This document shows positions 1 through 64,000 of a stretch of DNA of 64,000 bases, in pieces. The position numbers and the translations under genes were made by a program. A model generated the notes under the pieces. That model had not been told where the DNA came from and made no database searches. It saw nothing but the letters and a program-made list of their open reading frames with translations. The stretch lies in assembly GCA_965140585.1 (NCBI GenBank), contig OZ223272.1, positions 448,001 to 512,000 of the forward strand, given 5' to 3'. How positions within the stretch are numbered: position 1 is the first letter of the stretch; each line of letters starts with the position of its first letter. Source of the stretch: Spirochaetia bacterium. Lineage in GTDB: Bacteria; Spirochaetota; Spirochaetia; UBA9216.

Positions 1-356
1 ATACCGGTTTCGAGATCAGGATAATCAAGATAAAGCCTGAACACAGCCTGATGTCCCCGGCCTGCAATCTCATTCAGCAGCGGTTCTATTCCGCTGTCAA
101 AGGTAAAACTTGCCGGACCGTCCATTAAGGCATTCATTGGAACATAAAACCACTCAAGGCTGCATGGAAAATTAAAATCCTGGTCGTAATAAGGCATGAA
201 TCCTTTGAGCGGGTTATCAATCGGGGCGGCCTCTTCGGAAACACTCAGATCAGCATCAACCGGAAGGCTGTAAACCTGCCACTGAAAACCCGCGCAGGCG
301 CTCAAAATTATTATAAAAAATAGAACAACAGAACCGGCTAAAACAATCTTTCTCAT
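1..356 (-). CDS. Lipoprotein, DUF4832/DUF4874-like putative glycoside hydrolase (5' part; runs off the window)
   Basis: Manual translation from ATG at 356: MRKIVLAGSVVLFFIIILSAC (lipobox)...DNPLKGFMPY...SLEWFYVP...GHQAVFRLYLDYP; open to the window edge. Confidence 0.6.
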   Translation of the reverse strand, partial: MRKIVLAGSVVLFFIIILSACAGFQWQVYSLPVDADLSVSEEAAPIDNPLKGFMPYYDQDFNFPCSLEWFYVPMNALMDGPASFTFDSGIEPLLNEIAGRGHQAVFRLYLDYPDLETG

Positions 357-382
357 GGTTTCAAGTATATCAGATAACTATT

Positions 383-1339
383 TCAGTATCTTGCCGAAAT
401 AACTCCGCCGGCTTCAAAAACAGGGTCATAATCAGGATCGGCTGCAATCTTTACAGACCCCATAACTTCAAGTGAGAAAATATCAAAGAGGTCGGTTTTC
501 ACTGAGGCGGCAAGACTGCTTGCGCCAAGAACTTCAATAAACGGATTAACCGAAGAATCCCCTTCAACAAAGTCGGATGAGGAAGCATTGAGACCTATAC
601 GCAATGAGTCAACCGGATAAAAAGCAAGTTCGGCAGCATAATTATACAGAAGGTTTCCGTTGTCATCATAGAGGACTGCAATTTCAGGGGTTGTTGAAAG
701 CCACATGCCGTTGGAGAGATCCATTACAGATTTCATCCTTGCTGTGATTATGCCCACGTCGGCGGCAAGGTAGGAATATATGGTCGAATCCCAGTCTGTC
801 TTGTAAAAAAGATCCGGCTGCAGATATCCCCATCCCAGAGAAATTTCAGTTTCCGGAAAGATATAGTAACCGGCTCTAAGAGCAAGGATATGATACCTTA
901 GGACTGCAACGGTGGTTTCATCTGTTTTCCACCTTATCCGCTTGTCTTCCAGTGGTATTTCAACAATCAGAGGAAAACCGTCATAGACCCACCTCAGATC
1001 AAGATCAAAGCCTACCGTTGTATTGTCCAGGCTGTTGACGGTATCATCGATTGAAGTCTGTTTGAGATTGGTAAAAAACTGTGCCTGAATATCAGCCCAT
1101 CCGACCTGGTTGAGAAAGGCGGCTTCTTCCGAAGGGGCTCCATTCCGTTCAACCCTTCCAAAATAAAAAGTAAAATCAGGATTGGTATTAAACTCACCGG
1201 AACTCTGATCAAATGTATAGTTCATTCCCGTTCCGCATTCAAACATAAACGAATCCTTCGATGAAAACACATCAATGCCAAAAGCTGAGACCGTGCTCAT
1301 GGCAAGAAGGAATAGTGATATAGCCTTTTTAATCCTCAT
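383..1339 (-). CDS. Hypothetical secreted / outer-membrane-like protein
   Basis: 318 aa ORF, signal peptide, GGAGG RBS, beta-rich with terminal aromatic residue. Confidence 0.7.
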   Translation of the reverse strand: MRIKKAISLFLLAMSTVSAFGIDVFSSKDSFMFECGTGMNYTFDQSSGEFNTNPDFTFYFGRVERNGAPSEEAAFLNQVGWADIQAQFFTNLKQTSIDDTVNSLDNTTVGFDLDLRWVYDGFPLIVEIPLEDKRIRWKTDETTVAVLRYHILALRAGYYIFPETEISLGWGYLQPDLFYKTDWDSTIYSYLAADVGIITARMKSVMDLSNGMWLSTTPEIAVLYDDNGNLLYNYAAELAFYPVDSLRIGLNASSSDFVEGDSSVNPFIEVLGASSLAASVKTDLFDIFSLEVMGSVKIAADPDYDPVFEAGGVISARY

Positions 1340-1373
1340 TTTTAATCCTCCATTTTCGTTTGATATAATAATA

Positions 1374-1898
1374 TCACAATCCGGAGAGATATCTTGCGGT
1401 GTTAATATTGCGTACGGTCATCTGCCGGTAATGTTTATGCCCGGCCAGCTTGCTGAGCTGACTTTTATTCTGATTTTTTCTTTCAACATGCCAGAGCACT
1501 GCACCCGGGGTATAGCTGATATCAAGGTATTCTCTTTTAACCGGAAGTTCATCAATAATCTCCGGGTAATCGATAGCTGAGAAAAGAAAGGCTACATCTG
1601 TTTTCTGCTCTGAGTCATTCTGCCAGGTTTCAGGAATTTGAGACACAATCCGCTTAATCTCATCCTGCAAAATAACCAGCGTCGGCACCTCAAAGCCGAA
1701 CTCGTCCTCAATCAGCTTCATAATAATCCCGGTAAGTTCACCGGCTTCCCTGTCAGAGTTAAAAATCACATTCCCCGAGTTAAGATATGTCTCGGCACCG
1801 CTAAGCGAAGCTTCTTCAAAAAGTTTACGGAGAATCTTCATATCGACCTTCCGTTTCCCGCCTACATTTATTCCTCTTAAGAGTGCTGTATATTTCAT
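1374..1898 (-). CDS. DUF1697 family protein
   Basis: N-terminal YxALLRGINVGG and SGNVIF motifs. Confidence 0.9.
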   Translation of the reverse strand: MKYTALLRGINVGGKRKVDMKILRKLFEEASLSGAETYLNSGNVIFNSDREAGELTGIIMKLIEDEFGFEVPTLVILQDEIKRIVSQIPETWQNDSEQKTDVAFLFSAIDYPEIIDELPVKREYLDISYTPGAVLWHVERKNQNKSQLSKLAGHKHYRQMTVRNINTARYLSGL

Positions 1899-1931
1899 TT
1901 TTAAATTATATCACAGAGCCTTGGCTTAATG

Positions 1932-2819
1932 TCAGCAATCATTGAGTTTAACAAACTGCTTAAAACTATCAATAAACGCTGCAGGAGAGCTGCTGCTGTA
2001 TACAAAATACAGCTCCCTGATAAGAGGACCGAAGGCCAGCGGGCAGGTCTTGATTGAACCTAAAATCAGTTCTTTTTCAATTGCGGTCCGGGACATTACC
2101 GAGCATCCGTATCCTGCTTCTACAAGCGATTTGATTGCACTCAAACTGCCTACTTCCATAATAACTGTTTCCTCAGGCAGGTGCACACTATGTTCTTTAA
2201 GATACTCCTCCCAGTAATACCTCGTACCGGAACCCAGCTCTCTGAGAATCAACCGGGCACCTGAAAGCTCTTTCAGTCCTGCAGCAGAACAACCGGGTGG
2301 GATATAAGCATCAGTACCAATAAAAACCATCTCATCCTTTATAAAAAGTTCTGAGTAATATTTATCCTTTGGAAATGGACCTTCAACCATTGCCAAATCA
2401 ATAGTCCCCTCATCAAGAAGCCGGAGTATCTCCCTTGTGTTTTCAATCCTTATAACAAGTTCCAGCTGCGGGTTAATCTGACGGTATTTTCCGATGTATG
2501 ACGGCAGGATATACTCACCGATGGTCAGCGTAGCGCCTATTGTATAACGCTTCTTCGAGCCCAGCATGTTCTGAAGACCTTTTTCAAGACCGGCACTTAT
2601 ATTCCGCACCTGCTTAGCGGCCTCAAGTACCATATTTCCGGCACCAGTCAAACTCAGCTTTCTGCCTCTGTGTTCAAACAGAGGCACACCGTAAATATAT
2701 TCAAGAGCTTTAATATGCTGGGATACTGCAGACTGGGTCAATCCAAGGCTATCTGCAGCCTTCAGAAGAGTACCCTTTTCAACAACTGCAATCAGTGTTT
2801 TTATACGATAGTCAAGCAT
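1932..2819 (-). CDS. LysR family transcriptional regulator (CysL/YeiE-like)
   Basis: HTH AADSLGLTQSAVSQHIKALE, RExGSGTR motif; divergent from a YeiH-type gene. Confidence 0.92.
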   Translation of the reverse strand: MLDYRIKTLIAVVEKGTLLKAADSLGLTQSAVSQHIKALEYIYGVPLFEHRGRKLSLTGAGNMVLEAAKQVRNISAGLEKGLQNMLGSKKRYTIGATLTIGEYILPSYIGKYRQINPQLELVIRIENTREILRLLDEGTIDLAMVEGPFPKDKYYSELFIKDEMVFIGTDAYIPPGCSAAGLKELSGARLILRELGSGTRYYWEEYLKEHSVHLPEETVIMEVGSLSAIKSLVEAGYGCSVMSRTAIEKELILGSIKTCPLAFGPLIRELYFVYSSSSPAAFIDSFKQFVKLNDC

Positions 2820-2936
2820 AGGTGAATGATAGGCAAATAAGGCTGAAAAGTAAAGTTATTCTTAAGTTTAATGAAAATAATATAAATTTTAGTTAATTAT
2901 TATTTCTTATATAATTCATAGAACCCAAAGGAGACC

Positions 2937-3914
2937 ATGATGCTGAAAATATTACCCGGCCTGGGTATCTGTATTACTGTTGCCCTGATTTCACTCTTTA
3001 CAGCCGAATACTTCATTATCGGCGGCGTCACAATTGCCATACTTGCCGGAATAATAATCGGAAACCTGATAAAGATACCTGCACGCCTTACAAGCGGAAT
3101 AAAATTCTCTGAGAAAAAATTACTTCCTGTGGCAATTGCCCTTATGGGCTTCAGTCTTAATTACACAATACTCATAGAGCTGGGACTGCCCGTCATCATC
3201 ATGATTATATGCGGCGTTGCCTTTACCATAAGCTTTTCAATGTTTACAGGAAGGCTGCTTGGAATGGACAGAGAGCTTAACCTTCTGGTTGGAATAGGCA
3301 ACGCAGTCTGTGGGAGCTCCGCAATTGCAGCAGCCCAGGGCGTCATTAAAACTAAAGATGAGTACGCAGGCATATCGATAGGAATCATCAATCTGCTTGG
3401 AACCCTTGGCATTTTTCTGCTGCCGTTCCTCGCCCTTATACTTCCAGGGTTTTCCGACAGGGAATCAGGAATGCTTATAGGCAATACACTTCAGGCGGTT
3501 GGCCAGGTTACAGCCGCCGGATTTTCAATTGGTGATGAACCTGGGAAAATTGCTACAATAGTAAAAATGGGCAGGGTTCTGCTGATATCTCCGATAGTTC
3601 TTCTGCTCAATTTCCGAAAAAACGGAAAAACTAAATCTGCCGGTAAGATTCCGGGAATACCTGTTTACATCCTGCTGTTTATATTATTTTCCATAGTGTC
3701 ATCAACAGGAATAATTCCTGCCCGGTTAATTTCAATTTTAAAGTGGATTTCGGAGTTTAGCCTGATAACTGCAATGGCGGCGACAGGAATGAATATCAGG
3801 TTTAAGACACTGCTTACAAGCGGCAAAAAAGCCCTGCTTACAGGATTCATAACTTTCGGCGGACAGATCGTATTCTCGACAGCGATGATTTACCTTTTAA
3901 ATTATTTGTTTTAG
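2937..3914 (+). CDS. YeiH/UPF0324 putative sulfate exporter
   Basis: Polytopic membrane protein with GxGNAVCGSSAIAA motif. Confidence 0.9.
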   Translation: MMLKILPGLGICITVALISLFTAEYFIIGGVTIAILAGIIIGNLIKIPARLTSGIKFSEKKLLPVAIALMGFSLNYTILIELGLPVIIMIICGVAFTISFSMFTGRLLGMDRELNLLVGIGNAVCGSSAIAAAQGVIKTKDEYAGISIGIINLLGTLGIFLLPFLALILPGFSDRESGMLIGNTLQAVGQVTAAGFSIGDEPGKIATIVKMGRVLLISPIVLLLNFRKNGKTKSAGKIPGIPVYILLFILFSIVSSTGIIPARLISILKWISEFSLITAMAATGMNIRFKTLLTSGKKALLTGFITFGGQIVFSTAMIYLLNYLF

Positions 3915-4409
3915 AAGATATTCCAGAAACATTGTATCTCTGATTACCCAGCGGGGGAAATCGGTTTTTGATTCAATTATTTTTTTATTGTTTTTAACCG
4001 CTGATTTTATATCAACCCAGATCGGAGTAAACTCCAGCTCTTTTTCGTATTGGTCCAGATTCTGTCCTGAGGTCCTGATATTTGATATACCGCAACGGTA
4101 ATAGATAGAATCCATCCTGAAAAAATCAAGGGCCTCTTCCACAGGAGCATCATACTCGGCAATATGCCCGAGCAGCTCACCAACTTCAGTGCCGTCAAGT
4201 CCGCATTCTTCTCGTACTTCACGAACAAGAGCCTGCTGATGGCTCTCTCCTTCTTCAATTCCGCCGCCGGGGAATTTGTAATCGCCGTTAACACCTGAGT
4301 GAATCATAAGGATACTGCGGTTCCGAACAATTACAGCCCTGACTGCCGTTCTTACATGCCCCTTCCCGTCGACTTTTAATCCCTCTTTATGAAATATAAC
4401 TTTTTCCAT
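3897..4409 (-). CDS. NUDIX hydrolase
   Basis: Nudix box GGGIEEGESHQQALVREVREECG. Confidence 0.9.
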   Translation of the reverse strand: MEKVIFHKEGLKVDGKGHVRTAVRAVIVRNRSILMIHSGVNGDYKFPGGGIEEGESHQQALVREVREECGLDGTEVGELLGHIAEYDAPVEEALDFFRMDSIYYRCGISNIRTSGQNLDQYEKELEFTPIWVDIKSAVKNNKKIIESKTDFPRWVIRDTMFLEYLLKQII

Positions 4410-4430
4410 TAAATAACCTTTTTAGTGTTT

Positions 4431-4877
4431 TCAGCAAAGACGCATTTGATAGCCCTTCTTGGATGTTCCGTCAAATCCTATTTTCTCATAAAACCGGTGT
4501 GCATCTTCACGTTCTGAACTGCTGAGAAGCATAACCTTATAGCAGTTCTGTTCACGGGTAAGCTCAACAGCTTTTATTATTACGTTCCGGGCGTAGCCCT
4601 GTCTGCGGAAAGCCGGGTCGGTTACCACATTCTCAATTACGGCGTAGGGCCGCTGGTTTCTGGTGATGTTGGGAATAACCGAGACCGTACAGGAAGAAAC
4701 TGCCTGTCCAGCGGCATAGGCTATCAGGCAGCTGATTTTCGGGTCTTTAATAATCTGAAGCCAGGTATCCGCATAATGGCCTGAATTGGAGTAATCCTCA
4801 TCAGGATGCAGCTGTGCATACAGTTTCAGAACATCCTCCAGATCACCTTCTTCTGCGGTTTTTATCAATACCGGCAT
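4431..4877 (-). CDS. GNAT N-acetyltransferase
   Basis: IENVVTDPAFRRQGY and AHRFYEKIGF motifs. Confidence 0.9.
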   Translation of the reverse strand: MPVLIKTAEEGDLEDVLKLYAQLHPDEDYSNSGHYADTWLQIIKDPKISCLIAYAAGQAVSSCTVSVIPNITRNQRPYAVIENVVTDPAFRRQGYARNVIIKAVELTREQNCYKVMLLSSSEREDAHRFYEKIGFDGTSKKGYQMRLC

Positions 4878-4880
4878 TTC

Positions 4881-5126
4881 TTAACCTTGGAGAACTCCGA
4901 GGGCGCCAAGAGCATGAAATGTAATTGCTCCGCAGTTTCTGCACGCTATTATTGCCACAGGAACAGAAGCCCCTTCCATATCAGTCCCGCTGTTTATATC
5001 ATCCTGCAATATCACTTTTGAAAAACTGTTCATGACAGTAAAGTTTTCTGTTCCGCATCTGTGACATGGAAGCAATGCCTTTTTTTCATTAAGCAGTCTG
5101 ATTATTTCATTCTTATCTATTTTCAT
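4881..5126 (-). CDS. Small zinc-ribbon hypothetical protein
   Basis: Two CxxC pairs (CHRC, CRNC); AAGGAG RBS. Confidence 0.65.
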   Translation of the reverse strand: MKIDKNEIIRLLNEKKALLPCHRCGTENFTVMNSFSKVILQDDINSGTDMEGASVPVAIIACRNCGAITFHALGALGVLQG

Positions 5127-5198
5127 GATTGTACTCCTTGATTGCCGGCTCCAGTATACGGTTCTGCTTAGTATCTCTCAAGGGGACAGCCTCTCTTT

Positions 5199-5912
5199 TC
5201 AAAGTTCATCCTGATAATCAAGCCTTACGAATCTATAACCTTCAGAGCGAAGACCGGTTATAATTAGTCTCACTGATTCAACAAACTCTTGCGCATCAGA
5301 ATCTTTGCCGTCATGAAGATAGATCACAGCACATGGTCCTGCATTTTCAATAACCTCGGCTGCAACTTTTTCCGAATCAAACGGTCTGATATATTCAGAG
5401 GACGGATCAAAGGAACCGGTCACAAGAGTTTTATCCATTGCTTTAAGAACCAGCGGCAGAACAATATATTTTGAAGAATATGGCGGCTGAAAATACTGAA
5501 TATTAATCTGGCCTGCTGATTTAATAAGACCGTCGGTCTTGGTTATCTGATTTCTGACAAAACTGAAAGATTTAAAAATCATTCGCGGGTGGTCATAAGA
5601 GTGATTTCCTATGAGATGTCCCTTTTCATACACCTGCCGGGCGATATCAAGATATCTTTCTATATTTTCACCAAGCATAAAAAAAGAAGCTTTAACATTA
5701 TTTTCTTCAAGCATAGTTAAAAGAGCAGGCGTTCTTTTCTCAGACGGGCCGTCATCAAAAGTAAGTGCGACAACTTTTTCATCTCCGGCAAGCCGGTACA
5801 AAGGGCGAATAAACAGGGCATTCTGCCAAGACCTGCTGTACTGAAATGAAGCAGCTGCAGCTATTACGAGAACAAATACAGTCAGAAGACCGGCGATAAT
5901 TATTCTTTTCAT
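5199..5912 (-). CDS. Polysaccharide deacetylase (CE4)
   Basis: ALTFDDGP, GNHSYDH and LHDG motifs; N-terminal anchor. Confidence 0.9.
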   Translation of the reverse strand: MKRIIIAGLLTVFVLVIAAAASFQYSRSWQNALFIRPLYRLAGDEKVVALTFDDGPSEKRTPALLTMLEENNVKASFFMLGENIERYLDIARQVYEKGHLIGNHSYDHPRMIFKSFSFVRNQITKTDGLIKSAGQINIQYFQPPYSSKYIVLPLVLKAMDKTLVTGSFDPSSEYIRPFDSEKVAAEVIENAGPCAVIYLHDGKDSDAQEFVESVRLIITGLRSEGYRFVRLDYQDEL

Positions 5913-6202
5913 TTACTCATTGGAACATACCACAATCTTACTTTAAAAGTAAGCAGGCCTTTCTTTACAGCCGGATCGTCGGAGGCAAACTTTTCAATTT
6001 CTTCCATGGAAACACCCTCTTCTGCAATCATCATCCCTCCGGAATCTGCATCAGAAAAGGGTCCACCCATTCGAAGTTTCCCTGACTCCATCAGCTTTGA
6101 ATAATGTTCTACATGTTCAATAATTCCAGGCTGATTTCTAAAATCAAATTCATCCTGCCAATTTGGTCCCGGATAATGAAAGACTACACAATGCATTCCC
6201 AT
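5909..6202 (-). CDS. YciI family protein
   Basis: EHVEH, GGPF, GGMMI and DPAV motifs. Confidence 0.8.
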   Translation of the reverse strand: MGMHCVVFHYPGPNWQDEFDFRNQPGIIEHVEHYSKLMESGKLRMGGPFSDADSGGMMIAEEGVSMEEIEKFASDDPAVKKGLLTFKVRLWYVPMSK

Positions 6203-6248
6203 AATTCACTCCTGATTGAATAATACTAAGTTCCTGCTTCGCAGGAAA

Positions 6249-7108
6249 CTAAAACATATCGTTTATTTTTATCTTTGGATGATGGTATTTAACGCCGGGG
6301 GCTCTGCTCCAGTACTGTATAGCTCCATTAGGGCACCATTCATCACAGGCAAAACACACTTCACACCTGTGCATGAATTGGGGACTTCCATTTATTATTT
6401 CAATATTTTTTACAGGACATATCCTTGCACAGATTCCGCATCCAATACAATTATCATTTATTTTAATACTTCTATCTGTCAGAGGTAATAATTCATTACA
6501 GATTAAAGAAGGGTTAACCTCTTCTGCATATCCTCTCACGCTGTTTAATGTAGCATTTGTCATTATTTTAAAAAGGGGCTGTATTATAAAATTGAATAAT
6601 GTATTCGAAATTTCAAATTGCCCCCTGTGCTGCTTCCAATTTGTTTACTGATTTTTTGTAATTTTGACTCGGCTTGCGTTAATATATGCTGAGTTCTTTT
6701 TTCTATAGGAACCGGGATATGTTCATAATCAAGGTTATTCATCGGAAGCCGCAGTGAAAATCTTCTTTCCAACCTGCTCCCAGCCGATTCAATTATTTTT
6801 TTCAGCTTTATCAATGAAGGATCGGCGTTTACTATTTCATATCCTCCGCATGTCCAGACAGCGGTTATCTTTTTCAATTCTATATCCTCAATTGCCCTAA
6901 CGAACCTTTCTACAATCAGAGGAACTCCGCAAGCAGCAGCCAGATATGACGGAAAGACAATAATTATTCGTTCGGCCAGTACAGTATTATCAGAGCTCTT
7001 CAGGAACTGAGGTATTGAGATTACTATAAAATTATTTTCTGTCCCTATCATTCTGGCTGTGTACAGACAGTTTCCTGTACCGGAAAAATAATAAATTTCA
7101 GTACTCAA
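6249..7108 (-). pseudogene. EFR1 family ferrodoxin (flavodoxin + 4Fe-4S), frameshifted
   Basis: YFSGTGN flavodoxin N-part (6584-7108) and CIGCGICARICP ferredoxin C-part (6249-6563) in different frames; shift falls around a G5 run (6621-6625). Confidence 0.75.
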
Positions 7109-7587
7109 TCAATAAACTCCGGTAATATCTGATTCATACTGGTAGGCAACAAGGCCATTGCCGCAACCAAATCTATTGCCTTTGTTCTAATTTCCGGATT
7201 TATATTTTCAATAAGATTCAAAATATAGTCTTCGACTATTGGTCGAGCCATAGCCTGATCCTCTTTGAAAATATATATTACAGTATCAGTATAACCCTGT
7301 ACCATCCTGCCTGGAAACAGATTGTTTGTGTTTTCATTTGTAATGTATGTGCATACACCTTCTGAAGAAAGCAGAGATCGAAGCATCAGTTTATCTGATT
7401 GTGCAAAAATTCGAACAAACGGGATAATATCTTTACCCTCTGAATTTTCAATAAATTCCTGATTATAATCAAGCGCTTCATCCTCTAATCTTTCATGGGT
7501 ACCGATGCTTTTTGATTTTTTATTTTTATAAAAACCAACAATCATTATTATTGCTATTGCCAGAAAAATCAAAACAGCATTACTCAT
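7105..7587 (-). CDS. Membrane-anchored DUF2007-like protein
   Basis: N-terminal TM helix; LRSLLSSEGV...ENTNNLFP segment. Confidence 0.6.
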   Translation of the reverse strand: MSNAVLIFLAIAIIMIVGFYKNKKSKSIGTHERLEDEALDYNQEFIENSEGKDIIPFVRIFAQSDKLMLRSLLSSEGVCTYITNENTNNLFPGRMVQGYTDTVIYIFKEDQAMARPIVEDYILNLIENINPEIRTKAIDLVAAMALLPTSMNQILPEFID

Positions 7588-7633
7588 AAAACCTCTCTTT
7601 TACTGAAACGCAAAGTGATTCACTTACTTCCTG

Positions 7634-7769
7634 TTATATAAAAGCAGGAATGATAAATCGTGTAATAATATCATGGGTTATTAGCCTTATCAGGTATTCC
7701 AACGTTTCTAATTTTCTCGAAAAACTCTGACAGTTTTCCATTAACTTTTGTGTATACATATTCTTGCAT
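7634..7769 (-). pseudogene. Deletion chimera: DUF5343 N-terminus fused to a serine-hydrolase C-terminal tail
   Basis: 7769-7671 encodes MQEYVYTKVNGKLSEFFEKIRNVGIPDKANNP* (similar to the start of 37194-37814); 7675-7634 encodes HDIITRFIIPAFI* (cf. DDIMKRFIIPAFQ* ending at 16377). Confidence 0.6.
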
Positions 7770-8195
7770 TTTTTCCTCCTCTGAAATCATTCAAAAACAG
7801 TTTTATATGATTAAATCGATATTTATTACTGTCAAATAGTATCATAGTAACAATATTTGACATAGTTTTTTATCTAATCACCTCTTTCAATAAATAGTAC
7901 ATTTATATCCCTTCTTCGCCCGTCGGCCGGAGGTCCGGGCGTCTTCTTCTTGTCGGGCTCATTGCACATAACGTCTGCGGTTATATGACGTTTGGCGCAG
8001 CCAAATGTGCCGCAGGCCGAGGCCGAATGGCCGATGCAAATAACCGCTGTTATATAAAGTACTTGGGCTCACTAGTTTCTTCCCCAAAAGACAAGGACGT
8101 ATTTTGGGATCCAATATTAATCTACTTCTTTTCTCTTCAACTCTTACTCTTCAATCTCTTTATTTCAATAATGTTCCTAACTTTATCATAGAATA

Positions 8196-8711
8196 TTAAA
8201 TATTTGTTTTTTTGTTAATATTGTAGATCATTAAAAATTCCTCTTCATTCTCACCTATTATTTGGAACCCTATGTTTTGATACATCTTTAAAGCGTAGTT
8301 ATCTTTTTGTACAGCTAAACTTGCTTTCTTAAAACCTTTATCTCTTAATAATTTCAACATTGAAATCATCAAAGAAGTACCAATTCCATATCCTCTAAAA
8401 TCTTTTAGAATCGATATTGCGAACTCTGGAGTTTTATCATCTATATTCCCAAAGCCTTTGATTTGTTCGGATAATATCCTAACCCAAACACAGCCTATTA
8501 TTTCTTTTTCATATTCTGCTACTAAGCAATAATCTGATTCTTTTCCAAACTCCGCAATATAAACCTGAAGTTCAGGCTTTTTAATTATATCTTTTGGCAG
8601 TCGATCCTTATTATTCTTTTGAAATATTGCCTCGTAGAGAAAATTGTCTAATACATAAATTTCCGATGTTTTAATGTTTCTAATCTTGTAGTTGATTTGA
8701 TTCTTTTTCAT
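8196..8711 (-). CDS. GNAT acetyltransferase (cassette 1)
   Basis: FRGYGIGT, SLAVQKDN, YQNIGF motifs. Confidence 0.88.
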   Translation of the reverse strand: MKKNQINYKIRNIKTSEIYVLDNFLYEAIFQKNNKDRLPKDIIKKPELQVYIAEFGKESDYCLVAEYEKEIIGCVWVRILSEQIKGFGNIDDKTPEFAISILKDFRGYGIGTSLMISMLKLLRDKGFKKASLAVQKDNYALKMYQNIGFQIIGENEEEFLMIYNINKKTNI

Positions 8712-8958
8712 AATTTCTCAATAATTTCTATCATAAAATTTTTCAATCCTTCTCTTACCCTTTTTCTCTTTTTCTTCACGAGCCAGGACGGCGAGTGCTG
8801 AATCCTCTTCGCCCAAGTATTTCATATAACGTCCCGGGGTTAAGCGAAGTTGCGAAGCAATTTGGGCGCAGGCCGAAGGGCCGGAGCCGCTTAACCCCTG
8901 TTATCTGAAGTATTGTGGCTTAAGCCGTAATTACAGGACGTAATTACGGCTTTCTTCT

Positions 8959-9183
8959 CTACGATAACTCTCGAGCTTCTCTAATAACATCAAGAATTTC
9001 TTTGGTTGTAACTTTACTTTTAATTCCTGGAACATCAAATGGCGATTTGCTTTCATTTTTAGTAAGCGGTACAATCTTAAATCTGCTTCCATCCTTCTTT
9101 GCTATTATGACATCTTCTTCTGCTGCCATATTCAATATTGAAGCAAAATTCTGCCTAGCTTCTGAATAATTAAAAACTCTCAT
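8959..9183 (-). CDS. Phd/YefM family antitoxin (cassette 2)
   Basis: YSEARQNFASILN N-terminus. Confidence 0.85.
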   Translation of the reverse strand: MRVFNYSEARQNFASILNMAAEEDVIIAKKDGSRFKIVPLTKNESKSPFDVPGIKSKVTTKEILDVIREARELS

Positions 9184-9576
9184 TCAGACCTCCAATAAGT
9201 GGACTCCTAAATCATTAGCCACTTCTTTCATTCTATTATCCAAACTCAACAAACTGCATTTGTATCGTTTTGCTATTTCCAAATAATACGCATCGTAAGC
9301 ATATATTCCATAATCTGCTGCTATTACTAATGAGTTTTGAATATTAACATCAATCAAACGCACTGGTATTTTCTGAAATATTGAATAACAATCAATTATT
9401 TGACTCTTATCTAATCTATTTCTTTTATACATTACAGATAGAGCGTTTCCCACTTCGAAAGGTAAAACAACCGGTGATATCAGATCATCTTCCTGAGTTA
9501 ATCCAATTATTTTGCTTTTTTCCGGCTCATCGAGAATTACTGCTAAATATATGTTTGCATCTACCAATATACTCAT
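9184..9576 (-). CDS. PIN-domain (VapC) toxin, upstream of its antitoxin (cassette 2)
   Basis: ILVDAN...YAYDAYYL...LLSLD PIN motifs; start moved to ATG at 9576. Confidence 0.88.
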   Translation of the reverse strand: MSILVDANIYLAVILDEPEKSKIIGLTQEDDLISPVVLPFEVGNALSVMYKRNRLDKSQIIDCYSIFQKIPVRLIDVNIQNSLVIAADYGIYAYDAYYLEIAKRYKCSLLSLDNRMKEVANDLGVHLLEV

Positions 9577-9611
9577 GTGTACATTGTACAACACTTTTTA
9601 AATTTTATCAA
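9577..9611 (-). promoter_or_regulatory. Sigma70 promoter with TGTACA operator; probably leaderless transcript
   Basis: TTGATA-17-TACAAT, ATG 6 nt after the -10; two TGTACA palindromes around the -10. Confidence 0.7.
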
Positions 9612-9778
9612 TCTTAATTCTTTCTAACGAGCCAAGGAAGGCGAGTTTCTTCAAACCACAATATTTCGGATAACGTTCTGAGAATAGGCGAAGTTGGCCA
9701 CAGGCCAATTTGGGTGAAGCGAAGCGGAACCGCCTATTCTCTGTTACAGGAAGTTGATTGAGCTACCTTAGTTCAATC

Positions 9779-11135
9779 GATAACGTAAAAAATCTTTCGC
9801 ACATTTAAAAAATAATGGAAAAGGTCCTCAAGAAGGTTTAATATTTTTTCACCACAAAAAATGAACCAAAGAGAGGACCTTTATGGCAACAAATGAGCCA
9901 GGTAAAATTATACAAATAGATGAGCATTTAGTCCAATCACAATTGAAAGAAGTTGTGAGAGACACTGTTGAAGAAACTCTGAATTCTTTGCTCGATGCAG
10001 AAGCTGACAGGCTTTGCGGAGCAGAAAAATACGAGCGAACTGATGCACGTAAAGATACCCGTGCTGGCTATTACAAACGAAACCTTGATACATCTGCCGG
10101 TCGCGTTGAACTCAAAATGCCTAAGCTAAGAAATCTGCCTTTTGAAACAGCAATTGTCGAACGGTATAAGCGCCGAGAGGCTTCGGTTGAAGAGTCTCTG
10201 ATTGAGATGTATCTGGCCGGAGTTTCTGTTCGTCGAGTTGAAGATATTACCGAAGCACTCTGGGGAACCAAGGTTTCATCAGGTACTGTAAGTAATTTAA
10301 ATAAACAGATTTATGAGTAAATAGAAGCTTGGCGGAACAGACCTATCAAGGAGTATTACCTTTATGTTTATCTCGATGGCATAGTATTGAAGCGCTCCTG
10401 GGCTGGAGAAGTTAGAAATGTATCAGTTTTGGTGGCTATAGGGGTCTCAGAGAGCGGTTATCGTGAAATAATTGGTGTTGCCGAGGGAGCAAAAGAGGAT
10501 AAAGCAGGCTGGAGTGACTTCCTGAAGTTCTTGAAATCCCGAAGGCTTAAAGATGTTAAATTGATTATCTCTGATAAGTGTATGGGCCTTGTAGAATCGA
10601 TCTGTGAATACTTCCCCGAATCCAGATGGCAACGCTGTGTAGTGCATTATTACCGCAATGTTTTTTCTGTAGTACCTCGTGGAAAAATGCGAGAAGTTGC
10701 TGCAATGCTTAAAGCAATTCATGCTCAAGAAGATAGAGATGAGGCATTGAAAAAGGCTTCATATGTAGCTAAGAAACTTGAAGATATGAAACTTCACAAA
10801 GCATCGAAAAAGGTATCTGAATGTATCCATGAAACCCTTGAATACATGTTCTTCCCAGAACAGCACTGGCAAAGAATTAAGACGAATAATCCACTGGAAC
10901 GGATCATGCGGGAAATCCGAAGGCGTACCCGAGTAGTTGGTAATTTCCCTGATGGAAATTCTGCTCTTATGCTGGTCTCTGCTCGGCTCCGACATATTGC
11001 CGGAACAAAATGGGGCACAAAAAAATACTTGAACACTGCTCTTTTGAAGGAGTATGATTACATAGAAAAGGAGGTACTTGCATAGCATCTTCTTGAGGAC
11101 CAAATCTGAAAGTGCGAAAGATTTTAAGCGCTACC
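9779..11135 (+). mobile_element. IS256-family insertion sequence
   Basis: Imperfect TIRs (GATAACGTAAAAAATCTTTCGCAC / GGTAGCGCTTAAAATCTTTCGCAC); 8-bp target duplication GTTCAATC at 9771-9778 and 11136-11143. Confidence 0.92.
9883..11085 (+). pseudogene. IS256 transposase with in-frame nonsense codon
   Basis: EMYLAGVSVRRV, YLDG, QRCVVH, TNNPLER motifs; TAA at 10318-10320 with the frame continuing IEAWRNRP. Confidence 0.9.
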
Positions 11136-11541
11136 GTTCAATCATCATACCACAACCAAATTTTTCTGTTGGTCTCTTGAAGAAACCAAATTTCTCATAA
11201 AATTCTTCTTTTCCTTTTGCTGCCATTAAAGTGATATAAGAATTTTCTGGAGCATTTTCTTCGAGATAAAGCATTATGCTATTCATTATTTTTGCACCAA
11301 TTTTCTTTCCTCGAAAGTCAGGCTTTACAATTATGTCAGAAATAAAATATATAAAGCCTTTATCACCTACAATTCGTCCCATTCCAATTAATTCAGAATC
11401 AGCATAAGCTGTCACACAATATTCTGTATTACTTAATGATATCTGTATTGAGTGATCCGGCGGTAAAGGCCATCCAACAGATTTTCTAAGTTCTTTAAAT
11501 GATGTCAAAGTTATTATTTCTTTTCTGATCTCAATTTTCAT
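11131..11541 (-). CDS. GNAT acetyltransferase (cassette 3; extreme C-terminus altered by the IS)
   Basis: IGMGRIVGD, DIIVKPDFRGKKIG, FYEKFGF motifs. Confidence 0.88.
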   Translation of the reverse strand: MKIEIRKEIITLTSFKELRKSVGWPLPPDHSIQISLSNTEYCVTAYADSELIGMGRIVGDKGFIYFISDIIVKPDFRGKKIGAKIMNSIMLYLEENAPENSYITLMAAKGKEEFYEKFGFFKRPTEKFGCGMMIER

Positions 11542-11763
11542 TAAAGTCCTCAATCAATTTCCTATAACGTCCCGGGTTAAGCGAAGCTGAAGTGCTACTA
11601 CAGGAGAGTTTTGCGAATGCGCAAAACCGACTGAACTTGCTCTGCTTCTTCGTAAGCTTCAGTTTGGGTGAGGCCGTATGGCCGAACCGCTTAACCCTTG
11701 TTATCTGCTGTGAACCAGCGTTCCAGACCGTATAACGGAGTTAGGTCTGAAAATTCTTCATTC

Positions 11764-12162
11764 TTATATACTCCAATCTTCGATTTTTAACCCTTTCACT
11801 CTTTCGAATTCTTTAACATTGTTTGTTACAAATATTAATTCTTTATTTAAAGCTTGTGCAGCTAATAACATATCTATTGGACCTATAATCCGACCTTGTT
11901 TTCTTAAATCTGTCTTTAACCTTCCATAATCTATAGCATCTGAATCATCGAAATTTAAAATATTAAAAATCGATAAGAATTTTAGCAATGCAATACGATT
12001 ATTCTCAATCTTTTGACTATTTTCAACTCCAAACTCTAATTCAGCAACTGTTAGGGATGATATGTAGATTCCATCTGAAATCTTTTCTTTCAATTTCTTT
12101 AAAACCGATTCTGGTCTTTTTTTAATTGCGAAAATACAAATATTTGTATCTAATAAATACAT
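11764..12162 (-). CDS. vapC: VapC toxin (PIN), cassette 4
   Basis: YLLDTNIC, GPIDMLLAAQAL, VTNNVKEFERV. Confidence 0.93.
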   Translation of the reverse strand: MYLLDTNICIFAIKKRPESVLKKLKEKISDGIYISSLTVAELEFGVENSQKIENNRIALLKFLSIFNILNFDDSDAIDYGRLKTDLRKQGRIIGPIDMLLAAQALNKELIFVTNNVKEFERVKGLKIEDWSI

Positions 12163-12392
12163 TAGAAACTTTCCCTTTCTTGATTCTTTCCCTGTTCTCT
12201 TCCTGTATCCATAAAATCATCCGAAAACTCATTAATCCCTTCAACGAATATTTCCCATAACTTCTCATGTGGAAATAATAAAACAGCATCACCGTGCTTT
12301 TGAATATAAACTTCATCTCCTCTGAACTGGTACTCTTTTGGTAACCTAACTGCTTGAGATCTGCCATTCATAAATATTTTTGCTGTTTGCAT
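12162..12392 (-). CDS. vapB: VapB/VagC AbrB-type antitoxin, cassette 4
   Basis: AKIFMNGRSQAVRLPKEYQF. Confidence 0.93.
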   Translation of the reverse strand: MQTAKIFMNGRSQAVRLPKEYQFRGDEVYIQKHGDAVLLFPHEKLWEIFVEGINEFSDDFMDTGREQGKNQERESF

Positions 12393-12410
12393 ATTATCAC
12401 CTCTATATTA

Positions 12411-12439
12411 AATATATACCTTGATATATACCTTGTCAA
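12411..12439 (-). promoter_or_regulatory. vapBC promoter/operator
   Basis: TTGACA-17-TATATT containing two AGGTATATAT repeats. Confidence 0.7.
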
Positions 12440-12651
12440 ACATTACTTTATCCAAAATCTATTATTTTCTTAATCGCCCGTCGGCCGGAGGTCCGGGCGT
12501 CTTCTCTTCGCTGGTTTATTGCAGATAACGTTCCAGGGTTATACGACGTTCGGCGCAGCCCGTAGGCCGAATGGCCGGAGCGTGTAACCCTTGTTATGCG
12601 CTTTGAGCCTGACATCCAGACCGTTCAACGGAGTTAGGTCTGGATTCTTCT

Positions 12652-13173
12652 TTAATATCGCTCTTCTCTATTTCTTCTATCTATATCCTTCTCAATCTCT
12701 TTAATCATATCATAGTATTCTGAATCAATTGAGAATTTTACACTAACTTCTTTTCCATCCTTCTTATATAATATAATAAAATAAGTATTAGAACCTATCA
12801 TATTAATATTCTTCTCTTCTAAATATTCCACATTTCTTTTTTCAATAATTTCAATATTTTTTTTAAAAATATTGATTATAAGAAATTTTTCATTACCCCA
12901 ATATACAATCTTTATTTTTCGATATGTAAATAAATAAATGCATAAATAAACAACAACCACCAAAATGAAAAATGGTAAAAAACTATTTTTTATAAATCCA
13001 AATGAATACATTAAAAAATATCCAATAATTATTATTGGAAGCAAATATTTAATAACAAAATGCGAATCATTTGAGACTTTCCTATAACCATCATTAATTA
13101 AATTAACGTTATCATCTTTGCTGATTTTATATTCCATTTTTAAAAAATCAATTATTCTTTTTATTATATTCAT
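12652..13173 (-). CDS. Hypothetical membrane protein (cassette 5)
   Basis: 173 aa, two TM segments, AT-rich. Confidence 0.65.
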   Translation of the reverse strand: MNIIKRIIDFLKMEYKISKDDNVNLINDGYRKVSNDSHFVIKYLLPIIIIGYFLMYSFGFIKNSFLPFFILVVVVYLCIYLFTYRKIKIVYWGNEKFLIINIFKKNIEIIEKRNVEYLEEKNINMIGSNTYFIILYKKDGKEVSVKFSIDSEYYDMIKEIEKDIDRRNREERY

Positions 13174-13504
13174 TATTAATTATCCCTTTCTAAAAAACTT
13201 TGTATTCTTATGTTCTTAAAGTATTAAAAATCAATTTAAACAATCATTTTTGTTAAACACTATAGTATTTTTCATTTTTCCTTCTTTCTCGCCCGTCGGC
13301 CGAAGGTCCGGGCATCTTACTCTTGTTAGGCTCATTGCGTATAACGTTCCGGGGTTATGTGACGTACGGCGCCAAGCCGTATGTGGCGCAGCCCGAGGAG
13401 CGTATAGCGACGAAGCACATAGCCCCTGTTATCTGCTGTATTTTCGCCTCTTCGACCAGGCCGTACGGCGGGGCCAGGCTGGGTTCTTAAAATCCTCTTT
13501 ACTT

Positions 13505-14401
13505 CTAATTATATCTTCTCGTTCCTATTCTTCTAAACAGAAAACCTCCAATACAAGTATCTTCATATTTCGTACCTGGATATACATCATCAATTCTAAT
13601 TATTACTTCCTGATCGCAGAATACTTTGGTATCGATAAATTGAGGATTAGCGGTATCTTCTATCTCATAGGCCCGCTCAATATCCTTATCTTTACTAATG
13701 ATAGTAAACTTTTTTAATCTTGAATTTTCTGAATACAGTCGTGGTGAATCAAATGATATGTATCCATTAATTATATAAAATCCATCAATTATGCCCTTAT
13801 CACCAGAGAAATGTGTTAAATTCATATAAATTTCTTCACCTAAACCATTTCCAGAAGCAGCTTCAGCCCATGGATGTTTTAGATCAATATAAATTAAATT
13901 TTGCGCTTCATAATCAACCTTCTCTTCGGTTAAATGCGAACTCGAGGTAATTCTTGTAGATAATGATGCGAAACGGTATTTCTTTAAAAATTCTTGTGTA
14001 GCCCCAATAAAGATGGCACTATTTGTCTTATTTAATTGTTCTGACATATAAACTAATAGTAATTCATCATTCTCAAGAAGCAATAGCTTTCTTTCCCCAT
14101 TCACTGTTAAGTAATTAAACCCATTAACCTTTTCTATCTCATAATCTTCGTATAAAACTTCGGAAGGTATTTCGTATGAAACAGCATTTTCATACTTTGA
14201 ATTAATTCCCACACCTGCTTCATTATCCAATCTAAATTGCTGATCACTTATTTCTATTCTTAAATCATCACCAAAAAATGGATCTTCATAATAAAAGGGA
14301 TTATCAATTTGTGCGTAAATCATTTCTAAAGTGAAAAACAATATTGATATACTGATTAACTTTTTCACATCTTCTCCAATATTTTCATTTTTAATCATCA
14401 A
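13505..14401 (-). CDS. Secreted protein with NADase-type glycan-binding / discoidin-like C-terminal domain (cassette 6)
   Basis: WAEAASGNGLGE, INGY...YSENSRLK, DDVYPGTKYEDTCI motifs. Confidence 0.7.
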   Translation of the reverse strand: MMIKNENIGEDVKKLISISILFFTLEMIYAQIDNPFYYEDPFFGDDLRIEISDQQFRLDNEAGVGINSKYENAVSYEIPSEVLYEDYEIEKVNGFNYLTVNGERKLLLLENDELLLVYMSEQLNKTNSAIFIGATQEFLKKYRFASLSTRITSSSHLTEEKVDYEAQNLIYIDLKHPWAEAASGNGLGEEIYMNLTHFSGDKGIIDGFYIINGYISFDSPRLYSENSRLKKFTIISKDKDIERAYEIEDTANPQFIDTKVFCDQEVIIRIDDVYPGTKYEDTCIGGFLFRRIGTRRYN

Positions 14402-14610
14402 AATATGATTACACTTTCTTAATAGCCCGTCGGCCGGAGGTCCGGGTGTCTTCCTCTTTGCGGGGGCATTTCAGCTAACGTTCCAGGGTTACACGACGTT
14501 GGCGCAGCCGAATGTGGCGCAGCCCAGAGGCCGAATGGCCGAAGCGTGTAACCCTTGTTATCTGCTTTGAACCCGTCATCCAGACCGTTCAACGGAGTTA
14601 GGTCTGGATT

Positions 14611-14800
14611 CTTCCTCTCTTCCTCTCTTCCTCTCTTCCTCTCTTCCTCTCTTCCTCTCTTCCTCTCTTCCTCTCTTCCTCTCTTCCTCTCTTCCTCTCT
14701 TCCTCTCTTCCTCTCTTCCTCTCTTCCTCTCTTCCTCTCTTCCTCTCTTCCTCTCTTCCTCTCTTCCTCTCTTCCTCTCTTCCTCTCTTCCTCTCTTCCT
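14611..14800. repeat. Tandem repeat (CTTCCTCT) x ~23.75
   Basis: Direct reading; begins right after the cassette-7 trailer hairpin. Confidence 0.97.
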
Positions 14801-14830
14801 GTCGATAAAATCAATTCTTTCCCAACTATT

Positions 14831-15298
14831 TCAAGTTAAAGACTTATCAATCGCCTCTCTAATTTTTAAAATCTCTTGGAGCTTTCTTTCCCTTAATATT
14901 TCAATAAATTTATCAGCTTCACCTTCATCAAATTTTATTTCAACTTCTTGTATATTATTTTTATTATTTTCAAAAGTAAGTTTAACTATTCTTTCATCAA
15001 TTTTTACTATATCTTTTATTTTTAAAATCTTAACACTTTTGCCATATACTTCTAAAATTATTAGATCTTCACTGATTATGACATTATACCTTCTTATTAA
15101 GATAGGGGCCAAAGATTTACCCAACACATAAACGCTTATTATGAATGATATAAATATTGCTTTTATCTCAAACCGACTCGGAAAAACTTTATAAACCACA
15201 AAAAAACTAGCAATAATCATCCCAAATTCAACAAGCCCAACTTTTCTTATTTCTTTTGGCTGATAAAATGTATATCTTCCATTTTTATATTTATACAT
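14831..15298 (-). CDS. Hypothetical membrane protein (cassette 7)
   Basis: 155 aa, two TM segments. Confidence 0.65.
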   Translation of the reverse strand: MYKYKNGRYTFYQPKEIRKVGLVEFGMIIASFFVVYKVFPSRFEIKAIFISFIISVYVLGKSLAPILIRRYNVIISEDLIILEVYGKSVKILKIKDIVKIDERIVKLTFENNKNNIQEVEIKFDEGEADKFIEILRERKLQEILKIREAIDKSLT

Positions 15299-15499
15299 AT
15301 TGCTTATTCCTTAGCTATATTTATAAAATTGTAACTATCATTTATTTATAACTCAAAAACCACATACAAAATCTTCGCCCGTCGGCCGGAGGTCCGGGCG
15401 TCCTCTTTCCTGACGGGTTCATTGCTTATAACGTTCTGAGAATGTGCGAAGTCGCCGCAGGCGATTTGGGTGAAGCGAAGCGAAACCGCATATTCGCTG

Positions 15500-16147
15500 T
15501 TATGTGTCGTTTTTTTGGTTTCGGTGAAATTTAAACACATATGCATACGCTTTTTTTGTAAAATTTTCTCCTACCATTTTTTTCTGGACTTCCTCTAAAT
15601 CAATTGGAGTATTGTCGTCTTTTATAAAATACTCATCTAAATCTGTATCAGTAATACTGAACTTGTCTCCATTTCGTTTAATTATAGCAATTAACTCATA
15701 CTCTTCATCCGCATAGGCGAGACTTGCATCACCATGGCTATTATTACAGACTAATATGCCTTGATTTTTTAAGTATTTTTTACAGGATTGTGAAATAAAA
15801 CCGGCATAAAATGAAAATAAAATATCGAATGAATACATATCAATTGGTAATTCACTTGAAAAATCAGCTTGAAATGCTTGAATCGTAGGATCTTCCTCAT
15901 AGCTTTTATTGAGTTTGATAAAATTTAAGACTTTTTCATCTTCAAAGAACTTTGAAATTCTTTTATCCGAATCAATATATGTCATTTCACGAATATAAAA
16001 TGAAGGAGAAATATGTACAAAACTGCCAGGATAAATACCTTTTGTAGGATTGTATAAGTTCTTTATATTTTCAAATAATTTTTTTCGTTCATCTTTTTTG
16101 TCAATAAAGTATTGCTTATATAACTTCGGTATTTCTAATTCTTTCAT
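15500..16147 (-). CDS. Conserved hypothetical protein, possibly SAM-methyltransferase-like (cassette 8)
   Basis: YPGSFVHISPS, YIDSD, FDILFS...LKNQGILV; stop codon lies inside the R box. Confidence 0.65.
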   Translation of the reverse strand: MKELEIPKLYKQYFIDKKDERKKLFENIKNLYNPTKGIYPGSFVHISPSFYIREMTYIDSDKRISKFFEDEKVLNFIKLNKSYEEDPTIQAFQADFSSELPIDMYSFDILFSFYAGFISQSCKKYLKNQGILVCNNSHGDASLAYADEEYELIAIIKRNGDKFSITDTDLDEYFIKDDNTPIDLEEVQKKMVGENFTKKAYAYVFKFHRNQKNDT

Positions 16148-16376
16148 TTAATCTCCAAAAAATGACACATAACGTTCCGGGGTTATATGACGTTTGGCGA
16201 AGCCAAATGTGCCACAGGCCGAGCCCGAACAGGCGAAGCATATAGCCGCTGTTATGTGCTTTGTGCCCAACATCCAGACCGTTCAACGGAGTTAGGTCTG
16301 GATTCCTCATTCTATACAACGGTTTATCTTCACTGAAATCTTGAAATTTTTCAGTTTTCATATTTTTAAATGCCTA

Positions 16377-17780
16377 TTATTGAAAAGCAGGAATGATAAA
16401 TCTTTTCATAATATCATCATCGTATGACCCTCGTACAAAATTTTCTGCAGTAATAACAACAACCAAGTTTAAGTCCTCGATAATAATTATTCGTTGACCT
16501 CCCCAACCTTTAGCGGCTATTGCCCTATATTTTTTTTCATTAACATTATAATTTTTAATCCACCAATAATATCCATATTCATCCCAATTGTTATCATTAG
16601 TTGAAATATGTGTTGTAGTGGATTCTTCTATCCAATCTGCATCTATAATTCGCTGATCATTCCAAATTCCATTTGCCAATACAATTTGACCAATTTTGGC
16701 TATATCAATGGGACGTAATAGAAGTCCTCCCGCCGCGTTTTGACGACCGTCTATTTGTTTGTACCAATATGCGTTTTTTATACCTAATTTAGAAAATGAG
16801 CTTTTACCAGCAGAATCCGCAAGGGATGTTGCGCCCGTCGCATTCTTGATTATTTCGCCTATTACAGTAACATATCCTCCACTATATGTAAAAACCTTTC
16901 CAGGCTCGTATAAAGAAGGAATTGAAAGAACAAACTCAACCGAGTCATTGCTACTCATCTCTCTATTACGAATGTTATCTGAATCATTGTATGAGATATT
17001 CCACTCATTCCAAGCCAATCCAGCTGACATGGTTAATAAGTCTTTAATTGTAATTTTTTCTTTTTCGCCAGTAAGAATTGACTTGTACTCTGGTAAGTAT
17101 TTACTGATGGGATCATCAACACTGTCAATATAACCTTGAGCTATTGCGTCTCCTAAAAGCAGGGATGTAAAGCTTTTACTGATGGACTGCATCTGGTGTG
17201 GCTCTTCCTGGCTCCATCCACGAAAATATTCTTCCACAACTAACTTTCCATTTTTCATTACTAACAAACTGTTTTGTTTCCCGAAATATCCATTTTTGAG
17301 TTTTTCGATCAAATCATTTATTGATACTACGTCACCATTAACCTCGGCTACTGTACCAGTTTTGATTTCGATTTGTGATTCTTCTTCTGTTTCGCTTGCA
17401 TCGATTTTGATCAAATTATCAATTGATTTGTAAATAGCTTCATTATATTCAGTTATAGGTATTTCCAATCTTGTAAGACTTATGTCGATACCATTTTCTT
17501 CGAATGACAAATCTTGATATTTTTTATTTTTCAAATTATTGAAACGACCATCTACAGGATAATTTTTCAAACGAAAGTTGATATCGTTCTCTATAATTAT
17601 TTCATCTTTAACCCTCCAATCATTTATATACAGTTTCCCATTTCGTTCCTTAATGACTACTTTATAAACTTCATTTGAACGATCAGAGTATATGCCAACA
17701 TACTTTGAGTTGTCACCATTATTTGTGCATGAACATAACGCTATTAATAAAAATAGTAGACTTAATTTGACTAATTTCAT
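16377..17780 (-). CDS. Serine hydrolase, beta-lactamase/AmpC-like family lipoprotein (cassette 9)
   Basis: SxxK (SISK), LLTMSAG, PGKVFTYS, YGYYWW, GWGGQ; lipobox LCSC after ATG at 17780. Confidence 0.88.
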   Translation of the reverse strand: MKLVKLSLLFLLIALCSCTNNGDNSKYVGIYSDRSNEVYKVVIKERNGKLYINDWRVKDEIIIENDINFRLKNYPVDGRFNNLKNKKYQDLSFEENGIDISLTRLEIPITEYNEAIYKSIDNLIKIDASETEEESQIEIKTGTVAEVNGDVVSINDLIEKLKNGYFGKQNSLLVMKNGKLVVEEYFRGWSQEEPHQMQSISKSFTSLLLGDAIAQGYIDSVDDPISKYLPEYKSILTGEKEKITIKDLLTMSAGLAWNEWNISYNDSDNIRNREMSSNDSVEFVLSIPSLYEPGKVFTYSGGYVTVIGEIIKNATGATSLADSAGKSSFSKLGIKNAYWYKQIDGRQNAAGGLLLRPIDIAKIGQIVLANGIWNDQRIIDADWIEESTTTHISTNDNNWDEYGYYWWIKNYNVNEKKYRAIAAKGWGGQRIIIIEDLNLVVVITAENFVRGSYDDDIMKRFIIPAFQ

Positions 17781-17945
17781 GTAAATAACTCCTTTGTTAA
17801 ATATTTCTCTTCGCCCGTCGGCCGGAGGTCCGGGCGTCTTACTCTTGTTGGGCTCATTGCACATAACGTCCCGGGGTTATACGACGTTCGGCAAAGCCGA
17901 ATGTGGCGCAGCCCGAAGCCCGAATGGGCGGAGCGTATAGCCCCT

Positions 17946-18350
17946 GTTATGCGACGTCGCCTTTATTAGAGAAAGATTCCGATCAATCAAACGATCTAAA
18001 TAATCTCCTCTTACCATTTCTACCCAATATTCTATTCGCCCTTTGCGACTTTCACAATCATTTTTATTTCACCTGCAAGTCAACGAGCAAAGTGAGTGTG
18101 GCAGACTTGCCAAACTGAAAAAACCTGTCATGCCCACGAAGCAGATTTTGATAATTATAAGCCAATACTTTTTCTTTAACGTCAGAACAAACATCGTCCA
18201 ACGCAACGACCTTCTTATAACAACAACCAAATCAAAATCCAAAATCTTCCTCATTCCAGGGCGAATTGAATATTGCAAACTATTTGGTAATCACTTATGG
18301 TTCGGAACTTTCTCCACCCCAAGATCATGCTCCGGCGATGTCCGCATAAC
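17946..18350. repeat. ORF-less cassette family A, copy 1
   Basis: ~405 bp unit GTTATGCGACGTCGCC...GGCGATGTCCGCATAAC between att sites. Confidence 0.9.
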
Positions 18351-18487
18351 GTTCCGGGGTTATGTGACGTACGGCTTAAGCCGTATGTGGCGCAGCCCGA
18401 GGAGCGCATAGCGACGAAGCACATAGCCCCTGTTAGACGATGTCACGAACCTTCTTCAAAGCCAAGCAACACGGATGTTGTTTGGCT

Positions 18488-18817
18488 TTAATCTATTAAC
18501 ATTTCTTGTAGTATATTCTTGACGAGTTCAACTTCTTTTTTAGTTATTTTCCCTATTTTTTTTATTAGTCTCTTCTTATCAACAGTTCGCAGCTGATCTA
18601 AAACAATCCATCCTTCTTTCTTCTCAAATTTTATTGACACCCGCGTCGGATAAGGATGTGATTTCGTAGTCATCGGAGCAATTATAATTGTCTGAATTGA
18701 CTCATTCATTTCATTTGGTGAAATCACTAAACAAGGTCTTGTCTTTTTAATTTCATGGCCAACTGTGGGATCTAAGTTTATTAAAAATACTTCATATTGA
18801 TGAATTACCATTCCCAT
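18488..18817 (-). CDS. mazF: PemK/MazF toxin (cassette 11)
   Basis: LDPTVGHEIKKTRPCLVIS, LDQLRTVDKKRL. Confidence 0.93.
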   Translation of the reverse strand: MGMVIHQYEVFLINLDPTVGHEIKKTRPCLVISPNEMNESIQTIIIAPMTTKSHPYPTRVSIKFEKKEGWIVLDQLRTVDKKRLIKKIGKITKKEVELVKNILQEMLID

Positions 18818-19053
18818 TCAAAATCATCCTGATCAGTTAAATTGTCCACAAGTAATGAATCATCCTTATTTTGATGCATCTTCATAAACTCTTCAGACCA
18901 TCCTTCTCTTGGCTTTTTCTTTATAGGTCTAATCAGTATTTCTGTATTATGCACTTCTAACTCTACTTTTTCTTCTATATTTAACTGTTGCAAAATGCTT
19001 TTAGGAATTCGTATCCCTTTTGAATTACCTATAGGAACCACTGAAACTAACAT
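18805..19053 (-). CDS. mazE: AbrB/MazE antitoxin (cassette 11)
   Basis: IGNSKGIRIPK; overlaps mazF. Confidence 0.9.
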   Translation of the reverse strand: MLVSVVPIGNSKGIRIPKSILQQLNIEEKVELEVHNTEILIRPIKKKPREGWSEEFMKMHQNKDDSLLVDNLTDQDDFEWEW

Positions 19054-19072
19054 AATTCACCTCATTATTGTA

Positions 19073-19101
19073 ATTATATAGTAATTACTCCAATTCGTCA
19101 A
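19073..19101 (-). promoter_or_regulatory. mazEF promoter/operator
   Basis: TTGACG-17-TATAAT with GTAATTAC palindrome. Confidence 0.75.
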
Positions 19102-19230
19102 TCTTTGCTTGCCAGGGATGGTAAGCATCCTCTTTCTCTTAGGTTCGTGATTTCGTCTAACGTCCCGGGGTTAAGCGAAGTTGCGCAGCAATTTAGGCGC
19201 AGGCCGAAGGGCCGGAGCCGCTTAACCCCT

Positions 19231-19634
19231 GTTATGCGACGTCGCCTTTATTAGAGAAAGATTCCGATCAATCAAACGATCTAAATAATCTCCTCTTACC
19301 ATTTCTACCAAATATTCTATTCGCCCTTGGCGACTTTCACAATCATTTTTATTTCACCAGCAAGTCAACGAGCAAAGCGAGTGTGGCAGACTTGCCAAAC
19401 GGAAAAACCTGTCATGCCCACGAAGCAGATTTTGATGATTATAAGCCAATACTTTTTCTTTAACGTCAGAACAAACATCGTCCAACGCAACGACCTTCTT
19501 CTAACAACAACCAAATCAAAATCCAAAATCTTCATCATTCCAGGGCGAATTGAATATTGTAAACTATTTGGTAATCACTTTTGGTTCGGAACTTTCTCCA
19601 CCCCAAGATCATGCTTCGGCGATGTCCGCATAAC
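19231..19634. repeat. ORF-less cassette family A, copy 2
   Basis: Near-identical to copy 1; carries a different att variant. Confidence 0.9.
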
Positions 19635-19798
19635 GTCCCGCGGTTATGTGATGTTTTGTGCTCGGCCCTACAGGCCGATTGGCAACTCTTTTGCATACAG
19701 CGCCTTTACCTCACATCTTTCTCCACTTCGCAAAAGTGATGCCAAAACAAAATATGCCGGAGGCCAAGGAGCGTTTAGCGACGCCGCACATAGCCGCT

Positions 19799-20197
19799 GT
19801 TATACGCCGTCACAAAATAAAGAAAGTTGTACATCATCTTCACAACCTAAAATTTTAGTTCACATTTCAAACTTATTTAATATTCTATTCGACCATACTG
19901 TCTTTCACAATCTTTTTTATTTACTCCGCAAAATAACGAGCTTTGCGAGTGGGCCAGTTTTGCATAAACGTTTCTGCATGCCCCAGCCCCGTACAGATTT
20001 TGATTATTCCAAAGCCAAAACTCTTTCATAGAACGTCAGAAAAAAGTCATTGTTTGAAATTTTTCTTCATCAAAACAAAAATCAAAATCTGAAATCAGAT
20101 CTTAGTCGAACAGAATATTGCCAACTTATTATTTCATTATTTAAGCGCAGCAACTTTCTTCCACCCCATATCCTTGCCCAAAGTGATGGAGTATAAC
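19799..20197. repeat. ORF-less cassette family B, copy 1
   Basis: ~398 bp unit GTTATACGCCGTCAC...GTGATGGAGTATAAC with ~178 bp att. Confidence 0.9.
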
Positions 20198-20375
20198 GTC
20201 CCGGGGTTATGTGACGTACGGCGATAGCCGTATGTGGCGCAGCCCGAGGAGCGCATAGCGACGACGCACATAGCCCCTGTTATAAGCAGTAAGCCAGGCA
20301 TCCAGACCGTCCAACGGAGTTAGGTCTGGATTCTCTCATGTCTTTGTTTTATTAACCTTACTTTCTAAGGTTAAA

Positions 20376-21326
20376 TCAATGAAATATTCCTTTATTATCA
20401 ATTTGCTCTTTTTCGAGATAGCCACCGAAAACCCATCCAATTAATTCACCTTTTTTTATATATACCCATGGGTATTCCATATCATCAATATTATAAGCTA
20501 AAGGACTTACCCCAAGCATTTGTACTTCATCATTTTCTTGAAGCAATCCAATAATATTTGAATTTGTATTTGCTTCACTTCGTATTCTTAAATTCTTTGT
20601 ATTACAATACCCTTTATATGGGCGAGAATATCTATAATCTATAGAATATGCTCCTTTACTCTTCAATATCTTTACATATTCAGAATTTTCTCCATATTTA
20701 CTAACAGCAATGGCTAAAGTTGTCTTAAAATCATTCAATAAATTGATTTTATCTATTTTTACATTCATACTAATAAATATCTCAAAAGCTTCTAAATTGT
20801 TAGCTTCTAATGCTTCTTTTAATAAATCTACACTCAAGTAATTCATACTACTTGGGTCAAATCCATTTTCTATACACAATTTTAAAAACTTATTATTTTT
20901 TTCAATGATGGAATATAAAATTAATGTTTGAGGAAGATCTTCATCTGGCAACTCATCATATAAAGGAACCGCCCCAAGATTCAAAAAAAACTGAATTAAT
21001 TCCTCATTATTATTTTGACATGCGTAATACAAAGGAGTTTTCAAAACAGGATAGTATTCTTCCTCGAAATAGTTTATTTCCAAACCATCTTCTATAAATA
21101 GTTTAACTATTTCAGTTCTATTTTTCTCAAGAGCAGTTCTAAAAAATCTTACTTTTTCTGATGGTTCAATAAAATAATTGATTCTATTCTGATTTTCAAA
21201 AATCTCCTCCATCTTCATTATATCATTTTTAACAATTGCATCTCTCACTTCATCTGAATAATTAAATCTTTCAGCATATATTATTACACCGACTAACATA
21301 AAGAATAAAATCAATATCTTTTTCAT
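20376..21326 (-). CDS. Secreted ankyrin-repeat + SH3 domain protein (cassette 14)
   Basis: Signal peptide, TPLYYAC ankyrin, NLRIRSEANTNS...GWVFGGYL SH3b. Confidence 0.85.
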   Translation of the reverse strand: MKKILILFFMLVGVIIYAERFNYSDEVRDAIVKNDIMKMEEIFENQNRINYFIEPSEKVRFFRTALEKNRTEIVKLFIEDGLEINYFEEEYYPVLKTPLYYACQNNNEELIQFFLNLGAVPLYDELPDEDLPQTLILYSIIEKNNKFLKLCIENGFDPSSMNYLSVDLLKEALEANNLEAFEIFISMNVKIDKINLLNDFKTTLAIAVSKYGENSEYVKILKSKGAYSIDYRYSRPYKGYCNTKNLRIRSEANTNSNIIGLLQENDEVQMLGVSPLAYNIDDMEYPWVYIKKGELIGWVFGGYLEKEQIDNKGIFH

Positions 21327-21489
21327 TTAATCTCCTTTTTGAAATTCAGTCTTATCGCCCGTCGGCCGGAGGCCCGGGCGTCTTCCTCTTGCCTGGCTTA
21401 TTGCTTATAACGTCCCGGGGTTATACGACGTTCGGCAAAGCCGAATGTGGCGCAGCCCGAAGCCCGAATGGGCGGAGCGTATAGCCCCT

Positions 21490-21894
21490 GTTATGCGACG
21501 TCGCCTTTATTAGAGAAAGATTCCGATCAATCAAACGATCTAAATAATCTCCTCTTACCATTTCTACCCAATATTCTATTCGCCCTTTGCGACTTTCACA
21601 ATCATTTTTATTTCACCTGCAAGTCAACGAGCAAAGCGAGTGTGGCAGACTTGCCAAACGGAAAAAACCTGTCATGCCCACGAAGCAGATTTTGATAATT
21701 ATAAGCCAATACTTTTTCTTTAACGTCAGAACAAACATCGTCCAACGCAACGACCTTCTTCTAACAACAACCAAATCTAAATCCAAAATCTTCCTCATTC
21801 CAGGGCGAATTGAATATTTCAAACTATTTGGTAATCACTTATGGTTCGGAACTTTCTCCACCCCAAGATCATGCTCCGGCGATGTCCGCATAAC
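21490..21894. repeat. ORF-less cassette family A, copy 3
   Basis: Sequence similarity to copy 1. Confidence 0.9.
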
Positions 21895-21972
21895 GTCCCG
21901 GGGTTATACGACGTTCGGCAAAGCCGAATGTGGCGCAGCCCGAAGCCCGAATGGGCGGAGCGTATAGCCCCT

Positions 21973-22377
21973 GTTATGCGACGTCGCCTTTATTAGAGAA
22001 AGATTCCGATCAATCAAACGATATAAATAATCTCCTCTTACCATTTCTACCCAATATTCTATTCGCCCTTTGCGACTTTCACAATCATTTTTATTTCACC
22101 TGCAAGTCAACGAGCAAAGCGAGTGTGGCAGACTTGCCAAACGGAAAAAACCTGTCATGCCCACGAAGCAGATTTTGATAATTATAAGCCAATACTTTTT
22201 CTTTAACGTCAGAACAAACATCGTCCAACGCAACGACCTTCTTCTAACAACAACCAAATCAAAATCCAAAATCTTCCTCATTCCAGGGCGAATTGAATAT
22301 TGCAAACTATTTGGTAATCACTTATGGTTCGGAACTTTCTCCACCCCAAGATCATGCTCCGGCGATGTCCGCATAAC
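21973..22377. repeat. ORF-less cassette family A, copy 4
   Basis: Tandem with copy 3. Confidence 0.9.
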
Positions 22378-22523
22378 GTCCCGCGGTTATATGACGTTCG
22401 GCGTAGCCGAATGTGCCGCAGGCCGAGCCCGAATGGGCGAAGCAAATAACCGCTGTTATATGCTTTGGGCTCAACATCCAGACCGTTCAACGGAGTTAGG
22501 TCTGGATTCTTCTTTCTTTAAAA

Positions 22524-22817
22524 TTAACTAATCTTTCTTTTATCTACTAATTGTCCTGTAATATATTTATGAAGAACACTTTTTACAAAGGTTTGATATT
22601 TCAACCCTTCACTATCTGCGAATTCTTTAATCTTTTCCAATTCAAACTCATCAATTCTAATATTCATTTTTGTTTCTTTTTTTCTAAATTCACGAGCAGC
22701 ACTTTTAAACATTTTCTGTCTTTCAACCGTAGGCTTAGAAATATTTTGAATATCTATACTTTTTAAAGATTCTGCTAAATCTTTTTCTTCATCATCTAAA
22801 TATTTACCATCATTCAT
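22524..22817 (-). CDS. CopG/BrnA-like antitoxin (cassette 17)
   Basis: MNIRI...GLKYQTFVKSVLHKY RHH-like; overlaps the toxin gene. Confidence 0.8.
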   Translation of the reverse strand: MNDGKYLDDEEKDLAESLKSIDIQNISKPTVERQKMFKSAAREFRKKETKMNIRIDEFELEKIKEFADSEGLKYQTFVKSVLHKYITGQLVDKRKIS

Positions 22818-23088
22818 CTTTTACCTCCTCTATTAAATATAAGAAATCTCTATTTGGAAAAATTGTCTTTAAAAAAATTTCTTCTTCATCTAATACATAC
22901 GGGACACAATATGTATAATCATTTAAATTTACTACCATAATCATTTGATTTGGGTATTTTTCCCGGTTCGGATGCTGAAAATCTAAAAGAACGCCTTCAT
23001 TCTCTATTACTTCAATTATCTGATTAAATGTTATTCCTCGAGTCTTAAATAACAACTCATTCTTTTCAGCATTAAAATTGAACACCAT
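22810..23088 (-). CDS. BrnT-like toxin (cassette 17)
   Basis: FNAEKNELL..TRGITF, HPNREKYPNQ, LKTIFP; start moved to ATG at 23088. Confidence 0.8.
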   Translation of the reverse strand: MVFNFNAEKNELLFKTRGITFNQIIEVIENEGVLLDFQHPNREKYPNQMIMVVNLNDYTYCVPYVLDEEEIFLKTIFPNRDFLYLIEEVKDE

Positions 23089-23094
23089 ATTATC

Positions 23095-23124
23095 AGTATA
23101 CCCCCATTGTGCGCACATAGTCAA
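23095..23124 (-). promoter_or_regulatory. TA promoter with palindromic operator; probably leaderless
   Basis: TTGACT-18-TATACT, TGTGCGCACA palindrome in the spacer, ATG 6 nt after the -10. Confidence 0.65.
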
Positions 23125-23375
23125 TCTATTTTAATTTAATCTAATCTTGACTCTACGCCCGTCGGCCGGAGGTCCGGGCGTCTTTTTCTTGTTGAGCCCA
23201 TTGCATATAACGTCCGCGGTTATGTGATGTTTTGTGGTCGGCCCTACAGGCCGATTGGCAACTCTTTTGCATTCAGCGCCTTTACCCTCTATCTTGCTAC
23301 TACTTCGCAAAAGTGATGCCAAAACAAAATATGCCGCAGGCCAAGGAGCGTTTAGCGACGCCGCACATAGCCGCT

Positions 23376-23772
23376 GTTATACGCCGTCACAAAATAAAGA
23401 AAGTTGTTTATCATCATCACAATCTAAACAATTCTTTTACTTTTCAAATATCTATAATATTCTATTCGACCATACTGACTTTCACAATCTTTTTTATTTA
23501 CTCCGCAAAATAACGAGCTTTGCGAGTGGGCCAGTTTTGCATAAACGTTTCTGCATGCCCCAGCCCCGTACAGATTTTGATAATTCCAAAGCCAAAACTC
23601 TTTCATAAAACGTCAGAAAAAAGTCGTTGTTTGAATTTTTTCTTCATCAAAATAAAAATCAAAATCTGAAATCAGATCTTAGTCGAACAGAATATTGCCA
23701 ACTTATTATTTCATTATTAAGTGCAGCAACTTTCTTCCACCCAATATCCTTGCCAAAGTGATGGAGTATAAC
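23376..23772. repeat. ORF-less cassette family B, copy 2
   Basis: Similar to B1. Confidence 0.9.
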
Positions 23773-23850
23773 GTCCCGGGGTTATACGACGTTCGGCAAA
23801 GCCGAATGTGGCGCAGCCCGAAGCCCGAATGGGCGGAGCGTATAGCCCCT

Positions 23851-24255
23851 GTTATGCGACGTCGCCTTTATTAGAGAAAGATTTCGATCAATCAAACGAT
23901 CTAAATAATCTCCTCTTACCATTTCTACCCAATATTCTATTCGCCCTTTGCGACTTTCACAATCATTTTTATCTCACCTGCAAGTCAACGAGCAAAGCGA
24001 GTGTGGCAGACTTGCCAAACGGAAAAAACCTGTCATGCCCACGAAGCAGATTTTGATAATTATAAGCCAATACTTTTTCTTTAACGTCAGAACAAACATA
24101 GTCCAACGCAACGACCTTCTTCTAACAACAACCAAATCTAAATCCAAAATCTTCCTCATTCCAGGGCGAATTGAATATTGCAAACTATTTGGTAATCACT
24201 TATGGTTCGGAACTTTCTCCACCCCAAGATCATGCTCCGGCGATGTCCGCATAAC
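23851..24255. repeat. ORF-less cassette family A, copy 5
   Basis: Similar to A1. Confidence 0.9.
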
Positions 24256-24454
24256 GTCCCGGGGTTATGTGACGTATGGCGAAAGCCGTATGTGGCGGAG
24301 CCCGAGGAGCGTATAGCGACGAAGCACATAGCCCCTGTTATCTGCAGTGTTTCCGCCTCTTCGGCCAGACCGTTCGGCGGAGCCAGGACTGGCCTCTTTC
24401 CTAATCTATTCTCCTCTTCTCAGCTTTTCAAATTCATAAACACTTTTGAATTAA

Positions 24455-24931
24455 TTAAAAATATATTGATAACCCTAACGGTAAGACGAAGAAACTATCT
24501 TCTCCACCATCATAAATTTCATTTGTGATATAATTAGCTTTTAAATACATGAATAATTTCCATTTTTCAACAATCATAAACTGAAGCTGCATTCCACCAA
24601 TCAAGTACAGCTCACTAAACGCATTTTCTCCCGGATGAAAATCAGTTCCAATTCCAGCTTGTAATAATGCATTCAATCTTGGAGTAAACTCTAACGAATA
24701 TCGATAAGTTGTAGAAATTATTGATTGTGGACCCCAATGCCCTGATAACATTAAAATATTATTATTAATTTTATATCCAACACAAGTTTCAGAATATGCA
24801 AAAACACCATCAAAAGATTCTTCTTCAAGTGGTATACTTGTAACTCCTCCTAATTCAAAAACAACCTTATTTTCTCCGAAAGCGAACGAATTACTCAACA
24901 ATAACATTAAAAAAACAAATACCTTTTTCAT
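24455..24931 (-). CDS. Secreted beta-barrel-like protein (cassette 20)
   Basis: Signal peptide, amphipathic beta-strands, C-terminal YF. Confidence 0.65.
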   Translation of the reverse strand: MKKVFVFLMLLLSNSFAFGENKVVFELGGVTSIPLEEESFDGVFAYSETCVGYKINNNILMLSGHWGPQSIISTTYRYSLEFTPRLNALLQAGIGTDFHPGENAFSELYLIGGMQLQFMIVEKWKLFMYLKANYITNEIYDGGEDSFFVLPLGLSIYF

Positions 24932-25214
24932 AATTTTTCTTCCTCTATAATTTTTATAAATTTGTATTTAATATATCACCTTTAATTAAAGATGCTTGAA
25001 ATTTCTATATTTTCTTCGCCCGTCGGCCGGAGGTCCGGGCGTCTTCCTCTTGGCGGAAACATTGCAGATAACGTCCCGGGGTTATGTGACGTTCGGCAAA
25101 GCCGAATGTGGCGGAGCCCGAGGAGCGTATAGCGACGAAGCACATAGCCCCTGTTATCTGCTTTGTTTCCGCCTCTTCGACCAGACCGTACGGTGGAGCC
25201 AGGGCTAGTCTCTT

Positions 25215-26090
25215 TTAACCCTTAACTACAATCTTTGTTCCAACCCCACCTTCTTTATATATTTCTCTTAATTCTTCTCTAAAATAATCTATTCCAAGAT
25301 CTCCAGAACTATGCATTGGATATAACATTTTTAAAGGTAGCTCTTGAAATCTTTTTTTAGTAAATTCTAATAATTCCTCATTGGCCTGATATAATTGTAA
25401 ACCACCGATTATAGCAATTATATTATCATCACCATTCTTCTTAATATGTTCTATAGTATTTACTATTCCCGAATGACAACAACCACATACTATGATTTTT
25501 TTATTTTCTTCAAGTTCAATCACCAAAGAAATATCATCATCTATCTCATCCTGTTTTTCTTTTCCATTTTCTCTTGTAACAACTTGTTTTAATATTGGAT
25601 TGAGATCTTCTACCTTATTCGTCCTTGATATTTCTCCAGTAGTCCAGATATATTCATTCAAATTATAACGTTCTTTACTCTCGTATATTCTTCCCCTATT
25701 TCTTAGCTCATTAATTTTGGATAATTCTTTAATTCCAACGTTATTTTCTGAGCCATCATCTAATTTTAAGATTTTTTCGTTAAATATGCCTGGATGGCAG
25801 ATTATTTTTGTTTTTTCATTTGAATTATTGTAAGCATATAATAGCCCTCCTGTATGATCAAAATGACCATGACTAAGAACTATATAATCTATATCACTAA
25901 TCTCTAAACCCAGCTTTTTGAGATTAACTTCTAATCTTTCATTTTCAGGTCCTGTATCAAACAATATTTTAATAATGCTTCCATCATCGAATAAGTTTTC
26001 TATTAATGCAGAAAAACCACCGGGAGCATATTCATCTCCAATTAAGGATTTATTATCAACTATAATTGTAATATTCACTTTTTTGATCAT
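25215..26090 (-). CDS. MBL-fold metallo-hydrolase (cassette 21)
   Basis: LFDTG, SHGHFDHTGG, GCCHSG motifs. Confidence 0.88.
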   Translation of the reverse strand: MIKKVNITIIVDNKSLIGDEYAPGGFSALIENLFDDGSIIKILFDTGPENERLEVNLKKLGLEISDIDYIVLSHGHFDHTGGLLYAYNNSNEKTKIICHPGIFNEKILKLDDGSENNVGIKELSKINELRNRGRIYESKERYNLNEYIWTTGEISRTNKVEDLNPILKQVVTRENGKEKQDEIDDDISLVIELEENKKIIVCGCCHSGIVNTIEHIKKNGDDNIIAIIGGLQLYQANEELLEFTKKRFQELPLKMLYPMHSSGDLGIDYFREELREIYKEGGVGTKIVVKG

Positions 26091-26280
26091 TTATATACTC
26101 ACCTCTTTTCCATATTCTATGTACCAATAATTTAAATTACACTTTCTAATAGCCCGTCGGCCGGAGGTCCGGGCGTCTTTCTCTTGGCGGAAACATTGCA
26201 GATAACGTCCCGGGCATATGCGAAGTTGGCCGCAGGCCAATTTGGGCGAAGGGGCTTGACCCCGTAGCCGCATGTGCCCT

Positions 26281-26685
26281 GTTATGCGACGTCGCCTTTA
26301 TTAGAGAAAGATTCCGATCAATCAAACGATCTAAATAATCTCCTCTTACCATTTCTACCCAATATTCTATTCGCCCTTTGCGACTTTCACAATCATTTTT
26401 ATTTCACCTGCAAGTCAACGAGCAAAGCGAGTGTGGCAGACTTGCCAAACGGAAAAAACCTGTCATGCCCACGAAGCAGATTTTGATAATTATAAGCCAA
26501 TACTTTTTCTTTAACGTCAGAACAAACATCGTCCAACGCAACGACCTTCTTCTAACAACAACCAAATCAAAATCCAAAATCTTCCTCATTCCAGGGCGAA
26601 TTGAATATTGCAAACTATTTGGTAATCACTTATGGTTCGGAACTTTCTCCACCCCAAGATCATGCTCCGGCGATGTCCGCATAAC
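26281..26685. repeat. ORF-less cassette family A, copy 6
   Basis: Similar to A1; third att variant. Confidence 0.9.
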
Positions 26686-26848
26686 GTCCCGGGGTTATGT
26701 GACGTACGGCGAAGCCGTATGTGGCGCAGCCCGAGGAGCGCATAGCGACGATGCACATAGCCCCTGTTATCTGAAGTGCCCCCGCTCTTCAACCCAACCG
26801 CACGGCGGAGTCAAGGTTGGGTTTCTTTGAACATCTTCAACATTTCTT

Positions 26849-27376
26849 TTAATCAATTATTTTCCCCATCAATAACGCTCCATAGTATCTTCCATTTATT
26901 AAGAACTCACGCTTTTGATTTCCTTCTACCTCAAAACCAATTTTTTCATATAATTTAACAGCCCTGAAATTATCTTCTTTTACTTTTAAATTAATCTTAG
27001 TTTTATCATTCTGTTTAGCCCATAATAATAGAGAAGAAATCATTTCAGTTGCAATCCCTTCTCCCCAATATTGCTTTAAAACATAAACACTAAACTCACC
27101 AACATGTTTATTTCTTTTTCGCCCACCTGATATAAAATATAAACTTCCTATAATTTCGTCCTTATATTCTGCAACTATACAATAATGATTTGAGCTATCT
27201 ATACAATCCTGAACAAGTTCCTTTTCTCTTTCAAATGTTGATATTATTTCTCCAGCACTAAAAGATAATTCATCTGATTCAGTTGCAATTTTATCCATTA
27301 AGATTTTTCTCTTCTCGATATCGTATGATTCAATCTTTCTAATATTATAATCCATTTCTTCTTCTTTTTTATTCAC
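26849..27376 (-). CDS. GNAT acetyltransferase, RimJ/RimL-like (cassette 23)
   Basis: YWGEGIA, NFRAVKLYEKIGF. Confidence 0.88.
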   Translation of the reverse strand: MNKKEEEMDYNIRKIESYDIEKRKILMDKIATESDELSFSAGEIISTFEREKELVQDCIDSSNHYCIVAEYKDEIIGSLYFISGGRKRNKHVGEFSVYVLKQYWGEGIATEMISSLLLWAKQNDKTKINLKVKEDNFRAVKLYEKIGFEVEGNQKREFLINGRYYGALLMGKIID

Positions 27377-27740
27377 TCTCAGATTTTACCATTTTTTTTG
27401 AAATAATCTAAAACTCTTTTTCGCCCGTCGGCCGGAGGTCCGGGCGATTTCTCCCAAGGGGGCATTTCAGATAACGGCCCCAGCATAACCGAAGTTGAAG
27501 TGCAACCAAAGGAGTGTTTTGCCCAAAGAGCAAAACCGACTGTCCCTGCTCTCCTTCTCCGCAAGCTTCAATTTGGGTGGAGGCCGAATGGCCGGAACCG
27601 GTTATGGTGTGTTATGTGCTTTGAGCCCGACATCCAGACCGTTCAACGGAGTTAGGTCTGGATTCTTCATTTATCCAGCTTAAAATTACATTTAATGAAA
27701 TTAAAAACATCAAATAATTTTCTTATAAACTGTATCTTTT

Positions 27741-28622
27741 TTATCCATAATATTTATTTGTAATGATATCATAAAGCTCCTTTTTATATGATTCAGCTTT
27801 ATTTATAAAAGCTTTTTCAACTAATTCTTTTTTCTTTTCATTATTTAAACCTGGAAGATTCGTCATATTAAGCAATCTCTTCAATTCTTCATCAGATAAA
27901 ACTCGTACAACCCAATCTAAATCTTCATTAGCCAAAGCTTTCATTATTTTCTTCTTGATTTTTCGGTTGTACTCAACGGTTTTTATTTTTTCTATAAAAT
28001 TAATTATTCCATATTTAACCAAATCGTACATTAAGGCACCGGTCACAGAAAAGATTAAGGCTTGAATGACATAGTCACCTTCTCCTCCTTTCTCTTCTGG
28101 CATTTCAAGTGTGAGATCTAGTAATCTCTTTAAATATCTATATTTCTCATTATCACAATTATAAAAAGAATTAACAATTTCAATTTCGATTTTATGTACT
28201 TGGGAAAGATTATCTATTTCTTCTAAACTTATCAATGCAACTTCTTTAATAGCGAGATCTATTTCCCTTTTTAATTCTTTCCAAAAATAATCGTAGAAAT
28301 AATACCCCATACTCATTTGTATTTCTATGATAAATTCTTCCTCGCAAACTTCACATTTAACATTCATCTTTAACTTTTCTTGAAAAGTCTCTATTAAGAT
28401 TTCACTTATATCCACTATTTCTATTTCTTCATTTTTATATTCTTCATGCAATGATTTGATAAAGGAAACAGTTTTTTTATTAATATTCTCATAATAATTA
28501 TTCAACAAATCTATACTGTCAAAAACAACAAACTTTCCAGAATTAAAAATATATTTAACAGATTCATCTAATGGCTTTAGTTTTTTACTTCTACATTTTG
28601 GACATTGATTATCATAAAACAT
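27741..28622 (-). CDS. Hypothetical protein with two CxxC pairs (cassette 24)
   Basis: 293 aa; CPKC and CEVC; AAGGGG RBS. Confidence 0.65.
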   Translation of the reverse strand: MFYDNQCPKCRSKKLKPLDESVKYIFNSGKFVVFDSIDLLNNYYENINKKTVSFIKSLHEEYKNEEIEIVDISEILIETFQEKLKMNVKCEVCEEEFIIEIQMSMGYYFYDYFWKELKREIDLAIKEVALISLEEIDNLSQVHKIEIEIVNSFYNCDNEKYRYLKRLLDLTLEMPEEKGGEGDYVIQALIFSVTGALMYDLVKYGIINFIEKIKTVEYNRKIKKKIMKALANEDLDWVVRVLSDEELKRLLNMTNLPGLNNEKKKELVEKAFINKAESYKKELYDIITNKYYG

Positions 28623-28879
28623 TTCATTAACCCCTTCCTTTATTTATAATCTTTTCTCTTCGCCCGTCGGCCGGAGGTCCGGGCGTCTTCTTCTTGTCGG
28701 GCTCATTGCACATAACGTTCCGGGGTTATACGACGTTCGGCGCAGCCGAATGTGGCGCAGCCCGGAGCCCGAATGGGCGGAGCGTATAGCCCCTGTTATG
28801 TTCAGTAAAAAGGCAGGCCTCCAACTTTAAAGGAGAACTTGTACACGGATGTACAAGTTCTCTCTTTTCATCTTCAAAT

Positions 28880-29566
28880 TCATACATTAAATGCATTTCC
28901 TTTTCCTAAATTACATTCTCTACACTTTGTTTCTAAATTCTCAGGAATGGTTTCTCCTCCTTTTGACCAAGGAAGAATATGATCAACATGTAATTCAACA
29001 CCCAATTCTTTCATTGGACTTCTACCACATTTCTTACATGTAAATCCATCTCGCATCAATATCTTAAAACGTAACCTATCTGAAATTTCTCGTTTTGTTT
29101 TATGAACTATTTGCTGCTTTGATTCTTGCTTAATGATTTCATCTTTCTTTTCTTCGACATCTTCTTCGCTATCATCAGCATTTATAAAAACAACAAATTG
29201 TTCTAAAGCTTTCATCCATGAACCGAATCGACTCTCATATGGTTTTGTAGAAAATGCAGAAAGTGGCTTTTTTATTTCTGAATATCTCGGTTGTCTCCCA
29301 AGTTTTATCCAAACATTTTCTATGTTCTTAAATAATTCTTTTTCCGTAATATTCACTTTTCTATTTATTCTTAATCCTGCTTTCTCTAATGCATCAGTCC
29401 AAGACCCAAATCTATTTTGCAACGTATGATGATTATATTTTCCATACTGTTCATATTCCGCAATTGTAACACTATCTTTTTCTAATGTTTTTGATACTTT
29501 CTTTAAATCTTCTAATAATTTTTCATCTGAGATATTCCTATTGTATTCTTCTAATTCAAACATCAT
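28880..29566 (-). CDS. HNH endonuclease with N-terminal homing-endonuclease-associated repeats (cassette 25)
   Basis: Two RFGSWxxAL repeats; RDGFTCKKCG, LHVDHILPWSKGG, NL..C..CN. Confidence 0.88.
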   Translation of the reverse strand: MMFELEEYNRNISDEKLLEDLKKVSKTLEKDSVTIAEYEQYGKYNHHTLQNRFGSWTDALEKAGLRINRKVNITEKELFKNIENVWIKLGRQPRYSEIKKPLSAFSTKPYESRFGSWMKALEQFVVFINADDSEEDVEEKKDEIIKQESKQQIVHKTKREISDRLRFKILMRDGFTCKKCGRSPMKELGVELHVDHILPWSKGGETIPENLETKCRECNLGKGNAFNV

Positions 29567-29803
29567 TTTCTCATTATACCTTTTTTGGGCCAGGACGGCC
29601 CAAAAACACCCTCCGAAGCCGCCTTTTTATTGAACATAACGTCCGCGGTTATGTGATGTTTTGTGGTCGGCCCTACAGGCCGATTGGCAACTCTTTTGCA
29701 TTCAGCGCCTTTACCCTCTATCTTTCTCCATTTCGCAAAAGTGGTGACAAAACAAAATATGCCGCAGGCCAAGGAGCGTCTAGCGACGCCGCACATAGCC
29801 GCT

Positions 29804-30202
29804 GTTATACGCCGTCACAAAATAAAGAAAGTTGTACATCATCTTCACAATCTAAACATTTCTTTCACATTTCAAACTTCTTTAATATTCTATTCGACCA
29901 TACTGACTTTCACAATCTTTTTTATTTACTCCGCAAAATAACGAGCTTTGCGAGTGGGCCAGTTTTGCATAAACGTTTCTGTATGCCCCAGCCCCGTACA
30001 GATTTTGATAATTCCAAAGCCAAAACTCTTTCATAGAACGTCAGAAAAAAGTCATTGTTTGAAATTTTTCTTCATCAAAACAAAAATCAAAATCTGAAAT
30101 CAGATCTTAGTCGAACAGAATATTGCCAACTTATTATTTCATTATTTAAGCGCAGCAACTTTCTTCCACCCCATATCCTTGCCCAAAGTGATGGAGTATA
30201 AC
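29804..30202. repeat. ORF-less cassette family B, copy 3
   Basis: Similar to B1. Confidence 0.9.
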
Positions 30203-30271
30203 GTCCCGGGGTTAAGCGAAGTTGCGCAGCAATTTAGGCGTAGGCCGAATGGCCGGAGCCGCTTAACCCCT

Positions 30272-30674
30272 GTTATGCGACGTCGCTTTTTATTAGAGAA
30301 AGATTCCGATCAATCAAGTGATCTAAAAGAATCTCCACTTCTTATTTCTACCCAATATTCTATTCGCCCTTTGCGACTTTCTCAATCATTTTTATTTTAT
30401 CTGCAAGTCAACGAGCATAGCGAGTGAAGCAGACTTGCTGAACGGAACAACCTGCTGCGCCCGCGAAGCAGATTTTGATAATTATAAGCCAATACTTTTT
30501 CTTTAACGTCAGAACAAACATCGTCCAACGCAACGACCTTCTTCTAACAACCAAATCAAAATCCAAAATCTTCCTCATTCCAGGGCGAATTGAATATTGT
30601 AAACTATTTGGTAATCACTTGTGGTTCGGAACTTTCTCCACCCCAAGATCATGCTCCTGCGATGTCCGCATAAC
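30272..30674. repeat. ORF-less cassette family A, copy 7 (most divergent)
   Basis: Clustered substitutions in the left half. Confidence 0.88.
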
Positions 30675-31062
30675 GTCCCGGGGTTATATGACGTTTTTAT
30701 TTTTCTTAATTTTACCACCAATTACCCGTATTTACCAATTATAAACTATTGCTTCATGTCTGTGCATTTAACGACGATTTGAGTAGCAAAATCGGCCGAG
30801 TCTTCGAGGCATGGCGCAGTTCTGGAACGTAGCGCGATCAGCGCGAAGTGTCTTTAGCCAGAACTGTGACAAAGATTTTGACTACTCCAAATCTCTTGTT
30901 AAATGCTTACACCCAACTTACCCAAATCATAAAATAAAAATGTGGCGCAGCCCGAGGAGCTTATAGCGACGAGCAAATAACCCCTGTTATAGGCAGTAAG
31001 CGCCTCTTTGATTACATGTAGTGAGGCACGGATGCCGAACGGTAATCTTGCTATCTTTTCTG

Positions 31063-32271
31063 CTATTCTCCTCTATCTATGTTCATCATACTATTCTTAT
31101 ATTCTTTAGATGCATTTGAAACATTCATTTCTGGATATACCAATAAACCATCGAAAACAACCTTTGGTTCTATTTCAATAGTATCTCGATAAAATCCAAA
31201 AATAATTCTTTCATTAATTGGAGCATATTTAAAATCGAGAAAAGCATAACGACTACTGTCCTTTTCTCCAATTAATTTCATTAAATTTTCTTCTTTAGAG
31301 TTTTTTACAAAATCAAATTGAAAAGTTTCTGAATCTGCCCAATTATCCTTAAATTCACCTTTCAACCCAAGAGTTAAAATATGATATAATTCTTCACTTC
31401 CATATTTATTTTGCATTTTTTCTCCTATAACTTGTAATCCTTCAATTCCAAGATTCCATTGATTCTTTTTTTGAGCATGCCACAATCCGCAATTTATAAT
31501 AATTTTATCATTTGGTCGAAGCTGTTCAATCTTATTACTAATTTGTTCAAACATAGCTTCTTCTCTAAATTCCCAAGAATAATTCTTTTTATATTCCAGC
31601 GTTTTCAATTCGAATTTAGTCATTTCTATCAATGTATTAACAACTTCTGTATTTATAGTATTTTTATATAGTGATAATACGTTCAAATAATTTCTTAATA
31701 TTTCTTCATAATTAGAAGATGAATGTTCGAGCGTCTGGCTACTTTCAAGTAAATTAATATCTTCTATTTCATTTAGATTCAGGATGGTAATTACTGCATT
31801 CTTAAAAACATCATCTTTATGATTTAGATCAAAACATGAAATTGATATCATTGCTTTATTATTCTTCTTTAATTCAGCATTTATATTTCTTACTTCTAAT
31901 AAAATATCTTTATGTAATCCTAATATAAGGTCATCAAGTATGAACGATTCATCTTTTACATATAAATCATATATATAGGAGTTTGCATCCATATCTTCTA
32001 TCAAAAGATATCTATACCCTTCTTCATAAGCACTTTTTATTATAAGAGATAACATTAAAACATGCTCTTCAATATAATGAGTTTCACCTATAAAGATGAT
32101 TCGATTCTTTGAAAAAGCGGTTAATAAATTTTCTGGTAAATTCGATATTGATTTTGGCTTATCAAAATATGAGGCTTCACTAACATATTTTCGTTCTGGA
32201 GATTGTTGCTTGGTTGTGCAACTAAAAAGTATTAATAAAATCAAAATAAGAGCTGTAAACTTTTTTAACAT
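31063..32271 (-). CDS. Lipoprotein, EreA/ChaN-like (erythromycin esterase superfamily) (cassette 28)
   Basis: Lipobox LFSC; IFIGETH, LLIE, REEAM, IIINCGLWHAQK, FDGLL. Confidence 0.65.
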   Translation of the reverse strand: MLKKFTALILILLILFSCTTKQQSPERKYVSEASYFDKPKSISNLPENLLTAFSKNRIIFIGETHYIEEHVLMLSLIIKSAYEEGYRYLLIEDMDANSYIYDLYVKDESFILDDLILGLHKDILLEVRNINAELKKNNKAMISISCFDLNHKDDVFKNAVITILNLNEIEDINLLESSQTLEHSSSNYEEILRNYLNVLSLYKNTINTEVVNTLIEMTKFELKTLEYKKNYSWEFREEAMFEQISNKIEQLRPNDKIIINCGLWHAQKKNQWNLGIEGLQVIGEKMQNKYGSEELYHILTLGLKGEFKDNWADSETFQFDFVKNSKEENLMKLIGEKDSSRYAFLDFKYAPINERIIFGFYRDTIEIEPKVVFDGLLVYPEMNVSNASKEYKNSMMNIDRGE

Positions 32272-32494
32272 TTTATATATCCTTCATTCTTAAATGTTTG
32301 AGCCATGGACGGCTCAAACTCTTATTCTTAATTACTCTTGGCGCTTATTGACTATAACGTTCCAGGGTTATACGACGTTCGGCAAAGCCGAATGTGGCGC
32401 AGCCCGGAGGCCGTATGGCCGGAGCGAATAACCCTTGTTATAGGCAGTAAGCGCCTCTTTGATTACATGTAGTGAGGCACGGATGCCGAACGGA

Positions 32495-32702
32495 AATCTT
32501 TCTTCTTAATCTTTCTTCTTAATCTTTCTTCTTAATCTTTCTTCTTAATCTTTCTTCTTAATCTTTCTTCTTAATCTTTCTTCTTAATCTTTCTTCTTAA
32601 TCTTTCTTCTTAATCTTTCTTCTTAATCTTTCTTCTTAATCTTTCTTCTTAATCTTTCTTCTTAATCTTTCTTCTTAATCTTTCTTCTTAATCTTTCTTC
32701 TT
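32495..32702. repeat. 13-mer tandem repeat (AATCTTTCTTCTT) x16
   Basis: 208 bp counted directly. Confidence 0.96.
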
Positions 32703-33191
32703 AACAACATCTTCATAAATCATTGAAACAGCATCTGGAATGGATAAGTTTGAATTAATTCTGCTCTCAGAAATAATTCCAATCAAATCTTCTTCTCTCC
32801 ACCACTTCCTCATATCCTCTTCTCCAAAATCAGAACTATTTGATTTCGATTTATGTCGTCGTATTGTCTCTTCAAAAGATAAATCATAATAATAAGCAAA
32901 TATTTCAGAGTCAAATTCTTCTATTGCTTTTTTAAATAATCTAAGATAATAATCTGAGTATAAAATACCTTCTAAAATTACAAATTCTGAATTTCTCTTT
33001 CCATATTTAATTAATTCCTCTAAAAGTGGGATTGCCTTATTTTCAATTCTATCATGAACCCATAACATCTCTCTTCTTATATAATCCTGAGAAATCATCA
33101 TAGTATTTCGACCCAATTTTCTTTGTAATGATTTTGCTAAGGAAGTTTTTCCACTTCCTGAATTACCTCTAATAATTATTAGCTTTGACAT
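32688..33191 (-). CDS. P-loop (AAA_33-like) kinase, copy 1 (cassette 29)
   Basis: IIIRGNSGSGKT Walker A, VILEG. Confidence 0.85.
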   Translation of the reverse strand: MSKLIIIRGNSGSGKTSLAKSLQRKLGRNTMMISQDYIRREMLWVHDRIENKAIPLLEELIKYGKRNSEFVILEGILYSDYYLRLFKKAIEEFDSEIFAYYYDLSFEETIRRHKSKSNSSDFGEEDMRKWWREEDLIGIISESRINSNLSIPDAVSMIYEDVVKKKD

Positions 33192-33379
33192 CTACTTTTT
33201 ATTTCCCTCTTAGAATCCGCCACGGAAGGCGGATTTCTTTCTTCTCGAAAAATCTTGGCGCTTATTGCCTATAACGTTCCAGGGTTATACGACGTTCGGC
33301 AAAGCCGAATGTGGCGCAGCCCGGAGGTCGTATGGCCGGAGCGAATAACCCTTGTTATAGGCAGTAAGCGCCTCTTTGA

Positions 33380-33913
33380 TTACATGTAGTGAGGCACGGA
33401 TGCCGAACGGAAATCTTTCTTCTTAACAACGTCTTCATAAATCATTGAAACAGCATCTGGAATGGATAAGTCTGAATTAATTCTGCTCTCAGAAATAATT
33501 CCAATCAAATCTTCTTCTCTCCACCACTTCCTCATATCCTCTTCTCCAAAATCAGAACTATTTGATTTCGATTTATGTCGTCGTATTGTCTCTTCAAAAG
33601 ATAAATCATAATAATAAGCAAATATTTCAGAGTCAAATTCTTCTATTGCTTTTTTAAATAATCTAAGATAATAATCTGAGTATAAAATACCTTCTAAAAT
33701 TACAAATTCTGAATTTCTCTTTCCATATTTAATTAATTCCTCTAAAAGTGGGATTGCCTTATTTTCAATTCTATCATGAACCCATAACATCTCTCTTCTT
33801 ATATAATCCTGAGAAATCATCATAGTATTTCGACCCAATTTTCTTTGTAATGATTTTGCTAAGGAAGTTTTTCCACTTCCTGAATTACCTCTAATAATTA
33901 TTAGCTTTGACAT
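33380..33913 (-). CDS. P-loop kinase, copy 2, with 10-aa C-terminal extension (cassette 30)
   Basis: Single 13-mer unit, so no TAA is formed; ends FRSASVPHYM. Confidence 0.85.
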   Translation of the reverse strand: MSKLIIIRGNSGSGKTSLAKSLQRKLGRNTMMISQDYIRREMLWVHDRIENKAIPLLEELIKYGKRNSEFVILEGILYSDYYLRLFKKAIEEFDSEIFAYYYDLSFEETIRRHKSKSNSSDFGEEDMRKWWREEDLIGIISESRINSDLSIPDAVSMIYEDVVKKKDFRSASVPHYM

Positions 33914-34133
33914 CTACTTTTTATTTCCCTCTTAGAATCCGCCACGGAAGGCGGATTTCTTTCTTCTCGAAAAATCTTGGCGCTTATTGCCTATAACGTT
34001 CCAGGGTTATACGACGTTCGGCAAAGCCGAATGTGGCGCAGCCCGGAGGCCGTATGGCCGGAGCGAATAACCCTTGTTATAGGCAGTAAGCGCCTCTTTG
34101 ATTACATGTAGTGAGGCACGGATGCCGAACGGA

Positions 34134-34276
34134 AATCTTTCTTCTTAATCTTTCTTCTTAATCTTTCTTCTTAATCTTTCTTCTTAATCTTTCTTCTTAA
34201 TCTTTCTTCTTAATCTTTCTTCTTAATCTTTCTTCTTAATCTTTCTTCTTAATCTTTCTTCTTAATCTTTCTTCTT
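34134..34276. repeat. 13-mer tandem repeat (AATCTTTCTTCTT) x11
   Basis: 143 bp counted directly. Confidence 0.96.
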
Positions 34277-34765
34277 AACAACATCTTCATAAATCATTGA
34301 AACAGCATCTGGAATGGATAAGTTTGAATTAATTCTGCTCTCAGAAATAATTCCAATCAAATCTTCTTCTCTCCACCACTTCCTCATATCCTCTTCTCCA
34401 AAATCAGAACTATTTGATTTCGATTTATGTCGTCGTATTGTCTCTTCAAAAGATAAATCATAATAATAAGCAAATATTTCAGAGTCAAATTCTTCTATTG
34501 CTTTTTTAAATAATCTAAGATAATAATCTGAGTATAAAATACCTTCTAAAATTACAAATTCTGAATTTCTCTTTCCATATTTAATTAATTCCTCTAAAAG
34601 TGGGATTGCCTTATTTTCAATTCTATCATGAACCCATAACATCTCTCTTCTTATATAATCCTGAGAAATCATCATAGTATTTCGACCCAATTTTCTTTGT
34701 AATGATTTTGCTAAGGAAGTTTTTCCACTTCCTGAATTACCTCTAATAATTATTAGCTTTGACAT
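34262..34765 (-). CDS. P-loop kinase, copy 3 (cassette 31)
   Basis: Protein identical to copy 1. Confidence 0.85.
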   Translation of the reverse strand: MSKLIIIRGNSGSGKTSLAKSLQRKLGRNTMMISQDYIRREMLWVHDRIENKAIPLLEELIKYGKRNSEFVILEGILYSDYYLRLFKKAIEEFDSEIFAYYYDLSFEETIRRHKSKSNSSDFGEEDMRKWWREEDLIGIISESRINSNLSIPDAVSMIYEDVVKKKD

Positions 34766-34927
34766 CTACTTTTTATTTCCCTCTTAGAATCCGCCACGGA
34801 AGGCGGATTTCTTTCTTCTCGAAAAATCTTGGCGCTTATTGCCTATAACGTCCCGGGGTTATACGACGTTCGGCAAAGCCGAATGTGGCGCAGCCCGAAG
34901 CCCGAATGGGCGGAGCGTATAGCCCCT

Positions 34928-35328
34928 GTTATGCGACGTCGCCTTTATTAGAGAAAGATTCCGACCAATCAAACGATCTAAATAATCTCCTCTTACCATT
35001 TCTACCCAATATTCTATTCGCCCTTTGCGACTTTCACAATCATTTTTATTTTACCTGCAAGTCAACGAGCAAAGCGAGTGTGGCAGACTTGCCAAACGGA
35101 AAAACCTGTCATGCCCACGAAGCAGATTTTGATAATTATAAGCCAATACTTTTTCTTTAACGTCAGAACAAACATCGTCCAGCGCAACGACCTTCTTTTA
35201 ACAACCAAATCAAAATCCAAAATCTTCCTCATTCCAGGGCGAATTGAATATTGTAAACTATTTGGTAATCACTTGTGGTTCGGAACTTTCTCCACCCCAA
35301 GATCATGCTCCTGCGATGTCCGCATAAC
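34928..35328. repeat. ORF-less cassette family A, copy 8
   Basis: Similar to A1 with small indels. Confidence 0.9.
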
Positions 35329-35406
35329 GTCCCGGGGTTATACGACGTTCGGCAAAGCCGAATGTGGCGCAGCCCGAAGCCCGAATGGGCGGAGCGTATA
35401 GCCCCT

Positions 35407-35809
35407 GTTATGCGACGTCGCCTTTATTAGAGAAAGATTCCGATCAATCAAACGATCTAAATAATCTCCTCTTACCATTTCTACCCAATATTCTATTCGC
35501 CCTTTGCGACTTTCACAATCATTTTTTTTCACCTGCAAGTTAACGAGCAAAGCGAGTGTGGCAGACTTGCCAAACGGAAAAACCTGTCATGCCCACGAAG
35601 CAGATTTTGATAATTATAAGCCAATACTTTTTCTTTAACGTCAGAACAAACATCGTCCAACGCAACAACCTTCTTCTAACAACAACCAAATCAAAATCCA
35701 AAATCTTCCTCATTCCAGGGCGAATTAAATATTGCAAACTATTTGGTAATCACTTATGGTTCGGAACTTTCTCCACCCCAAGATCATGCTCCGGCGATGT
35801 CCGCATAAC
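35407..35809. repeat. ORF-less cassette family A, copy 9
   Basis: Similar to A1 with small indels. Confidence 0.9.
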
Positions 35810-35974
35810 GTCCGCGGTTATGTGATGTTTTGTGGTCGGGCCCTACAGGCCGATTGGCAACTCTTTTGCATTCAGCGCCTTTACCCTCTATCTTGCTACT
35901 ACTTCGCAAAAGTGGTGACAAAGCAAAATATGCCGCAGGCCAAGGAGCGTTTAGCGACGCCGCACATAGCCGCT

Positions 35975-36372
35975 GTTATACGCCGTCACAGAATAAAGAA
36001 AGTTGTACATCATCTTCATAATCTAAACATTTATTTCACATTTCAAACTTCTTTAATATTCTATTCGACCATACTGACTTTCACAATCTTTTTTATTTAC
36101 TCCGCAAAATAACGAGCTTTGCGAGTGGGCCAGTTTTGCATAAACGTTTCTGCATGCCCCAGCCCCGTACAGATTTTGATTATTCCAAAGCCAAAACTCT
36201 TTCATAGAACGTCAGAAAAAAGTCATTGTTTGAAATTTTTCTTCATCAAAATAGAAATCAAAATCTGAAATCATATCTTAGTCGAAGAGAATATTGCCAA
36301 CTTATTATTTCATTATTAAGCGCAGCAACTTTCTTCCACCCAATATCCTTGCCCAAAGTGATGGAGTATAAC
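35975..36372. repeat. ORF-less cassette family B, copy 4
   Basis: Similar to B1. Confidence 0.9.
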
Positions 36373-36622
36373 GTCCGTGGTTAAGCGAAGCTGATGCGCA
36401 ACTAAAGGAGTGTTTTGCGAATGCGCAAAACCGACTGACCCTGCTCTACTTCTCCGTAAGCTTCAGTTTGGGTGAAAGCGCCATGGCGCTTTCACCGCTT
36501 AACCATTGTTATGTGCTTTGAGCCCGACATCCAGACCGTTCAACGGAGTTAGGTCTGGATTCTTCTTTTCTTTTCCCAGGATTCTGAAAATAATCAATAC
36601 TGCTGTAAACACGTATTATGTT

Positions 36623-37201
36623 TTATAATCCTATTACTCTATTCCAATCTGCAATATACATATAAATTCTTTGAAATTCTGATGGTAGTAGCATTCTATT
36701 ATGTGCTATAAAATTTCTTGTTTTTTCAAGTTCATCCATTCTTTGTTTTAACCAATGTTGCGATGGTATCAAGGTTTCAAAAAAATGCCAAAACTCAATC
36801 ATAATTTGAGACAGCATTCCAAAATCTATAAAACCAAGAAGATCAGATTTTTCACCTTCTAACCAACTATCTTTTAAAGCGGATTCCTGACGTCTTTGAG
36901 CATGATCTTTTATTCTATTTGGAATCGAATCCCACCAATTTACCCCGATATTTTCCTGTAATGTTTCTCGAATTAGATCTCTTATTTCATTTTCAAAACA
37001 AAATATTAAACTATATAAACGAGACATTTCTAGTGCTTTATTTCTCCTATTAATCGAGAAAGGAGAGATAACCTCATTTGTTAAATCTATCTCAGTTCTC
37101 GAATCAGAAGCCCCTATTTGTATTCCTGCTTTTTGAAATTTATTTGCTTCAGATTCAAACATTAACCCTCGAAAAAGATAATCTCTTAAATCTTTAGTCA
37201 A
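36623..37201 (-). CDS. Swt1-like HEPN domain protein (cassette 35)
   Basis: FENEIRDLI..L....G.NWW, RNFIAH (RxxxxH). Confidence 0.8.
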   Translation of the reverse strand: MTKDLRDYLFRGLMFESEANKFQKAGIQIGASDSRTEIDLTNEVISPFSINRRNKALEMSRLYSLIFCFENEIRDLIRETLQENIGVNWWDSIPNRIKDHAQRRQESALKDSWLEGEKSDLLGFIDFGMLSQIMIEFWHFFETLIPSQHWLKQRMDELEKTRNFIAHNRMLLPSEFQRIYMYIADWNRVIGL

Positions 37202-37814
37202 TTAAATGCTCCTTAACACTTTTAAATATTGCGTTATAAACTTCTATATCTTTTGTTGCTGGTAAATGTATCTGAATATTATAATGTAATGAAGTTTGAC
37301 TGATCTTCCTTTCAATTGACTCAATTTTTTCTGGCTCGATTTCTTCTTTCTCATTATCATTATCTTCTACTATTTTTGTCTCTTCAACTACATCAGAATT
37401 TATATCTGCAAATTCTAATAGTGAATAAAATGTTTTCATCATCAATTCTGCATTGCGTTCTGAAGTATTATGAGTACTTTTAAACTTACCTTTTATTAAT
37501 TCTTTATCTTTATCTTCAGGATATCTGCTAATAGTAAAAATATCCGAATATGCCTCTTTAATTGCTTTGCCCAAGATTTTTCGTGATAAAGCTTCATTTC
37601 TAAATTCTTTATATTCATCAGTTGGTGATCCATCCTCTGTTAAAAACCCTAAAGCTTTTAATAATGGAATAAATGCTCTATGATTAGTCGAAGTAAATCC
37701 TATATCTTTCAAATGCTGATTAGTAAATTTCCCAGGAGCTTGTCCTTGTTTTATTTTATTAAAAAAATCTCCTAATTGACCATAAACTTGCAGCGGAATA
37801 TTTGCCAAACTCAT
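37194..37814 (-). CDS. DUF5343 domain protein (cassette 35)
   Basis: APGKFT..HLKDIGF, LKALGFLTEDGSPT, YNIQIHLPAT. Confidence 0.8.
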   Translation of the reverse strand: MSLANIPLQVYGQLGDFFNKIKQGQAPGKFTNQHLKDIGFTSTNHRAFIPLLKALGFLTEDGSPTDEYKEFRNEALSRKILGKAIKEAYSDIFTISRYPEDKDKELIKGKFKSTHNTSERNAELMMKTFYSLLEFADINSDVVEETKIVEDNDNEKEEIEPEKIESIERKISQTSLHYNIQIHLPATKDIEVYNAIFKSVKEHLID

Positions 37815-38132
37815 ATTCTCTCCCTTTATTTAAATTATTTCATATATATAACATTATAACGCTAAAATAATAATTTGGATCCTTAAAAATCACAACTTAA
37901 ACATTCTCTCTTCGCCCGTCGGCCGGAGGTCCGGGCGTCTTCCTCTTGTCGGGCTCATTGCACATAACGTCCCGCGGTTATGTGATGTTTTGTGCTCGGC
38001 CCTACAGGCCGATTGGCAACTCTTTTGCATTCAGCGCCTTTACCCTCTATCTTTCTCCATTTCGCAAAAGTGGTGACAAAACAAAATATGCCGCAGGCCA
38101 AGGAGCGTCTAGCGACGCCGCACATAGCCGCT

Positions 38133-38531
38133 GTTATACGCCGTCACAAAATAAAGAAAGTTGTACATCATCTTCACAATCTAAACATTTCTTTCACATT
38201 TCAAACTTCTTTAATATTCTATTCGACCATACTGACTTTCACAATCTTTTTTATTTACTTCGCAAAATAACGAGCTTTGCGAGTGGGCCAGTTTTGCATA
38301 AACGTTTCTGCATGCCCCAGCCCCGTACAGATTTTGATTATTCCAAAGCCAAAACTCTTTCATAGAACGTCAGAAAAAAGTCGTTGTTTGAAATTTTTCT
38401 TCATCAAAACAAAAATCAAAATCTGAAATCAGATCTTAGTCGAACAGAATATTGCAAACTTATTATTTCATTATTTAAGCGCAGCAACTTTCTTCCACCC
38501 CATATCCTTGCCAAAAGTGATGGAGTATAAC
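38133..38531. repeat. ORF-less cassette family B, copy 5
   Basis: Most similar to B3. Confidence 0.9.
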
Positions 38532-38609
38532 GTCCCGGGGTTATACGACGTTCGGCAAAGCCGAATGTGGCGCAGCCCGAAGCCCGAATGGGCGGAGCGT
38601 ATAGCCCCT

Positions 38610-39014
38610 GTTATGCGACGTCGCCTTTATTAGAGAAAGATTCCGATCAATCAAACGATCTAAATAATCTCCTCTTACCATTTCTACCCAATATTCTATT
38701 CGCCCTTTGCGACTTTCACAATCATTTTTATTTCACCTGCAAGTCAACGAGCAAAGTGAGTGTGGCAGACTTGCCAAACTGAAAAAACCTGTCATGCCCA
38801 CGAAGCAGATTTTGATAATTATAAGCCAATACTTTTTCTTTAACGTCAGAACAAACATCGTCCAACGCAACGACCTTCTTATAACAACAACCAAATCAAA
38901 ATCCAAAATCTTCCTCATTCCAGGGCGAATTGAATATTGCAAACTATTTGGTAATCACTTATGGTTCGGAACTTTCTCCACCCCAAGATCATGCTCCGGC
39001 GATGTCCGCATAAC
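38610..39014. repeat. ORF-less cassette family A, copy 10 (first cassette of the array)
   Basis: Shares diagnostic variants with A1. Confidence 0.9.
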
Positions 39015-39081
39015 TCAGAATTATAAACTGGAATATCGTGCATATAACCCTCTAGATCCAGTACTTATAAACCTGTTATTC
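39008..39081 (-). other. Array-proximal (attI-equivalent) recombination site
   Basis: Cassette homology stops at the G/TTATGC junction (39014); the site is an imperfect palindrome ending in the integrase stop codon. Confidence 0.75.
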
Positions 39082-40153
39082 ATAATAACCCGTCCAGTGG
39101 ACTATTTATATTTTTTAGGTCTTTAGTACTTACATGTGTATAAATCTGTGTTGTTTTTGGATCACGATGGCCTAAGAGCTCCTGAATATATCTGAGGTCT
39201 GTACCGTTTTCCAACAGGTGAGTGGCAAAGGCATGTCTTAAAGAATGTATACTTACATTTTTTTCAATACCTGTTGCTTCGATAGCTTTATAAAAGGCGT
39301 TCTGTGCAGATCTTGTAGCAAGATGGGTATCCGCACCTGCACTGCCAGGAAAAAGCCATGTATGTACCATCACTTTGGATCTGTATTCATTAATCATATG
39401 AATAATCTCAGTTGAAAGCATTACATATCTATCTTTTCGTCCTTTTGCCTGCCTGATATGAATTACTTTCCTATCGGTGTCAATATCCTGCAACTGTATT
39501 ATAACTGCTTCGCTTACTCGGAGACCTGCAGAGTATATTAATGATAATAGCAATCGGTGCTTAATATTCGGCGGAGATGTTATAATCTTCTTTACTTCTT
39601 CCCTGGATAGAATATCCGGATACTTCTTTTCTTTTTTCGGCATGGGAATCGATGCTGCAGGATTAAACAGACCGCCTAGATATCCGTATTTATAATAGCA
39701 TTTCAGGGCGCTCACACATTGTACAAAGTATGTTCTTGAGCATCCTGCAAGTGTCCGCATTTTCTCAAGATATATTTTAATATCCTCTGTCGTAACCTCT
39801 GAAGGATAAAGTTCTGTTCTTTCAAAGAACCACTTCAGCTGCATCTTATATGTTTCGATAGTATGAGGACTATAGTCTCTAAGCTTTAGATACTGCAGCA
39901 TCTTTTCCAGATAGCGGTTATGAGACGGTTCCTGATTTTCGAGAGACTTCTCATCCACATTAAACCTGCCGGTTTTATACAATGACAAAAGAAAGTGCTG
40001 CATATTTGCATCTGTATCCGGAAATGTCCATTTTTTATTTGCCGGCTGCCATTGTCTTCCCGGTATTGTACGTACAATATCAAGAACCTGAGCATCGAAA
40101 GGGAAAAATATACCTATTTTATTATTTTCTTCATAAACGATTTCAACTGCCAA
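39080..40153 (-). CDS. Tyrosine recombinase (integron-integrase-like SAM_4 N-domain; lacks the IntI insertion; extra N-terminal domain)
   Basis: Catalytic R (GLRVSE), K (KGRKDR), HxLRH, LGH, Y (QIYTHV); LRDYSPHTIETY SAM-like domain. Confidence 0.93.
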   Translation of the reverse strand: MAVEIVYEENNKIGIFFPFDAQVLDIVRTIPGRQWQPANKKWTFPDTDANMQHFLLSLYKTGRFNVDEKSLENQEPSHNRYLEKMLQYLKLRDYSPHTIETYKMQLKWFFERTELYPSEVTTEDIKIYLEKMRTLAGCSRTYFVQCVSALKCYYKYGYLGGLFNPAASIPMPKKEKKYPDILSREEVKKIITSPPNIKHRLLLSLIYSAGLRVSEAVIIQLQDIDTDRKVIHIRQAKGRKDRYVMLSTEIIHMINEYRSKVMVHTWLFPGSAGADTHLATRSAQNAFYKAIEATGIEKNVSIHSLRHAFATHLLENGTDLRYIQELLGHRDPKTTQIYTHVSTKDLKNINSPLDGLL

Positions 40154-40196
40154 TACTTTATCCGTTTTTATTTTATATTAGCAGACCTATGCCGAA

Positions 40197-41129
40197 TCAG
40201 CAATAAAATTTAAGTACACGAAGAGCCCTCAGAGTATTCCATCGGCCTGGTTTACCTGCCTGCTCAAAATTTGTGTGGACCTGCCCCGGCAGGGAGGCCT
40301 GGGCGTTCCAGTGACCGGGAGGTTTTTGCTTGCTTTTGATTATAGCTATAGCTTCATCCATAGCCGGGGCGTAAAGCGTTTCCGAATACCTGAAATAATC
40401 CATTGCCCGCAGAATGTCATAACGCCATCTCGGCGGATACGGAAAACGGAGGAAATCTTTCTTAATTATTTCACCTGTTCGATCTGAACGGAACAGTCTG
40501 TGCCGAAAGATAAAATCACGAATCCCGCCGAGAGAGCTTTTGATTTCATCGGCTCGGTAGGAGTAACCGTTTTTCAGGTATTCGGTGAAACCTTCGGCTA
40601 CGGAAAGACTGGAATGCAGTGAGCTGTGAACAGCACCTTTGCGGTTAAACTGACAGTTATATCCGCCGTCTGGAAGTCTCTGATCAAGCATATAATCAAT
40701 TACTGATACAAGCTTTTCAGGATCAGCATTAAAATAGCAGGCATAATTCAGAAACATCCCGTTTAAACAGACGTCACTCTGTTTTACAGATCCGGGCGGA
40801 TTTATTCCGCCATCTCCGCCTTTTTCTTCCTTAAGAAGCATTTCAACAGTTTCCTGCACTGCAGGAGTTTCAGTAGGAATGCACAGGTTGCGTAAATCCA
40901 GCAGCGTATAGTGGGTAGATGTCCATTTGGGCTGATAGAACTTCAGGCCCCAGTGACCGTCAGGACGCTGTGCATCAAGAAGAATTTTACCCCACCCCCC
41001 GGCAGCGGCTTTTATCTGAAGTTCAGGTCTGTCTGTATCAAGAAGGTCACGGTAGGTCTGATATGCGATCGAGGCATCGCCTTCAAGAAGCCATCTGATT
41101 ATCTCATCCACTTCATATCCTCCCGTCAC
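40197..41129 (-). CDS. Conserved protein, prenyltransferase/squalene-cyclase-like alpha-barrel
   Basis: QRPDGHW, QRLPDGGYNC, YDILRAMDYF, WNTLRALRVL. Confidence 0.7.
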   Translation of the reverse strand: MTGGYEVDEIIRWLLEGDASIAYQTYRDLLDTDRPELQIKAAAGGWGKILLDAQRPDGHWGLKFYQPKWTSTHYTLLDLRNLCIPTETPAVQETVEMLLKEEKGGDGGINPPGSVKQSDVCLNGMFLNYACYFNADPEKLVSVIDYMLDQRLPDGGYNCQFNRKGAVHSSLHSSLSVAEGFTEYLKNGYSYRADEIKSSLGGIRDFIFRHRLFRSDRTGEIIKKDFLRFPYPPRWRYDILRAMDYFRYSETLYAPAMDEAIAIIKSKQKPPGHWNAQASLPGQVHTNFEQAGKPGRWNTLRALRVLKFYC

Positions 41130-41131
41130 AG

Positions 41132-41920
41132 TCAGCTGATGCTTTTTATAAGCACATCAGCAATTTCTACAAAGCCGCTTCCTCCTCTTGAGTCTGCGAT
41201 GTAGGCAGGACGGTGGACGAGCATATCATCAAAGTCGCGGATATTTGCTACGGCGAAGGAGTAAGGCAGGAAGTTAAACATAGGCTCATCGTTGGGAGAG
41301 TCTCCGCAGAAGACGGAGGATTTTTTAAAAGCTTCTGAATCAAGGCCGTAGCGGTATTTCATAAATAGCCCCGCCATTCCTATCTTTGAATAATCACCGA
41401 ACCAGGTGTTTACGTGTATTGAGCTGACCTTGGCTATCGCGCCCTGGGCCTCACATATATCCTTAATCCGGCCGGCCGCTTCATAGCCGAGCCTCGGAGG
41501 ATCCTCGTTGAAATCAATTGCAAGATCATAGATTCTTGCAAACTGATCTTTTGCTTTTCGGACCAGGGGAATTTCAGTCTTTACCGCATCGTATACATCA
41601 TCAAGCTTCTTTCTCACATCGGTATCAGCAACTGACGGGTGTGTGTAGGTCTTAAGCTGATGGTCTTCAAAATAGTAGACAAAGGCACCGTTCTCACCTA
41701 TTACTGCATCAACAGGCCACTGGCGGATTATCATATCGCACCAGCCTGCCGGACGTCCGGTTACAGGGATCACTGTAAAGCCCGTATCATGCAGCTTCCA
41801 CAGGGCTGAATATGCATCTGCGCCCAGTTTCCCTTCCTCTGTCAGGGTATCATCGATATCAGTAAGTACATACTTTATCTTTTGAGGGCAGTCTGAAAGA
41901 AAATCTTTTACATTTTTCAC
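41132..41920 (-). CDS. HAD-IIB family hydrolase
   Basis: TDIDDTLT, VTGRPAGW, GDSPNDEPMF; start moved to GTG at 41920. Confidence 0.88.
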   Translation of the reverse strand: MKNVKDFLSDCPQKIKYVLTDIDDTLTEEGKLGADAYSALWKLHDTGFTVIPVTGRPAGWCDMIIRQWPVDAVIGENGAFVYYFEDHQLKTYTHPSVADTDVRKKLDDVYDAVKTEIPLVRKAKDQFARIYDLAIDFNEDPPRLGYEAAGRIKDICEAQGAIAKVSSIHVNTWFGDYSKIGMAGLFMKYRYGLDSEAFKKSSVFCGDSPNDEPMFNFLPYSFAVANIRDFDDMLVHRPAYIADSRGGSGFVEIADVLIKSIS

Positions 41921-41950
41921 TTTGATGCATTTCCTTGTGCAGGGATTTGT

Positions 41951-41992
41951 ACACAGCTCCCCGCAGCAATACAGGGCTGCGGGGAGCTGTGT
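41951..41992. terminator. Strong intergenic hairpin
   Basis: 17-bp perfect stem ACACAGCTCCCCGCAGC / GCTGCGGGGAGCTGTGT between pgsA and the HAD gene. Confidence 0.5.
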
Positions 41993-42038
41993 TCCGGACT
42001 GGACGGCTGCTGCTCTGCAGCTGTTCAGCACTTGTGCT

Positions 42039-42620
42039 TCAGCTGCCCTTCAGGACTTTCCGGGCACTTGCAAAATAGGTGAGAAAGGAAAGAGCTGAGG
42101 AGATAGCTGCCAGCGCAAAAAGTATATAGGTTACAGTTCCGAACAGAGGCATCCAGTCGGGATAGTATTCAAGCCTGTTGAACGATGTAACAAGAAGTCC
42201 TGCTATACCGGCTATTGTATAGGTGATTGCCTTGGCCTTGCCCCAGATGCTTGCCGCCATTGCGGTGCCCTTACCCATCATCATCATACGAAGAAAGGTG
42301 ATTCCGAGCTCACGATAGATGATAATTACAAAGGCCCAGAGGGGCATGATTCCGGTAAAGGTAAAGCATATAAAGAAGGTTACCCGGCTTATTACGTCCG
42401 AAAACGGGTCGAGGATCTTGCCGAGATCAGTAACCATGTTGTATTTTCTGGCGATGTGTCCGTCCAGCGCATCGGATATTTCCATGAGCACGAAAAGCGG
42501 AAGCATTATCGCTACTGACAAACCCATGAAACTGCCGGTCTGCTCTGGAAGCATGTAGATAATGATAAATACCGGCGCTAAGATGATTCTGAAAACGGTT
42601 ATTTTAGTTGGAAGATTCAT
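42039..42620 (-). CDS. pgsA: CDP-diacylglycerol--glycerol-3-phosphate 3-phosphatidyltransferase
   Basis: MNLPTKITVFRI, DALDGHIARK...TDLGKILDP. Confidence 0.9.
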   Translation of the reverse strand: MNLPTKITVFRIILAPVFIIIYMLPEQTGSFMGLSVAIMLPLFVLMEISDALDGHIARKYNMVTDLGKILDPFSDVISRVTFFICFTFTGIMPLWAFVIIIYRELGITFLRMMMMGKGTAMAASIWGKAKAITYTIAGIAGLLVTSFNRLEYYPDWMPLFGTVTYILFALAAISSALSFLTYFASARKVLKGS

Positions 42621-42719
42621 GATATGAGGGTATTAGTATTTTCATATATTGTCAACGCAGAGGCCGGGCAGCTGTGTTACTTCTGCACTAAAGAGTAACT
42701 CCGTACTTAAACAATGCTA

Positions 42720-43320
42720 TTTCCCTGATTCCGTTTTGTTCGGCGGCTGTTTCTTCTTCGTTTACAACCGCGACCAGCCGGTCAAGCAGCAGTTCTGCTT
42801 GAAATCTTAAGGGTGGGAATAAACCCTCCAATCGGAGTTCCTCTTCCAGTTGAAAAAAGCACCAGCTGGCAGCCTGAGGTGCCTAGCAGGGAGGTTGCAA
42901 CAATATCGTTCCCCGGAGCATGCAGCAGATTAAGCCCCTGCCTCGAAATCCGTTCCTCCATCCCTACAATATCAGCTATTGCCGAACTTCCGGCTTTTCT
43001 GATGCATCCCAGCGACTTCTCTTCAAGTGTGGTAATGCCTCCGTCCTTGTTGCCCGGAGACGGATTTTCATAAACCGGCTGATTGTGAGCCGTATAGTGA
43101 GCCTTCCACTGATCTATCATTTCTGCAGTCCGGCTGAACATTTCGTCATCAGGACACAGTTTTAGCAGCACATTTTCGGCTCCGAACCTCCGCACAAGAA
43201 CTCCTCCCGCATTAGGGTGCAGAACAAGGTTTTGAAGCAGTGTTCTGGCACGGGCATGATCATCACCAAGCTGGGACCACCATAGGGATGGGGGAAGCTG
43301 AAAATCCCGTCGATTCCCGG
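42720..43320 (-). pseudogene. uxaA: Altronate dehydratase remnant
   Basis: NPSPGNKDGGITTLEEKSLG, FSTGRGTP; upstream frameshifted QLGDDH...HPNAGGVLV; N-terminus missing. Confidence 0.8.
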
Positions 43321-44006
43321 CTAGGTCCGCCCGTCAAGTTCAGCCCTGCAAAATATGGCAAGTGCGGCAAGAGACAGGGACCTAAGAGGCGGAAGCTTGC
43401 CGTCCTTACGGTTGTATTCAAGAAACTGCGGTAGAAGCCTCGTCTTGAACTTGGTCATTAAATTATGTGATATTGAAAGAAGCTGATGATGTATAAATGG
43501 ATTTTTGAACCTGGCAACCACACTATCCGCATATTGCTTCAGTTCAGCTTCAAGAAGACGCCTCAAAAACTCTGAAAGTTTGCTGTCTGGAACAGAAGCC
43601 CCTACCGTCTCAAAGCTGCAAAGCCAAGCAACCGGAACCAGTGCAGTATGACATCCATTTAAAATTCCAACCCTTCTCTGTTTATAGGGCTTTAAATCAT
43701 CCACAACCTTACATCAAGTCCGCTGCTGGCAAGTTTAAGTTCCTCCCCAACCTCGGCAGGAACCAGGATCACAAACAAATGAAAATATTCGCCGGCTGTT
43801 ATGAAATTATCTTTATAACCAAGCTCCTTCTCGAGTACCTGAGCCTGTTCATGTGGATAATCGGTAACAACACGGTCTACGAGGGTCGAACAGAAAGTAT
43901 TTGAGTTCAATAGCCATTTGGTGAATCCATTTTCAAGGGTTCCATATACCGGCATATTTAAGCACAATTTCCTTAAGGACTTCTCCGTTACAATCAATGA
44001 GCTCAC
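43321..44006 (-). pseudogene. uxaB: Tagaturonate reductase remnant
   Basis: FCSTLVDRVV, LNGCHTALVP, RFKNPFIHHQL; frameshifted and truncated. Confidence 0.8.
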
Positions 44007-44029
44007 AGGGTATCAGGCTCAAGCCCGAT

Positions 44030-44215
44030 TCAGCCGAACCCGTTACATAGATCGATATAACAAAGGGTACAAACCAAAATCCCAACGAAATCTACAGAAT
44101 GCTGAGGGGCCTTGATGATCGGCGATACATAAGCAGAGATTCGGCAACAGGCTGCTATCAGATGACGCTTAAACTGTACAACCTCTCGCACTGCCACTCT
44201 CCTCGCCCAGGACAA
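44030..44215 (+). pseudogene. IclR-family regulator fragment
   Basis: EIYRMLRGLDDRRYISRD...YQMTLKL HTH-like fragment. Confidence 0.45.
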
Positions 44216-44242
44216 TCCGGAACACCGGCTGAACAGTGTCTT

Positions 44243-44536
44243 CTATCCGGCGTTCATCTTCGAGACTTCATCGAACATGCTGACATACTTCTTGTTTCTG
44301 GCAAACGAATACAGAACCTTGTAGCCGTCTTTCACTCTTTCGTTGAATATTTCTCTCATCCTTTTATCCATTTCACGCCTGGTTGTAAATGAATAAACGC
44401 GTTCGCGTCCGCTTCCCTGATTCATACCGTAGATCGAAGTGAATGAATACTTACTGAACAATGTAGGCTGACGGTCATGGACCGAGTAGTATCTGAGACT
44501 TCCGTCTTCTTCTGGTTTGTAGAATGTTATCAGCAT
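44243..44536 (-). CDS. Small hypothetical protein (WGR-like)
   Basis: 97 aa; RYYSV..RQPTLF....YG. Confidence 0.6.
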   Translation of the reverse strand: MLITFYKPEEDGSLRYYSVHDRQPTLFSKYSFTSIYGMNQGSGRERVYSFTTRREMDKRMREIFNERVKDGYKVLYSFARNKKYVSMFDEVSKMNAG

Positions 44537-44583
44537 ATATTACTGTATCGGGCACGCTCCTCAATAGCGTGAGCATCATTTTA

Positions 44584-45321
44584 TCAGTCAATTCTTTTTT
44601 TTATGGCCGGCAGACCGTCGGAATTGAATGACAAATCATATCGGACTCCGGGAACCGGATAGAGGGGTCCTGCACTTTCAGTTACAAGAATAAAGCCCGG
44701 AATCCGTCCGAAAAGCTGCCTGATCTTACCCGCCGGAGCGCTCTCAGAATCTCCGGTTTCCGCAGCAGCAAGCTGTAAATGCAGAGGCTCATATATTGCC
44801 CCTGTTTTGGACAGGAAAAACCACGGCGGAAGTTCAAGCATCCTGATTTCAGGATAGATCCCTCCAGCGCCGAATTCAAGTACATCCTGATTATTTTGCG
44901 GATCTTCACTCAATATTGTGGTTTTATCGCCGCCGCCTGAAAGAAGTGTAAAACTGCAGAGGTTCTGTCCCGGTTGAACCGGCGACCAGGAGGCGAAACT
45001 GTAATAAAAAATAAAAAGAGCCGCAAAAAACAGCGAGAACACCGGAATACCCACAAAGCGCCAAAACCTGACACAGAGAAAGCCTGAGGCAGTAAGTACT
45101 CCGAACCAGAGAAGAAGCATCCTGTAATTCCAGAAGCTGTAGCTGCTCAAAAATATTCCGAAGGTAAGAAAGAGAATTGATAAACTGATAAATAGTACAG
45201 CCGCAACCGGATGCCTCTGCGGCTTTCTGTAGCTGAAAAAACTGATTCCGCTGCCCAGAGCAAAACCGGCCAGAGTCAGCCACAGGTACTGATTTTCGGG
45301 ATTAATTCCCGCGAAGTCCAT
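44584..45321 (-). CDS. Hypothetical membrane protein
   Basis: Four N-terminal TM segments; overlaps the upstream gene. Confidence 0.65.
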   Translation of the reverse strand: MDFAGINPENQYLWLTLAGFALGSGISFFSYRKPQRHPVAAVLFISLSILFLTFGIFLSSYSFWNYRMLLLWFGVLTASGFLCVRFWRFVGIPVFSLFFAALFIFYYSFASWSPVQPGQNLCSFTLLSGGGDKTTILSEDPQNNQDVLEFGAGGIYPEIRMLELPPWFFLSKTGAIYEPLHLQLAAAETGDSESAPAGKIRQLFGRIPGFILVTESAGPLYPVPGVRYDLSFNSDGLPAIKKRID

Positions 45322-46825
45322 AGATTCCGCCGAATTTATCCCGCAGGTAGTCTGTAAAGTAGATGGCGTTCAAATCCTCTCCTGTGACTCTTCTGCAGAG
45401 TGCGGAGGCAGGGTAAACCATACCGTGGCTGTGGATATTATCACGCAGCCACCCAAGTATTGTACCAAGATCGCCTGATTCTAATATTCCATCCACGTCT
45501 CCAAGCTGCTTTTTCATACTGTTGAGGAACTGGGCGCCGTAGAGGTTTCCAAGAGCATAGGTCGGGAAATAACCGATCAGTCCCGCAGACCAGTGTACAT
45601 CCTGAAGCACGCCTTCGGAATCGTTGGCCGGGGTGATGCCAAGAAATTTCTTCATCCTTCTGTTCCATTCATCAGGAAGATCTGAAACCTTGAGGTTTCC
45701 GGCAAGAACTTCCTTTTCAAGTTCAAAGCGAAGCACTACATGAAGACTGTAGGTTACCTCATCAGCCTCAATACGTATAAACGACGGAGTCACCTTGTTA
45801 ACGGCTTTATAGAATGTTTCCACGTCCACGCCCTTAGTCTGCTCAGGAAAGAGCTTTGAAAACTCAGGATAAAAATGCTTCCAGAACGGAAGGCTCCGGC
45901 CTACCAGGTTTTCCCAGAAACGTGACTGTGATTCATGAATACCAAGTGATACACCGGTACCGAGGATTCCGCCTTTCAGATTATCGCCTACGCCTAGTTC
46001 ATAGAGGGCATGTCCGCATTCGTGGATATTGCTGAACACACCGCTCATTACGAGTTTTTCATCGTAGCGGGTGGTTATTCTCACATCATCTGCACCAAGA
46101 GTTGTTGTGAAGGGGTGTGCCGAAATATCAAGCCTGCCCCGTTTTTCAGGGTATCCCATCCGATCTATAAGCATACGGCCGAACTGATCCTGCAGATCTG
46201 TCGGATAGCTTTTCTCCAGAAAGGACGAGTCGGGAGCCCCGGCCTTTTTAATATCCGCAACCAGGACGGAAAGTTCCGCAGCAAGGGGTGTAAACACCTT
46301 TTCAACCTCGGCGGCTGTCATCCAGGGTTCATATTCATCAAGCAGGGCATCATAGGGATGTTCTTTATAGCCAAGTTTCTCAGCCTTCTGATGGTTGAGC
46401 TCATATATCTTTGTAAGAGAATCCTCAAATATGCTGAAATCAGCCTTCTTTCTTGCCTCAACCCAGACCTGATGTGAAATACCCGTCTGTTTTGCAAGTT
46501 CGGTTACAAGACTTTCAGGCAACTTCGAAGCGTGACTATACAGCCGGAACATTTCACGGACAAAGGCCTTGTCCGCAGTATCAAAATCACCCTTGCCCTC
46601 GGGTTTGCCTTCTTCTGCGCCGAGAAACGACAGCAGACGTCCGATTTCAGGTGAAGTTATTTTTCTGTGTGTTAATCCTTCAAAAAGTGCAAGCTGGTCG
46701 GCGCGTTCTTCGGCACCGTCTTCAGGCATCTGGGTTTCCATATCCCATTCAAGTACGGCCTGGGCGTGCTGCATTAAATAAATCTCTCGCCCTAGCTGTT
46801 TAAGGTTTGACAGGCTCTCTTTCAT
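45302..46825 (-). CDS. Carboxypeptidase, M32 (Taq) family
   Basis: HPF, DVRITTRY, HECGH, HESQS, IRIEADE, GYFPTYALG. Confidence 0.95.
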   Translation of the reverse strand: MKESLSNLKQLGREIYLMQHAQAVLEWDMETQMPEDGAEERADQLALFEGLTHRKITSPEIGRLLSFLGAEEGKPEGKGDFDTADKAFVREMFRLYSHASKLPESLVTELAKQTGISHQVWVEARKKADFSIFEDSLTKIYELNHQKAEKLGYKEHPYDALLDEYEPWMTAAEVEKVFTPLAAELSVLVADIKKAGAPDSSFLEKSYPTDLQDQFGRMLIDRMGYPEKRGRLDISAHPFTTTLGADDVRITTRYDEKLVMSGVFSNIHECGHALYELGVGDNLKGGILGTGVSLGIHESQSRFWENLVGRSLPFWKHFYPEFSKLFPEQTKGVDVETFYKAVNKVTPSFIRIEADEVTYSLHVVLRFELEKEVLAGNLKVSDLPDEWNRRMKKFLGITPANDSEGVLQDVHWSAGLIGYFPTYALGNLYGAQFLNSMKKQLGDVDGILESGDLGTILGWLRDNIHSHGMVYPASALCRRVTGEDLNAIYFTDYLRDKFGGIYGLRGN

Positions 46826-46945
46826 CTCAATCTCCGATACACATGCCCTCTTTTCCGGTATTCTCAAATAGGTATTGCCGGAGGGCTGAAGCGTATGTAT
46901 ATTTTACTGATAAATTCGTAAAAATACAAATTTTTAGAGGTATTA

Positions 46946-47671
46946 ATGAACAAAAGCTCTGTAACAAACCTTATAGCTGCAGCAGTAATTGCTGCAGGAT
47001 ACATCATAGCCGCCCGACTGGATCCGGTGTGGGGGGAAAGGATTAGAAGTATAGGCTTCTTTGCACTTTCGGGAGCCCTTACAAACTGGCTTGCGATTTT
47101 CATGCTGTTTGAAAAGGTTCCCGGACTCTATGGTTCCGGTGTAATTCCGGCTCATTTTATTGAGATAAAGGTATGGATCAAGGAACTTGTAATGGATCAG
47201 TTTTTTACGACTGAAAATCTGCACAAGTATTTCAGCGAAGGCCAGGACATGATCCTCGAATCGATAGACTTTGAGTCAGCAGTCGACAAAGTCGACTATG
47301 ACAAGATTTACGACACAGTAAAGAAAGAGATTCTTTCAAGCGGATTTGGAAGCATGCTATCGATGTTCGGGGGCGACGGCCTGTTTGAAAAGTACAGAGG
47401 CAAGTTTAAGGAAAAAATCAGGGAATATCTGCTTGAAGAGGTTGCACACCCCAAGTTTATCAAGGGTATTCTCGAATCCGGGAATTTCGACCTCTCCGCA
47501 GTAATAAAAGACAAGGTTGACGGTATCGTTCAGGGAAGACTTGATGAACTTACACCAAAGATGGTAAAGGAACTGGTAAAAGAGATGATGAGAAGGCATC
47601 TTGGATGGCTTGTTGTCTGGGGAGGCGTCTTCGGCGGCCTTATTGGCTTTGTAATGAGCTATTTAAAATAA
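46946..47671 (+). CDS. DUF445 family membrane protein
   Basis: GALTNWLAIFMLFEKVPGLYGSG; HLGWLVVWGGVFGG. Confidence 0.88.
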   Translation: MNKSSVTNLIAAAVIAAGYIIAARLDPVWGERIRSIGFFALSGALTNWLAIFMLFEKVPGLYGSGVIPAHFIEIKVWIKELVMDQFFTTENLHKYFSEGQDMILESIDFESAVDKVDYDKIYDTVKKEILSSGFGSMLSMFGGDGLFEKYRGKFKEKIREYLLEEVAHPKFIKGILESGNFDLSAVIKDKVDGIVQGRLDELTPKMVKELVKEMMRRHLGWLVVWGGVFGGLIGFVMSYLK

Positions 47672-47716
47672 ACTGAATTGTTCATTTTAAATTGCAAAAT
47701 GCGTTTTATTATTAAA

Positions 47717-48361
47717 TTAACGATTCCGCAGCTTTGCAAGAAGACCCTGCTTTGGAGCCTTTTCCGTTTTAGCTGAAGCACCCGCTGTCGGTGAACCGGA
47801 AAGCTGGGAATCATGCTCAATTGCGGTCTCCGCAGCACGGGCCTCACGGGTTTCCTGACTGCGGGCATCGGTTATCCAGCCGCTTCCGGCGGCCGGAGTA
47901 ATCCTTTTTGTAAAAACCTTTGAACCGTCAAGGCTTCGGCCGTTTTCCTCTTCACATTCCCGAAGGACTATCTGCCAGGCCGGAGCAAAGCCTGGAGCCT
48001 GAAGCGACATCTTCTCTACAGCATCCTGGTATATCCGAAGCTGAAGGTTTTCCTTCCTGCCGGCCTTCTGTGAAAGATTGGAAATGGATGACTGAAGGTT
48101 TGCATTCTTTATCCGCAGTGATTCAATTTCCTTCCGCATCCGGTCTATCGACTCGGAATCAAGGTCAATTCTGCTTGTTAGGGTATGTTTAAGCCCCCGA
48201 ATAACCTTTTTACTGCGGGATTTGAGCACCAGTATCCTGATTCCGAATATCAGCCAGGCAAGAATAAACCCGGCAGCAAAGGAATATACAATGGTATGAT
48301 CAATGGGGCCAACTTCAAAAACAGGTACTGACAATTTTATCTCCTTGGTAATATCCTTCAC
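47717..48361 (-). CDS. Membrane-anchored coiled-coil hypothetical protein
   Basis: TM segment followed by a heptad-rich region. Confidence 0.65.
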   Translation of the reverse strand: MKDITKEIKLSVPVFEVGPIDHTIVYSFAAGFILAWLIFGIRILVLKSRSKKVIRGLKHTLTSRIDLDSESIDRMRKEIESLRIKNANLQSSISNLSQKAGRKENLQLRIYQDAVEKMSLQAPGFAPAWQIVLRECEEENGRSLDGSKVFTKRITPAAGSGWITDARSQETREARAAETAIEHDSQLSGSPTAGASAKTEKAPKQGLLAKLRNR

Positions 48362-48405
48362 GGATATTAATCAAATATACTTCAGAATACACCGTTCATC
48401 AAATC

Positions 48406-48436
48406 AAAAAAAACCGGGTCCATTTCGAACCCGGTG
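48406..48436 (-). terminator. Intrinsic terminator after thrS
   Basis: ACCGGGT stem-loop followed by a T run on the minus strand. Confidence 0.7.
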
Positions 48437-48465
48437 ATTATTATGCGTTATCTAAAGCTGCTCAA

Positions 48466-50208
48466 TCAGCCTTTATTTTCAATTGCCTCGTTCAGTTGTT
48501 TCATAAAATCAGCAAATGGAACACCGTTAGTCTGTTTTCCGGAACGGAATCTTACAGAGACCGCACCTTCTTCAGCCTCTTTCTCACCCAGAACCAGCAT
48601 ATAGGGAATCTTCTGATTCTGTGCATTTCTAATCTTTGCGTTCATGCGATCATCTGAAAGATCAGTTTCAACCCTTATTCCTGCGGCTCTCAGTTCGGCT
48701 GCCACCTTCTTTGCATATTCATCAAAAGCTGCAGCAACAGGAATAACTTCAACCTGGACGGGAGCAAGCCACACAGGGAAGGCTCCGCCGAAGTGCTCGA
48801 TAAGCACGCCGAAGAACCTTTCGATAGATCCCAGAAGTGCACGGTGAATCATGTAGGGCTGTTTTTCCTTACCATCCTGATCAACGAAGGTCATTTTAAA
48901 CCTTTCAGGAAGGTTGAAGTCAAATTGTATTGTTGACAGCTGCCAGGCGCGGCCCATGGCATCCTTTATCTTGATATCGATTTTCGGACCGTAGAATGCT
49001 CCACCTCCCTCGTCAACCTCATACTCAAGACCTTCTTTTACAATAGCCTTCCTGAGTGATTCGGTTGCTGCTTCCCATTTGGACTCATCACCAACACTCT
49101 TTCCACCGCCCGGCTTGGTTGACAGGTAGGCCTTAAACTCGGTAAATCCGAAAGATTTAAGCATATATAGCGAGAACCGCAGCGTTTCTGCTATCTCATC
49201 TTCCATCTGATCCGGTGTACAGAAAATATGCGCATCATCTTGGGTAAATCCCCGGACACGCATCAGTCCGTGAAGAACTCCTGATTTCTCATAACGGTAA
49301 ACGGTTCCAAGCTCCGCCCATCTGCAGGGAAGATCACGGTAGCTGTGCTTCTTGTTGTTGTAGATCATTATATGGAAGGGGCAGTTCATCGGCTTGGCGT
49401 AGTAGTCGCTTGCGTCCATTTCCATGGAGTTAAACATCCCCTCTTTGTAGAAATCAAGGTGTCCGGAAGTTTCCCAGAGCCAGGATTTACCTACATGCGG
49501 GGTATAAACCATCTCATAACCGTTTTTATAGTGCTCTTTTCTCCAGAAATCTTCAATTGCGAGTCTGATTCTTGCACCCTTGGGATGCCAGTAAACCATT
49601 CCGGGACCGGCTTCCTCATGAAGACTGAACAGCTCCAGTTCTTTCCCAAGCTTTCTGTGGTCGCGTTTTTCCATCTCTTCAAGATGCTGCAGATGCATCC
49701 TAAGTTCCTTCGGGTTACTCCAGGCTGTACCGTATATACGCTGAAGCATCGGTCTGCTTTCATCACCCCGCCAGTATGCCCCGGCTATGGAAAGAAGCTT
49801 GAATGACTGAGGATTAAGTTTTCCGGTATTTTCAACATGGGGACCGCGGCAGAGATCTGTGAACCCACCCTGGTTGTAGGTTGTAATAACCGCATCTTCA
49901 GGAAGGTCATTGATCAGCTCAACCTTGTAGGGCTGATCCTTGAAAAGCTCAAGGGCCTCCGCCTTTGAGACTTCAGTTCTTACAAACTCTTTCTTTTCCT
50001 TCATTATTTCCTGCATAACCTTTGTAATTTCTTCAAGGTCATCAGGACCGATTGAGCGCGGCAGATCGAAGTCATAATAGAATCCGTTTTCTATAGACGG
50101 TCCGATTGCTATTCGGGCTTCGGGAAACAGTTTTAAAACAGCCTCCGCCATTACATGCGCTGTAGAGTGCCTTATTAATTCAAGTTTTTCGTTTTTTTCT
50201 TCTGCCAT
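48466..50208 (-). CDS. thrS: Threonine--tRNA ligase (short form without N-terminal TGS domain)
   Basis: RHSTAHVMAEA, DLCRGPH, KPMNCP, RVRGFTQDDAH, FYGPK; start at ATG 50208. Confidence 0.97.
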   Translation of the reverse strand: MAEEKNEKLELIRHSTAHVMAEAVLKLFPEARIAIGPSIENGFYYDFDLPRSIGPDDLEEITKVMQEIMKEKKEFVRTEVSKAEALELFKDQPYKVELINDLPEDAVITTYNQGGFTDLCRGPHVENTGKLNPQSFKLLSIAGAYWRGDESRPMLQRIYGTAWSNPKELRMHLQHLEEMEKRDHRKLGKELELFSLHEEAGPGMVYWHPKGARIRLAIEDFWRKEHYKNGYEMVYTPHVGKSWLWETSGHLDFYKEGMFNSMEMDASDYYAKPMNCPFHIMIYNNKKHSYRDLPCRWAELGTVYRYEKSGVLHGLMRVRGFTQDDAHIFCTPDQMEDEIAETLRFSLYMLKSFGFTEFKAYLSTKPGGGKSVGDESKWEAATESLRKAIVKEGLEYEVDEGGGAFYGPKIDIKIKDAMGRAWQLSTIQFDFNLPERFKMTFVDQDGKEKQPYMIHRALLGSIERFFGVLIEHFGGAFPVWLAPVQVEVIPVAAAFDEYAKKVAAELRAAGIRVETDLSDDRMNAKIRNAQNQKIPYMLVLGEKEAEEGAVSVRFRSGKQTNGVPFADFMKQLNEAIENKG

Positions 50209-50242
50209 ATTTATCTCCCCGGCAGGCAAGGTTATAAAATTC

Positions 50243-50595
50243 AAAAAAGCCCTTACGCCTGCCATCCTTACGTATTATGCAAGGACGAAAAGCATAAGGG
50301 CTCTTTCAAGCCGTTTCGCTATCCGCGGTTCCACCTTACTTCGTCAGATAAAAACAGGTTTAAGAAAACTTGTTTTTATCCACGCACCTTATGGAAGATT
50401 TTTACGTGTCGTCCACGGCCCGGAATAATTGCAGAAATAGACGGGCAGAGTCCTTAAGGACTTTGGCCGGATTTTTCCACGTTCCTGCGGGCAGCTCGGG
50501 AGTGGTTTTGGGCGGGCAGTCATCAGCACCTTCCAGCCTGTGGGTGCTTTCTCTATCGATAACTGTAACCGCTTACTCGTCTCCGTCTATGCTGT
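50243..50595 (-). promoter_or_regulatory. T-box riboswitch leader (Thr)
   Basis: T-box AAGGTGGAACCGCG (50337-50324); AGTA, AGAGA and GCTG stem-I boxes; ACC specifier at 50506-50504; terminator GCCCTTA..TAAGGGC-T run. Confidence 0.82.
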
Positions 50596-50636
50596 TATTT
50601 ATAATATGCTAATTTGAATCCAAAGTGTCAAGACAA

Positions 50637-51746
50637 TCAATAATTCAGAAGCTGAATCTCGCCGTCAATTATTGTGTAGGCAGTCATTCCGCTGGTACAG
50701 TCACCGTACTTATCGAAAGAGTAGTCAAGATTCACACCGCTGTATCGACCTTTACTGATTATTTCATTCTTAATCCTGCCGGGATCCATCTTTTTTTCAG
50801 TAACTGCTGTTTGGTAAAGAAGCTTTACCAGATCATAGTTTTTAACAGATTGAAAGGTCGGTTCTGTACCGAATCTTTCATGGTATACATTCACAAAATC
50901 GGCATATGCATCAGATTCCGAATCGCCGCCGTTCGAAACAATCGCAACGACCCCTTCCACTGCCTGACCGCCGTTTTCAATAAATTCATTGGATAAACCC
51001 CAGGGGGCAATCAGCTTAAGCCTGGGCCTGGCACTCATGTGCTGAAAAATAAGGGCTGAATCAAATGGATTGGCGATAACAAGAACGGTATCCGGTGCAA
51101 TGTCGGAGGCCTGTGCAGCAATATCTTTGAAATTCGGATTGTTCAGTGTATTGTAGATAATCCGGGAAATCATTTTCGGGAGTCCCGAACCATTCAGCTG
51201 TTTGACGAAGCTCTCGGAAAGGCTTTGTGAATACATCTGATTACTGCCGTCAGCAATTATTAATGCGTTTGTGACTCCATTCTCTGAAGCATACTTTCCA
51301 AGAACAGTACCAAAGGTAGAAGACGAAACCTCTGTTCTTATAAGATTATCATCCTTGCCTGTAAAGACTTCTGAGGACACCGTTGATGAAAGAGCCAGAA
51401 CATCGCTTCCGTCAATCAGATCGGCGGCCTCTCCATAGTTTGAACTTACAACCGCCATAACCAGAAACTTGACATCCTCTTCAAGAAGTTCCTTAACCCT
51501 GCCTTTTATAATATCCCGATCACTTTCGTCATCTTTAATAGTTAATGCAATTTTCAGTTCATTTTCATTGTTTATCTCTTCTACTGCAAGCAGAGCCCCG
51601 TTTCTGGCAGAGGTAAGCAGGGATGAGTATTTTCCGGTCAAACTTACAACCATTCCTATGCTTAAAGACCGTTCACCGGAACCGCATGATAGAAGGAGAA
51701 TCAGAATAACAAAAACAGTTAACTTTTTCGTAAATACATTCCTCAA
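50637..51746 (-). CDS. ABC-type branched-chain amino acid substrate-binding lipoprotein
   Basis: Lipobox LLSC; IGMVVSLTGKY, GALLAVEEIN, FDKYGD. Confidence 0.85.
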   Translation of the reverse strand: MRNVFTKKLTVFVILILLLSCGSGERSLSIGMVVSLTGKYSSLLTSARNGALLAVEEINNENELKIALTIKDDESDRDIIKGRVKELLEEDVKFLVMAVVSSNYGEAADLIDGSDVLALSSTVSSEVFTGKDDNLIRTEVSSSTFGTVLGKYASENGVTNALIIADGSNQMYSQSLSESFVKQLNGSGLPKMISRIIYNTLNNPNFKDIAAQASDIAPDTVLVIANPFDSALIFQHMSARPRLKLIAPWGLSNEFIENGGQAVEGVVAIVSNGGDSESDAYADFVNVYHERFGTEPTFQSVKNYDLVKLLYQTAVTEKKMDPGRIKNEIISKGRYSGVNLDYSFDKYGDCTSGMTAYTIIDGEIQLLNY

Positions 51747-51784
51747 AGTAGACTTACTTTAATAATAGTATGATAATTTAGATT

Positions 51785-53476
51785 ATGCAAAGAGTCATAA
51801 AAAGTTTCAGGCTTCAGCTTCTTACAGGAATGATACTATTCTCATTTTTTGCAGTTCTAATCTCACTTATACTGGTAATTTCAACAGACAGGATTTATAA
51901 AAAGCGGATGATGTCTGAAATAGACAGTCTGACTGAAATAGTGAGTCAAAGTATTGATCATAACTTTTATATACCGGTCAGTTATCTTAAAGGTATCAGA
52001 ACTTATTTCAATGAACATTATGAGCTCGGCCAGAGTTCTGATGACCCCTGCTTTATTTCGGATATGATAGAATATACGCAAACTTTTGAGGCAATTGCGC
52101 TAGTAGATGAGAAGGGAGAAGTATCTGATATGTGGCCCTTCGAAGAGAATTTTCTCGGGATTGATATTACCAACCAGCCCTTCTACAAAAAGGACCTTGC
52201 GCCCGATGAAGTTTACTGGTCGGGCAGCTTTCTATCATTTATTTCCGGAGCACCCACAATTGCCATGTCCACAAGATGTGATGCCGGCATTCTGATAGCC
52301 TTCTATAATATGAAACAGCTGGAACAGTATATTTCCATAGAAGTTGAGTATGAATCGGATTTTATTGCTATTCTTGACAGCAGGGGGAATATTGTTACCC
52401 AGTCCAGGAATTCAGACAAACTTATCGGAAACCTTAACAACCTTCCTGCGATCCAGAACTCAATAAGTGGAGATTACGGAACCTCAATTAACTATCTCTT
52501 CAATAAAAAAGGACTGGTCAGTGTAAAAAAAACAGATATCAGCGGATATATGATCCTTGTCTTCAAGGATTATGATCTGATGTACCGTAAAATATATATT
52601 GTTACAACCTCACTGCTCCTCTCAATTATTTTCATTGCAGCGGTCTTTACCACTATAGCTTTTCTTATTATAAGGAGATTTTTTCTGCCTCTTTCAGAAT
52701 TTCAGTTATCGATGAGCAGTGCCGCCTCTGGCAGATACGATCAGATGAAACCCGCTGCCTACAGTGAATTTCAGTCCCTTGCCAACAGTTTCTCAAAAAT
52801 GATAAATAAAATTCAAAGCAGGGAAACTTCGCTAAATGAGGCAATTTCAGAAAGAGAAACACTGCTTTCAGAGCTGAATCACCGGACAAAAAACAACATG
52901 CAGATGATAATAGCCCTAATGCAGCTCTATGAAAATCAGTACCAGGATGCGGATCCTCAGCAGATTCTGAAAAAAATCAAATCCAAAATTGAATCCATAG
53001 CCCTTATACACGAAAATTTTTATAATTCAGCAGAGCTCTCACATATAAATTTTAAAAACTATATAACCGAGCTTGTCCCAATTCTGATTTACAGCTTTAC
53101 GCCCCCTTCAAAGCAGATAGAGTATCATATTGTTTCGGGAGAGCTGCATCTGCTCATCGATTATTCCATTCCGCTTGGACTGGTAATTAATGAGCTGATT
53201 ATGAACAGTCTTAAATATGCTTTTAATGAAACAGACAATGGATTGATAGAAATAGATGTAAAAATCTGCGAAGAGAATACACTGGAAGTCCGGTACCGGG
53301 ATAACGGACCGGGGCTGTCTGCCGGATTTGATATAGAAACAACAGAATCACTAGGCCTGTCAATAATTAACAATCTTGTAACATCACAACTTAACGGAAC
53401 TCTTACATTTCCGGATGATGCACATTTTTCATGTATAATCCGAATTAATCTGGAAACCTATAACCAGCGAATCTGA
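51785..53476 (+). CDS. Sensor histidine kinase (dCache, HAMP, HisKA_2, HATPase)
   Basis: ELNHRTKNNMQ, NELIMNSLKYAF, DNGPG, SLGLSII. Confidence 0.9.
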   Translation: MQRVIKSFRLQLLTGMILFSFFAVLISLILVISTDRIYKKRMMSEIDSLTEIVSQSIDHNFYIPVSYLKGIRTYFNEHYELGQSSDDPCFISDMIEYTQTFEAIALVDEKGEVSDMWPFEENFLGIDITNQPFYKKDLAPDEVYWSGSFLSFISGAPTIAMSTRCDAGILIAFYNMKQLEQYISIEVEYESDFIAILDSRGNIVTQSRNSDKLIGNLNNLPAIQNSISGDYGTSINYLFNKKGLVSVKKTDISGYMILVFKDYDLMYRKIYIVTTSLLLSIIFIAAVFTTIAFLIIRRFFLPLSEFQLSMSSAASGRYDQMKPAAYSEFQSLANSFSKMINKIQSRETSLNEAISERETLLSELNHRTKNNMQMIIALMQLYENQYQDADPQQILKKIKSKIESIALIHENFYNSAELSHINFKNYITELVPILIYSFTPPSKQIEYHIVSGELHLLIDYSIPLGLVINELIMNSLKYAFNETDNGLIEIDVKICEENTLEVRYRDNGPGLSAGFDIETTESLGLSIINNLVTSQLNGTLTFPDDAHFSCIIRINLETYNQRI

Positions 53477-53478
53477 GT

Positions 53479-53775
53479 TTAACTGATAACCGAAATCTTC
53501 TTTATACCGTCAGGAACAGTATATACACCAAGAAGTTTCTTCATATCATCAATTTCAGAGAGCGTGGCTCCGCTTTTTTCATTGTAGGCATTCAGGACAT
53601 ATTTAAGATCATCCCCGTTATCATCAAAAAGCGCTGAACAGAAAGCAGCACGGTACAGACCCTTATCTGCCAGCGCTTTTGTACCAAGCTTTCCATATTC
53701 CTTTTTGGCCTTTCCGTCGATGATTGCCGACTCACCCTGGAATCCGATTGAAAACACAAATTCTTCTCTGGTCAT
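53479..53775 (-). CDS. Conserved hypothetical protein
   Basis: 98 aa ORF with GGGGTG RBS. Confidence 0.65.
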   Translation of the reverse strand: MTREEFVFSIGFQGESAIIDGKAKKEYGKLGTKALADKGLYRAAFCSALFDDNGDDLKYVLNAYNEKSGATLSEIDDMKKLLGVYTVPDGIKKISVIS

Positions 53776-53789
53776 ACTTTCACCCCTTC

Positions 53790-53822
53790 AAAAAAAAGCC
53801 CCGCCCAAAACCGGGCAGGGCT
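53790..53822 (-). terminator. Intrinsic terminator downstream of groEL
   Basis: AGCCCTGCCC..GGGCGGGGCT followed by a T run. Confidence 0.7.
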
Positions 53823-53952
53823 GTATAAATCATTCTATCAACCAATCAAAAAGCCTGATTGATCGTATTTTTAATTGGTCATTATGGACGTTTTGTACGG
53901 AAATCCATTTCCGGACAAATACTCCAAAAACAAAAAAGCTAAGCTTTTTTGT

Positions 53953-55593
<1,641 letters not shown>

Positions 55594-55845
55594 TTATATT
55601 ACCTCTCTTATTTTTGGTTTTACCAGCTGCGGATGACAAAGAAGCAGATATCTGCCTTCTGTCTGATAAAACTCCGCAAATACCCCCCGACATAGTGGAG
55701 GTTTCTTTTCTGTATGAATTTTCTGTTATTAAGATACAAATATTAATACTGATCATCAACAGAAAAATTAAAAAATTTTTGCAGTAATTGTATTTAGTAA
55801 ATATATGCTTGACTTTATATCCTTTTCGGTGCAAAAAATAAAGCG

Positions 55846-57309
55846 ATGGCTGTTAAAAATCCGGAAAATATACTTTTAATCGTAAGATTCTTCTCAGAAT
55901 TCAGCGAAAAGCTGCCGGAAATGACTGAAAAACTGTCGGAACTTCTGGCTGAAGATTCTTCAGGGCTGATTCCGGGCTCGGTGGCACTCAATATACCTGC
56001 TGATCCGGAAACGCTTGCAGTTTCAGAGAAAGCGGGATTCCATATACTGCCGTCAGGAAAGAAAGGCTTACCGCTTCTCAACCTGCCTGCAGGGGATATT
56101 GATGCAGAAATTGATGTGCTAGGTCCTTACATCATGCCGGCAGCCGCAGACTGCTGCAATACCACCCTTTTAAATAAGCTTACAGAAAAAAAACTGAGCC
56201 TGCTCTGTATCAGAAAAATCGGAAACAAACCGGTTCTGACACTGACAGATGCTGAAAAGGAAATCAGTATTCCTGCCTTAATTGTAAATGCAGCTGCTGA
56301 ATCAGGAAAACTTACGGCCGTTCTTTCAGAACTGAAAAATACAGGAAACACTGCGGCTCTGGTTTTTGATTATTACCCGGGGGATGATGAAAAGTTTTCT
56401 GAATTCCTTAATATACTTAAACTTAAATTCCTAAGGAAAAACAGGATTAACTTTATTGCTCCTGAAGCTCTCAAGCAGATTAGCACTGAAGCACTTTCAA
56501 AAATCTCAGCGCTCCCATGCTCAGGCCCGGCTTCAACCCCGCTTTTTCGGAGCAGGATGATTCCCGAGAACAGCTTTTCATCTGTCGCATCCGCAGCCGG
56601 AGCAAGAACACTTGTTGCCAACATGAGCGGACAGACCCAGCTGGCCGGAGAGAAGATAAATCTTCACTTTTACAGAGGCAGACCGACTGGAGTTTCCTGT
56701 TCAAAGCTCAGTATTCTCAACTGGACCGGAGGCGGCGCCTCAATCAAAACCTCGGAAGGGGTTTTCAAGTACACAAATGAAAGTGCTTTTTCATTCGAAG
56801 ACGAAGATGAGTACGGAATGCGTACTCTTCAGTATCCCGAAAAACTCAGCCAGGATAGCCGAATCATCACAGATTTTTATTTTTCAGATAATTTTGACGA
56901 TCCTCTTATTTCAATATTTTCTGATTACCCGGAACTTCCGGATGATTCTGTAGTTTATGAGGCATCCCTTTGCGAAATACCTCTTTTCGATCTGAGACGC
57001 GGAGAAATCAAAATTGAATATTCATCTTCCGACGGAAGTTCAGGTTCGGCAGAACCGGGCAGAGGGATCGGTAAATGGCTCATTCCCGGAAACAGGTTTA
57101 CACTTAAATCGGGAAAACGTATTGTTGAAATCAGTTATTATAGCGATACGAACGGAATCAACCCGGGACTGCCGGTGAAAATTGCCGGCCACAGGGGCAG
57201 GCGGTACTTTTTCGTTAACCCGGGCGGTAACTACTATCCGGTGCCTGCCTGGTTCTACAGCGGACACCGCGATCACATACAGTTCAGCTTCAAAGCCGTT
57301 GAAATCTGA
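55846..57309 (+). CDS. Hypothetical protein
   Basis: 487 aa ORF; no family recognised. Confidence 0.65.
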   Translation: MAVKNPENILLIVRFFSEFSEKLPEMTEKLSELLAEDSSGLIPGSVALNIPADPETLAVSEKAGFHILPSGKKGLPLLNLPAGDIDAEIDVLGPYIMPAAADCCNTTLLNKLTEKKLSLLCIRKIGNKPVLTLTDAEKEISIPALIVNAAAESGKLTAVLSELKNTGNTAALVFDYYPGDDEKFSEFLNILKLKFLRKNRINFIAPEALKQISTEALSKISALPCSGPASTPLFRSRMIPENSFSSVASAAGARTLVANMSGQTQLAGEKINLHFYRGRPTGVSCSKLSILNWTGGGASIKTSEGVFKYTNESAFSFEDEDEYGMRTLQYPEKLSQDSRIITDFYFSDNFDDPLISIFSDYPELPDDSVVYEASLCEIPLFDLRRGEIKIEYSSSDGSSGSAEPGRGIGKWLIPGNRFTLKSGKRIVEISYYSDTNGINPGLPVKIAGHRGRRYFFVNPGGNYYPVPAWFYSGHRDHIQFSFKAVEI

Positions 57310-58167
57310 TTAAACTATCAGCTCGCCGCTTGAGTATTCACAGGACTTACCGTTTACATCAATCAATAAAGCACCGCTTAAACCTACTCCTGCCATGACT
57401 CCGCTTACAACAGCTCCCGAAGCCCCCGAGGAGAAATCATCAGGCATGCCTGTTCTGAATTCAACATTTTCTCCAATGCGGTAAAGCCGTTTTTCCAGCC
57501 TTGCCTGCCACTGATTCTCAGAAACAGTACTTTGAAGTTTTTCAAGAAACAGCTGAAGCAGTCGGTTACCATAAGGTCCGTATCCGGGTCCGTCTGCTGA
57601 TTCATAGTATAATGCTTCTCCGGAAGTCACCGGCTTTCCCGAACCGGAAAGAAGCTCCATACTGGTTGCGGGTCTTCTGAATCCCTCATCATGTTTTTCA
57701 AGCCTGAGATTAATACCGACACCGGCGTAAATGAACCTTCCCGAAGCCTCGCATAATATTCCGCATATTTTACGGCCGTCCGCCAGAACATCATTAGGCC
57801 ACTTGATTGAAACAGTCCCCTTCGGAGTCCCTGCAAACTCTTCGATCGCCTCAGCCGCGGCAATACCGCATAGAAGGGGTAAAAGAGTAAACGGCTTATC
57901 ACCCATAGCAGGGTTAATATGATCCTGATGAAATATCACTGTAAAAAGAAGACTTCCGCCGTGCTCCGACTCCCAGCGCCTGCCGTCTATTCTGCCGCGG
58001 CCGCTGTTCTGGAATCCTGCCGCAATTACCGAACCGGAGGGCGCCTCATCACGCGCAAGAACACGGGCATCACTCATGGTTGATTCAGTTTCACCAATAT
58101 ACCAGACCGGGGATTGTTTACCATTGACAGAGAACGGGTTAATTATATCAGGAATAAGCTCATACAT
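57310..58167 (-). CDS. birA: Biotin--[acetyl-CoA-carboxylase] ligase (no N-terminal HTH)
   Basis: QNSGRGR, IKWPND, KICGIL, GVGIN. Confidence 0.9.
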   Translation of the reverse strand: MYELIPDIINPFSVNGKQSPVWYIGETESTMSDARVLARDEAPSGSVIAAGFQNSGRGRIDGRRWESEHGGSLLFTVIFHQDHINPAMGDKPFTLLPLLCGIAAAEAIEEFAGTPKGTVSIKWPNDVLADGRKICGILCEASGRFIYAGVGINLRLEKHDEGFRRPATSMELLSGSGKPVTSGEALYYESADGPGYGPYGNRLLQLFLEKLQSTVSENQWQARLEKRLYRIGENVEFRTGMPDDFSSGASGAVVSGVMAGVGLSGALLIDVNGKSCEYSSGELIV

Positions 58168-59263
58168 TATCGGATCTCTGAATTATTCCGCCGCCAATGA
58201 CGAGCTCTCCGTCATAAAAGACTGCTGACTGGCCGGGGGTGGCTACGGCCGGAGATTCAAGACGAACCTCAAACCTGTCATCACCTGCGGGAGTAATCTG
58301 TGCGGCATATTCTGTTGAATTGTATCTGACCTGAACTTTGCATTCCAGCTGCTTTACAGGTTTGTCTATAAACCAGTTTGTATCAGAAATAACAAAATCA
58401 TCAGTGCCCTGCTCTTCCTTCCGGCCTACAACTACACGGTTATCCGCGGGGTCAATCGAGACAACATACCAGGGGCCGTTACCCAGCCCAAGACCCTTGC
58501 GCTGACCGATTGTATAGTGAAGGAACCCTCTCGACGGCCCCAGCTTCTTCCCGCTTGTATCACAGATTGTTCCGGGATGATCATTTTTATCCAGAACATC
58601 TGAAGGAAGGTAGCGCTTCATGAATTTTATATAATCATCATCTATAAAACAGATATCCTGACTTTCCTTGATGGCCTTGCCGAAGAATCCGTGTTCATCA
58701 GCTATATCCTTGATTCTCTCCTTGGTGTACTCTCCAAGCGGAAAAATACAGTGCTGCAGAACTTCACGCTTTATTCGATAAAGCATGTAGGACTGATCTT
58801 TTGACGGGTCGGCTGCCTTACGAAGGAACAGCCTGCCGTCTGACTCTGCAGTACGGACATAATGACCCGTGCAGAAGTAAAAATCCCCGGCCGATGCCCC
58901 CTCCTTTTCACAGGCGATATTGAGGCAGCTGCGGTAAAACTCGCTGAATCGGACCCTCTCATTGCAGCGTACACAGGGGTTGGGAGTCATCCCGGAAAGA
59001 TAGTTTCCGGCAAAATCATCCATAACACTTTTCCGGAAAAGGCTCTCAAGATCGACTACATGGTAATTTATACCGAGCCTGCTGCAGACATTGCCCGCCC
59101 TTTCCTGAAGACCGGGACTCGAAAGCCTCAGCTCATCCCACCAGTGGGTAACTCCGAATATTTTATTGTCAGGATAAATCTCCCGGAAGCCGGGATCATT
59201 TTTAAGAAGCCAGGCGGCAGCGCTTGAATCCACCCCGCCGCTCATTGCTACAGCAGTTATCAT
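58160..59263 (-). CDS. mnmA: tRNA 2-thiouridine(34) synthase
   Basis: AMSGGVDS, TPNPCVRCN, TGHY, KDQSY, YTIGQRKGLG, TPGQ. Confidence 0.96.
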   Translation of the reverse strand: MITAVAMSGGVDSSAAAWLLKNDPGFREIYPDNKIFGVTHWWDELRLSSPGLQERAGNVCSRLGINYHVVDLESLFRKSVMDDFAGNYLSGMTPNPCVRCNERVRFSEFYRSCLNIACEKEGASAGDFYFCTGHYVRTAESDGRLFLRKAADPSKDQSYMLYRIKREVLQHCIFPLGEYTKERIKDIADEHGFFGKAIKESQDICFIDDDYIKFMKRYLPSDVLDKNDHPGTICDTSGKKLGPSRGFLHYTIGQRKGLGLGNGPWYVVSIDPADNRVVVGRKEEQGTDDFVISDTNWFIDKPVKQLECKVQVRYNSTEYAAQITPAGDDRFEVRLESPAVATPGQSAVFYDGELVIGGGIIQRSDNV

Positions 59264-59289
59264 TTTTCAAATATAGTATTAATGGAGAC

Positions 59290-59319
59290 AAAAAAAAAGC
59301 GGCTGTAAAAACAGCCGCC
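59290..59319 (-). terminator. Intrinsic terminator
   Basis: GCGGCTGT..ACAGCCGC followed by a T run. Confidence 0.75.
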
Positions 59320-59331
59320 TGCTGGGTAGAA

Positions 59332-59964
59332 TTACATTGTTAACGAAAAGGTTCCGGATTCACCGCTAAGGACATAGCCATTAACAGTTCCAGTACAATC
59401 ATAGGTTGCAATTGCGGATGTACTGCTGTCAGAAAGAGTCATCGAATAATCCAAGGAATTAACAACATCTATTTCAATATCAGTATCAAGATCCGCTCCG
59501 GTTATATGGAGGGTATCATCATCTCTAGTATAAAAGAGCAACTTGTAACTGTATGTGTAGGTAGTGAGATTAACGATCGTGAATGCATAGGTATACTCAT
59601 AATACATTGTACCATCAAGAGTATATACAGTGGAATTATCATCCTCATCAGTATAGGCTACCTCATAATCTGTGAAAGATACAGAAAATGTACCTACAGC
59701 ATTGGTTAAACTATCCTCACCGTCATAATCTGAAGAATATACAAATTCAGCTACTCCACCACCGCTCTGTTCATAAGTAAATGTATTATCTACCGTTGCA
59801 CCTAATCCGCGACTTCCAGCACTGTCATCTACTTCATTAAACCCTGAAGATAAAACCTGTACTGTTTTTACTGCAGTAGCTTCATCCATTTCATCAATAT
59901 TTCCACAGGATGATAACCCCAGGATTATTGCAACAATACTTGTTAATATAAGAAATCGTTTCAT
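59332..59964 (-). CDS. Acidic beta-rich lipoprotein
   Basis: MKRFLIL...LSSC lipobox; GGAGG RBS. Confidence 0.7.
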   Translation of the reverse strand: MKRFLILTSIVAIILGLSSCGNIDEMDEATAVKTVQVLSSGFNEVDDSAGSRGLGATVDNTFTYEQSGGGVAEFVYSSDYDGEDSLTNAVGTFSVSFTDYEVAYTDEDDNSTVYTLDGTMYYEYTYAFTIVNLTTYTYSYKLLFYTRDDDTLHITGADLDTDIEIDVVNSLDYSMTLSDSSTSAIATYDCTGTVNGYVLSGESGTFSLTM

Positions 59965-60125
59965 ATTTCCCTCCATAAAAAACGTTTATTCTTTTATCGA
60001 TTAATATAACACCCTTTTCACAGGAAACAAATGAGTTTCTACTCACTTTAATATTTACATACAGTTTACCCATTTTTTACACTCCCCGGATCTACATTAA
60101 ATACATACAGAAACAGGGAGTTGAA

Positions 60126-60380
60126 ATGAAAAAGAAATCACACTTTAACCCGAAACACATTCTGCTTCTTCTTTTTACGGCTTCAGCTGTGCTGTTTACA
60201 TCATGCCTGACAGACAAAGAAGAAGAAAATAATCAGCCGTCCATGCAGCAGCCTCCGCAGGACGGAATGCTGGGTCCTCCACCGGGAGTACATGCTGATA
60301 AGCAGCATATTGCGGCACTGCTTAAAGGGCTGTATACGCTTGACGGTGGTGAAGACTCTCGCAGCGGTGCTCGTAACTAA
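60126..60380 (+). CDS. Short, possibly truncated lipoprotein
   Basis: LFTSC lipobox, GGGAG RBS, early stop. Confidence 0.4.
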   Translation: MKKKSHFNPKHILLLLFTASAVLFTSCLTDKEEENNQPSMQQPPQDGMLGPPPGVHADKQHIAALLKGLYTLDGGEDSRSGARN

Positions 60381-60635
60381 AGGCTTAAACATCAGCCTTA
60401 AAAGCAAAAATATTGTTACGACAGAGGGTTCGAAGCCGCGTGTGTGTAAGGACGAAACCCAGTTCATCAACCGGAATTCTGCTGGAGTCGTCTCCGGACA
60501 GATGGGATACTGATAGAAACAACGGAAACAGGCTGGTTCCCGCTTTTATCTCTGATGCCGATTTCTGCTCATTATGGGGTCAGGAAAATCTGTTATATTT
60601 TTGATTAATTCTTGAATGACGGTTATACTCAGCCC

Positions 60636-61001
60636 ATGTATCAGATAACTTTCTTTGTACCCAAAGAACAGGCCGAAGAGGTCAAAGAGGCGATGTTTGC
60701 AGCAGGTGCCGGTGCGATGGGTGAGTACTCAAACTGCAGCTGGGAAATTGAAGGAACCGGCCAGTTTAAGCCGCTTTCAGAAAGCACTCCGTTTATAGGC
60801 GAGCGCAACAGCCTTTCAAGGATTCCCGAGTTGCGTGTTGAAATGATGTGTCTTGATGAATGCATTGAAGCGGCGCTTAAGGCTCTTGTAGACACGCATC
60901 CGTATGAAGTTCCCGCCTACTTTGCGGTTAAATTCTCAACTCTTGAAGATTTCCCCGAGGGGGTGGCGGAAGACCGGCCCGGCGTACCCGGCGGAGTATA
61001 A
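60636..61001 (+). CDS. NIF3/YqfO-like protein
   Basis: FAAGAG..G.YS.CS, GTGQF, HPYEVPAY. Confidence 0.85.
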   Translation: MYQITFFVPKEQAEEVKEAMFAAGAGAMGEYSNCSWEIEGTGQFKPLSESTPFIGERNSLSRIPELRVEMMCLDECIEAALKALVDTHPYEVPAYFAVKFSTLEDFPEGVAEDRPGVPGGV

Positions 61002-61078
61002 ACGAGCCGGGAGCTGTACGGCGGATTAAACCGGGCTGTAGACAGGGGGAGACTTCCCCCTCTTAGATTCTCCGGATT

Positions 61079-61342
61079 TTATTTATTGTCCGGGGTAGTA
61101 GCCTTATCAAAGGCGCGGAGGATGGTCATTGCCTCTTCATTGCTTGAGCCGCAGAACTCCGGTGTCGGGGTGAAGTTGCGGCAGGCTGAGGGGTAATCGG
61201 GGCTGTTCCAGATTGTACAGAGTCCGTGCTCATCAAGATTGACGCAGCGGACGCCACCGGGTTTACCTTCGGGCATTCCTGGTATTGCCTGGGAAATTGA
61301 AGCTTCAATACAGCATGCGGCACAGCCTTTGCGGCATTCCAT
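61079..61342 (-). CDS. YkgJ family cysteine-cluster protein
   Basis: CRKGCAACC, GKPGGVRC. Confidence 0.88.
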   Translation of the reverse strand: MECRKGCAACCIEASISQAIPGMPEGKPGGVRCVNLDEHGLCTIWNSPDYPSACRNFTPTPEFCGSSNEEAMTILRAFDKATTPDNK

Positions 61343-61410
61343 TTTATCCTCCGATGCCGCGATTATCTCATCTTTTTTCTATAAATACTACTTGATACAA
61401 ACCGATAATA

Positions 61411-61448
61411 GGCGTATATTTATGCACACTTTGGTATATTTATACATT
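61411..61448 (+). promoter_or_regulatory. Tandem ARG boxes
   Basis: Two 18-bp boxes with GTATATTTAT(G/A)CA cores, 20 bp apart, immediately upstream of argR. Confidence 0.7.
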
Positions 61449-61458
61449 GGGGTTGATT

Positions 61459-61920
61459 ATGCAGAAAACACAGCGGTTTGAGGCGGTAAGAAAGATCATT
61501 CGTGAAAAACGGATAGAAAGTCAGGAACAGCTGCTTAACGAGCTGCACCGGAAGGGCTTCGACGTAACCCAGGCTACCCTGTCCAGGGATCTGAAACAGC
61601 TGAAGGTTGCAAAGGTTCCCGACGGAGTATCAGGCTACAAGTATACAATACCCGAGTACCAGAAACCGCAGAGGGAGGCAGGTGCCGCCTCTGTATATAT
61701 AGAAGATTTGCGGAGAGGCTTTGTATCACTTGCCTTTTCTGGCAATATATGTGTAATTTCAACACTTGAAGGTCATGCGAACAGCGTGGCTTCGGCCATC
61801 GATAATATCGAAGTCCCGGGGATACTGGGAACTCTGGCCGGTGACGATACAATCATGGCGGTACTGTCGGAAGGCAGCGATCGCAGGGAAATTGAAGATT
61901 TTTTCAGGGGGATAGAATGA
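61459..61920 (+). CDS. argR: Arginine repressor
   Basis: SQEQL, VTQATLSRDL, GTLAGDDT. Confidence 0.95.
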   Translation: MQKTQRFEAVRKIIREKRIESQEQLLNELHRKGFDVTQATLSRDLKQLKVAKVPDGVSGYKYTIPEYQKPQREAGAASVYIEDLRRGFVSLAFSGNICVISTLEGHANSVASAIDNIEVPGILGTLAGDDTIMAVLSEGSDRREIEDFFRGIE

Positions 61921-62957
61921 AAGCAGCGATACTCGGAGCAACAGGTTATACGGGAATGATCCTGCTGAGGCTTCTTGCTGATCATCCGGATATTACAGAA
62001 ATCATACCGGTCTCATCATCGAGCGCCGGAAAGCATATAAAAGAAATCGACCCGGGCGTATACACTGCCCTTGCTGCAAAGACTGCGGCAACCGGCGGAT
62101 GCACGACAACCGTAGCCGAGGCGGTTAAGGCAGGGCCGGATGTTGTATTTGCAGCGCTTCCGCATCTTGAATCTGCAAAGATATGCGAACCATTCTTCGG
62201 CAAGGCTGTCATCATTGACCTTTCAGCCGACTTCAGGATCAAAAATCATGATACATTTTTCAAGGCATACGGGGTTGCTCCCGAACGTCCGGACCTGCTT
62301 GAGAAGGCAGTATACGGACTGTCTGAAATTTATACCGATGAGATCAAAAAAGCGGACCTGGTTGCAAACCCCGGCTGCTACCCTACATCTGTACTGCTTC
62401 CCACTCTTCCGATTGTTAAGGAGTTCGGACTGAAAGGCAGGGTGATAATCAATTCGCTTTCAGGAGTTTCCGGGGCCGGGAAAAAGGCTGCGGTTAACAA
62501 CCTCTTCGTTGAACGGACCGAAAACTGCGGCGCATATGCTCCCGGAACCTCGCACAGGCACCAGCCCGAGATCAAGCAGGAACTTGACCGCAATGCCGAT
62601 GTGGCCCTGCCGGTTCTTTTTACACCGCACCTTGTTCCGCTGAAACGGGGCATGGAATCAACTATAATTGTAGAACCTGCGAAGCAGCTTTCAGATGCCG
62701 ATATTGCAGCTGTATACGAGAAATACTACGGCGCAAGCCCCTTCGTTGAGGCTGACGGCGGCAGGCTGCCGCAGAGCCGTGATGTCTGGGGTTCAAACTC
62801 ATGCCGAATCAGCTGGAAAGTTGAGGACGGGGTTTTGATGCTTTTCTCGGTTATAGACAACCTCGTGAAGGGCGCATCGGGACAGGCCGTGCAGAACATG
62901 AACATCCGCTTCGGATTAAACGAAACTGCAGGTCTCAAGATCTACGGGGAACTTTAA
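61917..62957 (+). CDS. argC: N-acetyl-gamma-glutamyl-phosphate reductase
   Basis: GATGYTG, ANPGCYPT, DNLVKGASGQAVQ. Confidence 0.96.
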   Translation: MKAAILGATGYTGMILLRLLADHPDITEIIPVSSSSAGKHIKEIDPGVYTALAAKTAATGGCTTTVAEAVKAGPDVVFAALPHLESAKICEPFFGKAVIIDLSADFRIKNHDTFFKAYGVAPERPDLLEKAVYGLSEIYTDEIKKADLVANPGCYPTSVLLPTLPIVKEFGLKGRVIINSLSGVSGAGKKAAVNNLFVERTENCGAYAPGTSHRHQPEIKQELDRNADVALPVLFTPHLVPLKRGMESTIIVEPAKQLSDADIAAVYEKYYGASPFVEADGGRLPQSRDVWGSNSCRISWKVEDGVLMLFSVIDNLVKGASGQAVQNMNIRFGLNETAGLKIYGEL

Positions 62958-63718
62958 TGGAAACAGTACTCATCAAAATAGGCGGAAGGGCGGCTTCTGA
63001 GACAGAGGCGCTTAAGGCTCTGGCATCAGAGATGGCTGAGCTGTCATCAGAATACAGCTTCATACTCGTGCACGGCGGAGGAGCCGAGGTTACAAAGGTG
63101 TCGGAAGTCTTCGGCCTGAAGGCTGTTTTTGAAAACGGAGTAAGAAAAACGACGCCGGAGGAGATGGACATCGTGGACATGGTCCTGGCCGGCAAGATGA
63201 ATAAATACATTGTACGGCTCTTTGCCTCTATCGGGGTGAAAGCTGTAGGAGTCAGCGGCTGCGACGGCGCGGTATTTACCGGTAAATCTGTTGCAGCCGG
63301 ATCCAGAACCGGGGCTGTTACCGGGACCTCACCGGAACTGCTTAAGCTTCTGGTTGATGGCGGCTACATGCCGGTAATGTCGTCGGTTTCGATGGATGAT
63401 GCGGGAACAGCCCTCAATATCAATGCCGATGACGCGGCGCTTGCGGTTGCCTGTTCAATGCCTGCGGACAGGCTAGTGTTCATATCGGACATCCCCGGAA
63501 TACTGAAAGACGGAAAGGTGATTACAAACCTAACCCCGGCGCAGGCGGAGGCCGAGATAGAAGCAGGGGTTATTGCCGGCGGCATGATACCGAAGGTTCG
63601 TTCATCGGCCGGAGCTCTGGCAGAGGGAGTAGGCTCGGTAACTATCGGCGGATACAATGAAAGCGGAGATCTCGCTAAGCTTCTTGAACGCAGCGAGGGA
63701 ACAAACATACACAAATAA
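62957..63718 (+). CDS. argB: Acetylglutamate kinase
   Basis: IKIGG, VHGGG, NINAD, GGMIPKV. Confidence 0.95.
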   Translation: METVLIKIGGRAASETEALKALASEMAELSSEYSFILVHGGGAEVTKVSEVFGLKAVFENGVRKTTPEEMDIVDMVLAGKMNKYIVRLFASIGVKAVGVSGCDGAVFTGKSVAAGSRTGAVTGTSPELLKLLVDGGYMPVMSSVSMDDAGTALNINADDAALAVACSMPADRLVFISDIPGILKDGKVITNLTPAQAEAEIEAGVIAGGMIPKVRSSAGALAEGVGSVTIGGYNESGDLAKLLERSEGTNIHK

Positions 63719-63740
63719 TACTAAGACAGGAATATATATT

Positions 63741-64000
63741 ATGGAACACATGGAAAAATATGAAGTAACGACGGAAGCATACGATGTTCCCTACCCCAAC
63801 AACTATACGGTCCCTTTCCATATCTTTGAACATGGAAAAGGCTGTTATGTATACGACAAGGCAGGGAAGGAATACCTTGATTTCGGAAGCGGGATAGCGG
63901 TAAACGCCCTCGGACACGGCAGGGATGACCTTGCACTTACCGCATATGAGCAGATGAAGAAACTGATTCACGTTTCGAACCTCTACACAACCGAGCCGAC
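63741..64000 (+). CDS. argD: Acetylornithine aminotransferase (partial)
   Basis: GKGCYVYDKAGKEYLDFGSGIAVNALGH...HVSNLY; runs off the window. Confidence 0.88.
   Translation, partial: MEHMEKYEVTTEAYDVPYPNNYTVPFHIFEHGKGCYVYDKAGKEYLDFGSGIAVNALGHGRDDLALTAYEQMKKLIHVSNLYTTEP

Follow-up and report, generated by a model that had tools for sequence, protein, structure and literature searches.

The window, which is the whole 64,000-nucleotide stretch of DNA analysed, belongs to contig C9 of a spirochaete genome (G000) and contains a long cassette array with a tyrosine recombinase gene at one end:

39080..40153, − strand: intact tyrosine recombinase gene (P0001, 357 aa)
39008..39050, − strand: putative attI-like site with a TAA-N7-TTA core and the crossover G|TT at 39014/39013 (comparative evidence only)
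7972..39013, − strand: array of 37 cassettes
7623..7971, − strand: remnant at the end of the array; its 60-nt cassette 5' end is 98% like the one in cassette 3, and no att follows it
7969, 8827, 9671, 11565, 12526, 13342, 14476, 15429, 16170, 17864, 18347, 19158, 19631, 20194, 21408, 21891, 22374, 23208, 23769, 24252, 25069, 26203, 26682, 27472, 28713, 29637, 30199, 32355, 33272, 33994, 34846, 35325, 35806, 36369, 37965, 38528 (TAAC starts), + strand: 36 att hairpins of type 2, which fold on the bottom (+) strand
30671..30989, + strand: hybrid type-2 site (319 nt) closing cassette 10, whose extended terminal hairpin holds a classical attC
30769..30901, + strand: the nested classical attC, with an extra base in the L box, of the same family as the sites of the IntI array on contig C6 of this genome

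The cassettes are co-oriented, 472–1894 bp in length, and include 22 coding and 15 ORF-less ones (10 named A and 5 named B). The GC content of the array is 36% versus 42% and 46% in the flanks. The cargo ORFs are located on the − strand, the sole exception being an IS256-type transposase inside cassette 35. The G|TT junction that ends the array lies 65 nt beyond the stop codon of the recombinase gene, in the same orientation. These values agree with the original prediction, which had described 37 hairpin-delimited, co-oriented, AT-rich cassettes, 15 of them non-coding, and an array end at G/TT 65 bp past that stop codon. The following cassette contents were recognised:

38531-39013, 35328-35808, 34849-35327, 30202-30673, 26206-26684, 23772-24254, 21894-22376, 21411-21893, 19161-19633, 17867-18349, − strand: ten ORF-less A cassettes
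37968-38530, 35809-36371, 29640-30201, 23211-23771, 19634-20196, − strand: five ORF-less B cassettes
36372..37967, − strand: cassette 3 with two genes, DUF5343 and Swt1-like HEPN, matching the PADLOC candidate defence system PDC-M34A/B
32358..34848, − strand: cassettes 7–9, three tandem copies with a P-loop kinase-like gene (PRK06762-like)
8830-9673, − strand: toxin-antitoxin-type cassette, PIN and Phd (domain search)
11568-12528, − strand: toxin-antitoxin-type cassette, MazE and PIN (domain search)
18350-19160, − strand: toxin-antitoxin-type cassette, MazE and MazF (domain search)
22377-23210, − strand: toxin-antitoxin-type cassette, DUF4258 and CopG (domain search)
9883..11085, + strand: transposase of the IS256/Mutator type, spanning two ORFs; the insertion lies in cassette 35 and runs against the array

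The A and B bodies are structured (folding z from −1.3 to −4.7), and B is 68% identical to A over 310 nt. Rfam gave no match anywhere in the window. Among 11 genomes of the family, these bodies were found in G000 and G001 only, with one 36-nt match in G006. The trailer of the kinase cassettes is expanded by a 13-nt tandem repeat. It had been proposed that each hairpin travels with its own body. This holds for the three kinase copies, which share one att, and for the five B copies, which share another; the ten near-identical A bodies carry three att types (86 nt in seven, 77 nt in two and 82 nt in one), so the hairpin does not always move with its body.

Sequence comparison between close relatives revealed cassette turnover exactly at the G|TT junction. 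The sequences of the window and G001 part at 39012, and synteny is back from 7622. A contig of sequencing run X4 departs from the window at 39012 as well; since 84 of its 1388 letters differ from the window, much like in G001, X4 is perhaps not independent of that genome. A GGTTAT.. repeat lies upstream in the attI-like site and recurs behind homologs of the recombinase in G001, G004 and G007. No Pc promoter was identified; promoter-like sites numbered 9 versus 6.8 ± 2.6 by chance. No cassette-circle junction was found over 34850–40400 in the contigs, the only material searched, and this result was not counted as evidence.

The 36 hairpins are of one type (TAAC ... GTTA on the + strand, 71–173 nt, from 7969 to 38613), and the 319-nt site is the 37th member of the same type. 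When the region was shuffled locally 20 times, the same hairpin detector returned 0 sites every time. RYYYAAC/GTTRRRY-like boxes bound the sites, which fold as bottom-strand hairpins with a 6-bp R stem, a 3–4-nt bulge on the 5' arm by the crossover (present in all 37), an uninterrupted L stem of 11 contiguous pairs (94.8% paired), and side hairpins. The L box has no extrahelical base. The claim that the att geometry is unlike the standard one thus holds, and a detector for classical geometry called the nested site and one of the 36 others. In the site alignment, 88.8% of cells were paired and two-sided changes were found in 16 of 26 pairs; covariation reached 0.387, compared with 0.137 for shuffles and no more than 0.107 after sliding. 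The + strand fold is favoured by conserved G.T pairs and by GNA triloops (51 versus 1).

P0001 consists of an N-terminal alpha/beta domain of about 60 aa, a SAM-like core-binding domain and a catalytic domain (PF00589, E 1.6e-42). The six catalytic residues R212, K237, H303, R306, H329 and Y338 are invariant in 14 homologs. The IntI insertion (I2, around patch III) is absent: the R242–H303 region comprises 61 residues versus 101–102 in IntI, and alignment with the C6 IntI and IntI1 gave gaps at the insertion region. With the integron integrase model TIGR02249, the protein scored 192.8 bits, below the cut-off of 265, and so does not score as a bona fide IntI; the recombinase lacks the IntI signature, as had been predicted. 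It also fell under the cut-offs of the XerC and XerD models (199.4 versus 335 and 197.4 versus 330 bits, respectively) and passed NF040815, 'site-specific tyrosine recombinase/integron integrase' (229.4 versus 220 bits). In the ML tree, P0001 groups with IntI outside the Xer clade (support 99.9/100); the deep nodes that would place IntI either within the insertion-less proteins or as their sister group have bootstrap values of 16–68%. The nearest solved structure is XerA, and the ESM Atlas gave generic integrase clusters only, mostly from Bacteroidota. Residues 1–65 weakly resemble HARP (PF07443) with E 8.1e-5 and 22.5 bits, under the Pfam cut-off of 25. Fold matches of this domain include the UvsW N-terminal domain (Z 5.7, rmsd 3.0, 61 aligned) and XPB (Z 5.0–5.2), with eIF1 tying at 5.8. 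The HARP-like domain is missing from several array-linked homologs.

A canonical IntI (374.7 bits, TIGR02249) is encoded on contig C6, where it heads its own array of different, classical attC sites. The array in the window could accordingly be read as a CALIN served in trans by this IntI, with the adjacent Xer-like gene as a bystander, but we consider this unlikely. In the spirochaete genomes with type-2 arrays that were tested, a full canonical IntI was found in seven of eight and a split one in the eighth, so help in trans is possible there; a classical attC is nested in the array, and the canonical array of G001 contains blocks of type-2 cassettes. However, those blocks are bounded by nested classical attC, and it is only within them that type-2 cassettes entered the canonical array. 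In addition, site types sort by the neighbouring recombinase. Near IntI in G000, G001, G004, G007, G018 and G054, 50 classical sites were counted versus one type-2 site, which sits in an adaptor-bounded block. The site model R1, built partly from the same genomes as those scored beside the homologs, gave two matches in nine loci that surround canonical IntI genes; next to the insertion-less homolog, it matched up to 17 times per genome (G001, G004, G006, G007, G012, G018, G045, G054 and G056). Three non-spirochaete genomes (Winogradskyella ursingii, a Calditrichales MAG and an Ignavibacteriota MAG) each carry 3–10 type-2 sites beside a homolog and have no TIGR02249 match over the cut-off. Among 80 metagenome loci chosen by site motif alone, six had recombinase sequence, all closest to P0001, and none had IntI; the four that span the insertion region all lack the insertion. 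The position of the attI-like array end directly behind the recombinase gene also argues against a bystander. The original prediction would have been refuted if a canonical IntI elsewhere performed the recombination and homologs of P0001 were unlinked to arrays. Such an IntI does exist, but it has its own site type, and the proposed search for arrays beside homologous recombinases found them in several relatives and in non-spirochaetes.

Type-2 arrays are also carried by flavobacterial chromosomes and by a Chryseobacterium plasmid. Homologs heading no array are many: at least two strict sites were found in only 9 of 79 loci, one of the nine probably by chance, in a survey where some loci were unscored and many ended within 2 kb of the gene. 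Of 401 genomes from the phylum, only 2 matched the strict site pattern, which is too specific to one lineage: a covariance model matched three of five genomes of family f50, and folding showed variant sites there. Stricter rules were applied to the counts because the loose hairpin detector made false calls (four type-2 and one classical) in 167 kb of shuffled DNA.

It is also quite improbable that the adjacent recombinase acts on dsDNA, with two strand exchanges at inverted L'/R' boxes (ATAAC-N7/8-GTTAT) and with hairpins serving cassette genesis or transcription. The closeness of P0001 to XerA and its lack of the part with which IntI prevents a second strand exchange are compatible with such a reaction, and att stems swapped on identical A bodies would suit cleavage at the L box. 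Against it, the spacers vary between sites, and homology-sensing ds recombination is poorly tolerant of differing spacers. Moreover, selection for a fold on one strand is seen in the compensatory changes, the G.T pairs and the GNA loops, and the tandem duplications (cassettes 7–9 and 22–23) suit replicative resolution. Mobilisation by host XerC/XerD or by an HUH (IS91-type) enzyme, as for IMEX elements, is highly improbable: the spacing of one arm pair is dif-like (TAA-N6-TTA), and one branch of the recombinase family pairs with IS91 transposases, e.g., beside Clostridium homologs, but none of the 61 window ORFs scanned has an IS91/Y2 transposase domain, unlike those Clostridium loci, the XerC/D genes are on another contig, and only two solo type-2 sites occur elsewhere in the genome.

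The failure of the IntI model, the site geometry and the linkage of homologs to arrays support the original idea of a distinct ssDNA-hairpin cassette system. All these characteristics allow us to assume that the array is probably a second class of integron, sedentary and chromosomal, in which the adjacent recombinase, lacking the insertion, would act on folded ssDNA; this assessment is drawn from sequence. The recombinase would cut the folded bottom strand at AA|C, like IntI, and cassettes would be excised and inserted at its own attI. With neither an I2 helix nor an L-box extrahelical base, strand choice must arise elsewhere. Candidate cues are the bulge and the three-way junction, perhaps read by the N-terminal HARP-like domain, and the complementary ends of the cassette itself.

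Coding cassettes carry their own self-complementary ends of about 20 bp. In the window, 20 of the 22 match at no fewer than 8 of 10 positions beyond the R box; in relatives, this was found for 19 of 30 type-2 cassettes versus 1 of 29 in canonical arrays. End pairing outdid the R-box pairing of the site itself at 24 of 34 type-2 junctions versus 8 of 30 canonical ones, in a folding test where the middle of longer cassettes was removed, which favours end pairing in both groups. On ssDNA, the complementary ends could zip both cassette boundaries into a four-way junction, and these ends would lengthen the stem of the excised circle, in which a mismatch would always fall 11 nt outside the crossover. 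The long end repeats cannot be essential, since they are absent from flavobacterial arrays and weak in the A and B cassettes.

The comparisons with published systems refer to the parts of each source that were consulted. The array resembles sedentary chromosomal integrons (IntI, attI, attC; VchIntIA, PDB 2a3v), especially the co-oriented Treponema type (Wu et al. 2013, PMC3607928), in having a recombinase beside attI, a G|TT crossover, cassettes in one orientation that each end in a bottom-strand hairpin with R''/R' boxes, cargo of TA, GNAT, HNH and defence genes, ORF-less cassettes, and duplication and turnover at attI. It differs from them in the absent IntI insertion, the extra N-terminal domain, the bulged and branched sites, with no L-box extrahelical base, and the cassette-specific end repeats. 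The near-symmetric 5–6-nt spacer of classical attC was not found in type-2 sites, and the Spirochaetes attC model of Ghaly et al. (2021, supplement) opens with classical geometry, in which the C at position 16 is left unpaired. By passing NF040815 and grouping with IntI, P0001 resembles the 'integron-like' tyrosine recombinases of Smyshlyaev et al. (2021, PMC8138268), where, in the part consulted, the insertion is held essential for integron function and insertion-less members are assigned no cassette arrays. Like a CALIN (Cury et al. 2016, PMC4889954), the locus groups cassette sites that have no intI_Cterm-type integrase next to them; unlike a CALIN, it has non-classical sites, an attI dedicated to it and a recombinase to which it is consistently linked. 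The same source, as far as consulted, gives fewer than three attC near its four IntI/Xer-intermediate proteins. Integration of IMEX and CTX-phi by XerCD (Escudero et al. 2016, PMC4792948) likewise involves folded ssDNA with no extrahelical bases and recombinases with no I2, but those are phages at a host dif site, whereas here the recombinase and attI are the system's own and the array has many cassettes.

In the literature searched, which lay outside subscription journals and bioRxiv supplements and included the Ghaly 2021 supplements in part, no description of a system of an insertion-less recombinase with a type-2 array was found. Current tools define integron integrases by the IntI insertion and set insertion-less recombinases aside (Cury 2016, PMC4889954; Ghaly 2022, both in part). 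The present data point to a second, overlooked kind of integron beside the ordinary one in the same genome. Escudero et al. (2016, PMC4792948) describe, in the part consulted, a chicken-and-egg problem in the joint origin of I2 and extrahelical bases; a system that lacks both and yet has a 37-cassette array would let this question be tested directly. Tentatively, one may imagine a widespread integron class of this kind as the missing intermediate that gave rise to IntI, with cassettes self-synapsing on ssDNA via complementary ends into a four-way junction resolved by an Xer-like tetramer with a HARP-type junction sensor, and with nested-attC adaptor sites coupling two otherwise orthogonal integrons per cell. 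Through the hybrid sites, IntI could transfer type-2 cassettes blockwise to the canonical array, which would open classical integrons to type-2 cargo. As a tool, a recombinase and site that work orthogonally on ssDNA would be useful as well. Néron et al. (2022), as far as consulted, name one complete integron in Bacteroidetes proper, and type-2 arrays would imply unrecognised cassette stores in lineages reported with few or no integrons.

The reading as an integron class is also favoured by two mobile elements, a group II intron and an IS110 element, which interrupt type-2 sites at the R'' end in the array on the Chryseobacterium plasmid. Elements that target attC insert likewise at the R'' end.

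The array headed by the tyrosine recombinase P0001 (39080–40153, − strand) is best filed as a second integron class: it is integron-like but lacks two defining features, the IntI insertion (I2) and classical attC geometry. Thirty-six sites of a single type (type-2 sites), all TAAC...GTTA on the + strand, were detected at 7969–38613 by a search for two-arm hairpins, and none in 20 local shuffles; a 37th site of the same type (30671–30989) is 319 nt long. These sites delimit 37 cassettes, as predicted, namely 22 coding, 10 ORF-less A and five ORF-less B cassettes, so the predicted non-coding share (15 of 37) also stands. The array ends at G/TT (39014/39013), the predicted 65 nt past the recombinase stop codon.

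The window (contig C9, 448001–512000) belongs to the 4.85 Mb genome G000, which has three FlaA matches above the cut-off (none in 14 control genomes) and is on that basis taken to be from a spirochaete. Genome G001, of the same genus, shares 95% identity with the window at positions from 39012 on and 93% at positions up to 7622; between these points, its cassettes are mostly different, as is their order. A contig from run X4 also departs from the window at 39012. Outside the array, a mannitol dehydrogenase-like gene split over two short ORFs (43321–44006) and a C-terminal piece of altronate dehydratase (42782–43195) are probable pseudogenes.

The cargo includes GNATs, an HNH protein, four toxin–antitoxin-type pairs, three kinase copies, the candidate defence pair PDC-M34A/B and beta-lactamase-fold proteins that score below the cut-off of every named family. 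The A and B cassettes are homologs with 68% identity over 310 nt; both are structured and, within G000, confined to this array; A is also present in G001. The expectation that each hairpin stays with its gene held for the kinase and B cassettes, which keep their own att, but not for the A bodies, which carry three att types. The trailer of kinase cassette 9 contains a 13-nt repeat in about 16 tandem copies (32495–32704), and the length of this repeat differs among the three kinase copies.

Folded on the + strand, a type-2 site has a 6-bp R stem, an L stem of 11 bp without interruption, and a terminal part that branches. The 5′ arm carries 3–4 extra bases in all 37 window sites and no type-2 site has an L-box extrahelical base, which bears out the predicted departure from standard att geometry. 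For 30 sites, drawn from relatives as well as the window, 88.8% of cells were paired, with two-sided changes at 16 of 26 pairs; none of 500 shuffles equalled this, and slid controls dropped to 29–46%, a control that is generous because the structure was derived from the same sequences. Two nearly invariant G.T pairs and a bias in GNA triloops (51 vs 1) indicate the + strand as the folded one, i.e. the strand opposite to the genes, as in attC. Several junctions (L031 6185, L155 15740 and L036 16200, numbered within individual loci) have GTT plus at least one extra base ahead of the usual cassette start, suggesting crossover slippage.

P0001 carries the PF00589 and SAM_4 domains, along with a weakly scoring HARP match (residues 17–48). 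Its catalytic residues are all invariant across 14 homologs. It scored 192.8 on TIGR02249 (cut-off 265), below the XerC and XerD cut-offs and above that of NF040815, and about 40 residues of IntI1 and the spirochaete IntIs are missing, in agreement with the predicted absence of the IntI signature. The structure model (pLDDT 85) best matched XerA and VchIntIA. With the N-terminal domain alone, eIF1 at Z 5.8 was tied with the N-terminal domain of UvsW (Z 5.7, 61 residues aligned, rmsd 3.0) and XPB (Z 5.0–5.2). This outcome is compatible with a HARP-like fold, to which the latter two are related, but is no proof of one.

After removal of the insertion columns, an ML tree of 49 proteins showed IntI as monophyletic (99.5/100) and grouped with insertion-less proteins and IS91-coupled recombinases against Xer (99.9/100); branching order within this group was not resolved. 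One insertion-less homolog (L313, NZ_CP077625, 7986–10023) is coupled to an annotated IS91-family transposase; for L017 and L044, such coupling is suggested by downstream sequence alone. Smyshlyaev 2021 (PMC8138268) describes an integron-like subgroup in which the insertion is not fully conserved, yet terms it essential, and Escudero 2016 (PMC4792948) raises the paradox of I2 and extrahelical bases. The abstract of Wu 2013 (PMC3607928) places integrons in only one spirochaete clade, Treponema, and the Spirochaetes attC model in the supplement of Ghaly et al. 2021 has classical geometry at its start. No description of the type-2 system was found in the literature searched, with most subscription journals outside its coverage.

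The competing reading, that a canonical IntI elsewhere in the genome serves the array, has in its favour that G000 does encode a true IntI (C6:916643–917902, 374.7 bits, 419 aa, with an N-terminal extension), heading the following feature:

G000, contig C6, 916643–942700 (L043, L148): canonical integron, divergent array, at least 15 classical attC sites

Against this reading, these C6 sites have the extra L-box base (C on the bottom strand), and a scan with R1, the type-2 site model, found no type-2 site inside that array. Relatives show this division of site types too. Canonical IntI exceeded the cut-off in genomes G001, G006, G007, G018, G045 and G054; in G004 it is split. Around these genes and the C6 IntI, the site detector called 50 sites as classical and a single one as type-2, a count to which G045 contributed no sites and from which G006 was left out, as its contig ends too soon. 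Insertion-less homologs are themselves array-linked: R1, partly built from such loci, found 17 sites beside them in G001, 13 in G054, 11 in G007, eight in G004, seven in G018, three in G006, two each in G045 and G056, and one in G012; seven further loci, mostly short, had no R1 site. The arrays lie mostly downstream of the insertion-less gene (upstream in G018, G054 and G204). The adjacent P0001 probably runs the array. Two solo type-2 sites outside it in G000, C6:939583–939671 (degenerate, about 22 kb from intI) and C1:859301–859388, are possibly secondary-site insertions.

The proposed search for arrays beside homologous recombinases was also productive beyond spirochaetes. Among 79 loci (one genome per species), nine had two or more strict sites, including Ignavibacteriota, Flavobacteriaceae and Calditrichales; many of the remainder stop at a contig edge or fall in Xer or IS91-linked branches. 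Whole-genome searches of three of these array-linked non-spirochaete genomes revealed no IntI above the cut-off. In 80 metagenome loci chosen by site, recombinase sequence was present in six, all closest to P0001, and IntI in none. In family f50, all five tested genomes had a homolog and three had site-model matches. A homolog also heads a type-2 array on the Chryseobacterium plasmid NZ_CP041688 (L311, 11980–22100), where two sites are interrupted at the R″ end, by a group II intron and an IS110 element. On this plasmid, a 142-nt palindromic element recurs behind several sites on the opposite strand.

The predicted structured cassette ends were found to be self-complementary. Coding cassettes start with GTTA-N5-AAT (21 of 22) plus about nine bases and end with the complement, with a mismatch fixed at position 11. 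These end sequences are specific to each cassette: a cassette's own ends agree at 7.5 of 10 positions vs 3.8 for other cassettes (0 of 10,000 permutations as high). Scores of at least 8 were obtained for 20/22 coding window cassettes, 19/30 in relatives and 1/29 canonical cassettes. End repeats occur in the Ignavibacteriota array and not in the flavobacterial arrays; the former (L058, 11100–14270) also has repeated ORF-less bodies of about 190 nt, likewise with self-complementary ends. When paired junctions were folded with a shortened cassette middle, pairing of the ends beat the site's own R-box pairing at 24/34 type-2 vs 8/30 canonical junctions. Cassette ends might thereby join neighbouring sites in a four-way junction formed in advance, which could take over part of the work of I2 in IntI. 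A leader hairpin, GCCCGGACCTCCGGCCGACGGGC, is common to 11 window cassettes (7900–37950) and some classical cassettes of relatives (L153, L155), hinting that both kinds may be made by a common route.

The 319-nt site is a hybrid in which a complete C6-family classical attC is flanked by conserved linkers. The type-2 array of G001 has four hybrid sites, and its canonical array contains two type-2 cassette blocks:

L155 (G001, contig C3), 9430–10955: type-2 cassette block bounded by hybrid-site halves
L155 (G001, contig C3), 14415–16647: type-2 cassette block bounded by hybrid-site halves

Each block comprises the hybrid right half, one or two type-2 cassettes, and then the left half with the attC, as would be expected from recombination of the nested attC by IntI. 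The arrangement shows that cargo moves between the two systems, and suggests that IntI needs a classical site to move type-2 cargo.

What the first reader, a model, noticed from the sequence alone, without database searches (positions are those of the whole stretch)
8049..39014. Each cassette has its own terminal inverted repeat, pairing on the + (bottom) strand
Seen: the two ends of the same cassette are complementary for ~15-22 nt, well beyond the 7-bp R box, and the sequence covaries between cassettes. Examples: GTTATAAGCAGTAAGCCAGGCA (20279) / TGCCTGGCTTATTGCTTATAAC (21411); GTTAGACGATGTCACGAACCT (18432) / AGGTTCGTGATTTCGTCTAAC (19161); GTTATGTTCAGTAAAAAGGC (28795) / GCCTTTTTATTGAACATAAC (29640); GTTATCTGAAGTATTGTGG (8900) / CCACAATATTTCGGATAAC (9674). 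Mismatches are mostly G-T or T-T on the + strand, which would be A-C or A-A on the - strand. Inference: the excised ssDNA circle folds as a dumbbell whose att stem extends into the cassette. This implies selection on a single-stranded circular stage and may record how cassettes are built.
Basis: partly seen in the sequence, partly recalled or inferred. Interest (0 to 1): 0.85.

Follow-up and report, generated by a model that had tools for sequence, protein, structure and literature searches.

The report
Cassette ends form an extended attC stem
In this marine spirochaete's gene-cassette array the two ends of each cassette are complementary for about 20 bases, so the recombination hairpin gains a long outer stem only once the cassette is cut out as a circle, and the neighbouring recombinase lacks the hallmark insertion of integron integrases.

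Summary
The window holds 37 attC sites and 37 cassettes (7966-39014). The cassette ORFs lie on the - strand. A tyrosine-recombinase gene (39080-40153, -) sits beside the attI-like junction.

- **Matched ends.** In 18 of 20 distinct end families, a cassette's own far end is the best or tied-best partner of its near end. Stems run 15-22 nt from the G of GTT in 22 of 23 distinct pairs outside the bulged X family. Unmatched pairs score at background.
- **Stability.** Joining each cassette into a circle in silico stabilises the attC hairpin by about 9 kcal/mol. The + strand is always the more stable one.
- **Strand asymmetry.** The G.T/T.T excess comes from positions 10-11. Position 11 is never Watson-Crick. 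Elsewhere G.T and A.C are about equal.
- **Relatives.** The position-11 mark recurs below orthologous recombinase genes in relatives and metagenomes.
- **Prior knowledge.** R-box pairing of 9-11 nt is already published. A canonical integron in the same genome shows 9-15 nt, median 10.5.
- **Recombinase.** It lacks the IntI I2 insertion and carries a HARP-like N-terminal domain.

Verdict: an extended, split attC stem in an integron-like platform, a new variant of a known kind. No function has been tested.

The parts
39080..40153 (-). Tyrosine recombinase P0001 (357 aa). It has a HARP-like N-terminal domain, a SAM-like core-binding domain and a catalytic domain without the IntI I2 insertion. It points the same way as the cassettes.
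   Evidence: XerA_Arch 229 bits, over its cut-off of 220; TIGR02249 192.8 bits, below its cut-off of 265, in two stretches. Pfam domains; 21 residues where VchIntIA (2a3v) has 62; gaps of 31 and 8 residues against the genome's canonical IntI. HARP-like domain.
39008..39014 (-). attI-like junction. This is the last R-type box (GCATAAC on +), after which the array sequence ends, 66 nt below the recombinase stop codon.
   Evidence: In orthologous loci the first cassette likewise starts about 40-150 nt below the recombinase gene.
7966..39014 (-). Array of 37 attC sites and 37 cassettes. The cassette ORFs are on the - strand, so - is the top strand and + the bottom strand.
   Evidence: The ORFs have diverse cassette-like functions.
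20191..20285 (+). Example attC, read as the bottom strand. It has a 6-bp R stem that includes a G.T pair, a 4-nt bulge (TCCC) on the 5' arm, an 11-bp L stem with no extrahelical bases, and a variable loop.
20279..20300 (+). Near-end arm (A arm) of cassette 20279-21411: the R'' box plus a 15-nt extension.
   Evidence: 22-nt stem.
21390..21411 (+). Far-end arm (B arm) of the same cassette. It is complementary to 20279-20300, with G opposite T at position 11.
8900..8921 (+). A arm of cassette 8900-9674.
   Evidence: 22-nt stem. The cassette is 98% identical in G001 and 97% in G007.
9653..9674 (+). B arm of cassette 8900-9674.
18432..18452 (+). A arm of cassette 18432-19161.
   Evidence: 21-nt stem.
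19141..19161 (+). B arm of cassette 18432-19161.
28795..28814 (+). A arm of cassette 28795-29640.
   Evidence: 20-nt stem.
29621..29640 (+). B arm of cassette 28795-29640.
21357..21379 (-). Conserved 23-nt GC-rich hairpin module just inside the 5' arm. It is present in 11 of 20 end families with 0.98 mean pairwise identity. The 5-8-nt variable stem segment beside it has 0.44.
20301..20330 (-). Conserved 30-nt hairpin module just inside the 3' arm. The strict pattern is present in 6 of 20 end families.
38610..39014 (-). First cassette, a copy of the ORF-less 'X' cassette (about 405 bp, 10 copies in the array). Its arms pair for about 16 nt with a 1-nt bulge.

Best explanation
The 'terminal inverted repeats' are the outer part of an unusually long attC hairpin.

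The strand exchange point lies inside the stem, in the R box (TAA|C on the + strand). Integration therefore splits the stem. About 15 nt stay at the 5' end of the cassette. The complementary 15 nt stay at its 3' end, next to the rest of the attC.

In the array, a folded attC has only a 5-6-bp R stem, because its two flanks belong to different cassettes. After excision and circularisation the full 19-22-bp stem re-forms on the bottom (+) strand.

The stem has three zones:
- positions 1-7 are the R box;
- positions 8-13 are sequence-conserved, with an obligatory imperfection at position 11 (G.T or T.T on the bottom strand, A.C or A.A on the top strand) and often T.T at position 10;
- positions 14-21 are free in sequence but kept complementary.

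Inferred, not shown:
- The long stem stabilises the excised cassette's hairpin and puts it in register as the substrate for re-integration at attI.
- Positions 8-13 with the position-11 mark form part of the recombinase's binding arm and help mark the strand. This would replace the extrahelical bases that canonical IntI reads with its I2 helix, which this recombinase lacks.
- The HARP-like N-terminal domain, a fold that in SMARCAL1 recognises DNA structure (this role is recalled, not checked here), may bind the stem or its base.
For: **Shown**
- Matched ends pair far better than unmatched ends: 18 of 20 families best or tied best, and 3 of 380 unmatched pairs reach the matched median.
- Mean MFE with DNA parameters over 34 constructs is -38.2 (circular, +), -32.4 (circular, -), -29.0 (array context, +) and -25.6 (array context, -) kcal/mol. 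The circular form is more stable in 31 of 34 and equal in 3.
- The crossover maps to the left R box. Cassette Y always carries the 178-nt attC on its left (5 of 5), with varying attCs on its right. Homology breakpoints of cassettes shared with G001 fall in ..TAAC|G...
- Positions 13-19 show all four Watson-Crick pair types, with 31-33 of 34 paired. Position 11 is Watson-Crick in 0 of 34 (24 G.T, 10 T.T).
- The variable stem segment has 0.44 mean pairwise identity, flanked by 0.89 (positions 8-13) and 0.98 (hairpin module).
- The same long matched ends occur below orthologous recombinase genes in G001 (96% identity) and in G007, G006 and G004 (53-57%).
- In loci with 34-41% identical full-length orthologues, ends match for about 14-15 nt. 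A strict scan required 13 of 14 identical bases and left position 11 free. It gave 11 pairs in 26.9 kb downstream and 0 in 71.9 kb upstream. All 11 read A in the 5' arm against G in the reverse-complemented 3' arm at position 11.
- Cassettes move as units. Cassette 8900-9674 is 98% identical in G001 and 97% in G007, while the arrays otherwise differ. Two cassettes adjacent in G001 lie nine cassettes apart here.
- The recombinase lacks I2.
- HARP: Pfam matches 5 of 10 orthologues (best E 2.3e-6). The N-terminal model (pLDDT 82) has the SMARCAL1 HARP domain 4o66 as its top Foldseek hit (E 0.044, probability 0.99).

**From the literature**
- The I2 helix reads the extrahelical bases of attC (passages of PMC7790495).
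Against: - No experiment or read evidence shows excision, a circle or a single-stranded stage. The laid public runs were contigs, and their joints fall in repeated attCs.
- Outside positions 10-11 there is no G.T over A.C bias: 4 versus 3 and 10 versus 6. Strand choice therefore rests on one site plus the attC body.
- An obligatory mismatch is equally 'conserved' on either strand.
- Two of 20 families do not have their own end as best partner.
- In relatives, 14 of 32 intervals between detected attCs (L017, L018, L019, L022) failed the match filter. Seven are 2.7 kb or longer and probably hold missed attCs. Six are 732-1781 bp, one is a 402-bp X copy, and the last is 299 bp.
- The pair-type table was made on pairs pre-selected for at least 9 of 13 matches. 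Its percentages paired are therefore inflated.
- The HARP assignment is weak for this protein itself (22.5 bits, cut-off 25). The Foldseek E-value is above 0.001.
- A canonical IntI is encoded elsewhere in the genome and could act in trans.
- Stems 700-1100 nt apart in the array could also pair across the ORF in long single-stranded DNA. I did not model this.
Confidence: 0.6

Rival explanations
1. The stems are a mutational or historical by-product with no function. All cassettes descend from a palindromic 'frame'. The two arms stay complementary through templated correction of quasi-palindromes or mismatch repair in a folded hairpin, or simply because both arms are inherited together.
For: - Many cassettes share near-identical frame modules next to the arms: 11 of 20 carry a 23-nt hairpin at 0.98 identity.
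- Several different ORFs share the same arms (30986-32358 versus 32437-34849; 27611-28716 versus 36508-37968).
- Template-switch correction of imperfect palindromes is a known mutational process (recalled, not checked here).
Against: - There are 20 distinct end families, and all four Watson-Crick pair types occur at each of positions 13-19.
- A never-corrected imperfection at position 11 sits beside well-kept pairs, including in loci whose recombinase is only 34-41% identical. That is the opposite of what blind correction would give.
- In the array the arms lie 400-1800 nt apart, so correction could act only in the circular form. That again implies the circular stage matters.
Confidence: 0.12
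2. The array belongs functionally to the genome's canonical integron. It would be a detached cluster of attC sites (a CALIN) served in trans by the canonical IntI on contig 6, and the neighbouring Xer-like gene would be incidental. The long stems would then be a lineage quirk of these attCs.
For: - A canonical IntI scores 374.7 bits (cut-off 265) at G000:C6:916649-917575, with its own array.
- A contig-6-type attC is nested in the loop of attC 30668-30992.
- About half of CALIN lie in genomes that encode IntI (passages of PMC4889954).
Against: - The recombinase gene and the array are syntenic and co-oriented in 12 of 16 orthologous loci examined, down to 34% identity.
- The array ends at an attI-like junction 66 nt below the gene.
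- The attC type of the window occurs only here in the genome, and none lies within 20 kb of the canonical intI.
- These attCs lack extrahelical bases in the L stem.
- The canonical array's matched ends pair for only 9-15 nt, median 10.5.
Confidence: 0.12
3. The complementary ends act in RNA. The 5' and 3' ends of each cassette transcript (- strand) would pair to protect the message or to mark processing sites in a long polycistronic transcript.
For: - The arms flank each ORF and sit beside conserved hairpins that could be RNA elements.
- Cassettes share the orientation of the recombinase gene, so read-through transcription is plausible. This is an inference.
Against: - On the - strand, position 11 is A.C or A.A, and the attC and R-stem wobbles become mismatches.
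- The - strand is less stable in 34 of 34 circular constructs.
- The stem is continuous with the R box, which holds the DNA crossover point.
- No Rfam family matches the window.
Confidence: 0.06
4. The ends are double-stranded terminal inverted repeats bound by a transposase-like protein. Each cassette would then be a small TIR element rather than an integron cassette.
For: Each unit is bounded by inverted repeats of 15-22 nt, the layout of a miniature transposon.
Against: - The repeats differ between units at positions 14-21, so no single protein could read them by sequence.
- No target-site duplications were seen.
- The units are separated by structured attC-like hairpins with RYYYAAC/GTTRRRY boxes.
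- The only conserved neighbouring enzyme is a tyrosine recombinase.
Confidence: 0.03

Closest known systems
Canonical integron attC sites, whose R'/R'' pairing extends to 9-11 nt (Bouvier et al. 2009, PMC2727003, passage read; it cites Rowe-Magnus 2003 and Sundstrom 1991, reference list seen)
   Same: - The site is a hairpin with R and L boxes, RYYYAAC/GTTRRRY.
- The crossover lies in the R' box, so the first bases of a cassette complete its own attC after excision.
- Pairing beyond the 7-nt box is already described.
- The canonical array of this same genome shows mostly 9-12 nt, up to 15.
   Different: - Here the pairing runs 19-22 nt (15 in the Y family).
- It contains a fixed non-Watson-Crick site at position 11 and a free-sequence, covarying outer segment.
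- The L stem has no extrahelical bases. The unpaired spacer is a one-sided 4-nt bulge.
Chromosomal integrons of Treponema with an 'inverted' integron integrase (Cury et al. 2016, PMC4889954, passages read)
   Same: Both occur in spirochaetes, have the integrase gene co-oriented with the cassettes, and carry a long sedentary array.
   Different: IntegronFinder defines IntI by the specific C-terminal insertion. P0001 lacks that insertion and falls below the TIGR02249 cut-off. I did not compare P0001 with a Treponema IntI sequence.
[quoted passage not shown] 2016)
   Same: A tool that requires the IntI insertion would most likely file this array as a CALIN. The genome also encodes an IntI elsewhere.
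   Different: The array has a conserved, adjacent, co-oriented recombinase gene and an attI-like end. It does not look orphaned.
Simple Xer-type tyrosine recombinases and the 'integron-like' subgroup of Smyshlyaev et al. 2021 (PMC8138268, passage read). [quoted passage not shown]
   Same: - P0001's best solved relatives are the Pyrococcus XerC-like protein 4a8e, Thermoplasma XerA 5hxy and then VchIntIA.
- It shares the C-terminal SPLD motif with the canonical IntI P0002. That this motif typifies IntI proteins in general is recalled.
   Different: No cassette array has been tied to insertion-less members in the passages and listings I saw. P0001 also adds a HARP-like N-terminal domain.
SMARCAL1 HARP substrate-recognition domain (PDB 4o66)
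   Same: It is the top fold match of the N-terminal 76 residues. Pfam HARP matches 5 of 10 orthologues.
   Different: The domain is fused to a tyrosine recombinase, not a helicase. Similarity is weak (8% identity, Foldseek E 0.044). Its DNA-structure binding role is recalled, not tested.

Membership tests
Integron (sensu IntegronFinder, Mazel) | An integron integrase carrying the IntI-specific additional domain (I2 helix), adjacent to the array | tested here: not met
   - TIGR02249 scores 192.8 bits, below its cut-off of 265, split into two stretches.
- P0001 has 21 residues where VchIntIA has 62.
- Gaps of 31 and 8 residues appear against the genome's own canonical IntI.
- All 10 aligned orthologues lack the insertion.
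Integron (sensu IntegronFinder, Mazel) | An array of cassettes, each ending in an attC hairpin with RYYYAAC...GTTRRRY boxes and paired L boxes | tested here: met
   37 sites were found. The consensus fold has 17 pairs, 6 with compensatory changes.
Integron (sensu IntegronFinder, Mazel) | Extrahelical bases on the R''-L'' arm and a two-sided unpaired central spacer in the folded bottom strand | tested here: not met
   The L stem is a continuous 11 bp. The only unpaired bases are a 4-nt bulge on the R'-L' arm. These are predicted folds only.
Integron (sensu IntegronFinder, Mazel) | An attI site next to the integrase gene, where the array starts | tested here: inconclusive
   The array ends at GCATAAC (39008-39014), 66 nt below the recombinase stop codon. 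Orthologous loci have the same layout. No attI function was shown. The gene is co-oriented with the array, not divergent.
Integron (sensu IntegronFinder, Mazel) | Cassettes are mobile as discrete units, with the crossover in the R' box | tested here: met
   This rests on comparative evidence only. Shared cassettes sit in different contexts in G001 and G007, and their homology ends in ..TAAC|G... Cassette Y keeps its attC in 5 of 5 copies.
Integron (sensu IntegronFinder, Mazel) | Recombination uses the folded bottom strand of attC | not testable with these tools
   Indirect evidence only: the + strand is more stable in 34 of 34 circular and 33 of 34 array constructs.
CALIN | Two or more attC sites with no integron integrase nearby | tested here: met
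   This is met formally, because P0001 fails the IntI definition. The conserved adjacent recombinase gene argues that the label would mislead.
Xer/dif chromosome-dimer resolution | A single dif-type site, with the recombinase not linked to cassette arrays | tested here: not met
   The genome has a separate XerC/XerD-like pair on contig 4. P0001 orthologues sit above arrays in 12 of 16 loci examined.

The most novel reading that the evidence does not exclude
This may be a separate, widespread class of integron-like cassette platform. Its recombinase never acquired, or has lost, the I2 helix that is held to be the innovation enabling single-stranded attC recombination. Instead it carries a HARP-like structure-specific DNA-binding domain.

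Under this reading the recombinase recognises cassettes through an extended R-side stem that exists only in the excised circle. The stem is marked by an obligatory bottom-strand G.T (or T.T) at position 11. Its free-sequence outer segment acts as a per-cassette 'self' code.

The family reaches beyond spirochaetes. Orthologues of 34-41% identity with arrays occur in metagenomes. Named homologues of about 40% identity occur in Firmicutes, a phylum reported to be almost devoid of integrons.
Probability: 0.4. Interest if true: 0.85.

Novelty: new variant of a known kind. Interest (0 to 1): 0.7.

Why it matters
**Recognition without I2.** Integron biology holds that attC sites are recognised by structure, through extrahelical bases read by the I2 helix of IntI. 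Here a working-looking cassette array has neither the extrahelical bases nor I2. It has a different structural signature, a long split stem with a fixed wobble, and a different accessory domain. If the recombinase is active, it is a natural second solution to hairpin-site recombination.

**Uncounted platforms.** Tools that require the IntI insertion would probably count such arrays as orphan attC clusters. Integron-like platforms may therefore be under-counted in some phyla.

**A testable stage.** The split stem is the only part of the site that differs between the integrated and excised states. That makes the role of the excised circle directly testable by compensatory mutagenesis.

**Cassette origins.** The conserved frame modules around a hypervariable but complementary segment also bear on the open question of how cassettes are made.

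Tried and rejected
- **Rfam.** The search at gathering thresholds found no family anywhere in the window. Rfam gave no match to these attCs, so I built my own model.
- **Public runs.** One run holds 0.93 of the sampled words and is probably the source. Seven hold 0.06-0.21. I laid four runs on 7800-14500. All are Logan contigs, not raw reads.
  - Many joints fall at or near attC sites. One example is 11704 to 12525, which skips cassette 11700-12529.
  - Their sides are only 19-91 letters and they lie in repeated attC sequence.
  - I do not count them as evidence for or against excision. They cannot show circles.
  - Two marine metagenome runs from other studies carry pieces about 93-99% like cassettes 8900-9674 and 11700-12529. 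This is a weak hint of spread only.
- **Strand bias.** A general G.T over A.C bias along the stems was tested and rejected: 4 versus 3 and 10 versus 6.
- **Canonical IntI as owner of the array.** No window-type attC lies within 20 kb on either side of it. The window's attC motif occurs only in this array.
- **Distant relatives on short contigs.** L020, L028, L031, L032 and L037 gave no or one attC or matched pair, but only 0.4-4.8 kb lies downstream of the gene there.
- **Literature.** Five full-text searches returned no paper in their listings that describes attC stems of about 20 nt, a position-11 wobble, or cassette arrays tied to insertion-less or HARP-bearing recombinases. I read passages only:
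  - PMC8352920, PMC2727003 and PMC4889954;
  - PMC8138268, PMC9024848 and PMC7790495;
  - PMC3053210 held none of my search terms.
  Supplements were not opened and may hold attC alignments that bear on this. Subscription papers (Stokes 1997, Coleman 2004, MacDonald 2006) were not seen and are recalled.
- **Not done.** I made no phylogeny of P0001 against IntI and Xer and did no promoter mapping. I did not model pairing of the arms across the ORF in the array, and I made no comparison with a Treponema IntI.

Full report
**What is in the window.** Reading 18300-21600 showed GC-rich imperfect palindromes of the form ..ATAAC-N-GTTAT.. separating AT-rich segments whose ORFs lie on the - strand.

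I built a covariance model from 10 of these sites. Scanned without filters, it found 28 sites on the + strand at 46-104 bits. The same sites scored at most 18 bits on the - strand. Six longer sites came from motif pairs and three from inspection. The total is 37 attC-like sites between 7966 and 38616.

The array ends at GCATAAC (39008-39014), 66 nt below the stop codon of a tyrosine-recombinase gene (39080-40153, - strand). Cassette ORFs encode GNAT acetyltransferases, a serine beta-lactamase-family protein and an MBL-fold protein. They also encode an ankyrin/SH3 protein, an HNH endonuclease, three paralogous P-loop kinases and a HEPN-DUF5343 pair. That is a typical mixed cassette cargo. Rfam has no match in the window.

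**Orientation and crossover.** Two short ORF-less cassettes recur: X (about 405 bp, 10 copies) and Y (about 399 bp, 5 copies). Y always has the same 178-nt attC on its left in + coordinates (5 of 5), and different attCs on its right. X has the 92-nt type on its left in 7 of 10 copies. The attC therefore belongs to the cassette on its right. That puts it 3' of the ORF on the - strand.

Two cassettes are shared with the same-genus genome G001. Comparing their contexts places the ends of homology in ..TAAC|G.. of the left box. This agrees with the canonical AA|C cut on the bottom strand.

**The observation.** For every cassette I compared the 30 nt starting at GTT (A arm) with the reverse complement of the 30 nt ending at AAC (B arm).
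- The four quoted examples are exact.
- The 37 cassettes give 27 distinct end pairs in 20 families.
- Anchored extension scores beyond the 7-nt box were 1-13 (median 9.5) for matched pairs. They averaged 1.9 (sd 1.9) for 380 unmatched pairs, of which 3 reached 9.5.
- A cassette's own arm was strictly best in 15 families, tied best in 3 and not best in 2.
- Stems measured from the G of GTT are 15-22 nt in 22 of 23 distinct non-X pairs. X pairs for about 16 nt with a one-base bulge.
- The exception, 13428-14479, has a B arm that fits the A arm of another cassette (26766). It may be a chimera.

**Fold energies.** I joined each cassette's B arm to its own attC and A arm inside a script and folded both strands with DNA parameters. 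I did the same for the attC in its array context. Mean MFE over 34 constructs, in kcal/mol:

| Construct | + strand | - strand |
|---|---|---|
| Circular | -38.2 | -32.4 |
| Array context | -29.0 | -25.6 |

The circular form is more stable in 31 of 34 constructs. It is equal in the 3 whose neighbour is the same cassette family. The + strand is more stable in 34 of 34 circular and 33 of 34 array constructs.

**Strand asymmetry is one site.** Mismatches inside the stems are G.T 20, T.T 16, A.G 5, A.C 3 and C.T 2. Position 11 alone gives 16 G.T and 6 T.T, and position 10 gives 8 T.T. Elsewhere G.T and A.C stand at 4 and 3.

I then pooled the window with arrays from four relatives and kept 34 distinct pairs that had at least 9 of 13 ungapped matches at positions 8-20. 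This left out 30 of 69 intervals. Those were the X and Y copies, the outlier, and 13 intervals in relatives, 7 of them 2.7 kb or longer. In the pooled set:
- position 11 is never Watson-Crick (24 G.T, 10 T.T);
- position 10 is A-T in 20 and T.T in 11;
- positions 13-19 each show all four Watson-Crick pair types, with 31-33 of 34 paired;
- outside positions 10-11, G.T and A.C stand at 10 and 6.

The covariation is real. The G.T bias is a fixed structural mark.

**Anatomy of the stem.** On the top strand the 5' end of a cassette reads GTTATNN-GCAATG-(5-8 variable nt)-purine block-23-nt GC hairpin. The 3' end reads hairpin-(variable)-CAAAGC-NN-ATAAC. Among the 11 families with the GC hairpin, mean pairwise identity by segment is:

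| Segment | Mean pairwise identity |
|---|---|
| Positions 1-7 | 0.81 |
| Positions 8-13 | 0.89 |
| Variable stem | 0.44 |
| Purine block | 0.68 |
| GC hairpin | 0.98 |

A hypervariable but complementary segment thus lies between two conserved blocks.

**The recombinase is not a canonical IntI.**
- P0001 passes the NCBIfam XerA_Arch model (229 bits, cut-off 220). It fails TIGR02249 (192.8 bits, cut-off 265, two stretches).
- Against VchIntIA (2a3v) it aligns in two blocks, with 21 residues where the integrase has 62.
- Against the genome's own canonical IntI (P0002, 374.7 bits, on contig 6) it is 30% identical. Gaps of 31 and 8 residues fall at the additional domain.
- All ten aligned orthologues lack the insertion. 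So do all metagenome relatives I could parse. There the spacing between two catalytic motifs is 59-74 residues, against about 107 in P0002 as counted from the printed sequence.
- P0001 keeps the C-terminal SPLD motif that the canonical IntI P0002 also has.
- Its first 75 residues match Pfam HARP in 5 of 10 orthologues (best E 2.3e-6). P0001 itself scores 22.5 bits against a cut-off of 25.
- An AlphaFold model of this domain (pLDDT 82.1) has the SMARCAL1 HARP substrate-recognition domain as top Foldseek match (E 0.044, probability 0.99, TM 0.54-0.61).
- Sources name homologues 'tyrosine-type recombinase/integrase', 'XerD' or 'site-specific tyrosine recombinase/integron integrase'. 7177 proteins reach E <= 1e-30 among the 8000 candidates scored. 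They include named Firmicutes at about 40% identity.

**The recombinase and the array go together.** Full-length orthologues occur in 10 of 10 genomes of the same family searched and in other families of the class.

Window-type attCs lie directly downstream, co-oriented, in G001 (96% identity), in G007, G006 and G004 (53-57%), and one in G012. Wherever consecutive attCs were 600-1700 bp apart, most intervals showed the same long matched ends with G.T at position 11. Seven short intervals in L017 and L019 did not.

More distant loci carry cassettes whose ends match for 14-19 nt. These are G039 at 40% identity and the metagenome loci L026, L027, L029, L036, L039 and L055 at 34-41%.

A strict scan asked for GTT... 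and ...AAC ends 250-3000 nt apart, identical at 13 of 14 positions, with position 11 left free. Results:
- 11 pairs in 26.9 kb downstream of recombinase genes whose match includes the N-terminal domain, and 0 in 71.9 kb upstream;
- 3 pairs in 182 kb downstream and 2 in 124 kb upstream of genes matched without that domain;
- all 16 pairs read A against G at position 11 when read in one of the two directions, and none is a perfect match.

Altogether 12 of 16 orthologous loci examined show array features downstream. The other four have only 0.4-2.6 kb of flank.

**Comparison with a canonical integron in the same genome.** The contig-6 IntI is divergently oriented from an array of at least 25 attCs of a different type. 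There, matched ends of the 14 intervals under 2.5 kb extend 2-8 score units beyond the box (mean 3.9). That gives 9-15 nt in all (median 10.5), often with a bulged A at position 10 or 11. Unmatched pairs average 1.0.

[quoted passage not shown] 2009, passage read). The length, the fixed wobble and the covarying outer segment are not in the passages or listings I saw.

**Mobility.** Arrays of G000 and G001 share few cassettes although their recombinases are 96% identical. Cassette 8900-9674 is 98% identical in G001 and 97% in G007, whose recombinase is only 53% identical. Cassette 18432-19161 is 90% and 87% identical. The two are adjacent in G001 and nine cassettes apart here.

**How it most likely works.**

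Shown:
- the site is a hairpin;
- the crossover lies inside its stem;
- the outer stem is split between the cassette ends and is complementary only within a cassette;
- the stem carries a conserved imperfection;
- the cassettes move as units;
- a conserved I2-less recombinase gene sits at the head of the array.

Inferred from the canonical integron model (bottom-strand folded attC; replicative resolution, Loot 2012, abstract start seen in the listing):
- the excised cassette presents the full stem, which stabilises and registers the R box for integration at attI;
- a tyrosine recombinase monomer covers roughly 11-13 bp outward from its cut site (recalled), so the conserved positions 8-13 with the position-11 mark plausibly belong to its binding arm;
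- that arm may substitute for the extrahelical bases that I2 reads;
- the HARP-like domain may read the stem or its base.

None of this has been tested.

**Rivals.** Four alternatives are scored in their own sections: a functionless by-product of ancestry or templated correction, service in trans by the canonical IntI, an RNA-level role, and transposon-type TIRs. The fixed, never-corrected position 11 across distant relatives weighs against the first. The synteny and the distinct attC architecture weigh against the second.

**Limits.**
- All folds are predictions.
- The pooled pair table was made on pre-selected pairs.
- attC calling in relatives is incomplete.
- Public reads were contigs only.
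- Supplements of papers were not seen.

Noticed in passing
G000 contig 6, 916649-962400 (loci L024, L025); outside the window: The same genome carries a second, canonical integron. Its IntI has the I2 insertion (419 aa, TIGR02249 374.7 bits) and is divergent from an array of at least 25 attCs of a different type, about 130 nt long.
   Followed up: partly
window 30668-30992: This attC is 325 nt long because its loop holds a nested copy of the contig-6-type attC in the same orientation, with about 40 and 85 nt of extra flank. This may be a trace of cross-talk between the two platforms.
   Followed up: partly
window 17946-18350, 19231-19634, 21490-22377, 23851-24255, 26281-26685, 30272-30674, 34928-35809, 38610-39014 (X); 19799-20197, 23376-23772, 29804-30202, 35975-36372, 38133-38531 (Y): 15 of 37 cassettes are copies of two related ORF-less cassettes, X (10 copies) and Y (5 copies). 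X is also the first cassette next to attI. Only ORFs of at most 69 aa lie on the - strand, and there is no Rfam match. Their function is unknown. G001 holds X-like copies at 84-92% identity.
   Followed up: partly
window 21357-21379 and equivalents in 11 of 20 end families; 20301-20330 and equivalents in 6 of 20: Nearly invariant hairpin modules lie just inside the cassette arms. One is a 23-nt GC hairpin preceded by a purine block at the 5' end. The other is a 30-nt hairpin at the 3' end. Other cassettes carry different short hairpins with CGTCC- or ATCCG-type loops at the same places. Their role is unknown; it might be in transcript ends, insulation or strand synthesis.
   Followed up: partly
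window 13428-14479: This cassette's two ends do not match each other. Its far end fits the near end of cassette 26766-27475. On the + strand its own arms would pair only through four T.G wobbles. It may be a chimera or a fusion of two cassettes after loss of an attC.
   Followed up: no
window 16377-17864 (-), 25215-26090 (-), 8196-8711 (-), 26849-27376 (-): These cassette ORFs belong to the serine beta-lactamase family (PF00144), the metallo-beta-lactamase fold and GNAT acetyltransferases. The family names say nothing about substrates.
   Followed up: no
window about 14610-14800: A purine-rich tandem repeat of 8-nt units lies at the 3' end of the ORF region of cassette 14557-15432.
   Followed up: no
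window 36508-37968: A two-gene cassette with overlapping ORFs, DUF5343 (37194-37814) and a Swt1-like HEPN protein (36623-37201). It may be a toxin-antitoxin or defence pair.
   Followed up: no

Follow-up and report, generated by a model that had tools for sequence, protein, structure and literature searches.

The locus studied here, a 64,000-nt stretch of a Spirochaetia genome (the window), raises the question of whether an array of hairpin-forming repeats can act as cassette recombination sites beside a tyrosine recombinase devoid of I2, the additional domain specific to integron integrases, and of how the strand to be exchanged would then be marked. Thirty-seven sites were located on the + strand, from 7968 to 38614. 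The motif ATAAC-N6-9-GTTA occurs 61 times on the two strands of the window against 1.74 expected from shuffles (shuffle maximum 6), which establishes the 37-site repeat pattern claimed by a previous sequence-only reading as real, and a genome-wide scan confines this type of site to the array (36 sites by regular expression and one long composite site). The wording TAAC-(7-8 nt)-GTTA used in that reading fits 33/37 sites and fails for those starting at 9670, 15428, 26202 and 27471, whose L stems lack GTTA. The repeats have no match in Rfam at gathering thresholds. Judging from sequence comparisons, we consider it probable that they serve an integron-like platform as its attC equivalents, the sites at which cassettes are recombined, and that the integrase of this platform is the adjacent I2-less tyrosine recombinase related to Xer and IntI.

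When folded on the + strand, each site displays an R stem xTAAC-G/T-GTTAx, a one-sided pyrimidine bulge of 3-4 nt, an L stem of about 11 bp and a branched centre. The bulge counts 4 nt in 29/37 sites (TCCC 20 times and TTCC 8 times). TCCC is carried by sites 2 (8826..8904, 79 nt), 4 (11564..11704, 141 nt, long centre), 10 (17863..17950, 88 nt, the type example), 12 (19157..19235, 79 nt, 5' end CTAAC), 13 (19630..19803, 174 nt, long centre), 14 (20193..20283, 91 nt), 15 (21407..21494, 88 nt), 16 (21890..21977, 88 nt), 17 (22373..22459, 87 nt), 19 (23768..23855, 88 nt), 20 (24251..24341, 91 nt), 21 (25068..25157, 90 nt), 22 (26202..26285, 84 nt, L stem GGGCATATGCG), 23 (26681..26770, 90 nt), 27 (30198..30276, 79 nt), 32 (34845..34932, 88 nt), 33 (35324..35411, 88 nt), 36 (37964..38137, 174 nt, long centre) and 37 (38527..38614, 88 nt), the last being the site of the cassette that adjoins attI. 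TTCC is found in sites 5 (12525..12597, 73 nt), 6 (13341..13432, 92 nt), 7 (14475..14561, 87 nt, 5' end CTAAC), 11 (18346..18436, 91 nt, 3' end GTTAG), 25 (28712..28799, 88 nt), 29 (32354..32441, 88 nt), 30 (33271..33358, 88 nt) and 31 (33993..34080, 88 nt), and TTCT in site 3 (9670..9747, 78 nt, L stem GAGAATAGGCG). The bulge is reduced to 3 nt in five sites: TCT in site 1 (7968..8053, 86 nt) and TCC, with a long centre, in sites 18 (23207..23380, 174 nt), 26 (29636..29808, 173 nt), 34 (35805..35979, 175 nt) and 35 (36368..36512, 145 nt). The register is unchanged in three further sites that have one mismatched pair close to the base of the L stem, namely site 8 (15428..15503, 76 nt, TTCT), site 9 (16169..16255, 87 nt, TTCC) and site 24 (27471..27615, 145 nt, GCCC, L stem CAGCATAACCG). 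Site 28 (30670..30990, 321 nt) is a composite whose centre harbours a nested canonical attC (about 30761-30906) of the type of the genome's other integron, 91-95% identical to the sites of that integron and with its bottom strand on the + strand; three homologues of the composite exist in a congener genome.

In 27 sites the L stem runs through 11 pairs without interruption, in one site through 10, and in six sites 8 pairs are followed by a mismatch. A single extrahelical base within this stem was found in none of the 37 sites, all deviations being mismatches, in agreement with the sequence-only reading. The "GTCCC bulge" of that reading is indeed one-sided, but its G pairs with the T preceding GTTA and leaves TYYY as the bulge: this G follows TAAC in 74/76 distinct arm sets and the T precedes GTTA in 76/76. 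The outer xTAAC/GTTAx boxes, invariant in 53/53 aligned sites, form the AAC...GTT inverted repeat of canonical R''/R' boxes.

Canonical attC sites possess an unpaired spacer of about 5-6 nt on both arms and 2-3 single extrahelical bases on the R''-L'' arm, according to the available text of Nivina 2016 (PMC5027507), opposite the bottom-strand AAC that is cleaved. In the sites of the window, a spacer of 5 (or 4) nt on one arm faces 1 nt on the other, neither the two-sided spacer nor the extrahelical bases are present, and the departure from canonical geometry noticed in the sequence-only reading is supported. What had been overlooked is the polarity: it is the ORF-distal L'-R' arm, to which the cleaved bottom-strand AAC also belongs, that carries the extra bases, and the arm that bears the bulge is the reverse of that of canonical attC. 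On this arm, C + G + TYYY (about 6 nt) separate the scissile AAC from the L stem, as in canonical attC, and the opposite arm retains 1 nt where canonical attC has its 5-6 nt spacer plus the extrahelical bases; the whole asymmetry therefore amounts to one bulge on the cleaved arm.

The folded form is sustained by strong covariation in the L stem. When 53 distinct short sites are submitted to RNAalifold, the same architecture is recovered: R stem, 4-nt bulge, 11-bp L stem. In the 53 aligned sites, 98.5% of the cells pair against 83.0% in shuffles (0/500 shuffles reach the real value), pairing drops to 36-49% when the partner arm is slid, and 136 cells are changed on both sides against 38.4 in shuffles. 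Such changes affect 8/11 pairs of the L stem, where 97.8% of cells pair and in which pairing is conserved and not sequence, as in the L''/L' boxes of attC. Folding of all 37 sites on both strands, suggested by the sequence-only reading, gives a more stable fold on the + strand in 37/37 cases (mean -22.9 versus -19.4 kcal/mol). The branched centres and GNA loops described in that reading are recovered as well: minimum free energy DNA folds place 2-4 hairpins in the centres of 35/37 sites, C-GNA-G accounts for 27/104 hairpin loops in the centres, and CGNAG occurs there 93 times on the + strand against 7 on the - strand (shuffles: mean 16.8, maximum 29). Branched terminal structures are already known for chromosomal attC sites from the available text of Nivina 2016 (PMC5027507), and the branched GNA centre is absent from distant relatives, so that it is not essential to the system.

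The organization of the array is that of an integron: a tyrosine recombinase, an attI and cassettes bounded by sites in one orientation. The long ORFs lie mostly on the - strand (4976 aa versus 1297 aa on the + strand), and the non-coding, or bottom, strand of the cassettes is thus the + strand of the window. A repeated 483-bp cassette always has its own site on its low-coordinate side whereas its neighbours vary. The attI (39010..39079, - strand) covers the 66-70 bp that separate the stop codon of the integrase from the first cassette junction, which reads ...CTGAG|TTAT on the - strand. In a comparison with the congener genome, whose integrase is 96% identical, homology begins at 39012, the attI junction; the sequences downstream of attI are identical through GAGTT and diverge right after, and two cassettes adjacent in the congener stand 9.5 kb apart in the window. 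The cassette end CGATGTCCGC|ATAAC at the attI junction is the same as at internal sites. On purely comparative evidence, the crossover is placed at G|TT of R' and the cassette consists of an ORF and its downstream site.

The recombinase (39080..40153, - strand, 357 aa) carries an N-terminal HARP-like domain and is transcribed toward attI and the cassettes. That it lacks I2, as proposed from the sequence, is borne out: it scores 192.8 with TIGR02249, in two stretches and under the cut-off of 265, against 377.9 for the genome's own IntI; about 40 residues are missing with respect to VchIntIA (2a3v), and its alignment with the genome's IntI shows gaps of 31 and 8 residues. Its K-box and HxLRH lie 60 aa apart, against 100 aa in each of 28 measurable IntIs. 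In a tree from a quick search with two Xer outgroup rows, the I2-bearing rows form one clade (SH-aLRT 99) and the protein of the window falls outside it. With the XerA-type NCBIfam model NF040815, it obtains 229 bits for a cut-off of 220, which the genome's own XerC also passes, and separate XerC and XerD genes are present on contig C4.

Since the recombinase passes this XerA-type model, a classical double-strand exchange has to be considered. The repeats would then be ordinary double-stranded Xer-type sites with a TAAC-N8-GTTA core, recombined by two strand exchanges, and the hairpin would be incidental or have another role. The absence of I2, best sequence matches to archaeal XerA structures and the duplex-type inverted repeat (TAAC-N7-8-GTTA) of most sites speak for it, as does the statement, in the available text of Escudero 2020 (PMC7790495), that recombination of single-stranded DNA is known only with I2. 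However, the L half of the core is not conserved in four sites of the window and in many relatives (e.g. GCGAATATGCG, GCGAGTACCCG), and yet it still pairs with the far arm, with the compensatory changes described above. Moreover, the G.T pairs and the GNA loops are strand-specific features relevant to single strands only, and the variation of the spacers from site to site (TCCC, TTCC, TCT) would hinder an exchange across a shared overlap. We therefore regard Xer-type duplex sites as unlikely, although they are the most serious competitor of the attC-equivalent reading.

The relatives of the recombinase associate the same enzyme type with the same site type. Nine further genomes and several metagenome contigs encode I2-less relatives (34-57% identical) that are accompanied by the same geometry; the longer spacer lies on the same arm in all 55 sites found beside nine further I2-less genes, the sites of relatives having been chosen by at least 10/11 or at least 9/9 pairs in the same register, which inflates their pairing figures. 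The ORFs are on the integrase strand in 10/10 arrays. Metagenome loci L099, L100, L103, L107 and L113 and the divergent-layout L120 show this geometry; in L128 the asymmetry is of 2 nt and apparently has the opposite polarity with respect to the ORFs. By contrast, the extra bases are ORF-proximal in class 1 aadA5 attC and in eight control arrays of clear ORF polarity that adjoin I2-bearing IntIs (the second integron of the same genome and seven other spirochaete integrons). The Treponema-type chromosomal integrons, in the available text of Wu et al. 2013 (PMC3607928), share with the window the spirochaete class and an integrase co-oriented with its cassettes. Co-oriented arrays beside I2-bearing IntIs (L082, L085, L092) are nonetheless canonical, with a single ORF-proximal extrahelical base (a G on the bottom strand in L082), and gene orientation is therefore no explanation for the inverted bulge.

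These associations also bear on the idea that the I2-bearing IntI encoded on contig C6 (TIGR02249, 378 bits) acts in trans on what is an ordinary integron array, the I2-less gene being an unrelated Xer-like recombinase. The canonical attC nested in site 28 would fit such a dependence. Nevertheless, the C6 integron has its own array, canonical and of different site geometry, the I2-less gene lies directly upstream of arrays of the present type in 10/11 of the genome loci examined, as well as in several metagenome contigs, and synteny with the congener ends 66-70 bp past its stop codon; furthermore, genomes G175 and G189 carry the system with no IntI match at E<=1e-60. Service in trans thus appears very improbable. 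Finally, the view that the repeats are transcription terminators, REP-like elements or RNA structures at gene ends, prompted by GC-rich hairpins after each ORF, is hardly credible given that the strand with the stable fold is the non-transcribed one in 37/37 sites, that no T-run follows the repeats on the coding strand, that congeners have their cassettes in different orders, with breakpoints at sites and attI, and that Rfam is silent.

The model we favour, cassette recombination by the I2-less enzyme on folded sites, would proceed as follows. The bottom (+) strand would fold so that the R box xTAAC/GTTAx is closed by the conserved G.T pair, followed on the 5' arm by the TYYY bulge (3-4 nt) and then by the 11-bp L stem, of variable sequence and kept pairing, under a compact, branched centre to which GNA loops lend stability. 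As in integrons, the crossover would take place in the 5' xTAA|C, which reads G|TT on the coding strand. The bulge would kink the hairpin and mark the strand and the box to be cut, substituting for the extrahelical bases read by the I2 helix in classical integrons; it is reasonable to infer that it sets the strand choice. A single strand would be exchanged and the resulting junction resolved by replication.

With canonical integrons (class 1 aadA5, Vibrio VCR, VchIntIA 2a3v), the locus shares promoterless cassette arrays in which each cassette ends in an imperfect palindrome, AAC/GTT R boxes, an L box conserved in pairing and not in sequence, a variable and often branched centre, a bottom strand that folds better, a G|TT crossover adjoining the next cassette, and an attI beside a tyrosine recombinase. 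It differs by the absence of the two-sided 5-6 nt central spacer and of single extrahelical bases, by a sole asymmetry (the pyrimidine bulge of 3-4 nt) placed on the L'-R' arm instead of R''-L'', and by an integrase without I2, outside the I2-bearing clade. With Xer/dif and the CTX phage, whose single-stranded DNA hairpins are recombined via XerC (available text of Escudero 2020, PMC7790495), it shares an I2-less Xer-like fold, possibly able to act on single strands in folded form; however, it has 37 structured cassette-bounding sites and an attI in place of one dif-like site, and XerC and XerD are separate genes. We found no description of an I2-less enzyme with inverted-bulge hairpin sites in the literature searched, and for the insert-less members of their "integron-like" subgroup the available text of Smyshlyaev et al. 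2021 (PMC8138268) gives no sites, arrays or geometry.

In conclusion, the window presents, next to an I2-less enzyme, a cassette array that is large, varied and, as judged from its sequence, seemingly active, and the sites of this array would keep the hairpin logic of integrons while marking the strand differently. In integron surveys, possession of the I2 insert is what defines an integrase (Nemergut 2008, Ghaly 2021, Cury 2016), and in the current evolutionary model I2 and single-strand recombination occur only together, intermediates being lacking (Escudero 2016; available text of Escudero 2020, PMC7790495). Could I2-less recombinases with bulged-hairpin sites be a widespread sister, or even ancestral, form of the integron? 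We advance this only tentatively, the opposite being somewhat easier to believe. If so, single-strand hairpin recombination of cassettes would be independent of I2 and may predate it, a bulge on the cleaved arm would offer another, possibly older, device for strand choice, and composite sites nesting a canonical attC would let cassettes cross between the two platforms of one genome. If the enzyme does recombine folded single strands, the origin of integrons would become testable with natural proteins, a second structure-specific recombination system would be available for engineering, and cassette reservoirs overlooked by current tools would become visible.

The window contains 37 imperfect palindromes in a single orientation between 7968 and 38614, and the motif ATAAC-N6-9-GTTA occurs in it 61 times for 1.74 expected, so that the array of oddly shaped sites announced by the sequence-only reading is real. 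Across the 4.85-Mb genome a regex scan confines this site type to the window array, and no Rfam family reaches its gathering threshold in the entire window. The long inter-site ORFs (at least 100 aa) favour the - strand, with 4976 aa versus 1297 aa, the + strand being the bottom, non-coding strand of the cassettes. Their products, which include GNAT acetyltransferases, PIN/Phd, PIN/MazE and PemK/MazE pairs, and beta-lactamase-fold, metallo-beta-lactamase-fold, HNH and HEPN proteins, are typical cassette cargo. A tyrosine recombinase of 357 aa (39080-40153, -) reads toward the array.

Folded as DNA, the + strand is the more stable one at 37 of 37 sites (mean -22.9 versus -19.4 kcal/mol on the - strand), so that comparison shows it to be the favoured fold; the folds have the non-canonical arms that had been described from the sequence. 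The order on the + strand is xTAAC-G, a one-sided bulge, the L stem, a branched centre, the L-stem partner, T and GTTAx. The bulge measures 4 nt in 29 of the 37 sites and 3 nt in 5, the register being kept with a single mismatch in the other 3; its sequence is TCCC in 20 sites and TTCC in 8, and the L stem consists of 11 uninterrupted pairs in 27. RNAalifold, applied to 53 different short sites, 21 of them from the window and 32 from relatives, independently recovered the R stem, the 4-nt bulge and the 11-bp L stem. In this alignment, paired cells amount to 98.5% versus 83.0% after shuffling, the former being reached by none of 500 shuffles, and to 36-49% with slid partners; the pairing is inflated for the relatives, whose sites were chosen by at least 10 of 11 pairs in the same register, the window sites having been chosen by the left-arm motif alone. 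Compensatory changes are found at 8 of the 11 L-stem pairs, and 136 cells are changed on both sides versus 38.4 in shuffles. Comparison of the arm sequences shows the L-stem pairing to be under selection. TAAC is followed by G in 74 of 76 distinct arm sets and GTTA is preceded by T in all 76, which gives a conserved G.T pair on the + strand that would be a C.A mismatch on the opposite one, and the bulges are nearly all pyrimidine. A pairing of the bulge with the purine joiner before L'' was rejected by reasoning, since an 11-bp helix runs between them.

The extent of the mobile unit emerges from a cassette of 483 bp (~480 bp) present in about ten copies. Its own site is always on the low-coordinate side and the site on the other side varies, and therefore a cassette on the - strand is a body followed by its downstream site. 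The copy next to the integrase ends at the same CGATGTCCGC|ATAAC junction and is followed by non-site sequence. In the closest public record, a Spirochaetia MAG with an integrase 96% identical to the window recombinase (the congener), homology of 94% extends from 39012 through the integrase, the first cassette to the left differs, and two adjacent cassettes are separated by 9.5 kb in the window. The 66 nt past the stop codon are common to both genomes up to ...CTGAGTT, after which they diverge. Together, the start of this homology and the divergence after CTGAGTT locate attI to 39010-39079 and put the crossover, as in integrons, in the G|TT of the coding strand, the TAA|C of the + strand. Assembled contigs from runs of two other studies pile up on the sites and continue into unlike sequence at the site edges, the joints having short sides; such contigs cannot show excision, and their uncovered parts carry no meaning. 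Comparison of copies and genomes shows the sites as the boundaries of mobile cassette units.

Several other features of the array were recorded. The ~480-bp cassette (17863-18346, 19157-19630, 21407-22373, 23768-24251, 26202-26681, 30198-30670, 34845-35805 and 38527-39010, including two tandem pairs and the attI-adjacent position) has no convincing ORF, only 69-aa TTG frames. A cassette for a 167-aa P-loop kinase-like protein with weak Zeta-toxin/AAA_33 matches is present in three copies (32354-34845), in a region with 13-nt tandem repeats at ~32495-32872 and 34134-34446; an additional tandem repeat lies at 14610-14800. A Mutator/IS256-family transposase in two ORFs of 145 and 232 aa (9883-11085, +) lies between sites 3 and 4, where it interrupts the array, on the strand opposite to the cassettes. 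Eleven cassettes with differing ORFs carry at their 5' end, 24-27 nt from the crossover, a conserved 25-nt palindromic hairpin, CGCCCG...CGGGCG (7917-7941, 12475-12499, 13290-13314, 15376-15400, 17812-17836, 21356-21380, 23156-23180, 25017-25041, 27422-27446, 28661-28685 and 37913-37937). The hairpin also occurs in the first cassette of the congener, and nearly all its genome copies are within the window array; candidate roles are those of a leader RNA hairpin and of an accessory site.

The absence from the recombinase of I2, the additional domain of ~40 aa of the integron integrases (IntI), had been suspected and is borne out. In the alignment to VchIntIA (2a3v), recombinase residues 255-277 cover chain residues 178-241; gaps of 31 and 8 residues appear at the additional domain when it is aligned to the IntI of its own genome; and the integrase model TIGR02249 gives 192.8 bits, in two stretches, versus a cut-off of 265. 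Pfam finds the catalytic and SAM-like domains, and the XerA-type model scores 229 versus a cut-off of 220. The K-box and HxLRH are 56-67 aa apart in 68 of 102 sequences and exactly 100 aa apart in the 28 that bear I2, the other 6 being unmeasurable. The AlphaFold model (mean pLDDT 83.5), submitted whole to Foldseek, best matches 2a3v, then XerA structures. In a quick-search tree of 99 rows, from which three rows above 480 aa were excluded and whose root is XerC and XerD of the same genome only, one clade unites all I2-bearing rows including IntI1 (SH-aLRT 99), and the I2-less rows fall outside it, in five or more clades, the backbone being unresolved. The N-terminal domain (residues 1-81; 39910-40153, -), of beta-beta-alpha-beta-beta-alpha topology, alone passes the Pfam HARP cut-off (25.6 versus 25 bits); a HARP-like domain is also seen in 5 of 27 I2-bearing spirochaete IntIs by a crude motif search. 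HARP domains are known from branched-DNA-binding annealing helicases.

The polarity of the arms distinguishes these sites from attC. Canonical attC sites have extrahelical bases near L'' and an unpaired central spacer of 5-6 nt per arm (Nivina 2016, PMC5027507). In the class 1 aadA5 attC (GCCTAAC-TCGGC-GTT[C]AAGCGG[A]CGGGC...GCCCGCCGCTCAAC-TATGC-GTTAGAT), the ORF-proximal arm carries both extra bases. The same rule holds for the divergent array that accompanies an I2-bearing IntI on contig C6 of the same genome, although the extrahelical bases there are C and A on the bottom strand instead of the usual G and T. It also holds, the read being stopped at 13 pairs because free-end alignment had run into the centres and was noisy, in seven of eight further spirochaete arrays beside I2-bearing IntIs, which have a clear ORF polarity and include three co-oriented Treponema-type arrays (L082, L085, L092); the eighth, L088, is ambiguous. 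At the window sites the polarity is reversed, the ORF-distal L'-R' arm being the long one; on the bottom strand it is the 5' arm, 2 nt past the scissile AAC. On this arm AA|C and the L stem are ~6 nt apart (C, G, TYYY), as in canonical attC, and the opposite arm has 1 nt in place of 5-6 nt plus extrahelical bases. The sequence-only reading had the odd geometry and the absence of I2 right, and its account of the arm that bears the bulge was incomplete.

This association extends beyond the window. Of 401 Spirochaetia genomes, 45 match the window protein at E<=1e-50 and 127 encode an IntI above cut-off, many carrying both enzyme types; two (G175, 92% complete, and G189, 99% complete) have the I2-less gene and give no IntI match at E<=1e-60. 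In nine further genomes, 55 of 55 sites found downstream of the I2-less gene bear the longer spacer on the same arm, mostly 5 versus 1; no sites were found downstream of the gene in one short locus (L046, 4.4 kb). The ORFs share the strand of the integrase in 10 of 10 arrays. The metagenome search used the full-length family alignment, which also takes in recombinases without the N-terminal domain, that domain alone being too poorly conserved. Among 80 metagenome loci, L099, L100, L103, L107 and L113 have the same sites downstream of the gene, and L117, L118 and L120, which belong to a ~275-aa I2-less subfamily without the N-terminal domain, carry bulged sites of this kind upstream of the gene, the layout being divergent; in L120 every ORF diverges from the integrase, so that the site geometry relative to the ORFs is unchanged. 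L128, of the same subfamily, is an apparent exception, with a 2-nt asymmetry only and a polarity versus the ORFs that looks reversed. Full-length homologues, 40-57% identical, occur in records named from Firmicutes. Comparison across these loci shows the site type to follow the enzyme type.

The branched centres rich in GNA loops that had been noticed were recovered in the MFE folds, with 2-4 hairpins in 35 of 37 sites and C-GNA-G in 27 of 104 hairpin loops. CGNAG occurs in the centres 93 times on the + strand versus 7 on the - strand (shuffle mean 16.8, maximum 29). Closed by C-G, GNA triloops form DNA minihairpins of unusual stability. Distant relatives have plain long hairpins in place of the branched centre. 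Because of this, and because Nivina 2016 (PMC5027507) already described chromosomal attC sites with branched terminal structures, we read the branched centre as a lineage feature favouring bottom-strand folding and not as the core of the mechanism.

The same genome carries a classical divergent integron (C6:916646-937800; L006, L010), whose I2-bearing IntI of 419 aa scores 377.9 bits with TIGR02249. A composite site at 30670-30990 of the window contains in its centre a complete canonical attC (~30761-30906), which aligns to six sites of that integron (L010) over 139-149 nt at 91-95% identity and has its bottom strand on the same strand as that of the host site; the congener has three homologous composite sites. 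Such a site could be a bridge between both cassette systems.

In the mechanism we propose, the substrate would be the folded bottom strand. I2 accommodates the extrahelical bases, which block attack at the L box (Escudero 2016, PMC4792948); with neither I2 nor extrahelical bases another asymmetry would be needed, and the bulge is the obvious candidate. Lying next to the scissile position, it would bend the hairpin and thereby restrict cutting to the R-box subunit, the short homology swapped would be the conserved C-G/T-G step, and the junction would be resolved by replication. Integron surveys pick integrases by the additional domain (Nemergut 2008; Ghaly 2021). In Cury 2016 (PMC4889954) only 50 of 18,808 non-IntI recombinases lay near an attC hit, and they were concluded not to be IntI; I2 and ssDNA recombination are presented in Escudero 2020 (PMC7790495) as exclusive to IntI, with intermediates lacking; and in Smyshlyaev 2021 (PMC8138268) the insertion is not fully conserved within the 'integron-like' subgroup. 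In the literature searched, supplements aside, neither such arrays nor this site geometry turned up. We read the window system as a variant form of integron, with an odd site geometry and an I2-less enzyme.

Follow-up and report, generated by a model that had tools for sequence, protein, structure and literature searches.

GGA-loop hairpins as outer elements of a junction module on integron-type gene cassettes of a marine spirochaete

Within the window (the whole 64,000-nt stretch of DNA analysed here), the hairpins that recur at the ends of unrelated genes, a leader and a trailer, occupy the outer positions of a composite junction module that integron-type gene cassettes carry. In the circular cassette they form a single contiguous block around attC, whose bottom-strand order is leader, a pyrimidine-rich spacer of ~11 nt, arm, attC, arm and trailer; integration cuts this block between ATAA and C and therefore leaves the cassette with the leader and one arm at its 5′ end and with attC, the second arm and the trailer at its 3′ end. 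Hairpins common to unrelated genes, pairing of a cassette's own ends in the circle and an unusual recombinase together suggest a new variant of integron gene capture.

The array belongs to a marine spirochaete (genome of 4,851,726 bases in 10 contigs) and lies in an AT-rich region. A structural caller recovered 36 of its 37 attC sites, with no further hit on the plus or minus strand of the window, and covariance model R1 also matches the sites. As the cargo ORFs lie on the minus strand, the plus strand is the attC bottom strand. Outer-stem arms of 10–18 nt stand on both sides of each attC, the left arm belonging to the cassette at lower coordinates and the right arm to the attC's own cassette.

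7968..39079, minus: cassette array, 37 cassettes, attC lengths 73–321 nt
attC starts 1–13 (ATAAC...GTTAT on plus): 7968, 8826, 9670, 11564, 12525, 13341, 14475, 15428, 16169, 17863, 18346, 19157, 19630
attC starts 14–26: 20193, 21407, 21890, 22373, 23207, 23768, 24251, 25068, 26202, 26681, 27471, 28712, 29636
attC starts 27–37: 30198, 30670, 32354, 33271, 33993, 34845, 35324, 35805, 36368, 37964, 38527
39010..39079, plus: putative attI, between the first cassette and the recombinase gene 3′ end
39080..40153, minus: tyrosine recombinase, 357 aa, adjoining the array and transcribed towards it

The leader (CGCCCGTCGGCCGGAGGTCCGGGCG, 25 nt) has 13 matches at ≤3 mismatches, all on the plus strand and nine of them exact, against no match in 100 shuffles. 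These are the 13 cassettes named in the preliminary description, with two starts corrected by one position (14424 and 26151 in place of 14425 and 26152) and with the GAA loop reported for the copy at 13290.

7917..7941, plus: exact; last copy, with non-cassette-like genes beyond
12475..12499, plus: exact; PIN/MazE cassette, promoter-like TTGACA-N17-TATATT (minus) downstream of the leader
13290..13314, plus: variant, GAA loop, terminal A
14424..14448, plus: variant with two mismatches, of which one yields G.T on plus
15376..15400, plus: exact
17812..17836, plus: exact; PF00144-fold cargo
21356..21380, plus: variant, inner stem GGCC/GGCC
23156..23180, plus: exact; CopG/DUF4258 cassette, promoter-like TTGACT-18-TATACT at 23124-23095 (minus) downstream of the leader
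25017..25041, plus: exact
26151..26175, plus: one mismatch
27422..27446, plus: exact; GNAT cargo
28661..28685, plus: exact
37913..37937, plus: exact; DUF5343 + HEPN cargo

The trailer 32-mer matches seven times at ≤3 mismatches, its 28-nt core adds an eighth, degenerate copy at 11723, and the covarying pattern matches three times at ≤2 mismatches; a structure search of the 37 cassettes assembles a family of 12, comprising eight AAC-GGA-GTT and four covarying GGC/GGT-GGA/GGG-GCC/GTC hairpins, in agreement with an earlier count of about eight plus four variants.

11721..11752, plus: degenerate
12614..12645, plus: exact
13455..13484, plus: variant GGC-GGG-GCC
14578..14609, plus: exact; a tandem repeat with 8-nt units comes next (14610-14800)
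16272..16303, plus: exact
20300..20331, plus: one mismatch
22476..22507, plus: exact
24363..24394, plus: variant GGC-GGA-GCC
25179..25210, plus: variant GGT-GGA-GCC, T.G on plus
26791..26823, plus: variant, outer stem fully compensated (AACCCAACC/GGTTGGGTT), inner GGC-GGA-GTC
27632..27663, plus: exact
36529..36560, plus: exact

Leader and trailer do fold as first described, as a bulged stem ending in a short stem and triloop. The inner 3-bp helix of the trailer is paired in 40/40 distinct variants, which hold 37 double-change (compensatory) cells vs 13.4 (sd 3.0) in shuffles. Leader and trailer fold best on the attC bottom strand. DNA parameters favour this strand in 30/40 trailers; under RNA parameters both strands fold equally well (p = 0.42). 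The two elements travel together, both being present in 12 and neither in 19 of 31 distinct cassettes, with none discordant. They are also anchored to attC: the leader ends 24–27 nt ahead of ATAAC (window and arrays of four relatives) and 24–26 nt before the called attC in 105/149 leaders from 80 other stretches, and the trailer starts 16–22 nt past GTTAT, whereas distances to the ORF are variable.

Being GC-rich, palindromic and intergenic in an AT-rich region, the hairpins might be taken for ordinary REP/BIME-like repeats or intrinsic terminators that fell between genes by chance, a reading that we consider exceedingly improbable. All copies in the 4.85 Mb genome (13/13 leader and 8/8 trailer matches) lie in the array, on one strand and at a fixed distance from attC, which contradicts it; genome-wide REP elements are thus ruled out. 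Of the hairpins, a terminator scan flags only that at 28832-28863, and its sites are fewer than chance (2 vs 6.1, sd 2.7, expected), although this is weak evidence because bulged stems are invisible to the scan.

The pairing of cassette ends places these hairpins in a structural context. In 37/37 cassettes the 5′ end is complementary to the 10–18 nt directly outside the cassette's own attC, and the own-end score averages 10.97, whereas array neighbours average 4.23 and permuted pairs 3.73 (sd 0.48); none of 5000 permutations attained the observed score. The resulting outer stem, 16 positions long at the median, covaries in sequence and has a conserved irregularity, T.G or T.T, 5–6 positions from the R box, and its wobbles (24 G.T vs 2 A.C in the window, 66 vs 4 in other genomes) are biased towards the bottom strand. 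Such a stem can arise only between the two ends of one cassette; it is therefore a record of selection acting on the cassette as a single-stranded circle. In other Spirochaetia arrays, own-end scores reach ≥7 in 78/91 distinct cassettes vs 14/91 for neighbours. Circular-junction folds (DNA parameters) give one continuous stem with the leader and trailer hairpins at its flanks.

We tentatively propose, as a reading that falls somewhat short of probable, that the GGA-loop hairpins are accessory structures of bottom-strand single-stranded DNA at this extended attC stem. They would flank the fork at its base, where, as accessory arms, they could hold the long stem in register or insulate it from cargo sequence; alternatively, they may serve as a platform bound by the extra domain of the recombinase or by another protein that reads GGA loops, although we know of none with this specificity for hairpin loops in ssDNA. 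Their presence at unrelated genes would then reflect a cassette junction family circulating among marine Spirochaetia arrays and not one rigid prefabricated frame.

At cassette ends, ~8 unrelated hairpin types all present GGA in their loops when read on the bottom strand of attC; hairpins outside the leader and trailer families are listed here.

8083..8108, plus: trailer side, loop AAGGAC
8922..8952, plus: trailer side, loop AGGAC
18458..18489, plus: trailer side, ..ACA-CGGA-TGT.., one G.T on plus
28832..28863, plus: trailer side, ..ACA-CGGA-TGT..
31025..31036, plus: trailer side, GGCA-CGGA-TGCC; copies 32476-32487, 33393-33404 and 34115-34126, inside the ~57-nt trailer common to them
8777..8797, plus: leader side, loop AGGAC, tandem G.A in stem (by eye)
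9627..9646, plus: leader side, loop AAGGAA (by eye)
19106..19127, plus: leader side, loop AGGGAT, one G.T on plus
29582..29606, plus: leader side, loop AGGAC
32296..32319, plus: leader side, loop ATGGAC
33213..33236, plus: leader side, loop ACGGAA; copies 33935-33958 and 34787-34810

Among all 64 trinucleotides, GGA is the top-ranked one in hairpin-enclosed loops of either cassette end, both in the window (16/29 and 15/29) and in recombinase-adjacent arrays of other genomes (11/22 and 12/22), and the hairpin wobbles, read by inspection (10 G.T vs 1 A.C), are again biased towards the bottom strand. C-GGA-G and C-GAA-G are GNA triloops, which form very stable DNA mini-hairpins; many loops outside the two families are larger, with five or six nucleotides (AGGAC, ACGGAA, ATGGAC), and are not GNA triloops.

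These larger loops bear on an unlikely alternative, in which the array is transcribed against its genes and the hairpins act in the antisense (bottom-strand) RNA as CsrA/Rsm-type sites or as terminators or insulators guarding the ORFs. PMC4005645 gives the CsrA RNA consensus as ANGGAX, with a hexaloop placed directly on the stem as the high-affinity CsrA/RsmE form; the penta- and hexaloops match this consensus, at least seven of the unrelated hairpins show the form C[ANGGAX]G or C[AGGAC]G, and three trailers read CACGGATG. The wobble bias also fits the bottom-strand orientation, hairpins in the window occur only on ORF cassettes and are followed by T/C-rich tracts, and the genome encodes CsrA (PF02599, 90.9 bits). 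However, a CsrA gene is common and hence unspecific evidence, the commonest loops (the C-G-closed GGA triloop) lack the A of ANGGAX, the canonical hairpins lack a U-run with T/C richness being the general composition of the plus strand, and promoter-like matches on that strand are at chance (32 vs 30.1, sd 6.3, expected on both strands).

A role in sense mRNA, where the loops would read UCC, CCUCC or UCCG, is decidedly unlikely in our judgement; the hairpins would cap cistrons, protecting ends processed near attC, or mask Shine-Dalgarno sequences as anti-SD mimics. Consistent with this role, they bracket ORFs and are missing from gene-less cassettes, occur with two attC types, fold as well on the sense strand under RNA parameters and are anchored to attC, as processing-defined ends would be; the leader loop reads ACCUCC, as the 16S rRNA 3′ end does. 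Yet the wobbles favour the opposite strand and would become A.C mismatches in sense RNA, and simple stabilisers leave the invariant loop triplet of the unrelated hairpins unexplained. Transcript position points both ways. In both toxin-antitoxin cassettes (PIN/MazE and CopG/DUF4258) the promoter-like site of the cassette itself has the leader on its upstream side, which puts the leader outside that transcript, whereas in cassettes with the attC type of a canonical integron it begins, by reading, 11–14 nt downstream of a promoter-like -10 that is conserved (TAAAAT or TAATAT) and would therefore be at the transcript 5′ end.

The same genome has that canonical IntI elsewhere, with its different attC type. 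In the genomes of the other Spirochaetia arrays compared above, own-end scores of ≥7 occur in only 6/34 cassettes of canonical arrays, where outer stems are short. The long-stemmed window array adjoins no canonical IntI but the Xer-like recombinase with its HARP-like N-terminal domain. Leader and trailer are nonetheless present in 5–6/34 cassettes with the canonical attC type, there with the leader 69–74 nt from the box, unlike the window spacing; neither the outer stem nor the Xer-like recombinase is therefore a strict companion of these hairpins.

Cargo with hairpin ends is diverse, including PIN/MazE, CopG/DUF4258, GNAT, a PF00144 beta-lactamase-fold protein, an MBL-fold protein, Ank+SH3, NADase_transloc and DUF5343+HEPN. 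The 15 gene-less cassettes, in two families, have outer stems and no GGA hairpins.

17951..18345, minus: family A reference; 391–395 nt, 10 copies, 92–100% identity to the reference copy; outer stem 11–12 bp; promoter-like TTGTGA-17-TAGAAT, minus
Family A bodies: 17951-18345, 19236-19629, 21495-21889, 21978-22372, 23856-24250, 26286-26680, 30277-30669, 34933-35323, 35412-35804, 38615-39009
19804..20192, minus: family B; 387–389 nt, five copies 94–100% identical to each other and ~60% to family A; attC 173–175 nt; outer stem 10 bp
Family B bodies: 19804-20192, 23381-23767, 29809-30197, 35980-36367, 38138-38526

As these are the most numerous cassettes, the hairpins are not required for cassette multiplication, an argument that is weak because the 15 represent only two related families.

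The preliminary description had read the hairpins as a prefabricated leader–trailer–att frame into which genes are captured, and as possible priming or protein-binding signals on the single-stranded circle. What holds is that modules at cassette ends are common to unrelated cargo, with leader and trailer in the same cassette (12/12). A ~57-bp trailer reported for the cassettes numbered 28 and 29–31 is likewise borne out, being 58/60 identical after attC 30670 and after attCs 32354, 33271 and 33993, around different cargo (a 402-aa ORF vs a 167–177-aa P-loop kinase-like ORF). The single unit is not supported: the invariant leader combines with covarying arms, with attC sites of six or more length classes (73 to 145 nt) and with a second attC type; congruence between leader, arms, class of attC and subtype of trailer is only partial; and a search for empty frames (leader and trailer around no cargo) found none among the 37 window cassettes and 157 called in other genomes; the shortest bodies (286–289 and 387–395 nt) lack both hairpins. 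The associated account of cassette genesis, in which genes are loaded into a pre-existing leader–attC–trailer frame or the hairpins are a residue of gene–attC joining, gains from the contiguity of the modules in the circle, their re-framing with a second attC type and the recurrence of the same leaders and trailers around unrelated cargo in other Spirochaetia; it remains very improbable, as the compensatory changes, together with the GGA rule that unrelated hairpins obey, indicate that structure is still under selection and is not a neutral scar.

Identical leaders of 22–25 nt and near-identical trailers surround unrelated cargo both in the window and in many Spirochaetia bins (83 stretches). 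PMC8352920 describes attC sites as conserved at taxon level, and a junction sequence common to the unrelated cassettes of one host group extends this conservation. Junction sharing alone is no proof of how cassettes arise.

The array-adjacent recombinase matches PF00589 and PF13495 and scores 229 bits with NF040815 (cut-off 220) and 192.8 with TIGR02249, in two stretches and under the cut-off of 265; against VchIntIA (2a3v), its residues 255–277 span chain residues 178–241. By these sequence comparisons it is Xer-like and has no IntI-specific domain. HARP (PF07443) is detected in 29/53 homologues, and an AF2 model of the N-terminus (pLDDT 90.8) has the SMARCAL1 HARP domain (4o66; E 0.04, prob 0.99, TM 0.62) as its best PDB fold match; residues ~1–60 constitute a HARP-like domain. 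The attC callers applied found no arrays beside more distant homologues (up to 41% identity; Bacteroidota, Firmicutes and others). Next to the recombinase gene, the putative attI, whose function we infer, carries the last junction between ATAA and C, and 39009 is the last position of the first cassette's outer-stem arm.

The leader, a 25-nt hairpin at the 5′ end of cassettes, and the trailer, a family of ~32-nt hairpins beside attC, emerge as cassette-borne and strand-specific structured elements anchored to attC, with which they make up a single block in the circle; this conclusion is well supported. They belong to a cassette array at window positions 7968-39079 that comprises 37 attC sites (ATAAC...GTTAT, with lengths of 73-321 nt), which were aligned and for which a consensus structure was derived. 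The sites are repeated imperfect palindromes (R''-L''...L'-R', with AAC/GTT triplets) with an unpaired spacer and a variable central loop, and they lie in one orientation between ORFs; a structural caller applied to both strands of the window recovered 36 of the 37 and returned no further match. Each attC has a left flank that pairs with the right flank of the attC before it and not with its own right flank, which places the cassette boundary inside ATAAC...GTTAT, and identical gene-less cassettes start and stop at these same boxes. The ORFs of the cargo lie on the - strand, which makes the + strand the bottom strand of attC. The array resembles sedentary chromosomal integrons in its tandem cassettes, its boxed palindromes (R''/L''/L'/R'), its ORFs of one orientation, its diverse cargo with toxin-antitoxin cassettes and its attI-like junction beside a tyrosine recombinase gene; parts of the literature on such integrons describe attC sequences as homogeneous within a host group (PMC8352920).

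As first described, the leader occurs in 13 cassettes: its 25-mer has 13 matches at three or fewer mismatches (9 exact, all on the + strand) and zero in shuffled sequences, with two coordinates of the preliminary description off by one base. The trailer family and its covarying variants were likewise recovered, with seven matches to a 32-mer, a degenerate eighth added by the 28-nt core, three to a variant pattern and 12 in the window by structure-based search. Across the whole 4.85-Mb genome, 13 of 13 leader and 8 of 8 trailer matches fall inside the window on the same strand. Genome-wide REP elements, which the preliminary description had named as the alternative fatal to its account and which are expected in many dispersed copies and both orientations, are thus excluded, because every copy in the genome lies in one array on one strand. 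The modules do share with REP/BIME elements and intrinsic terminators the form of GC-rich intergenic hairpins; however, they are confined to the array, fixed in strand and linked to cassettes, and it is hardly credible that they are REPs or terminators. A terminator scan flagged 28832-28863 alone; the tails are TCTTCTTC-like on the + strand and A-rich on the - strand, and the bulged stems lie beyond the scan's model.

On the + strand, each junction reads leader, a T/C-rich spacer of ~11 nt, ~16 nt, ATAAC-attC-GTTAT, ~16 nt and trailer, with 24-27 nt from the end of the leader to ATAAC and 16-22 nt from GTTAT to the start of the trailer. Distances to start and stop codons vary widely. Since crossover falls in ATAA|C, the leader belongs to the lower-coordinate cassette and the trailer to the cassette of the attC itself. 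Assigned in this way, both modules are present in 12 and neither in 19 of the 31 distinct window cassettes, and none has one alone (Fisher p = 7e-9); in the recombinase-adjacent arrays of four other genomes, both occur in five cassettes, the leader only in two, the trailer only in none and neither in 15. The cargo of leader-bearing cassettes is unrelated (PIN/MazE, CopG/DUF4258, GNAT, PF00144-fold, MBL-fold, Ank+SH3, NADase_transloc and DUF5343+HEPN), and several further ones carry ORFs without any family match.

The exact 22-nt leader core is found in 83 stretches of the genome collection, most of them from Spirochaetia MAGs, more than 40 on one chromosome and a few on contigs binned as other phyla, and a called attC follows 24-26 nt after 105 of 149 leaders. 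Over window positions 11500-14600, contigs of runs X1, X2, X4 and X6 have a depth 10- to 40-fold higher over leader-attC-trailer junctions than over cargo, so junction modules are far more abundant there than any single cassette; such peaks also appear in the runs labelled as marine metagenomes. The contigs of the four runs also have many joints, which are ambiguous.

The preliminary description had proposed that genes are captured into a prefabricated frame of leader, trailer and att. The sharing of modules and their contiguity in the circle bear out one part of this proposal; however, leader, trailer and attC are only partly congruent with one another, and a search of the window and of the other-genome cassettes found no empty frame, so that a prefabricated frame, or a scar of cassette genesis, is very unlikely. 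Cassette origin is not solved by this finding alone. Leader, trailer, outer-stem arms and attC class do provide new, datable markers, whose incomplete agreement offers a way to follow the rebuilding of cassettes.

The arms of ~16 nt that separate the hairpins from attC lack sequence conservation; in every cassette, however, the 5′ arm is complementary to the arm outside the cassette's own attC. This outer stem is present in 37 of 37 window cassettes with a mean own-end score of 10.97, compared with 4.23 for array neighbours and 3.73 (sd 0.48) after permutation; none of 5000 permutations reached the observed value. The same holds in other genomes (85 stretches with 234 sites and 157 cassettes, 91 of them distinct), where the own-end score is at least 7 in 78 of the 91 distinct cassettes (mean 10.93; median length 16), against 14 of 91 for neighbours and a permuted mean of 2.93 (sd 0.22). 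Because an exact match to the leader served to retrieve most of these 85 stretches, leader counts from them are biased; the end-pairing test is not. These other-genome figures come from the structural caller validated on the window; a first caller based on the longest common substring diluted the signal, with own-end scores of at least 7 in 43% of other-genome cassettes. Canonical arrays of the same genomes, which have another attC type, were located by an nhmmer profile of four copies because a general AAC...GTT caller was too noisy; they score at least 7 in 6 of 34 cassettes (mean 5.13; permuted 2.36, sd 0.26), with pairing that extends about 4-6 bp beyond the 5-nt box. A covariance model (R1), which reported 218 sites (E up to 0.01), failed to detect the window's attCs of 173-175 nt, found zero in the canonical array and was not used for counts.

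The two arms come to lie side by side only once the cassette is circular, so the outer stem is a signature of selection on the circular form, and this sequence-independent pairing of the ends of every cassette constitutes direct comparative evidence for selection on the excised single-stranded circle. Non-Watson-Crick positions of the stem, read on the + strand, are G.T in 24 cases and A.C in 2 in the window, and 66 and 4 in other genomes; T.G stands at position 6 in 54 of 78 other-genome stems, and T.T at positions 5-6 is common where T.G is absent. Folding computed circular junctions with DNA parameters gives a single uninterrupted stem, made up of the outer stem, the R box, a bulge of 4-5 nt and the L box, with a hairpin on each side. 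In the prevailing view of integrons, attC ends at the R box and an IntI with an extra domain is the sole cassette recombinase. In contrast to sedentary chromosomal integrons, complementarity here extends 10-18 nt past the R box and links both ends of a single cassette, and conserved GGA-loop hairpins flank attC. We found no outer or extended attC stem described for integrons, and no discussion of attC flanking sequence in the available part of PMC3053210.

The hairpins themselves are maintained as structures. The trailer family comprises 40 distinct variants with a GGA loop in 39, an inner 3-bp helix paired in all 40 (in the forms AAC/GTT, GGC/GCC, GAC/GTC and GCC/GGC) and several fully compensated outer stems; cells with double changes total 37, compared with 13.4 (sd 3.0) for shuffled data, and none of 500 shuffles was as high. 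In the MAFFT alignment of trailers (A3), the 3′ arm falls out of register wherever the bulge consists of A or AA, so the alignment's value of 66% paired for the outer helix understates pairing, and a register-aware listing was used for the variants. Loop closure is C-GGA-G in 12 of 13 leaders (C-GAA-G in the other) and in 38 of 40 trailer variants, with T-GGA-G and C-GGG-G once each, and other hairpin types have longer loops. Closure as C-GNA-G is a stability rule for DNA mini-hairpins.

In ORF cassettes devoid of family hairpins, the corresponding positions at both ends are occupied by different GC-rich hairpins unrelated to the family, with + strand loops AGGAC, AAGGAC, AAGGAA, ATGGAC, ACGGAA, AGGGAT and (A)CGGA(T). 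By automatic detection and reading, 20 of 22 window ORF cassettes have a hairpin at both ends, and in the two exceptions the ORF reaches the outer-stem arms. Automatic counting of hairpin-enclosed loops ranks GGA first of 64 trinucleotides at both cassette ends (window, 16 and 15 of 29 distinct cassettes; recombinase-adjacent arrays of other genomes, 11 and 12 of 22); canonical arrays have 6 and 6 of 34, at ranks 3 and 4. This strand-specific GGA-loop rule is common to unrelated hairpins and is kept in genera with recombinases of only 52-57% identity. Within the hairpins, wobble pairs counted by reading favour the + strand, with 10 G.T and 1 A.C; fold energies computed with RNA parameters do not discriminate the strands (p = 0.42), and those computed with DNA parameters favour the + strand in 30 of 40 trailers (p = 0.004).

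Hairpins are present in none of the 15 gene-less cassettes among the 37 (17951-39009), which form two related families, A with 10 copies and B with five (e.g., 21495-21889 and 23381-23767). Copies of A are 92-100% identical to the reference copy, and A and B are about 60% identical. Both families have a conserved promoter-like TTGTGA-17-TAGAAT on the sense (-) strand, directed toward downstream cassettes, and may be promoter cassettes by analogy with those reported among gene-less Vibrionaceae cassettes in part of a recent preprint (10.1101/2023.11.21.568050).

We tentatively favour the hypothesis that the GGA-loop hairpins act as accessory hairpins of bottom-strand DNA. We do so because the outer stem of the same cassettes shows selection on the single-stranded circle, hairpin-attC spacing is fixed, the wobble bias indicates the bottom strand, the commonest loops are C-GNA-G and the modules are enriched next to a recombinase whose extra domain may bind forks. 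Folded, strand-specific DNA is used in other systems: the attP of CTX phage is a folded single-strand site for Xer-type recombinases, and IS200/IS605 elements have subterminal hairpins that are read by the transposase. The cassettes may be likened to these in carrying co-oriented hairpins at both ends of a unit that forms a single-stranded circle; however, there is no HUH transposase context here and the hairpins are not at the crossover, so that the likeness is an analogy only. Counting against accessory hairpins are the gene-less cassettes that lack them, the occurrence of the hairpins with another attC type and, judged by loop sequence, the match of many loops to the RNA consensus of CsrA. 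CsrA/RsmE sites have GGA in a short loop on a GC stem, with an ANGGAX hexaloop as the consensus in part of the literature (PMC4005645), and the + strand loops ACGGAA, ATGGAC, AGGGAT, AAGGAA, AAGGAC and A-CGGA-T agree with this form, several of them as exact hexaloops. However, the GGA here is on the strand opposite the genes, so that a reading as RNA requires antisense transcription, and triloops of GGA are the most frequent form. Antisense RNA or CsrA sites are an unlikely explanation of the hairpins, and sense-mRNA caps or anti-SD elements a quite unlikely one.

Another structured element, the DUF1874 motif, is a multistem element of consecutive intergenic regions proposed as an unusual attC (Weinberg et al. 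2017, PMC5737381, in part). The junctions resemble it as a recurrent structure more complex than one hairpin and differ in having a normal attC as core and an adjacent recombinase gene. At E up to 1, the array has no match to any Rfam family, and the sole hits in the window, a weak Spot 42 match and the following feature, lie outside it:

50278-50598, - strand: T-box leader, 75.4 bits (below the gathering score of 93), upstream of a 599-aa ORF at 48466-50265

The recombinase gene (39080-40153, - strand) is transcribed toward the array and ends 70 nt from the first cassette junction; a putative attI is placed at 39010-39079. Its product has a tyrosine recombinase catalytic domain (PF00589, E 1.6e-42), with archaeal XerA as the closest structure. 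About 40 residues are absent relative to VchIntIA where the IntI-specific domain (intI_Cterm, near patch III) would lie, and TIGR02249 scores 192.8, below the cut-off of 265, in two stretches. IntI is defined by this extra domain in the relevant sections of the literature (PMC4889954; 10.1101/2022.02.06.479319), so the enzyme is not an IntI, although the system appears integron-like in its working. Its co-orientation with the cassettes, the first of which it abuts, is shared with the 'reverse' IntI of Treponema, whose integrase is described as co-oriented in parts of PMC3607928 and PMC4889954. Recombinases without the IntI-specific domain were found by Cury et al. to co-localise with fewer than three attC sites, according to a section of that study (PMC4889954); the enzyme here adjoins 37.

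Unlike IntI, the recombinase also has a predicted N-terminal domain of ~60 residues with a confident beta-beta-alpha-beta-beta-alpha model (pLDDT 90.8). Its best PDB fold match is weak, to the HARP domain of SMARCAL1 (4o66; E 0.04, probability 0.99, TM 0.62), and the HARP family PF07443 scores 22.5 bits (cut-off 25; E 8e-5) and matches 29 of 53 homologues at E up to 0.01, at best 4.1e-8. Homologues in one genome of the same genus (96% identity) and three of other genera (52-57%) have co-oriented attC arrays downstream; the expected strand carries 14, 3, 6 and 6 sites and the opposite strand 0, 1, 0 and 0. Among distant homologues (up to 41% identity; 80 loci, 18 with the N-terminal domain), neither caller found downstream arrays, and R boxes may differ there. 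We found no literature describing this recombinase or HARP in an integron context; the full tables of IntegronFinder (PMC4889954) or Ghaly et al. may list such Spirochaetia arrays or recombinases.

The same genome also encodes a canonical integron on contig C6 (about 916.6-945 kb; loci L025 and L120), in which a 419-aa IntI (TIGR02249, 377.9 bits in one stretch) is oriented divergently to an array that contains at least 16 attCs of another type, ~135 nt in length. Leader and trailer family members occur in 5-6 of 34 canonical-array cassettes of three relatives, with the trailer 2-12 nt and the leader 69-74 nt from the box; the hairpins are thus enriched in, and not exclusive to, Xer-type arrays. 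The leader there lies behind a conserved ~65-nt element with a promoter-like -35/-10, and the conserved ~65-nt 5′ element of the C6 cassettes has a promoter-like TTAGxx-N18-TAAAAT. Cassette parts have evidently recombined between the two systems. An insertion of ~245 nt (30696-30940) in the central loop of the window attC at 30670-30990 even carries a C6-type attC copy with its flanks.

A 37-cassette array on an Xer-like recombinase that falls outside the IntI definition thus coexists with a canonical integron of another attC type that shares some of its modules. It is possible, though doubtful, that the array represents a second integron-like lineage without IntI, which would combine an Xer-type recombinase bearing a HARP-like, fork-recognising domain, a three-part bottom-strand site (attC core, 16-bp circle-only outer stem and GGA hairpins as arm-type sites) and cassette exchange with the canonical integron in the same cell. 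In such a lineage, excision would be favoured energetically by the outer stem, which would also fold the circle in advance of its insertion. The outer stem, the GGA-loop rule and the Xer-linked array would each widen what counts as an integron.

Several minor features of the array were also observed. An IS256-like element (~9760-11130, + strand), whose transposase frame is split by a stop into ORFs 9883-10320 and 10387-11085, is inserted in cassette 9670, where it separates the ORF from the outer-stem arm. Past the final attC (7968), the leader at 7917 is followed by - strand genes without a detectable attC (3897-7587: two unknown ORFs, Fer4, YCII, polysaccharide deacetylase, GNAT and NUDIX), which may be decayed cassettes or chromosomal flank. 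Pyrimidine-rich tandem repeats directly follow trailers at 14610-14800, 32487-32700 and 34127-34275, one with an 8-nt unit (about 24 copies) and the others with 13-nt units; of three cassette copies that are otherwise nearly identical, two contain the 13-nt array and the third (33359-33992) lacks it.
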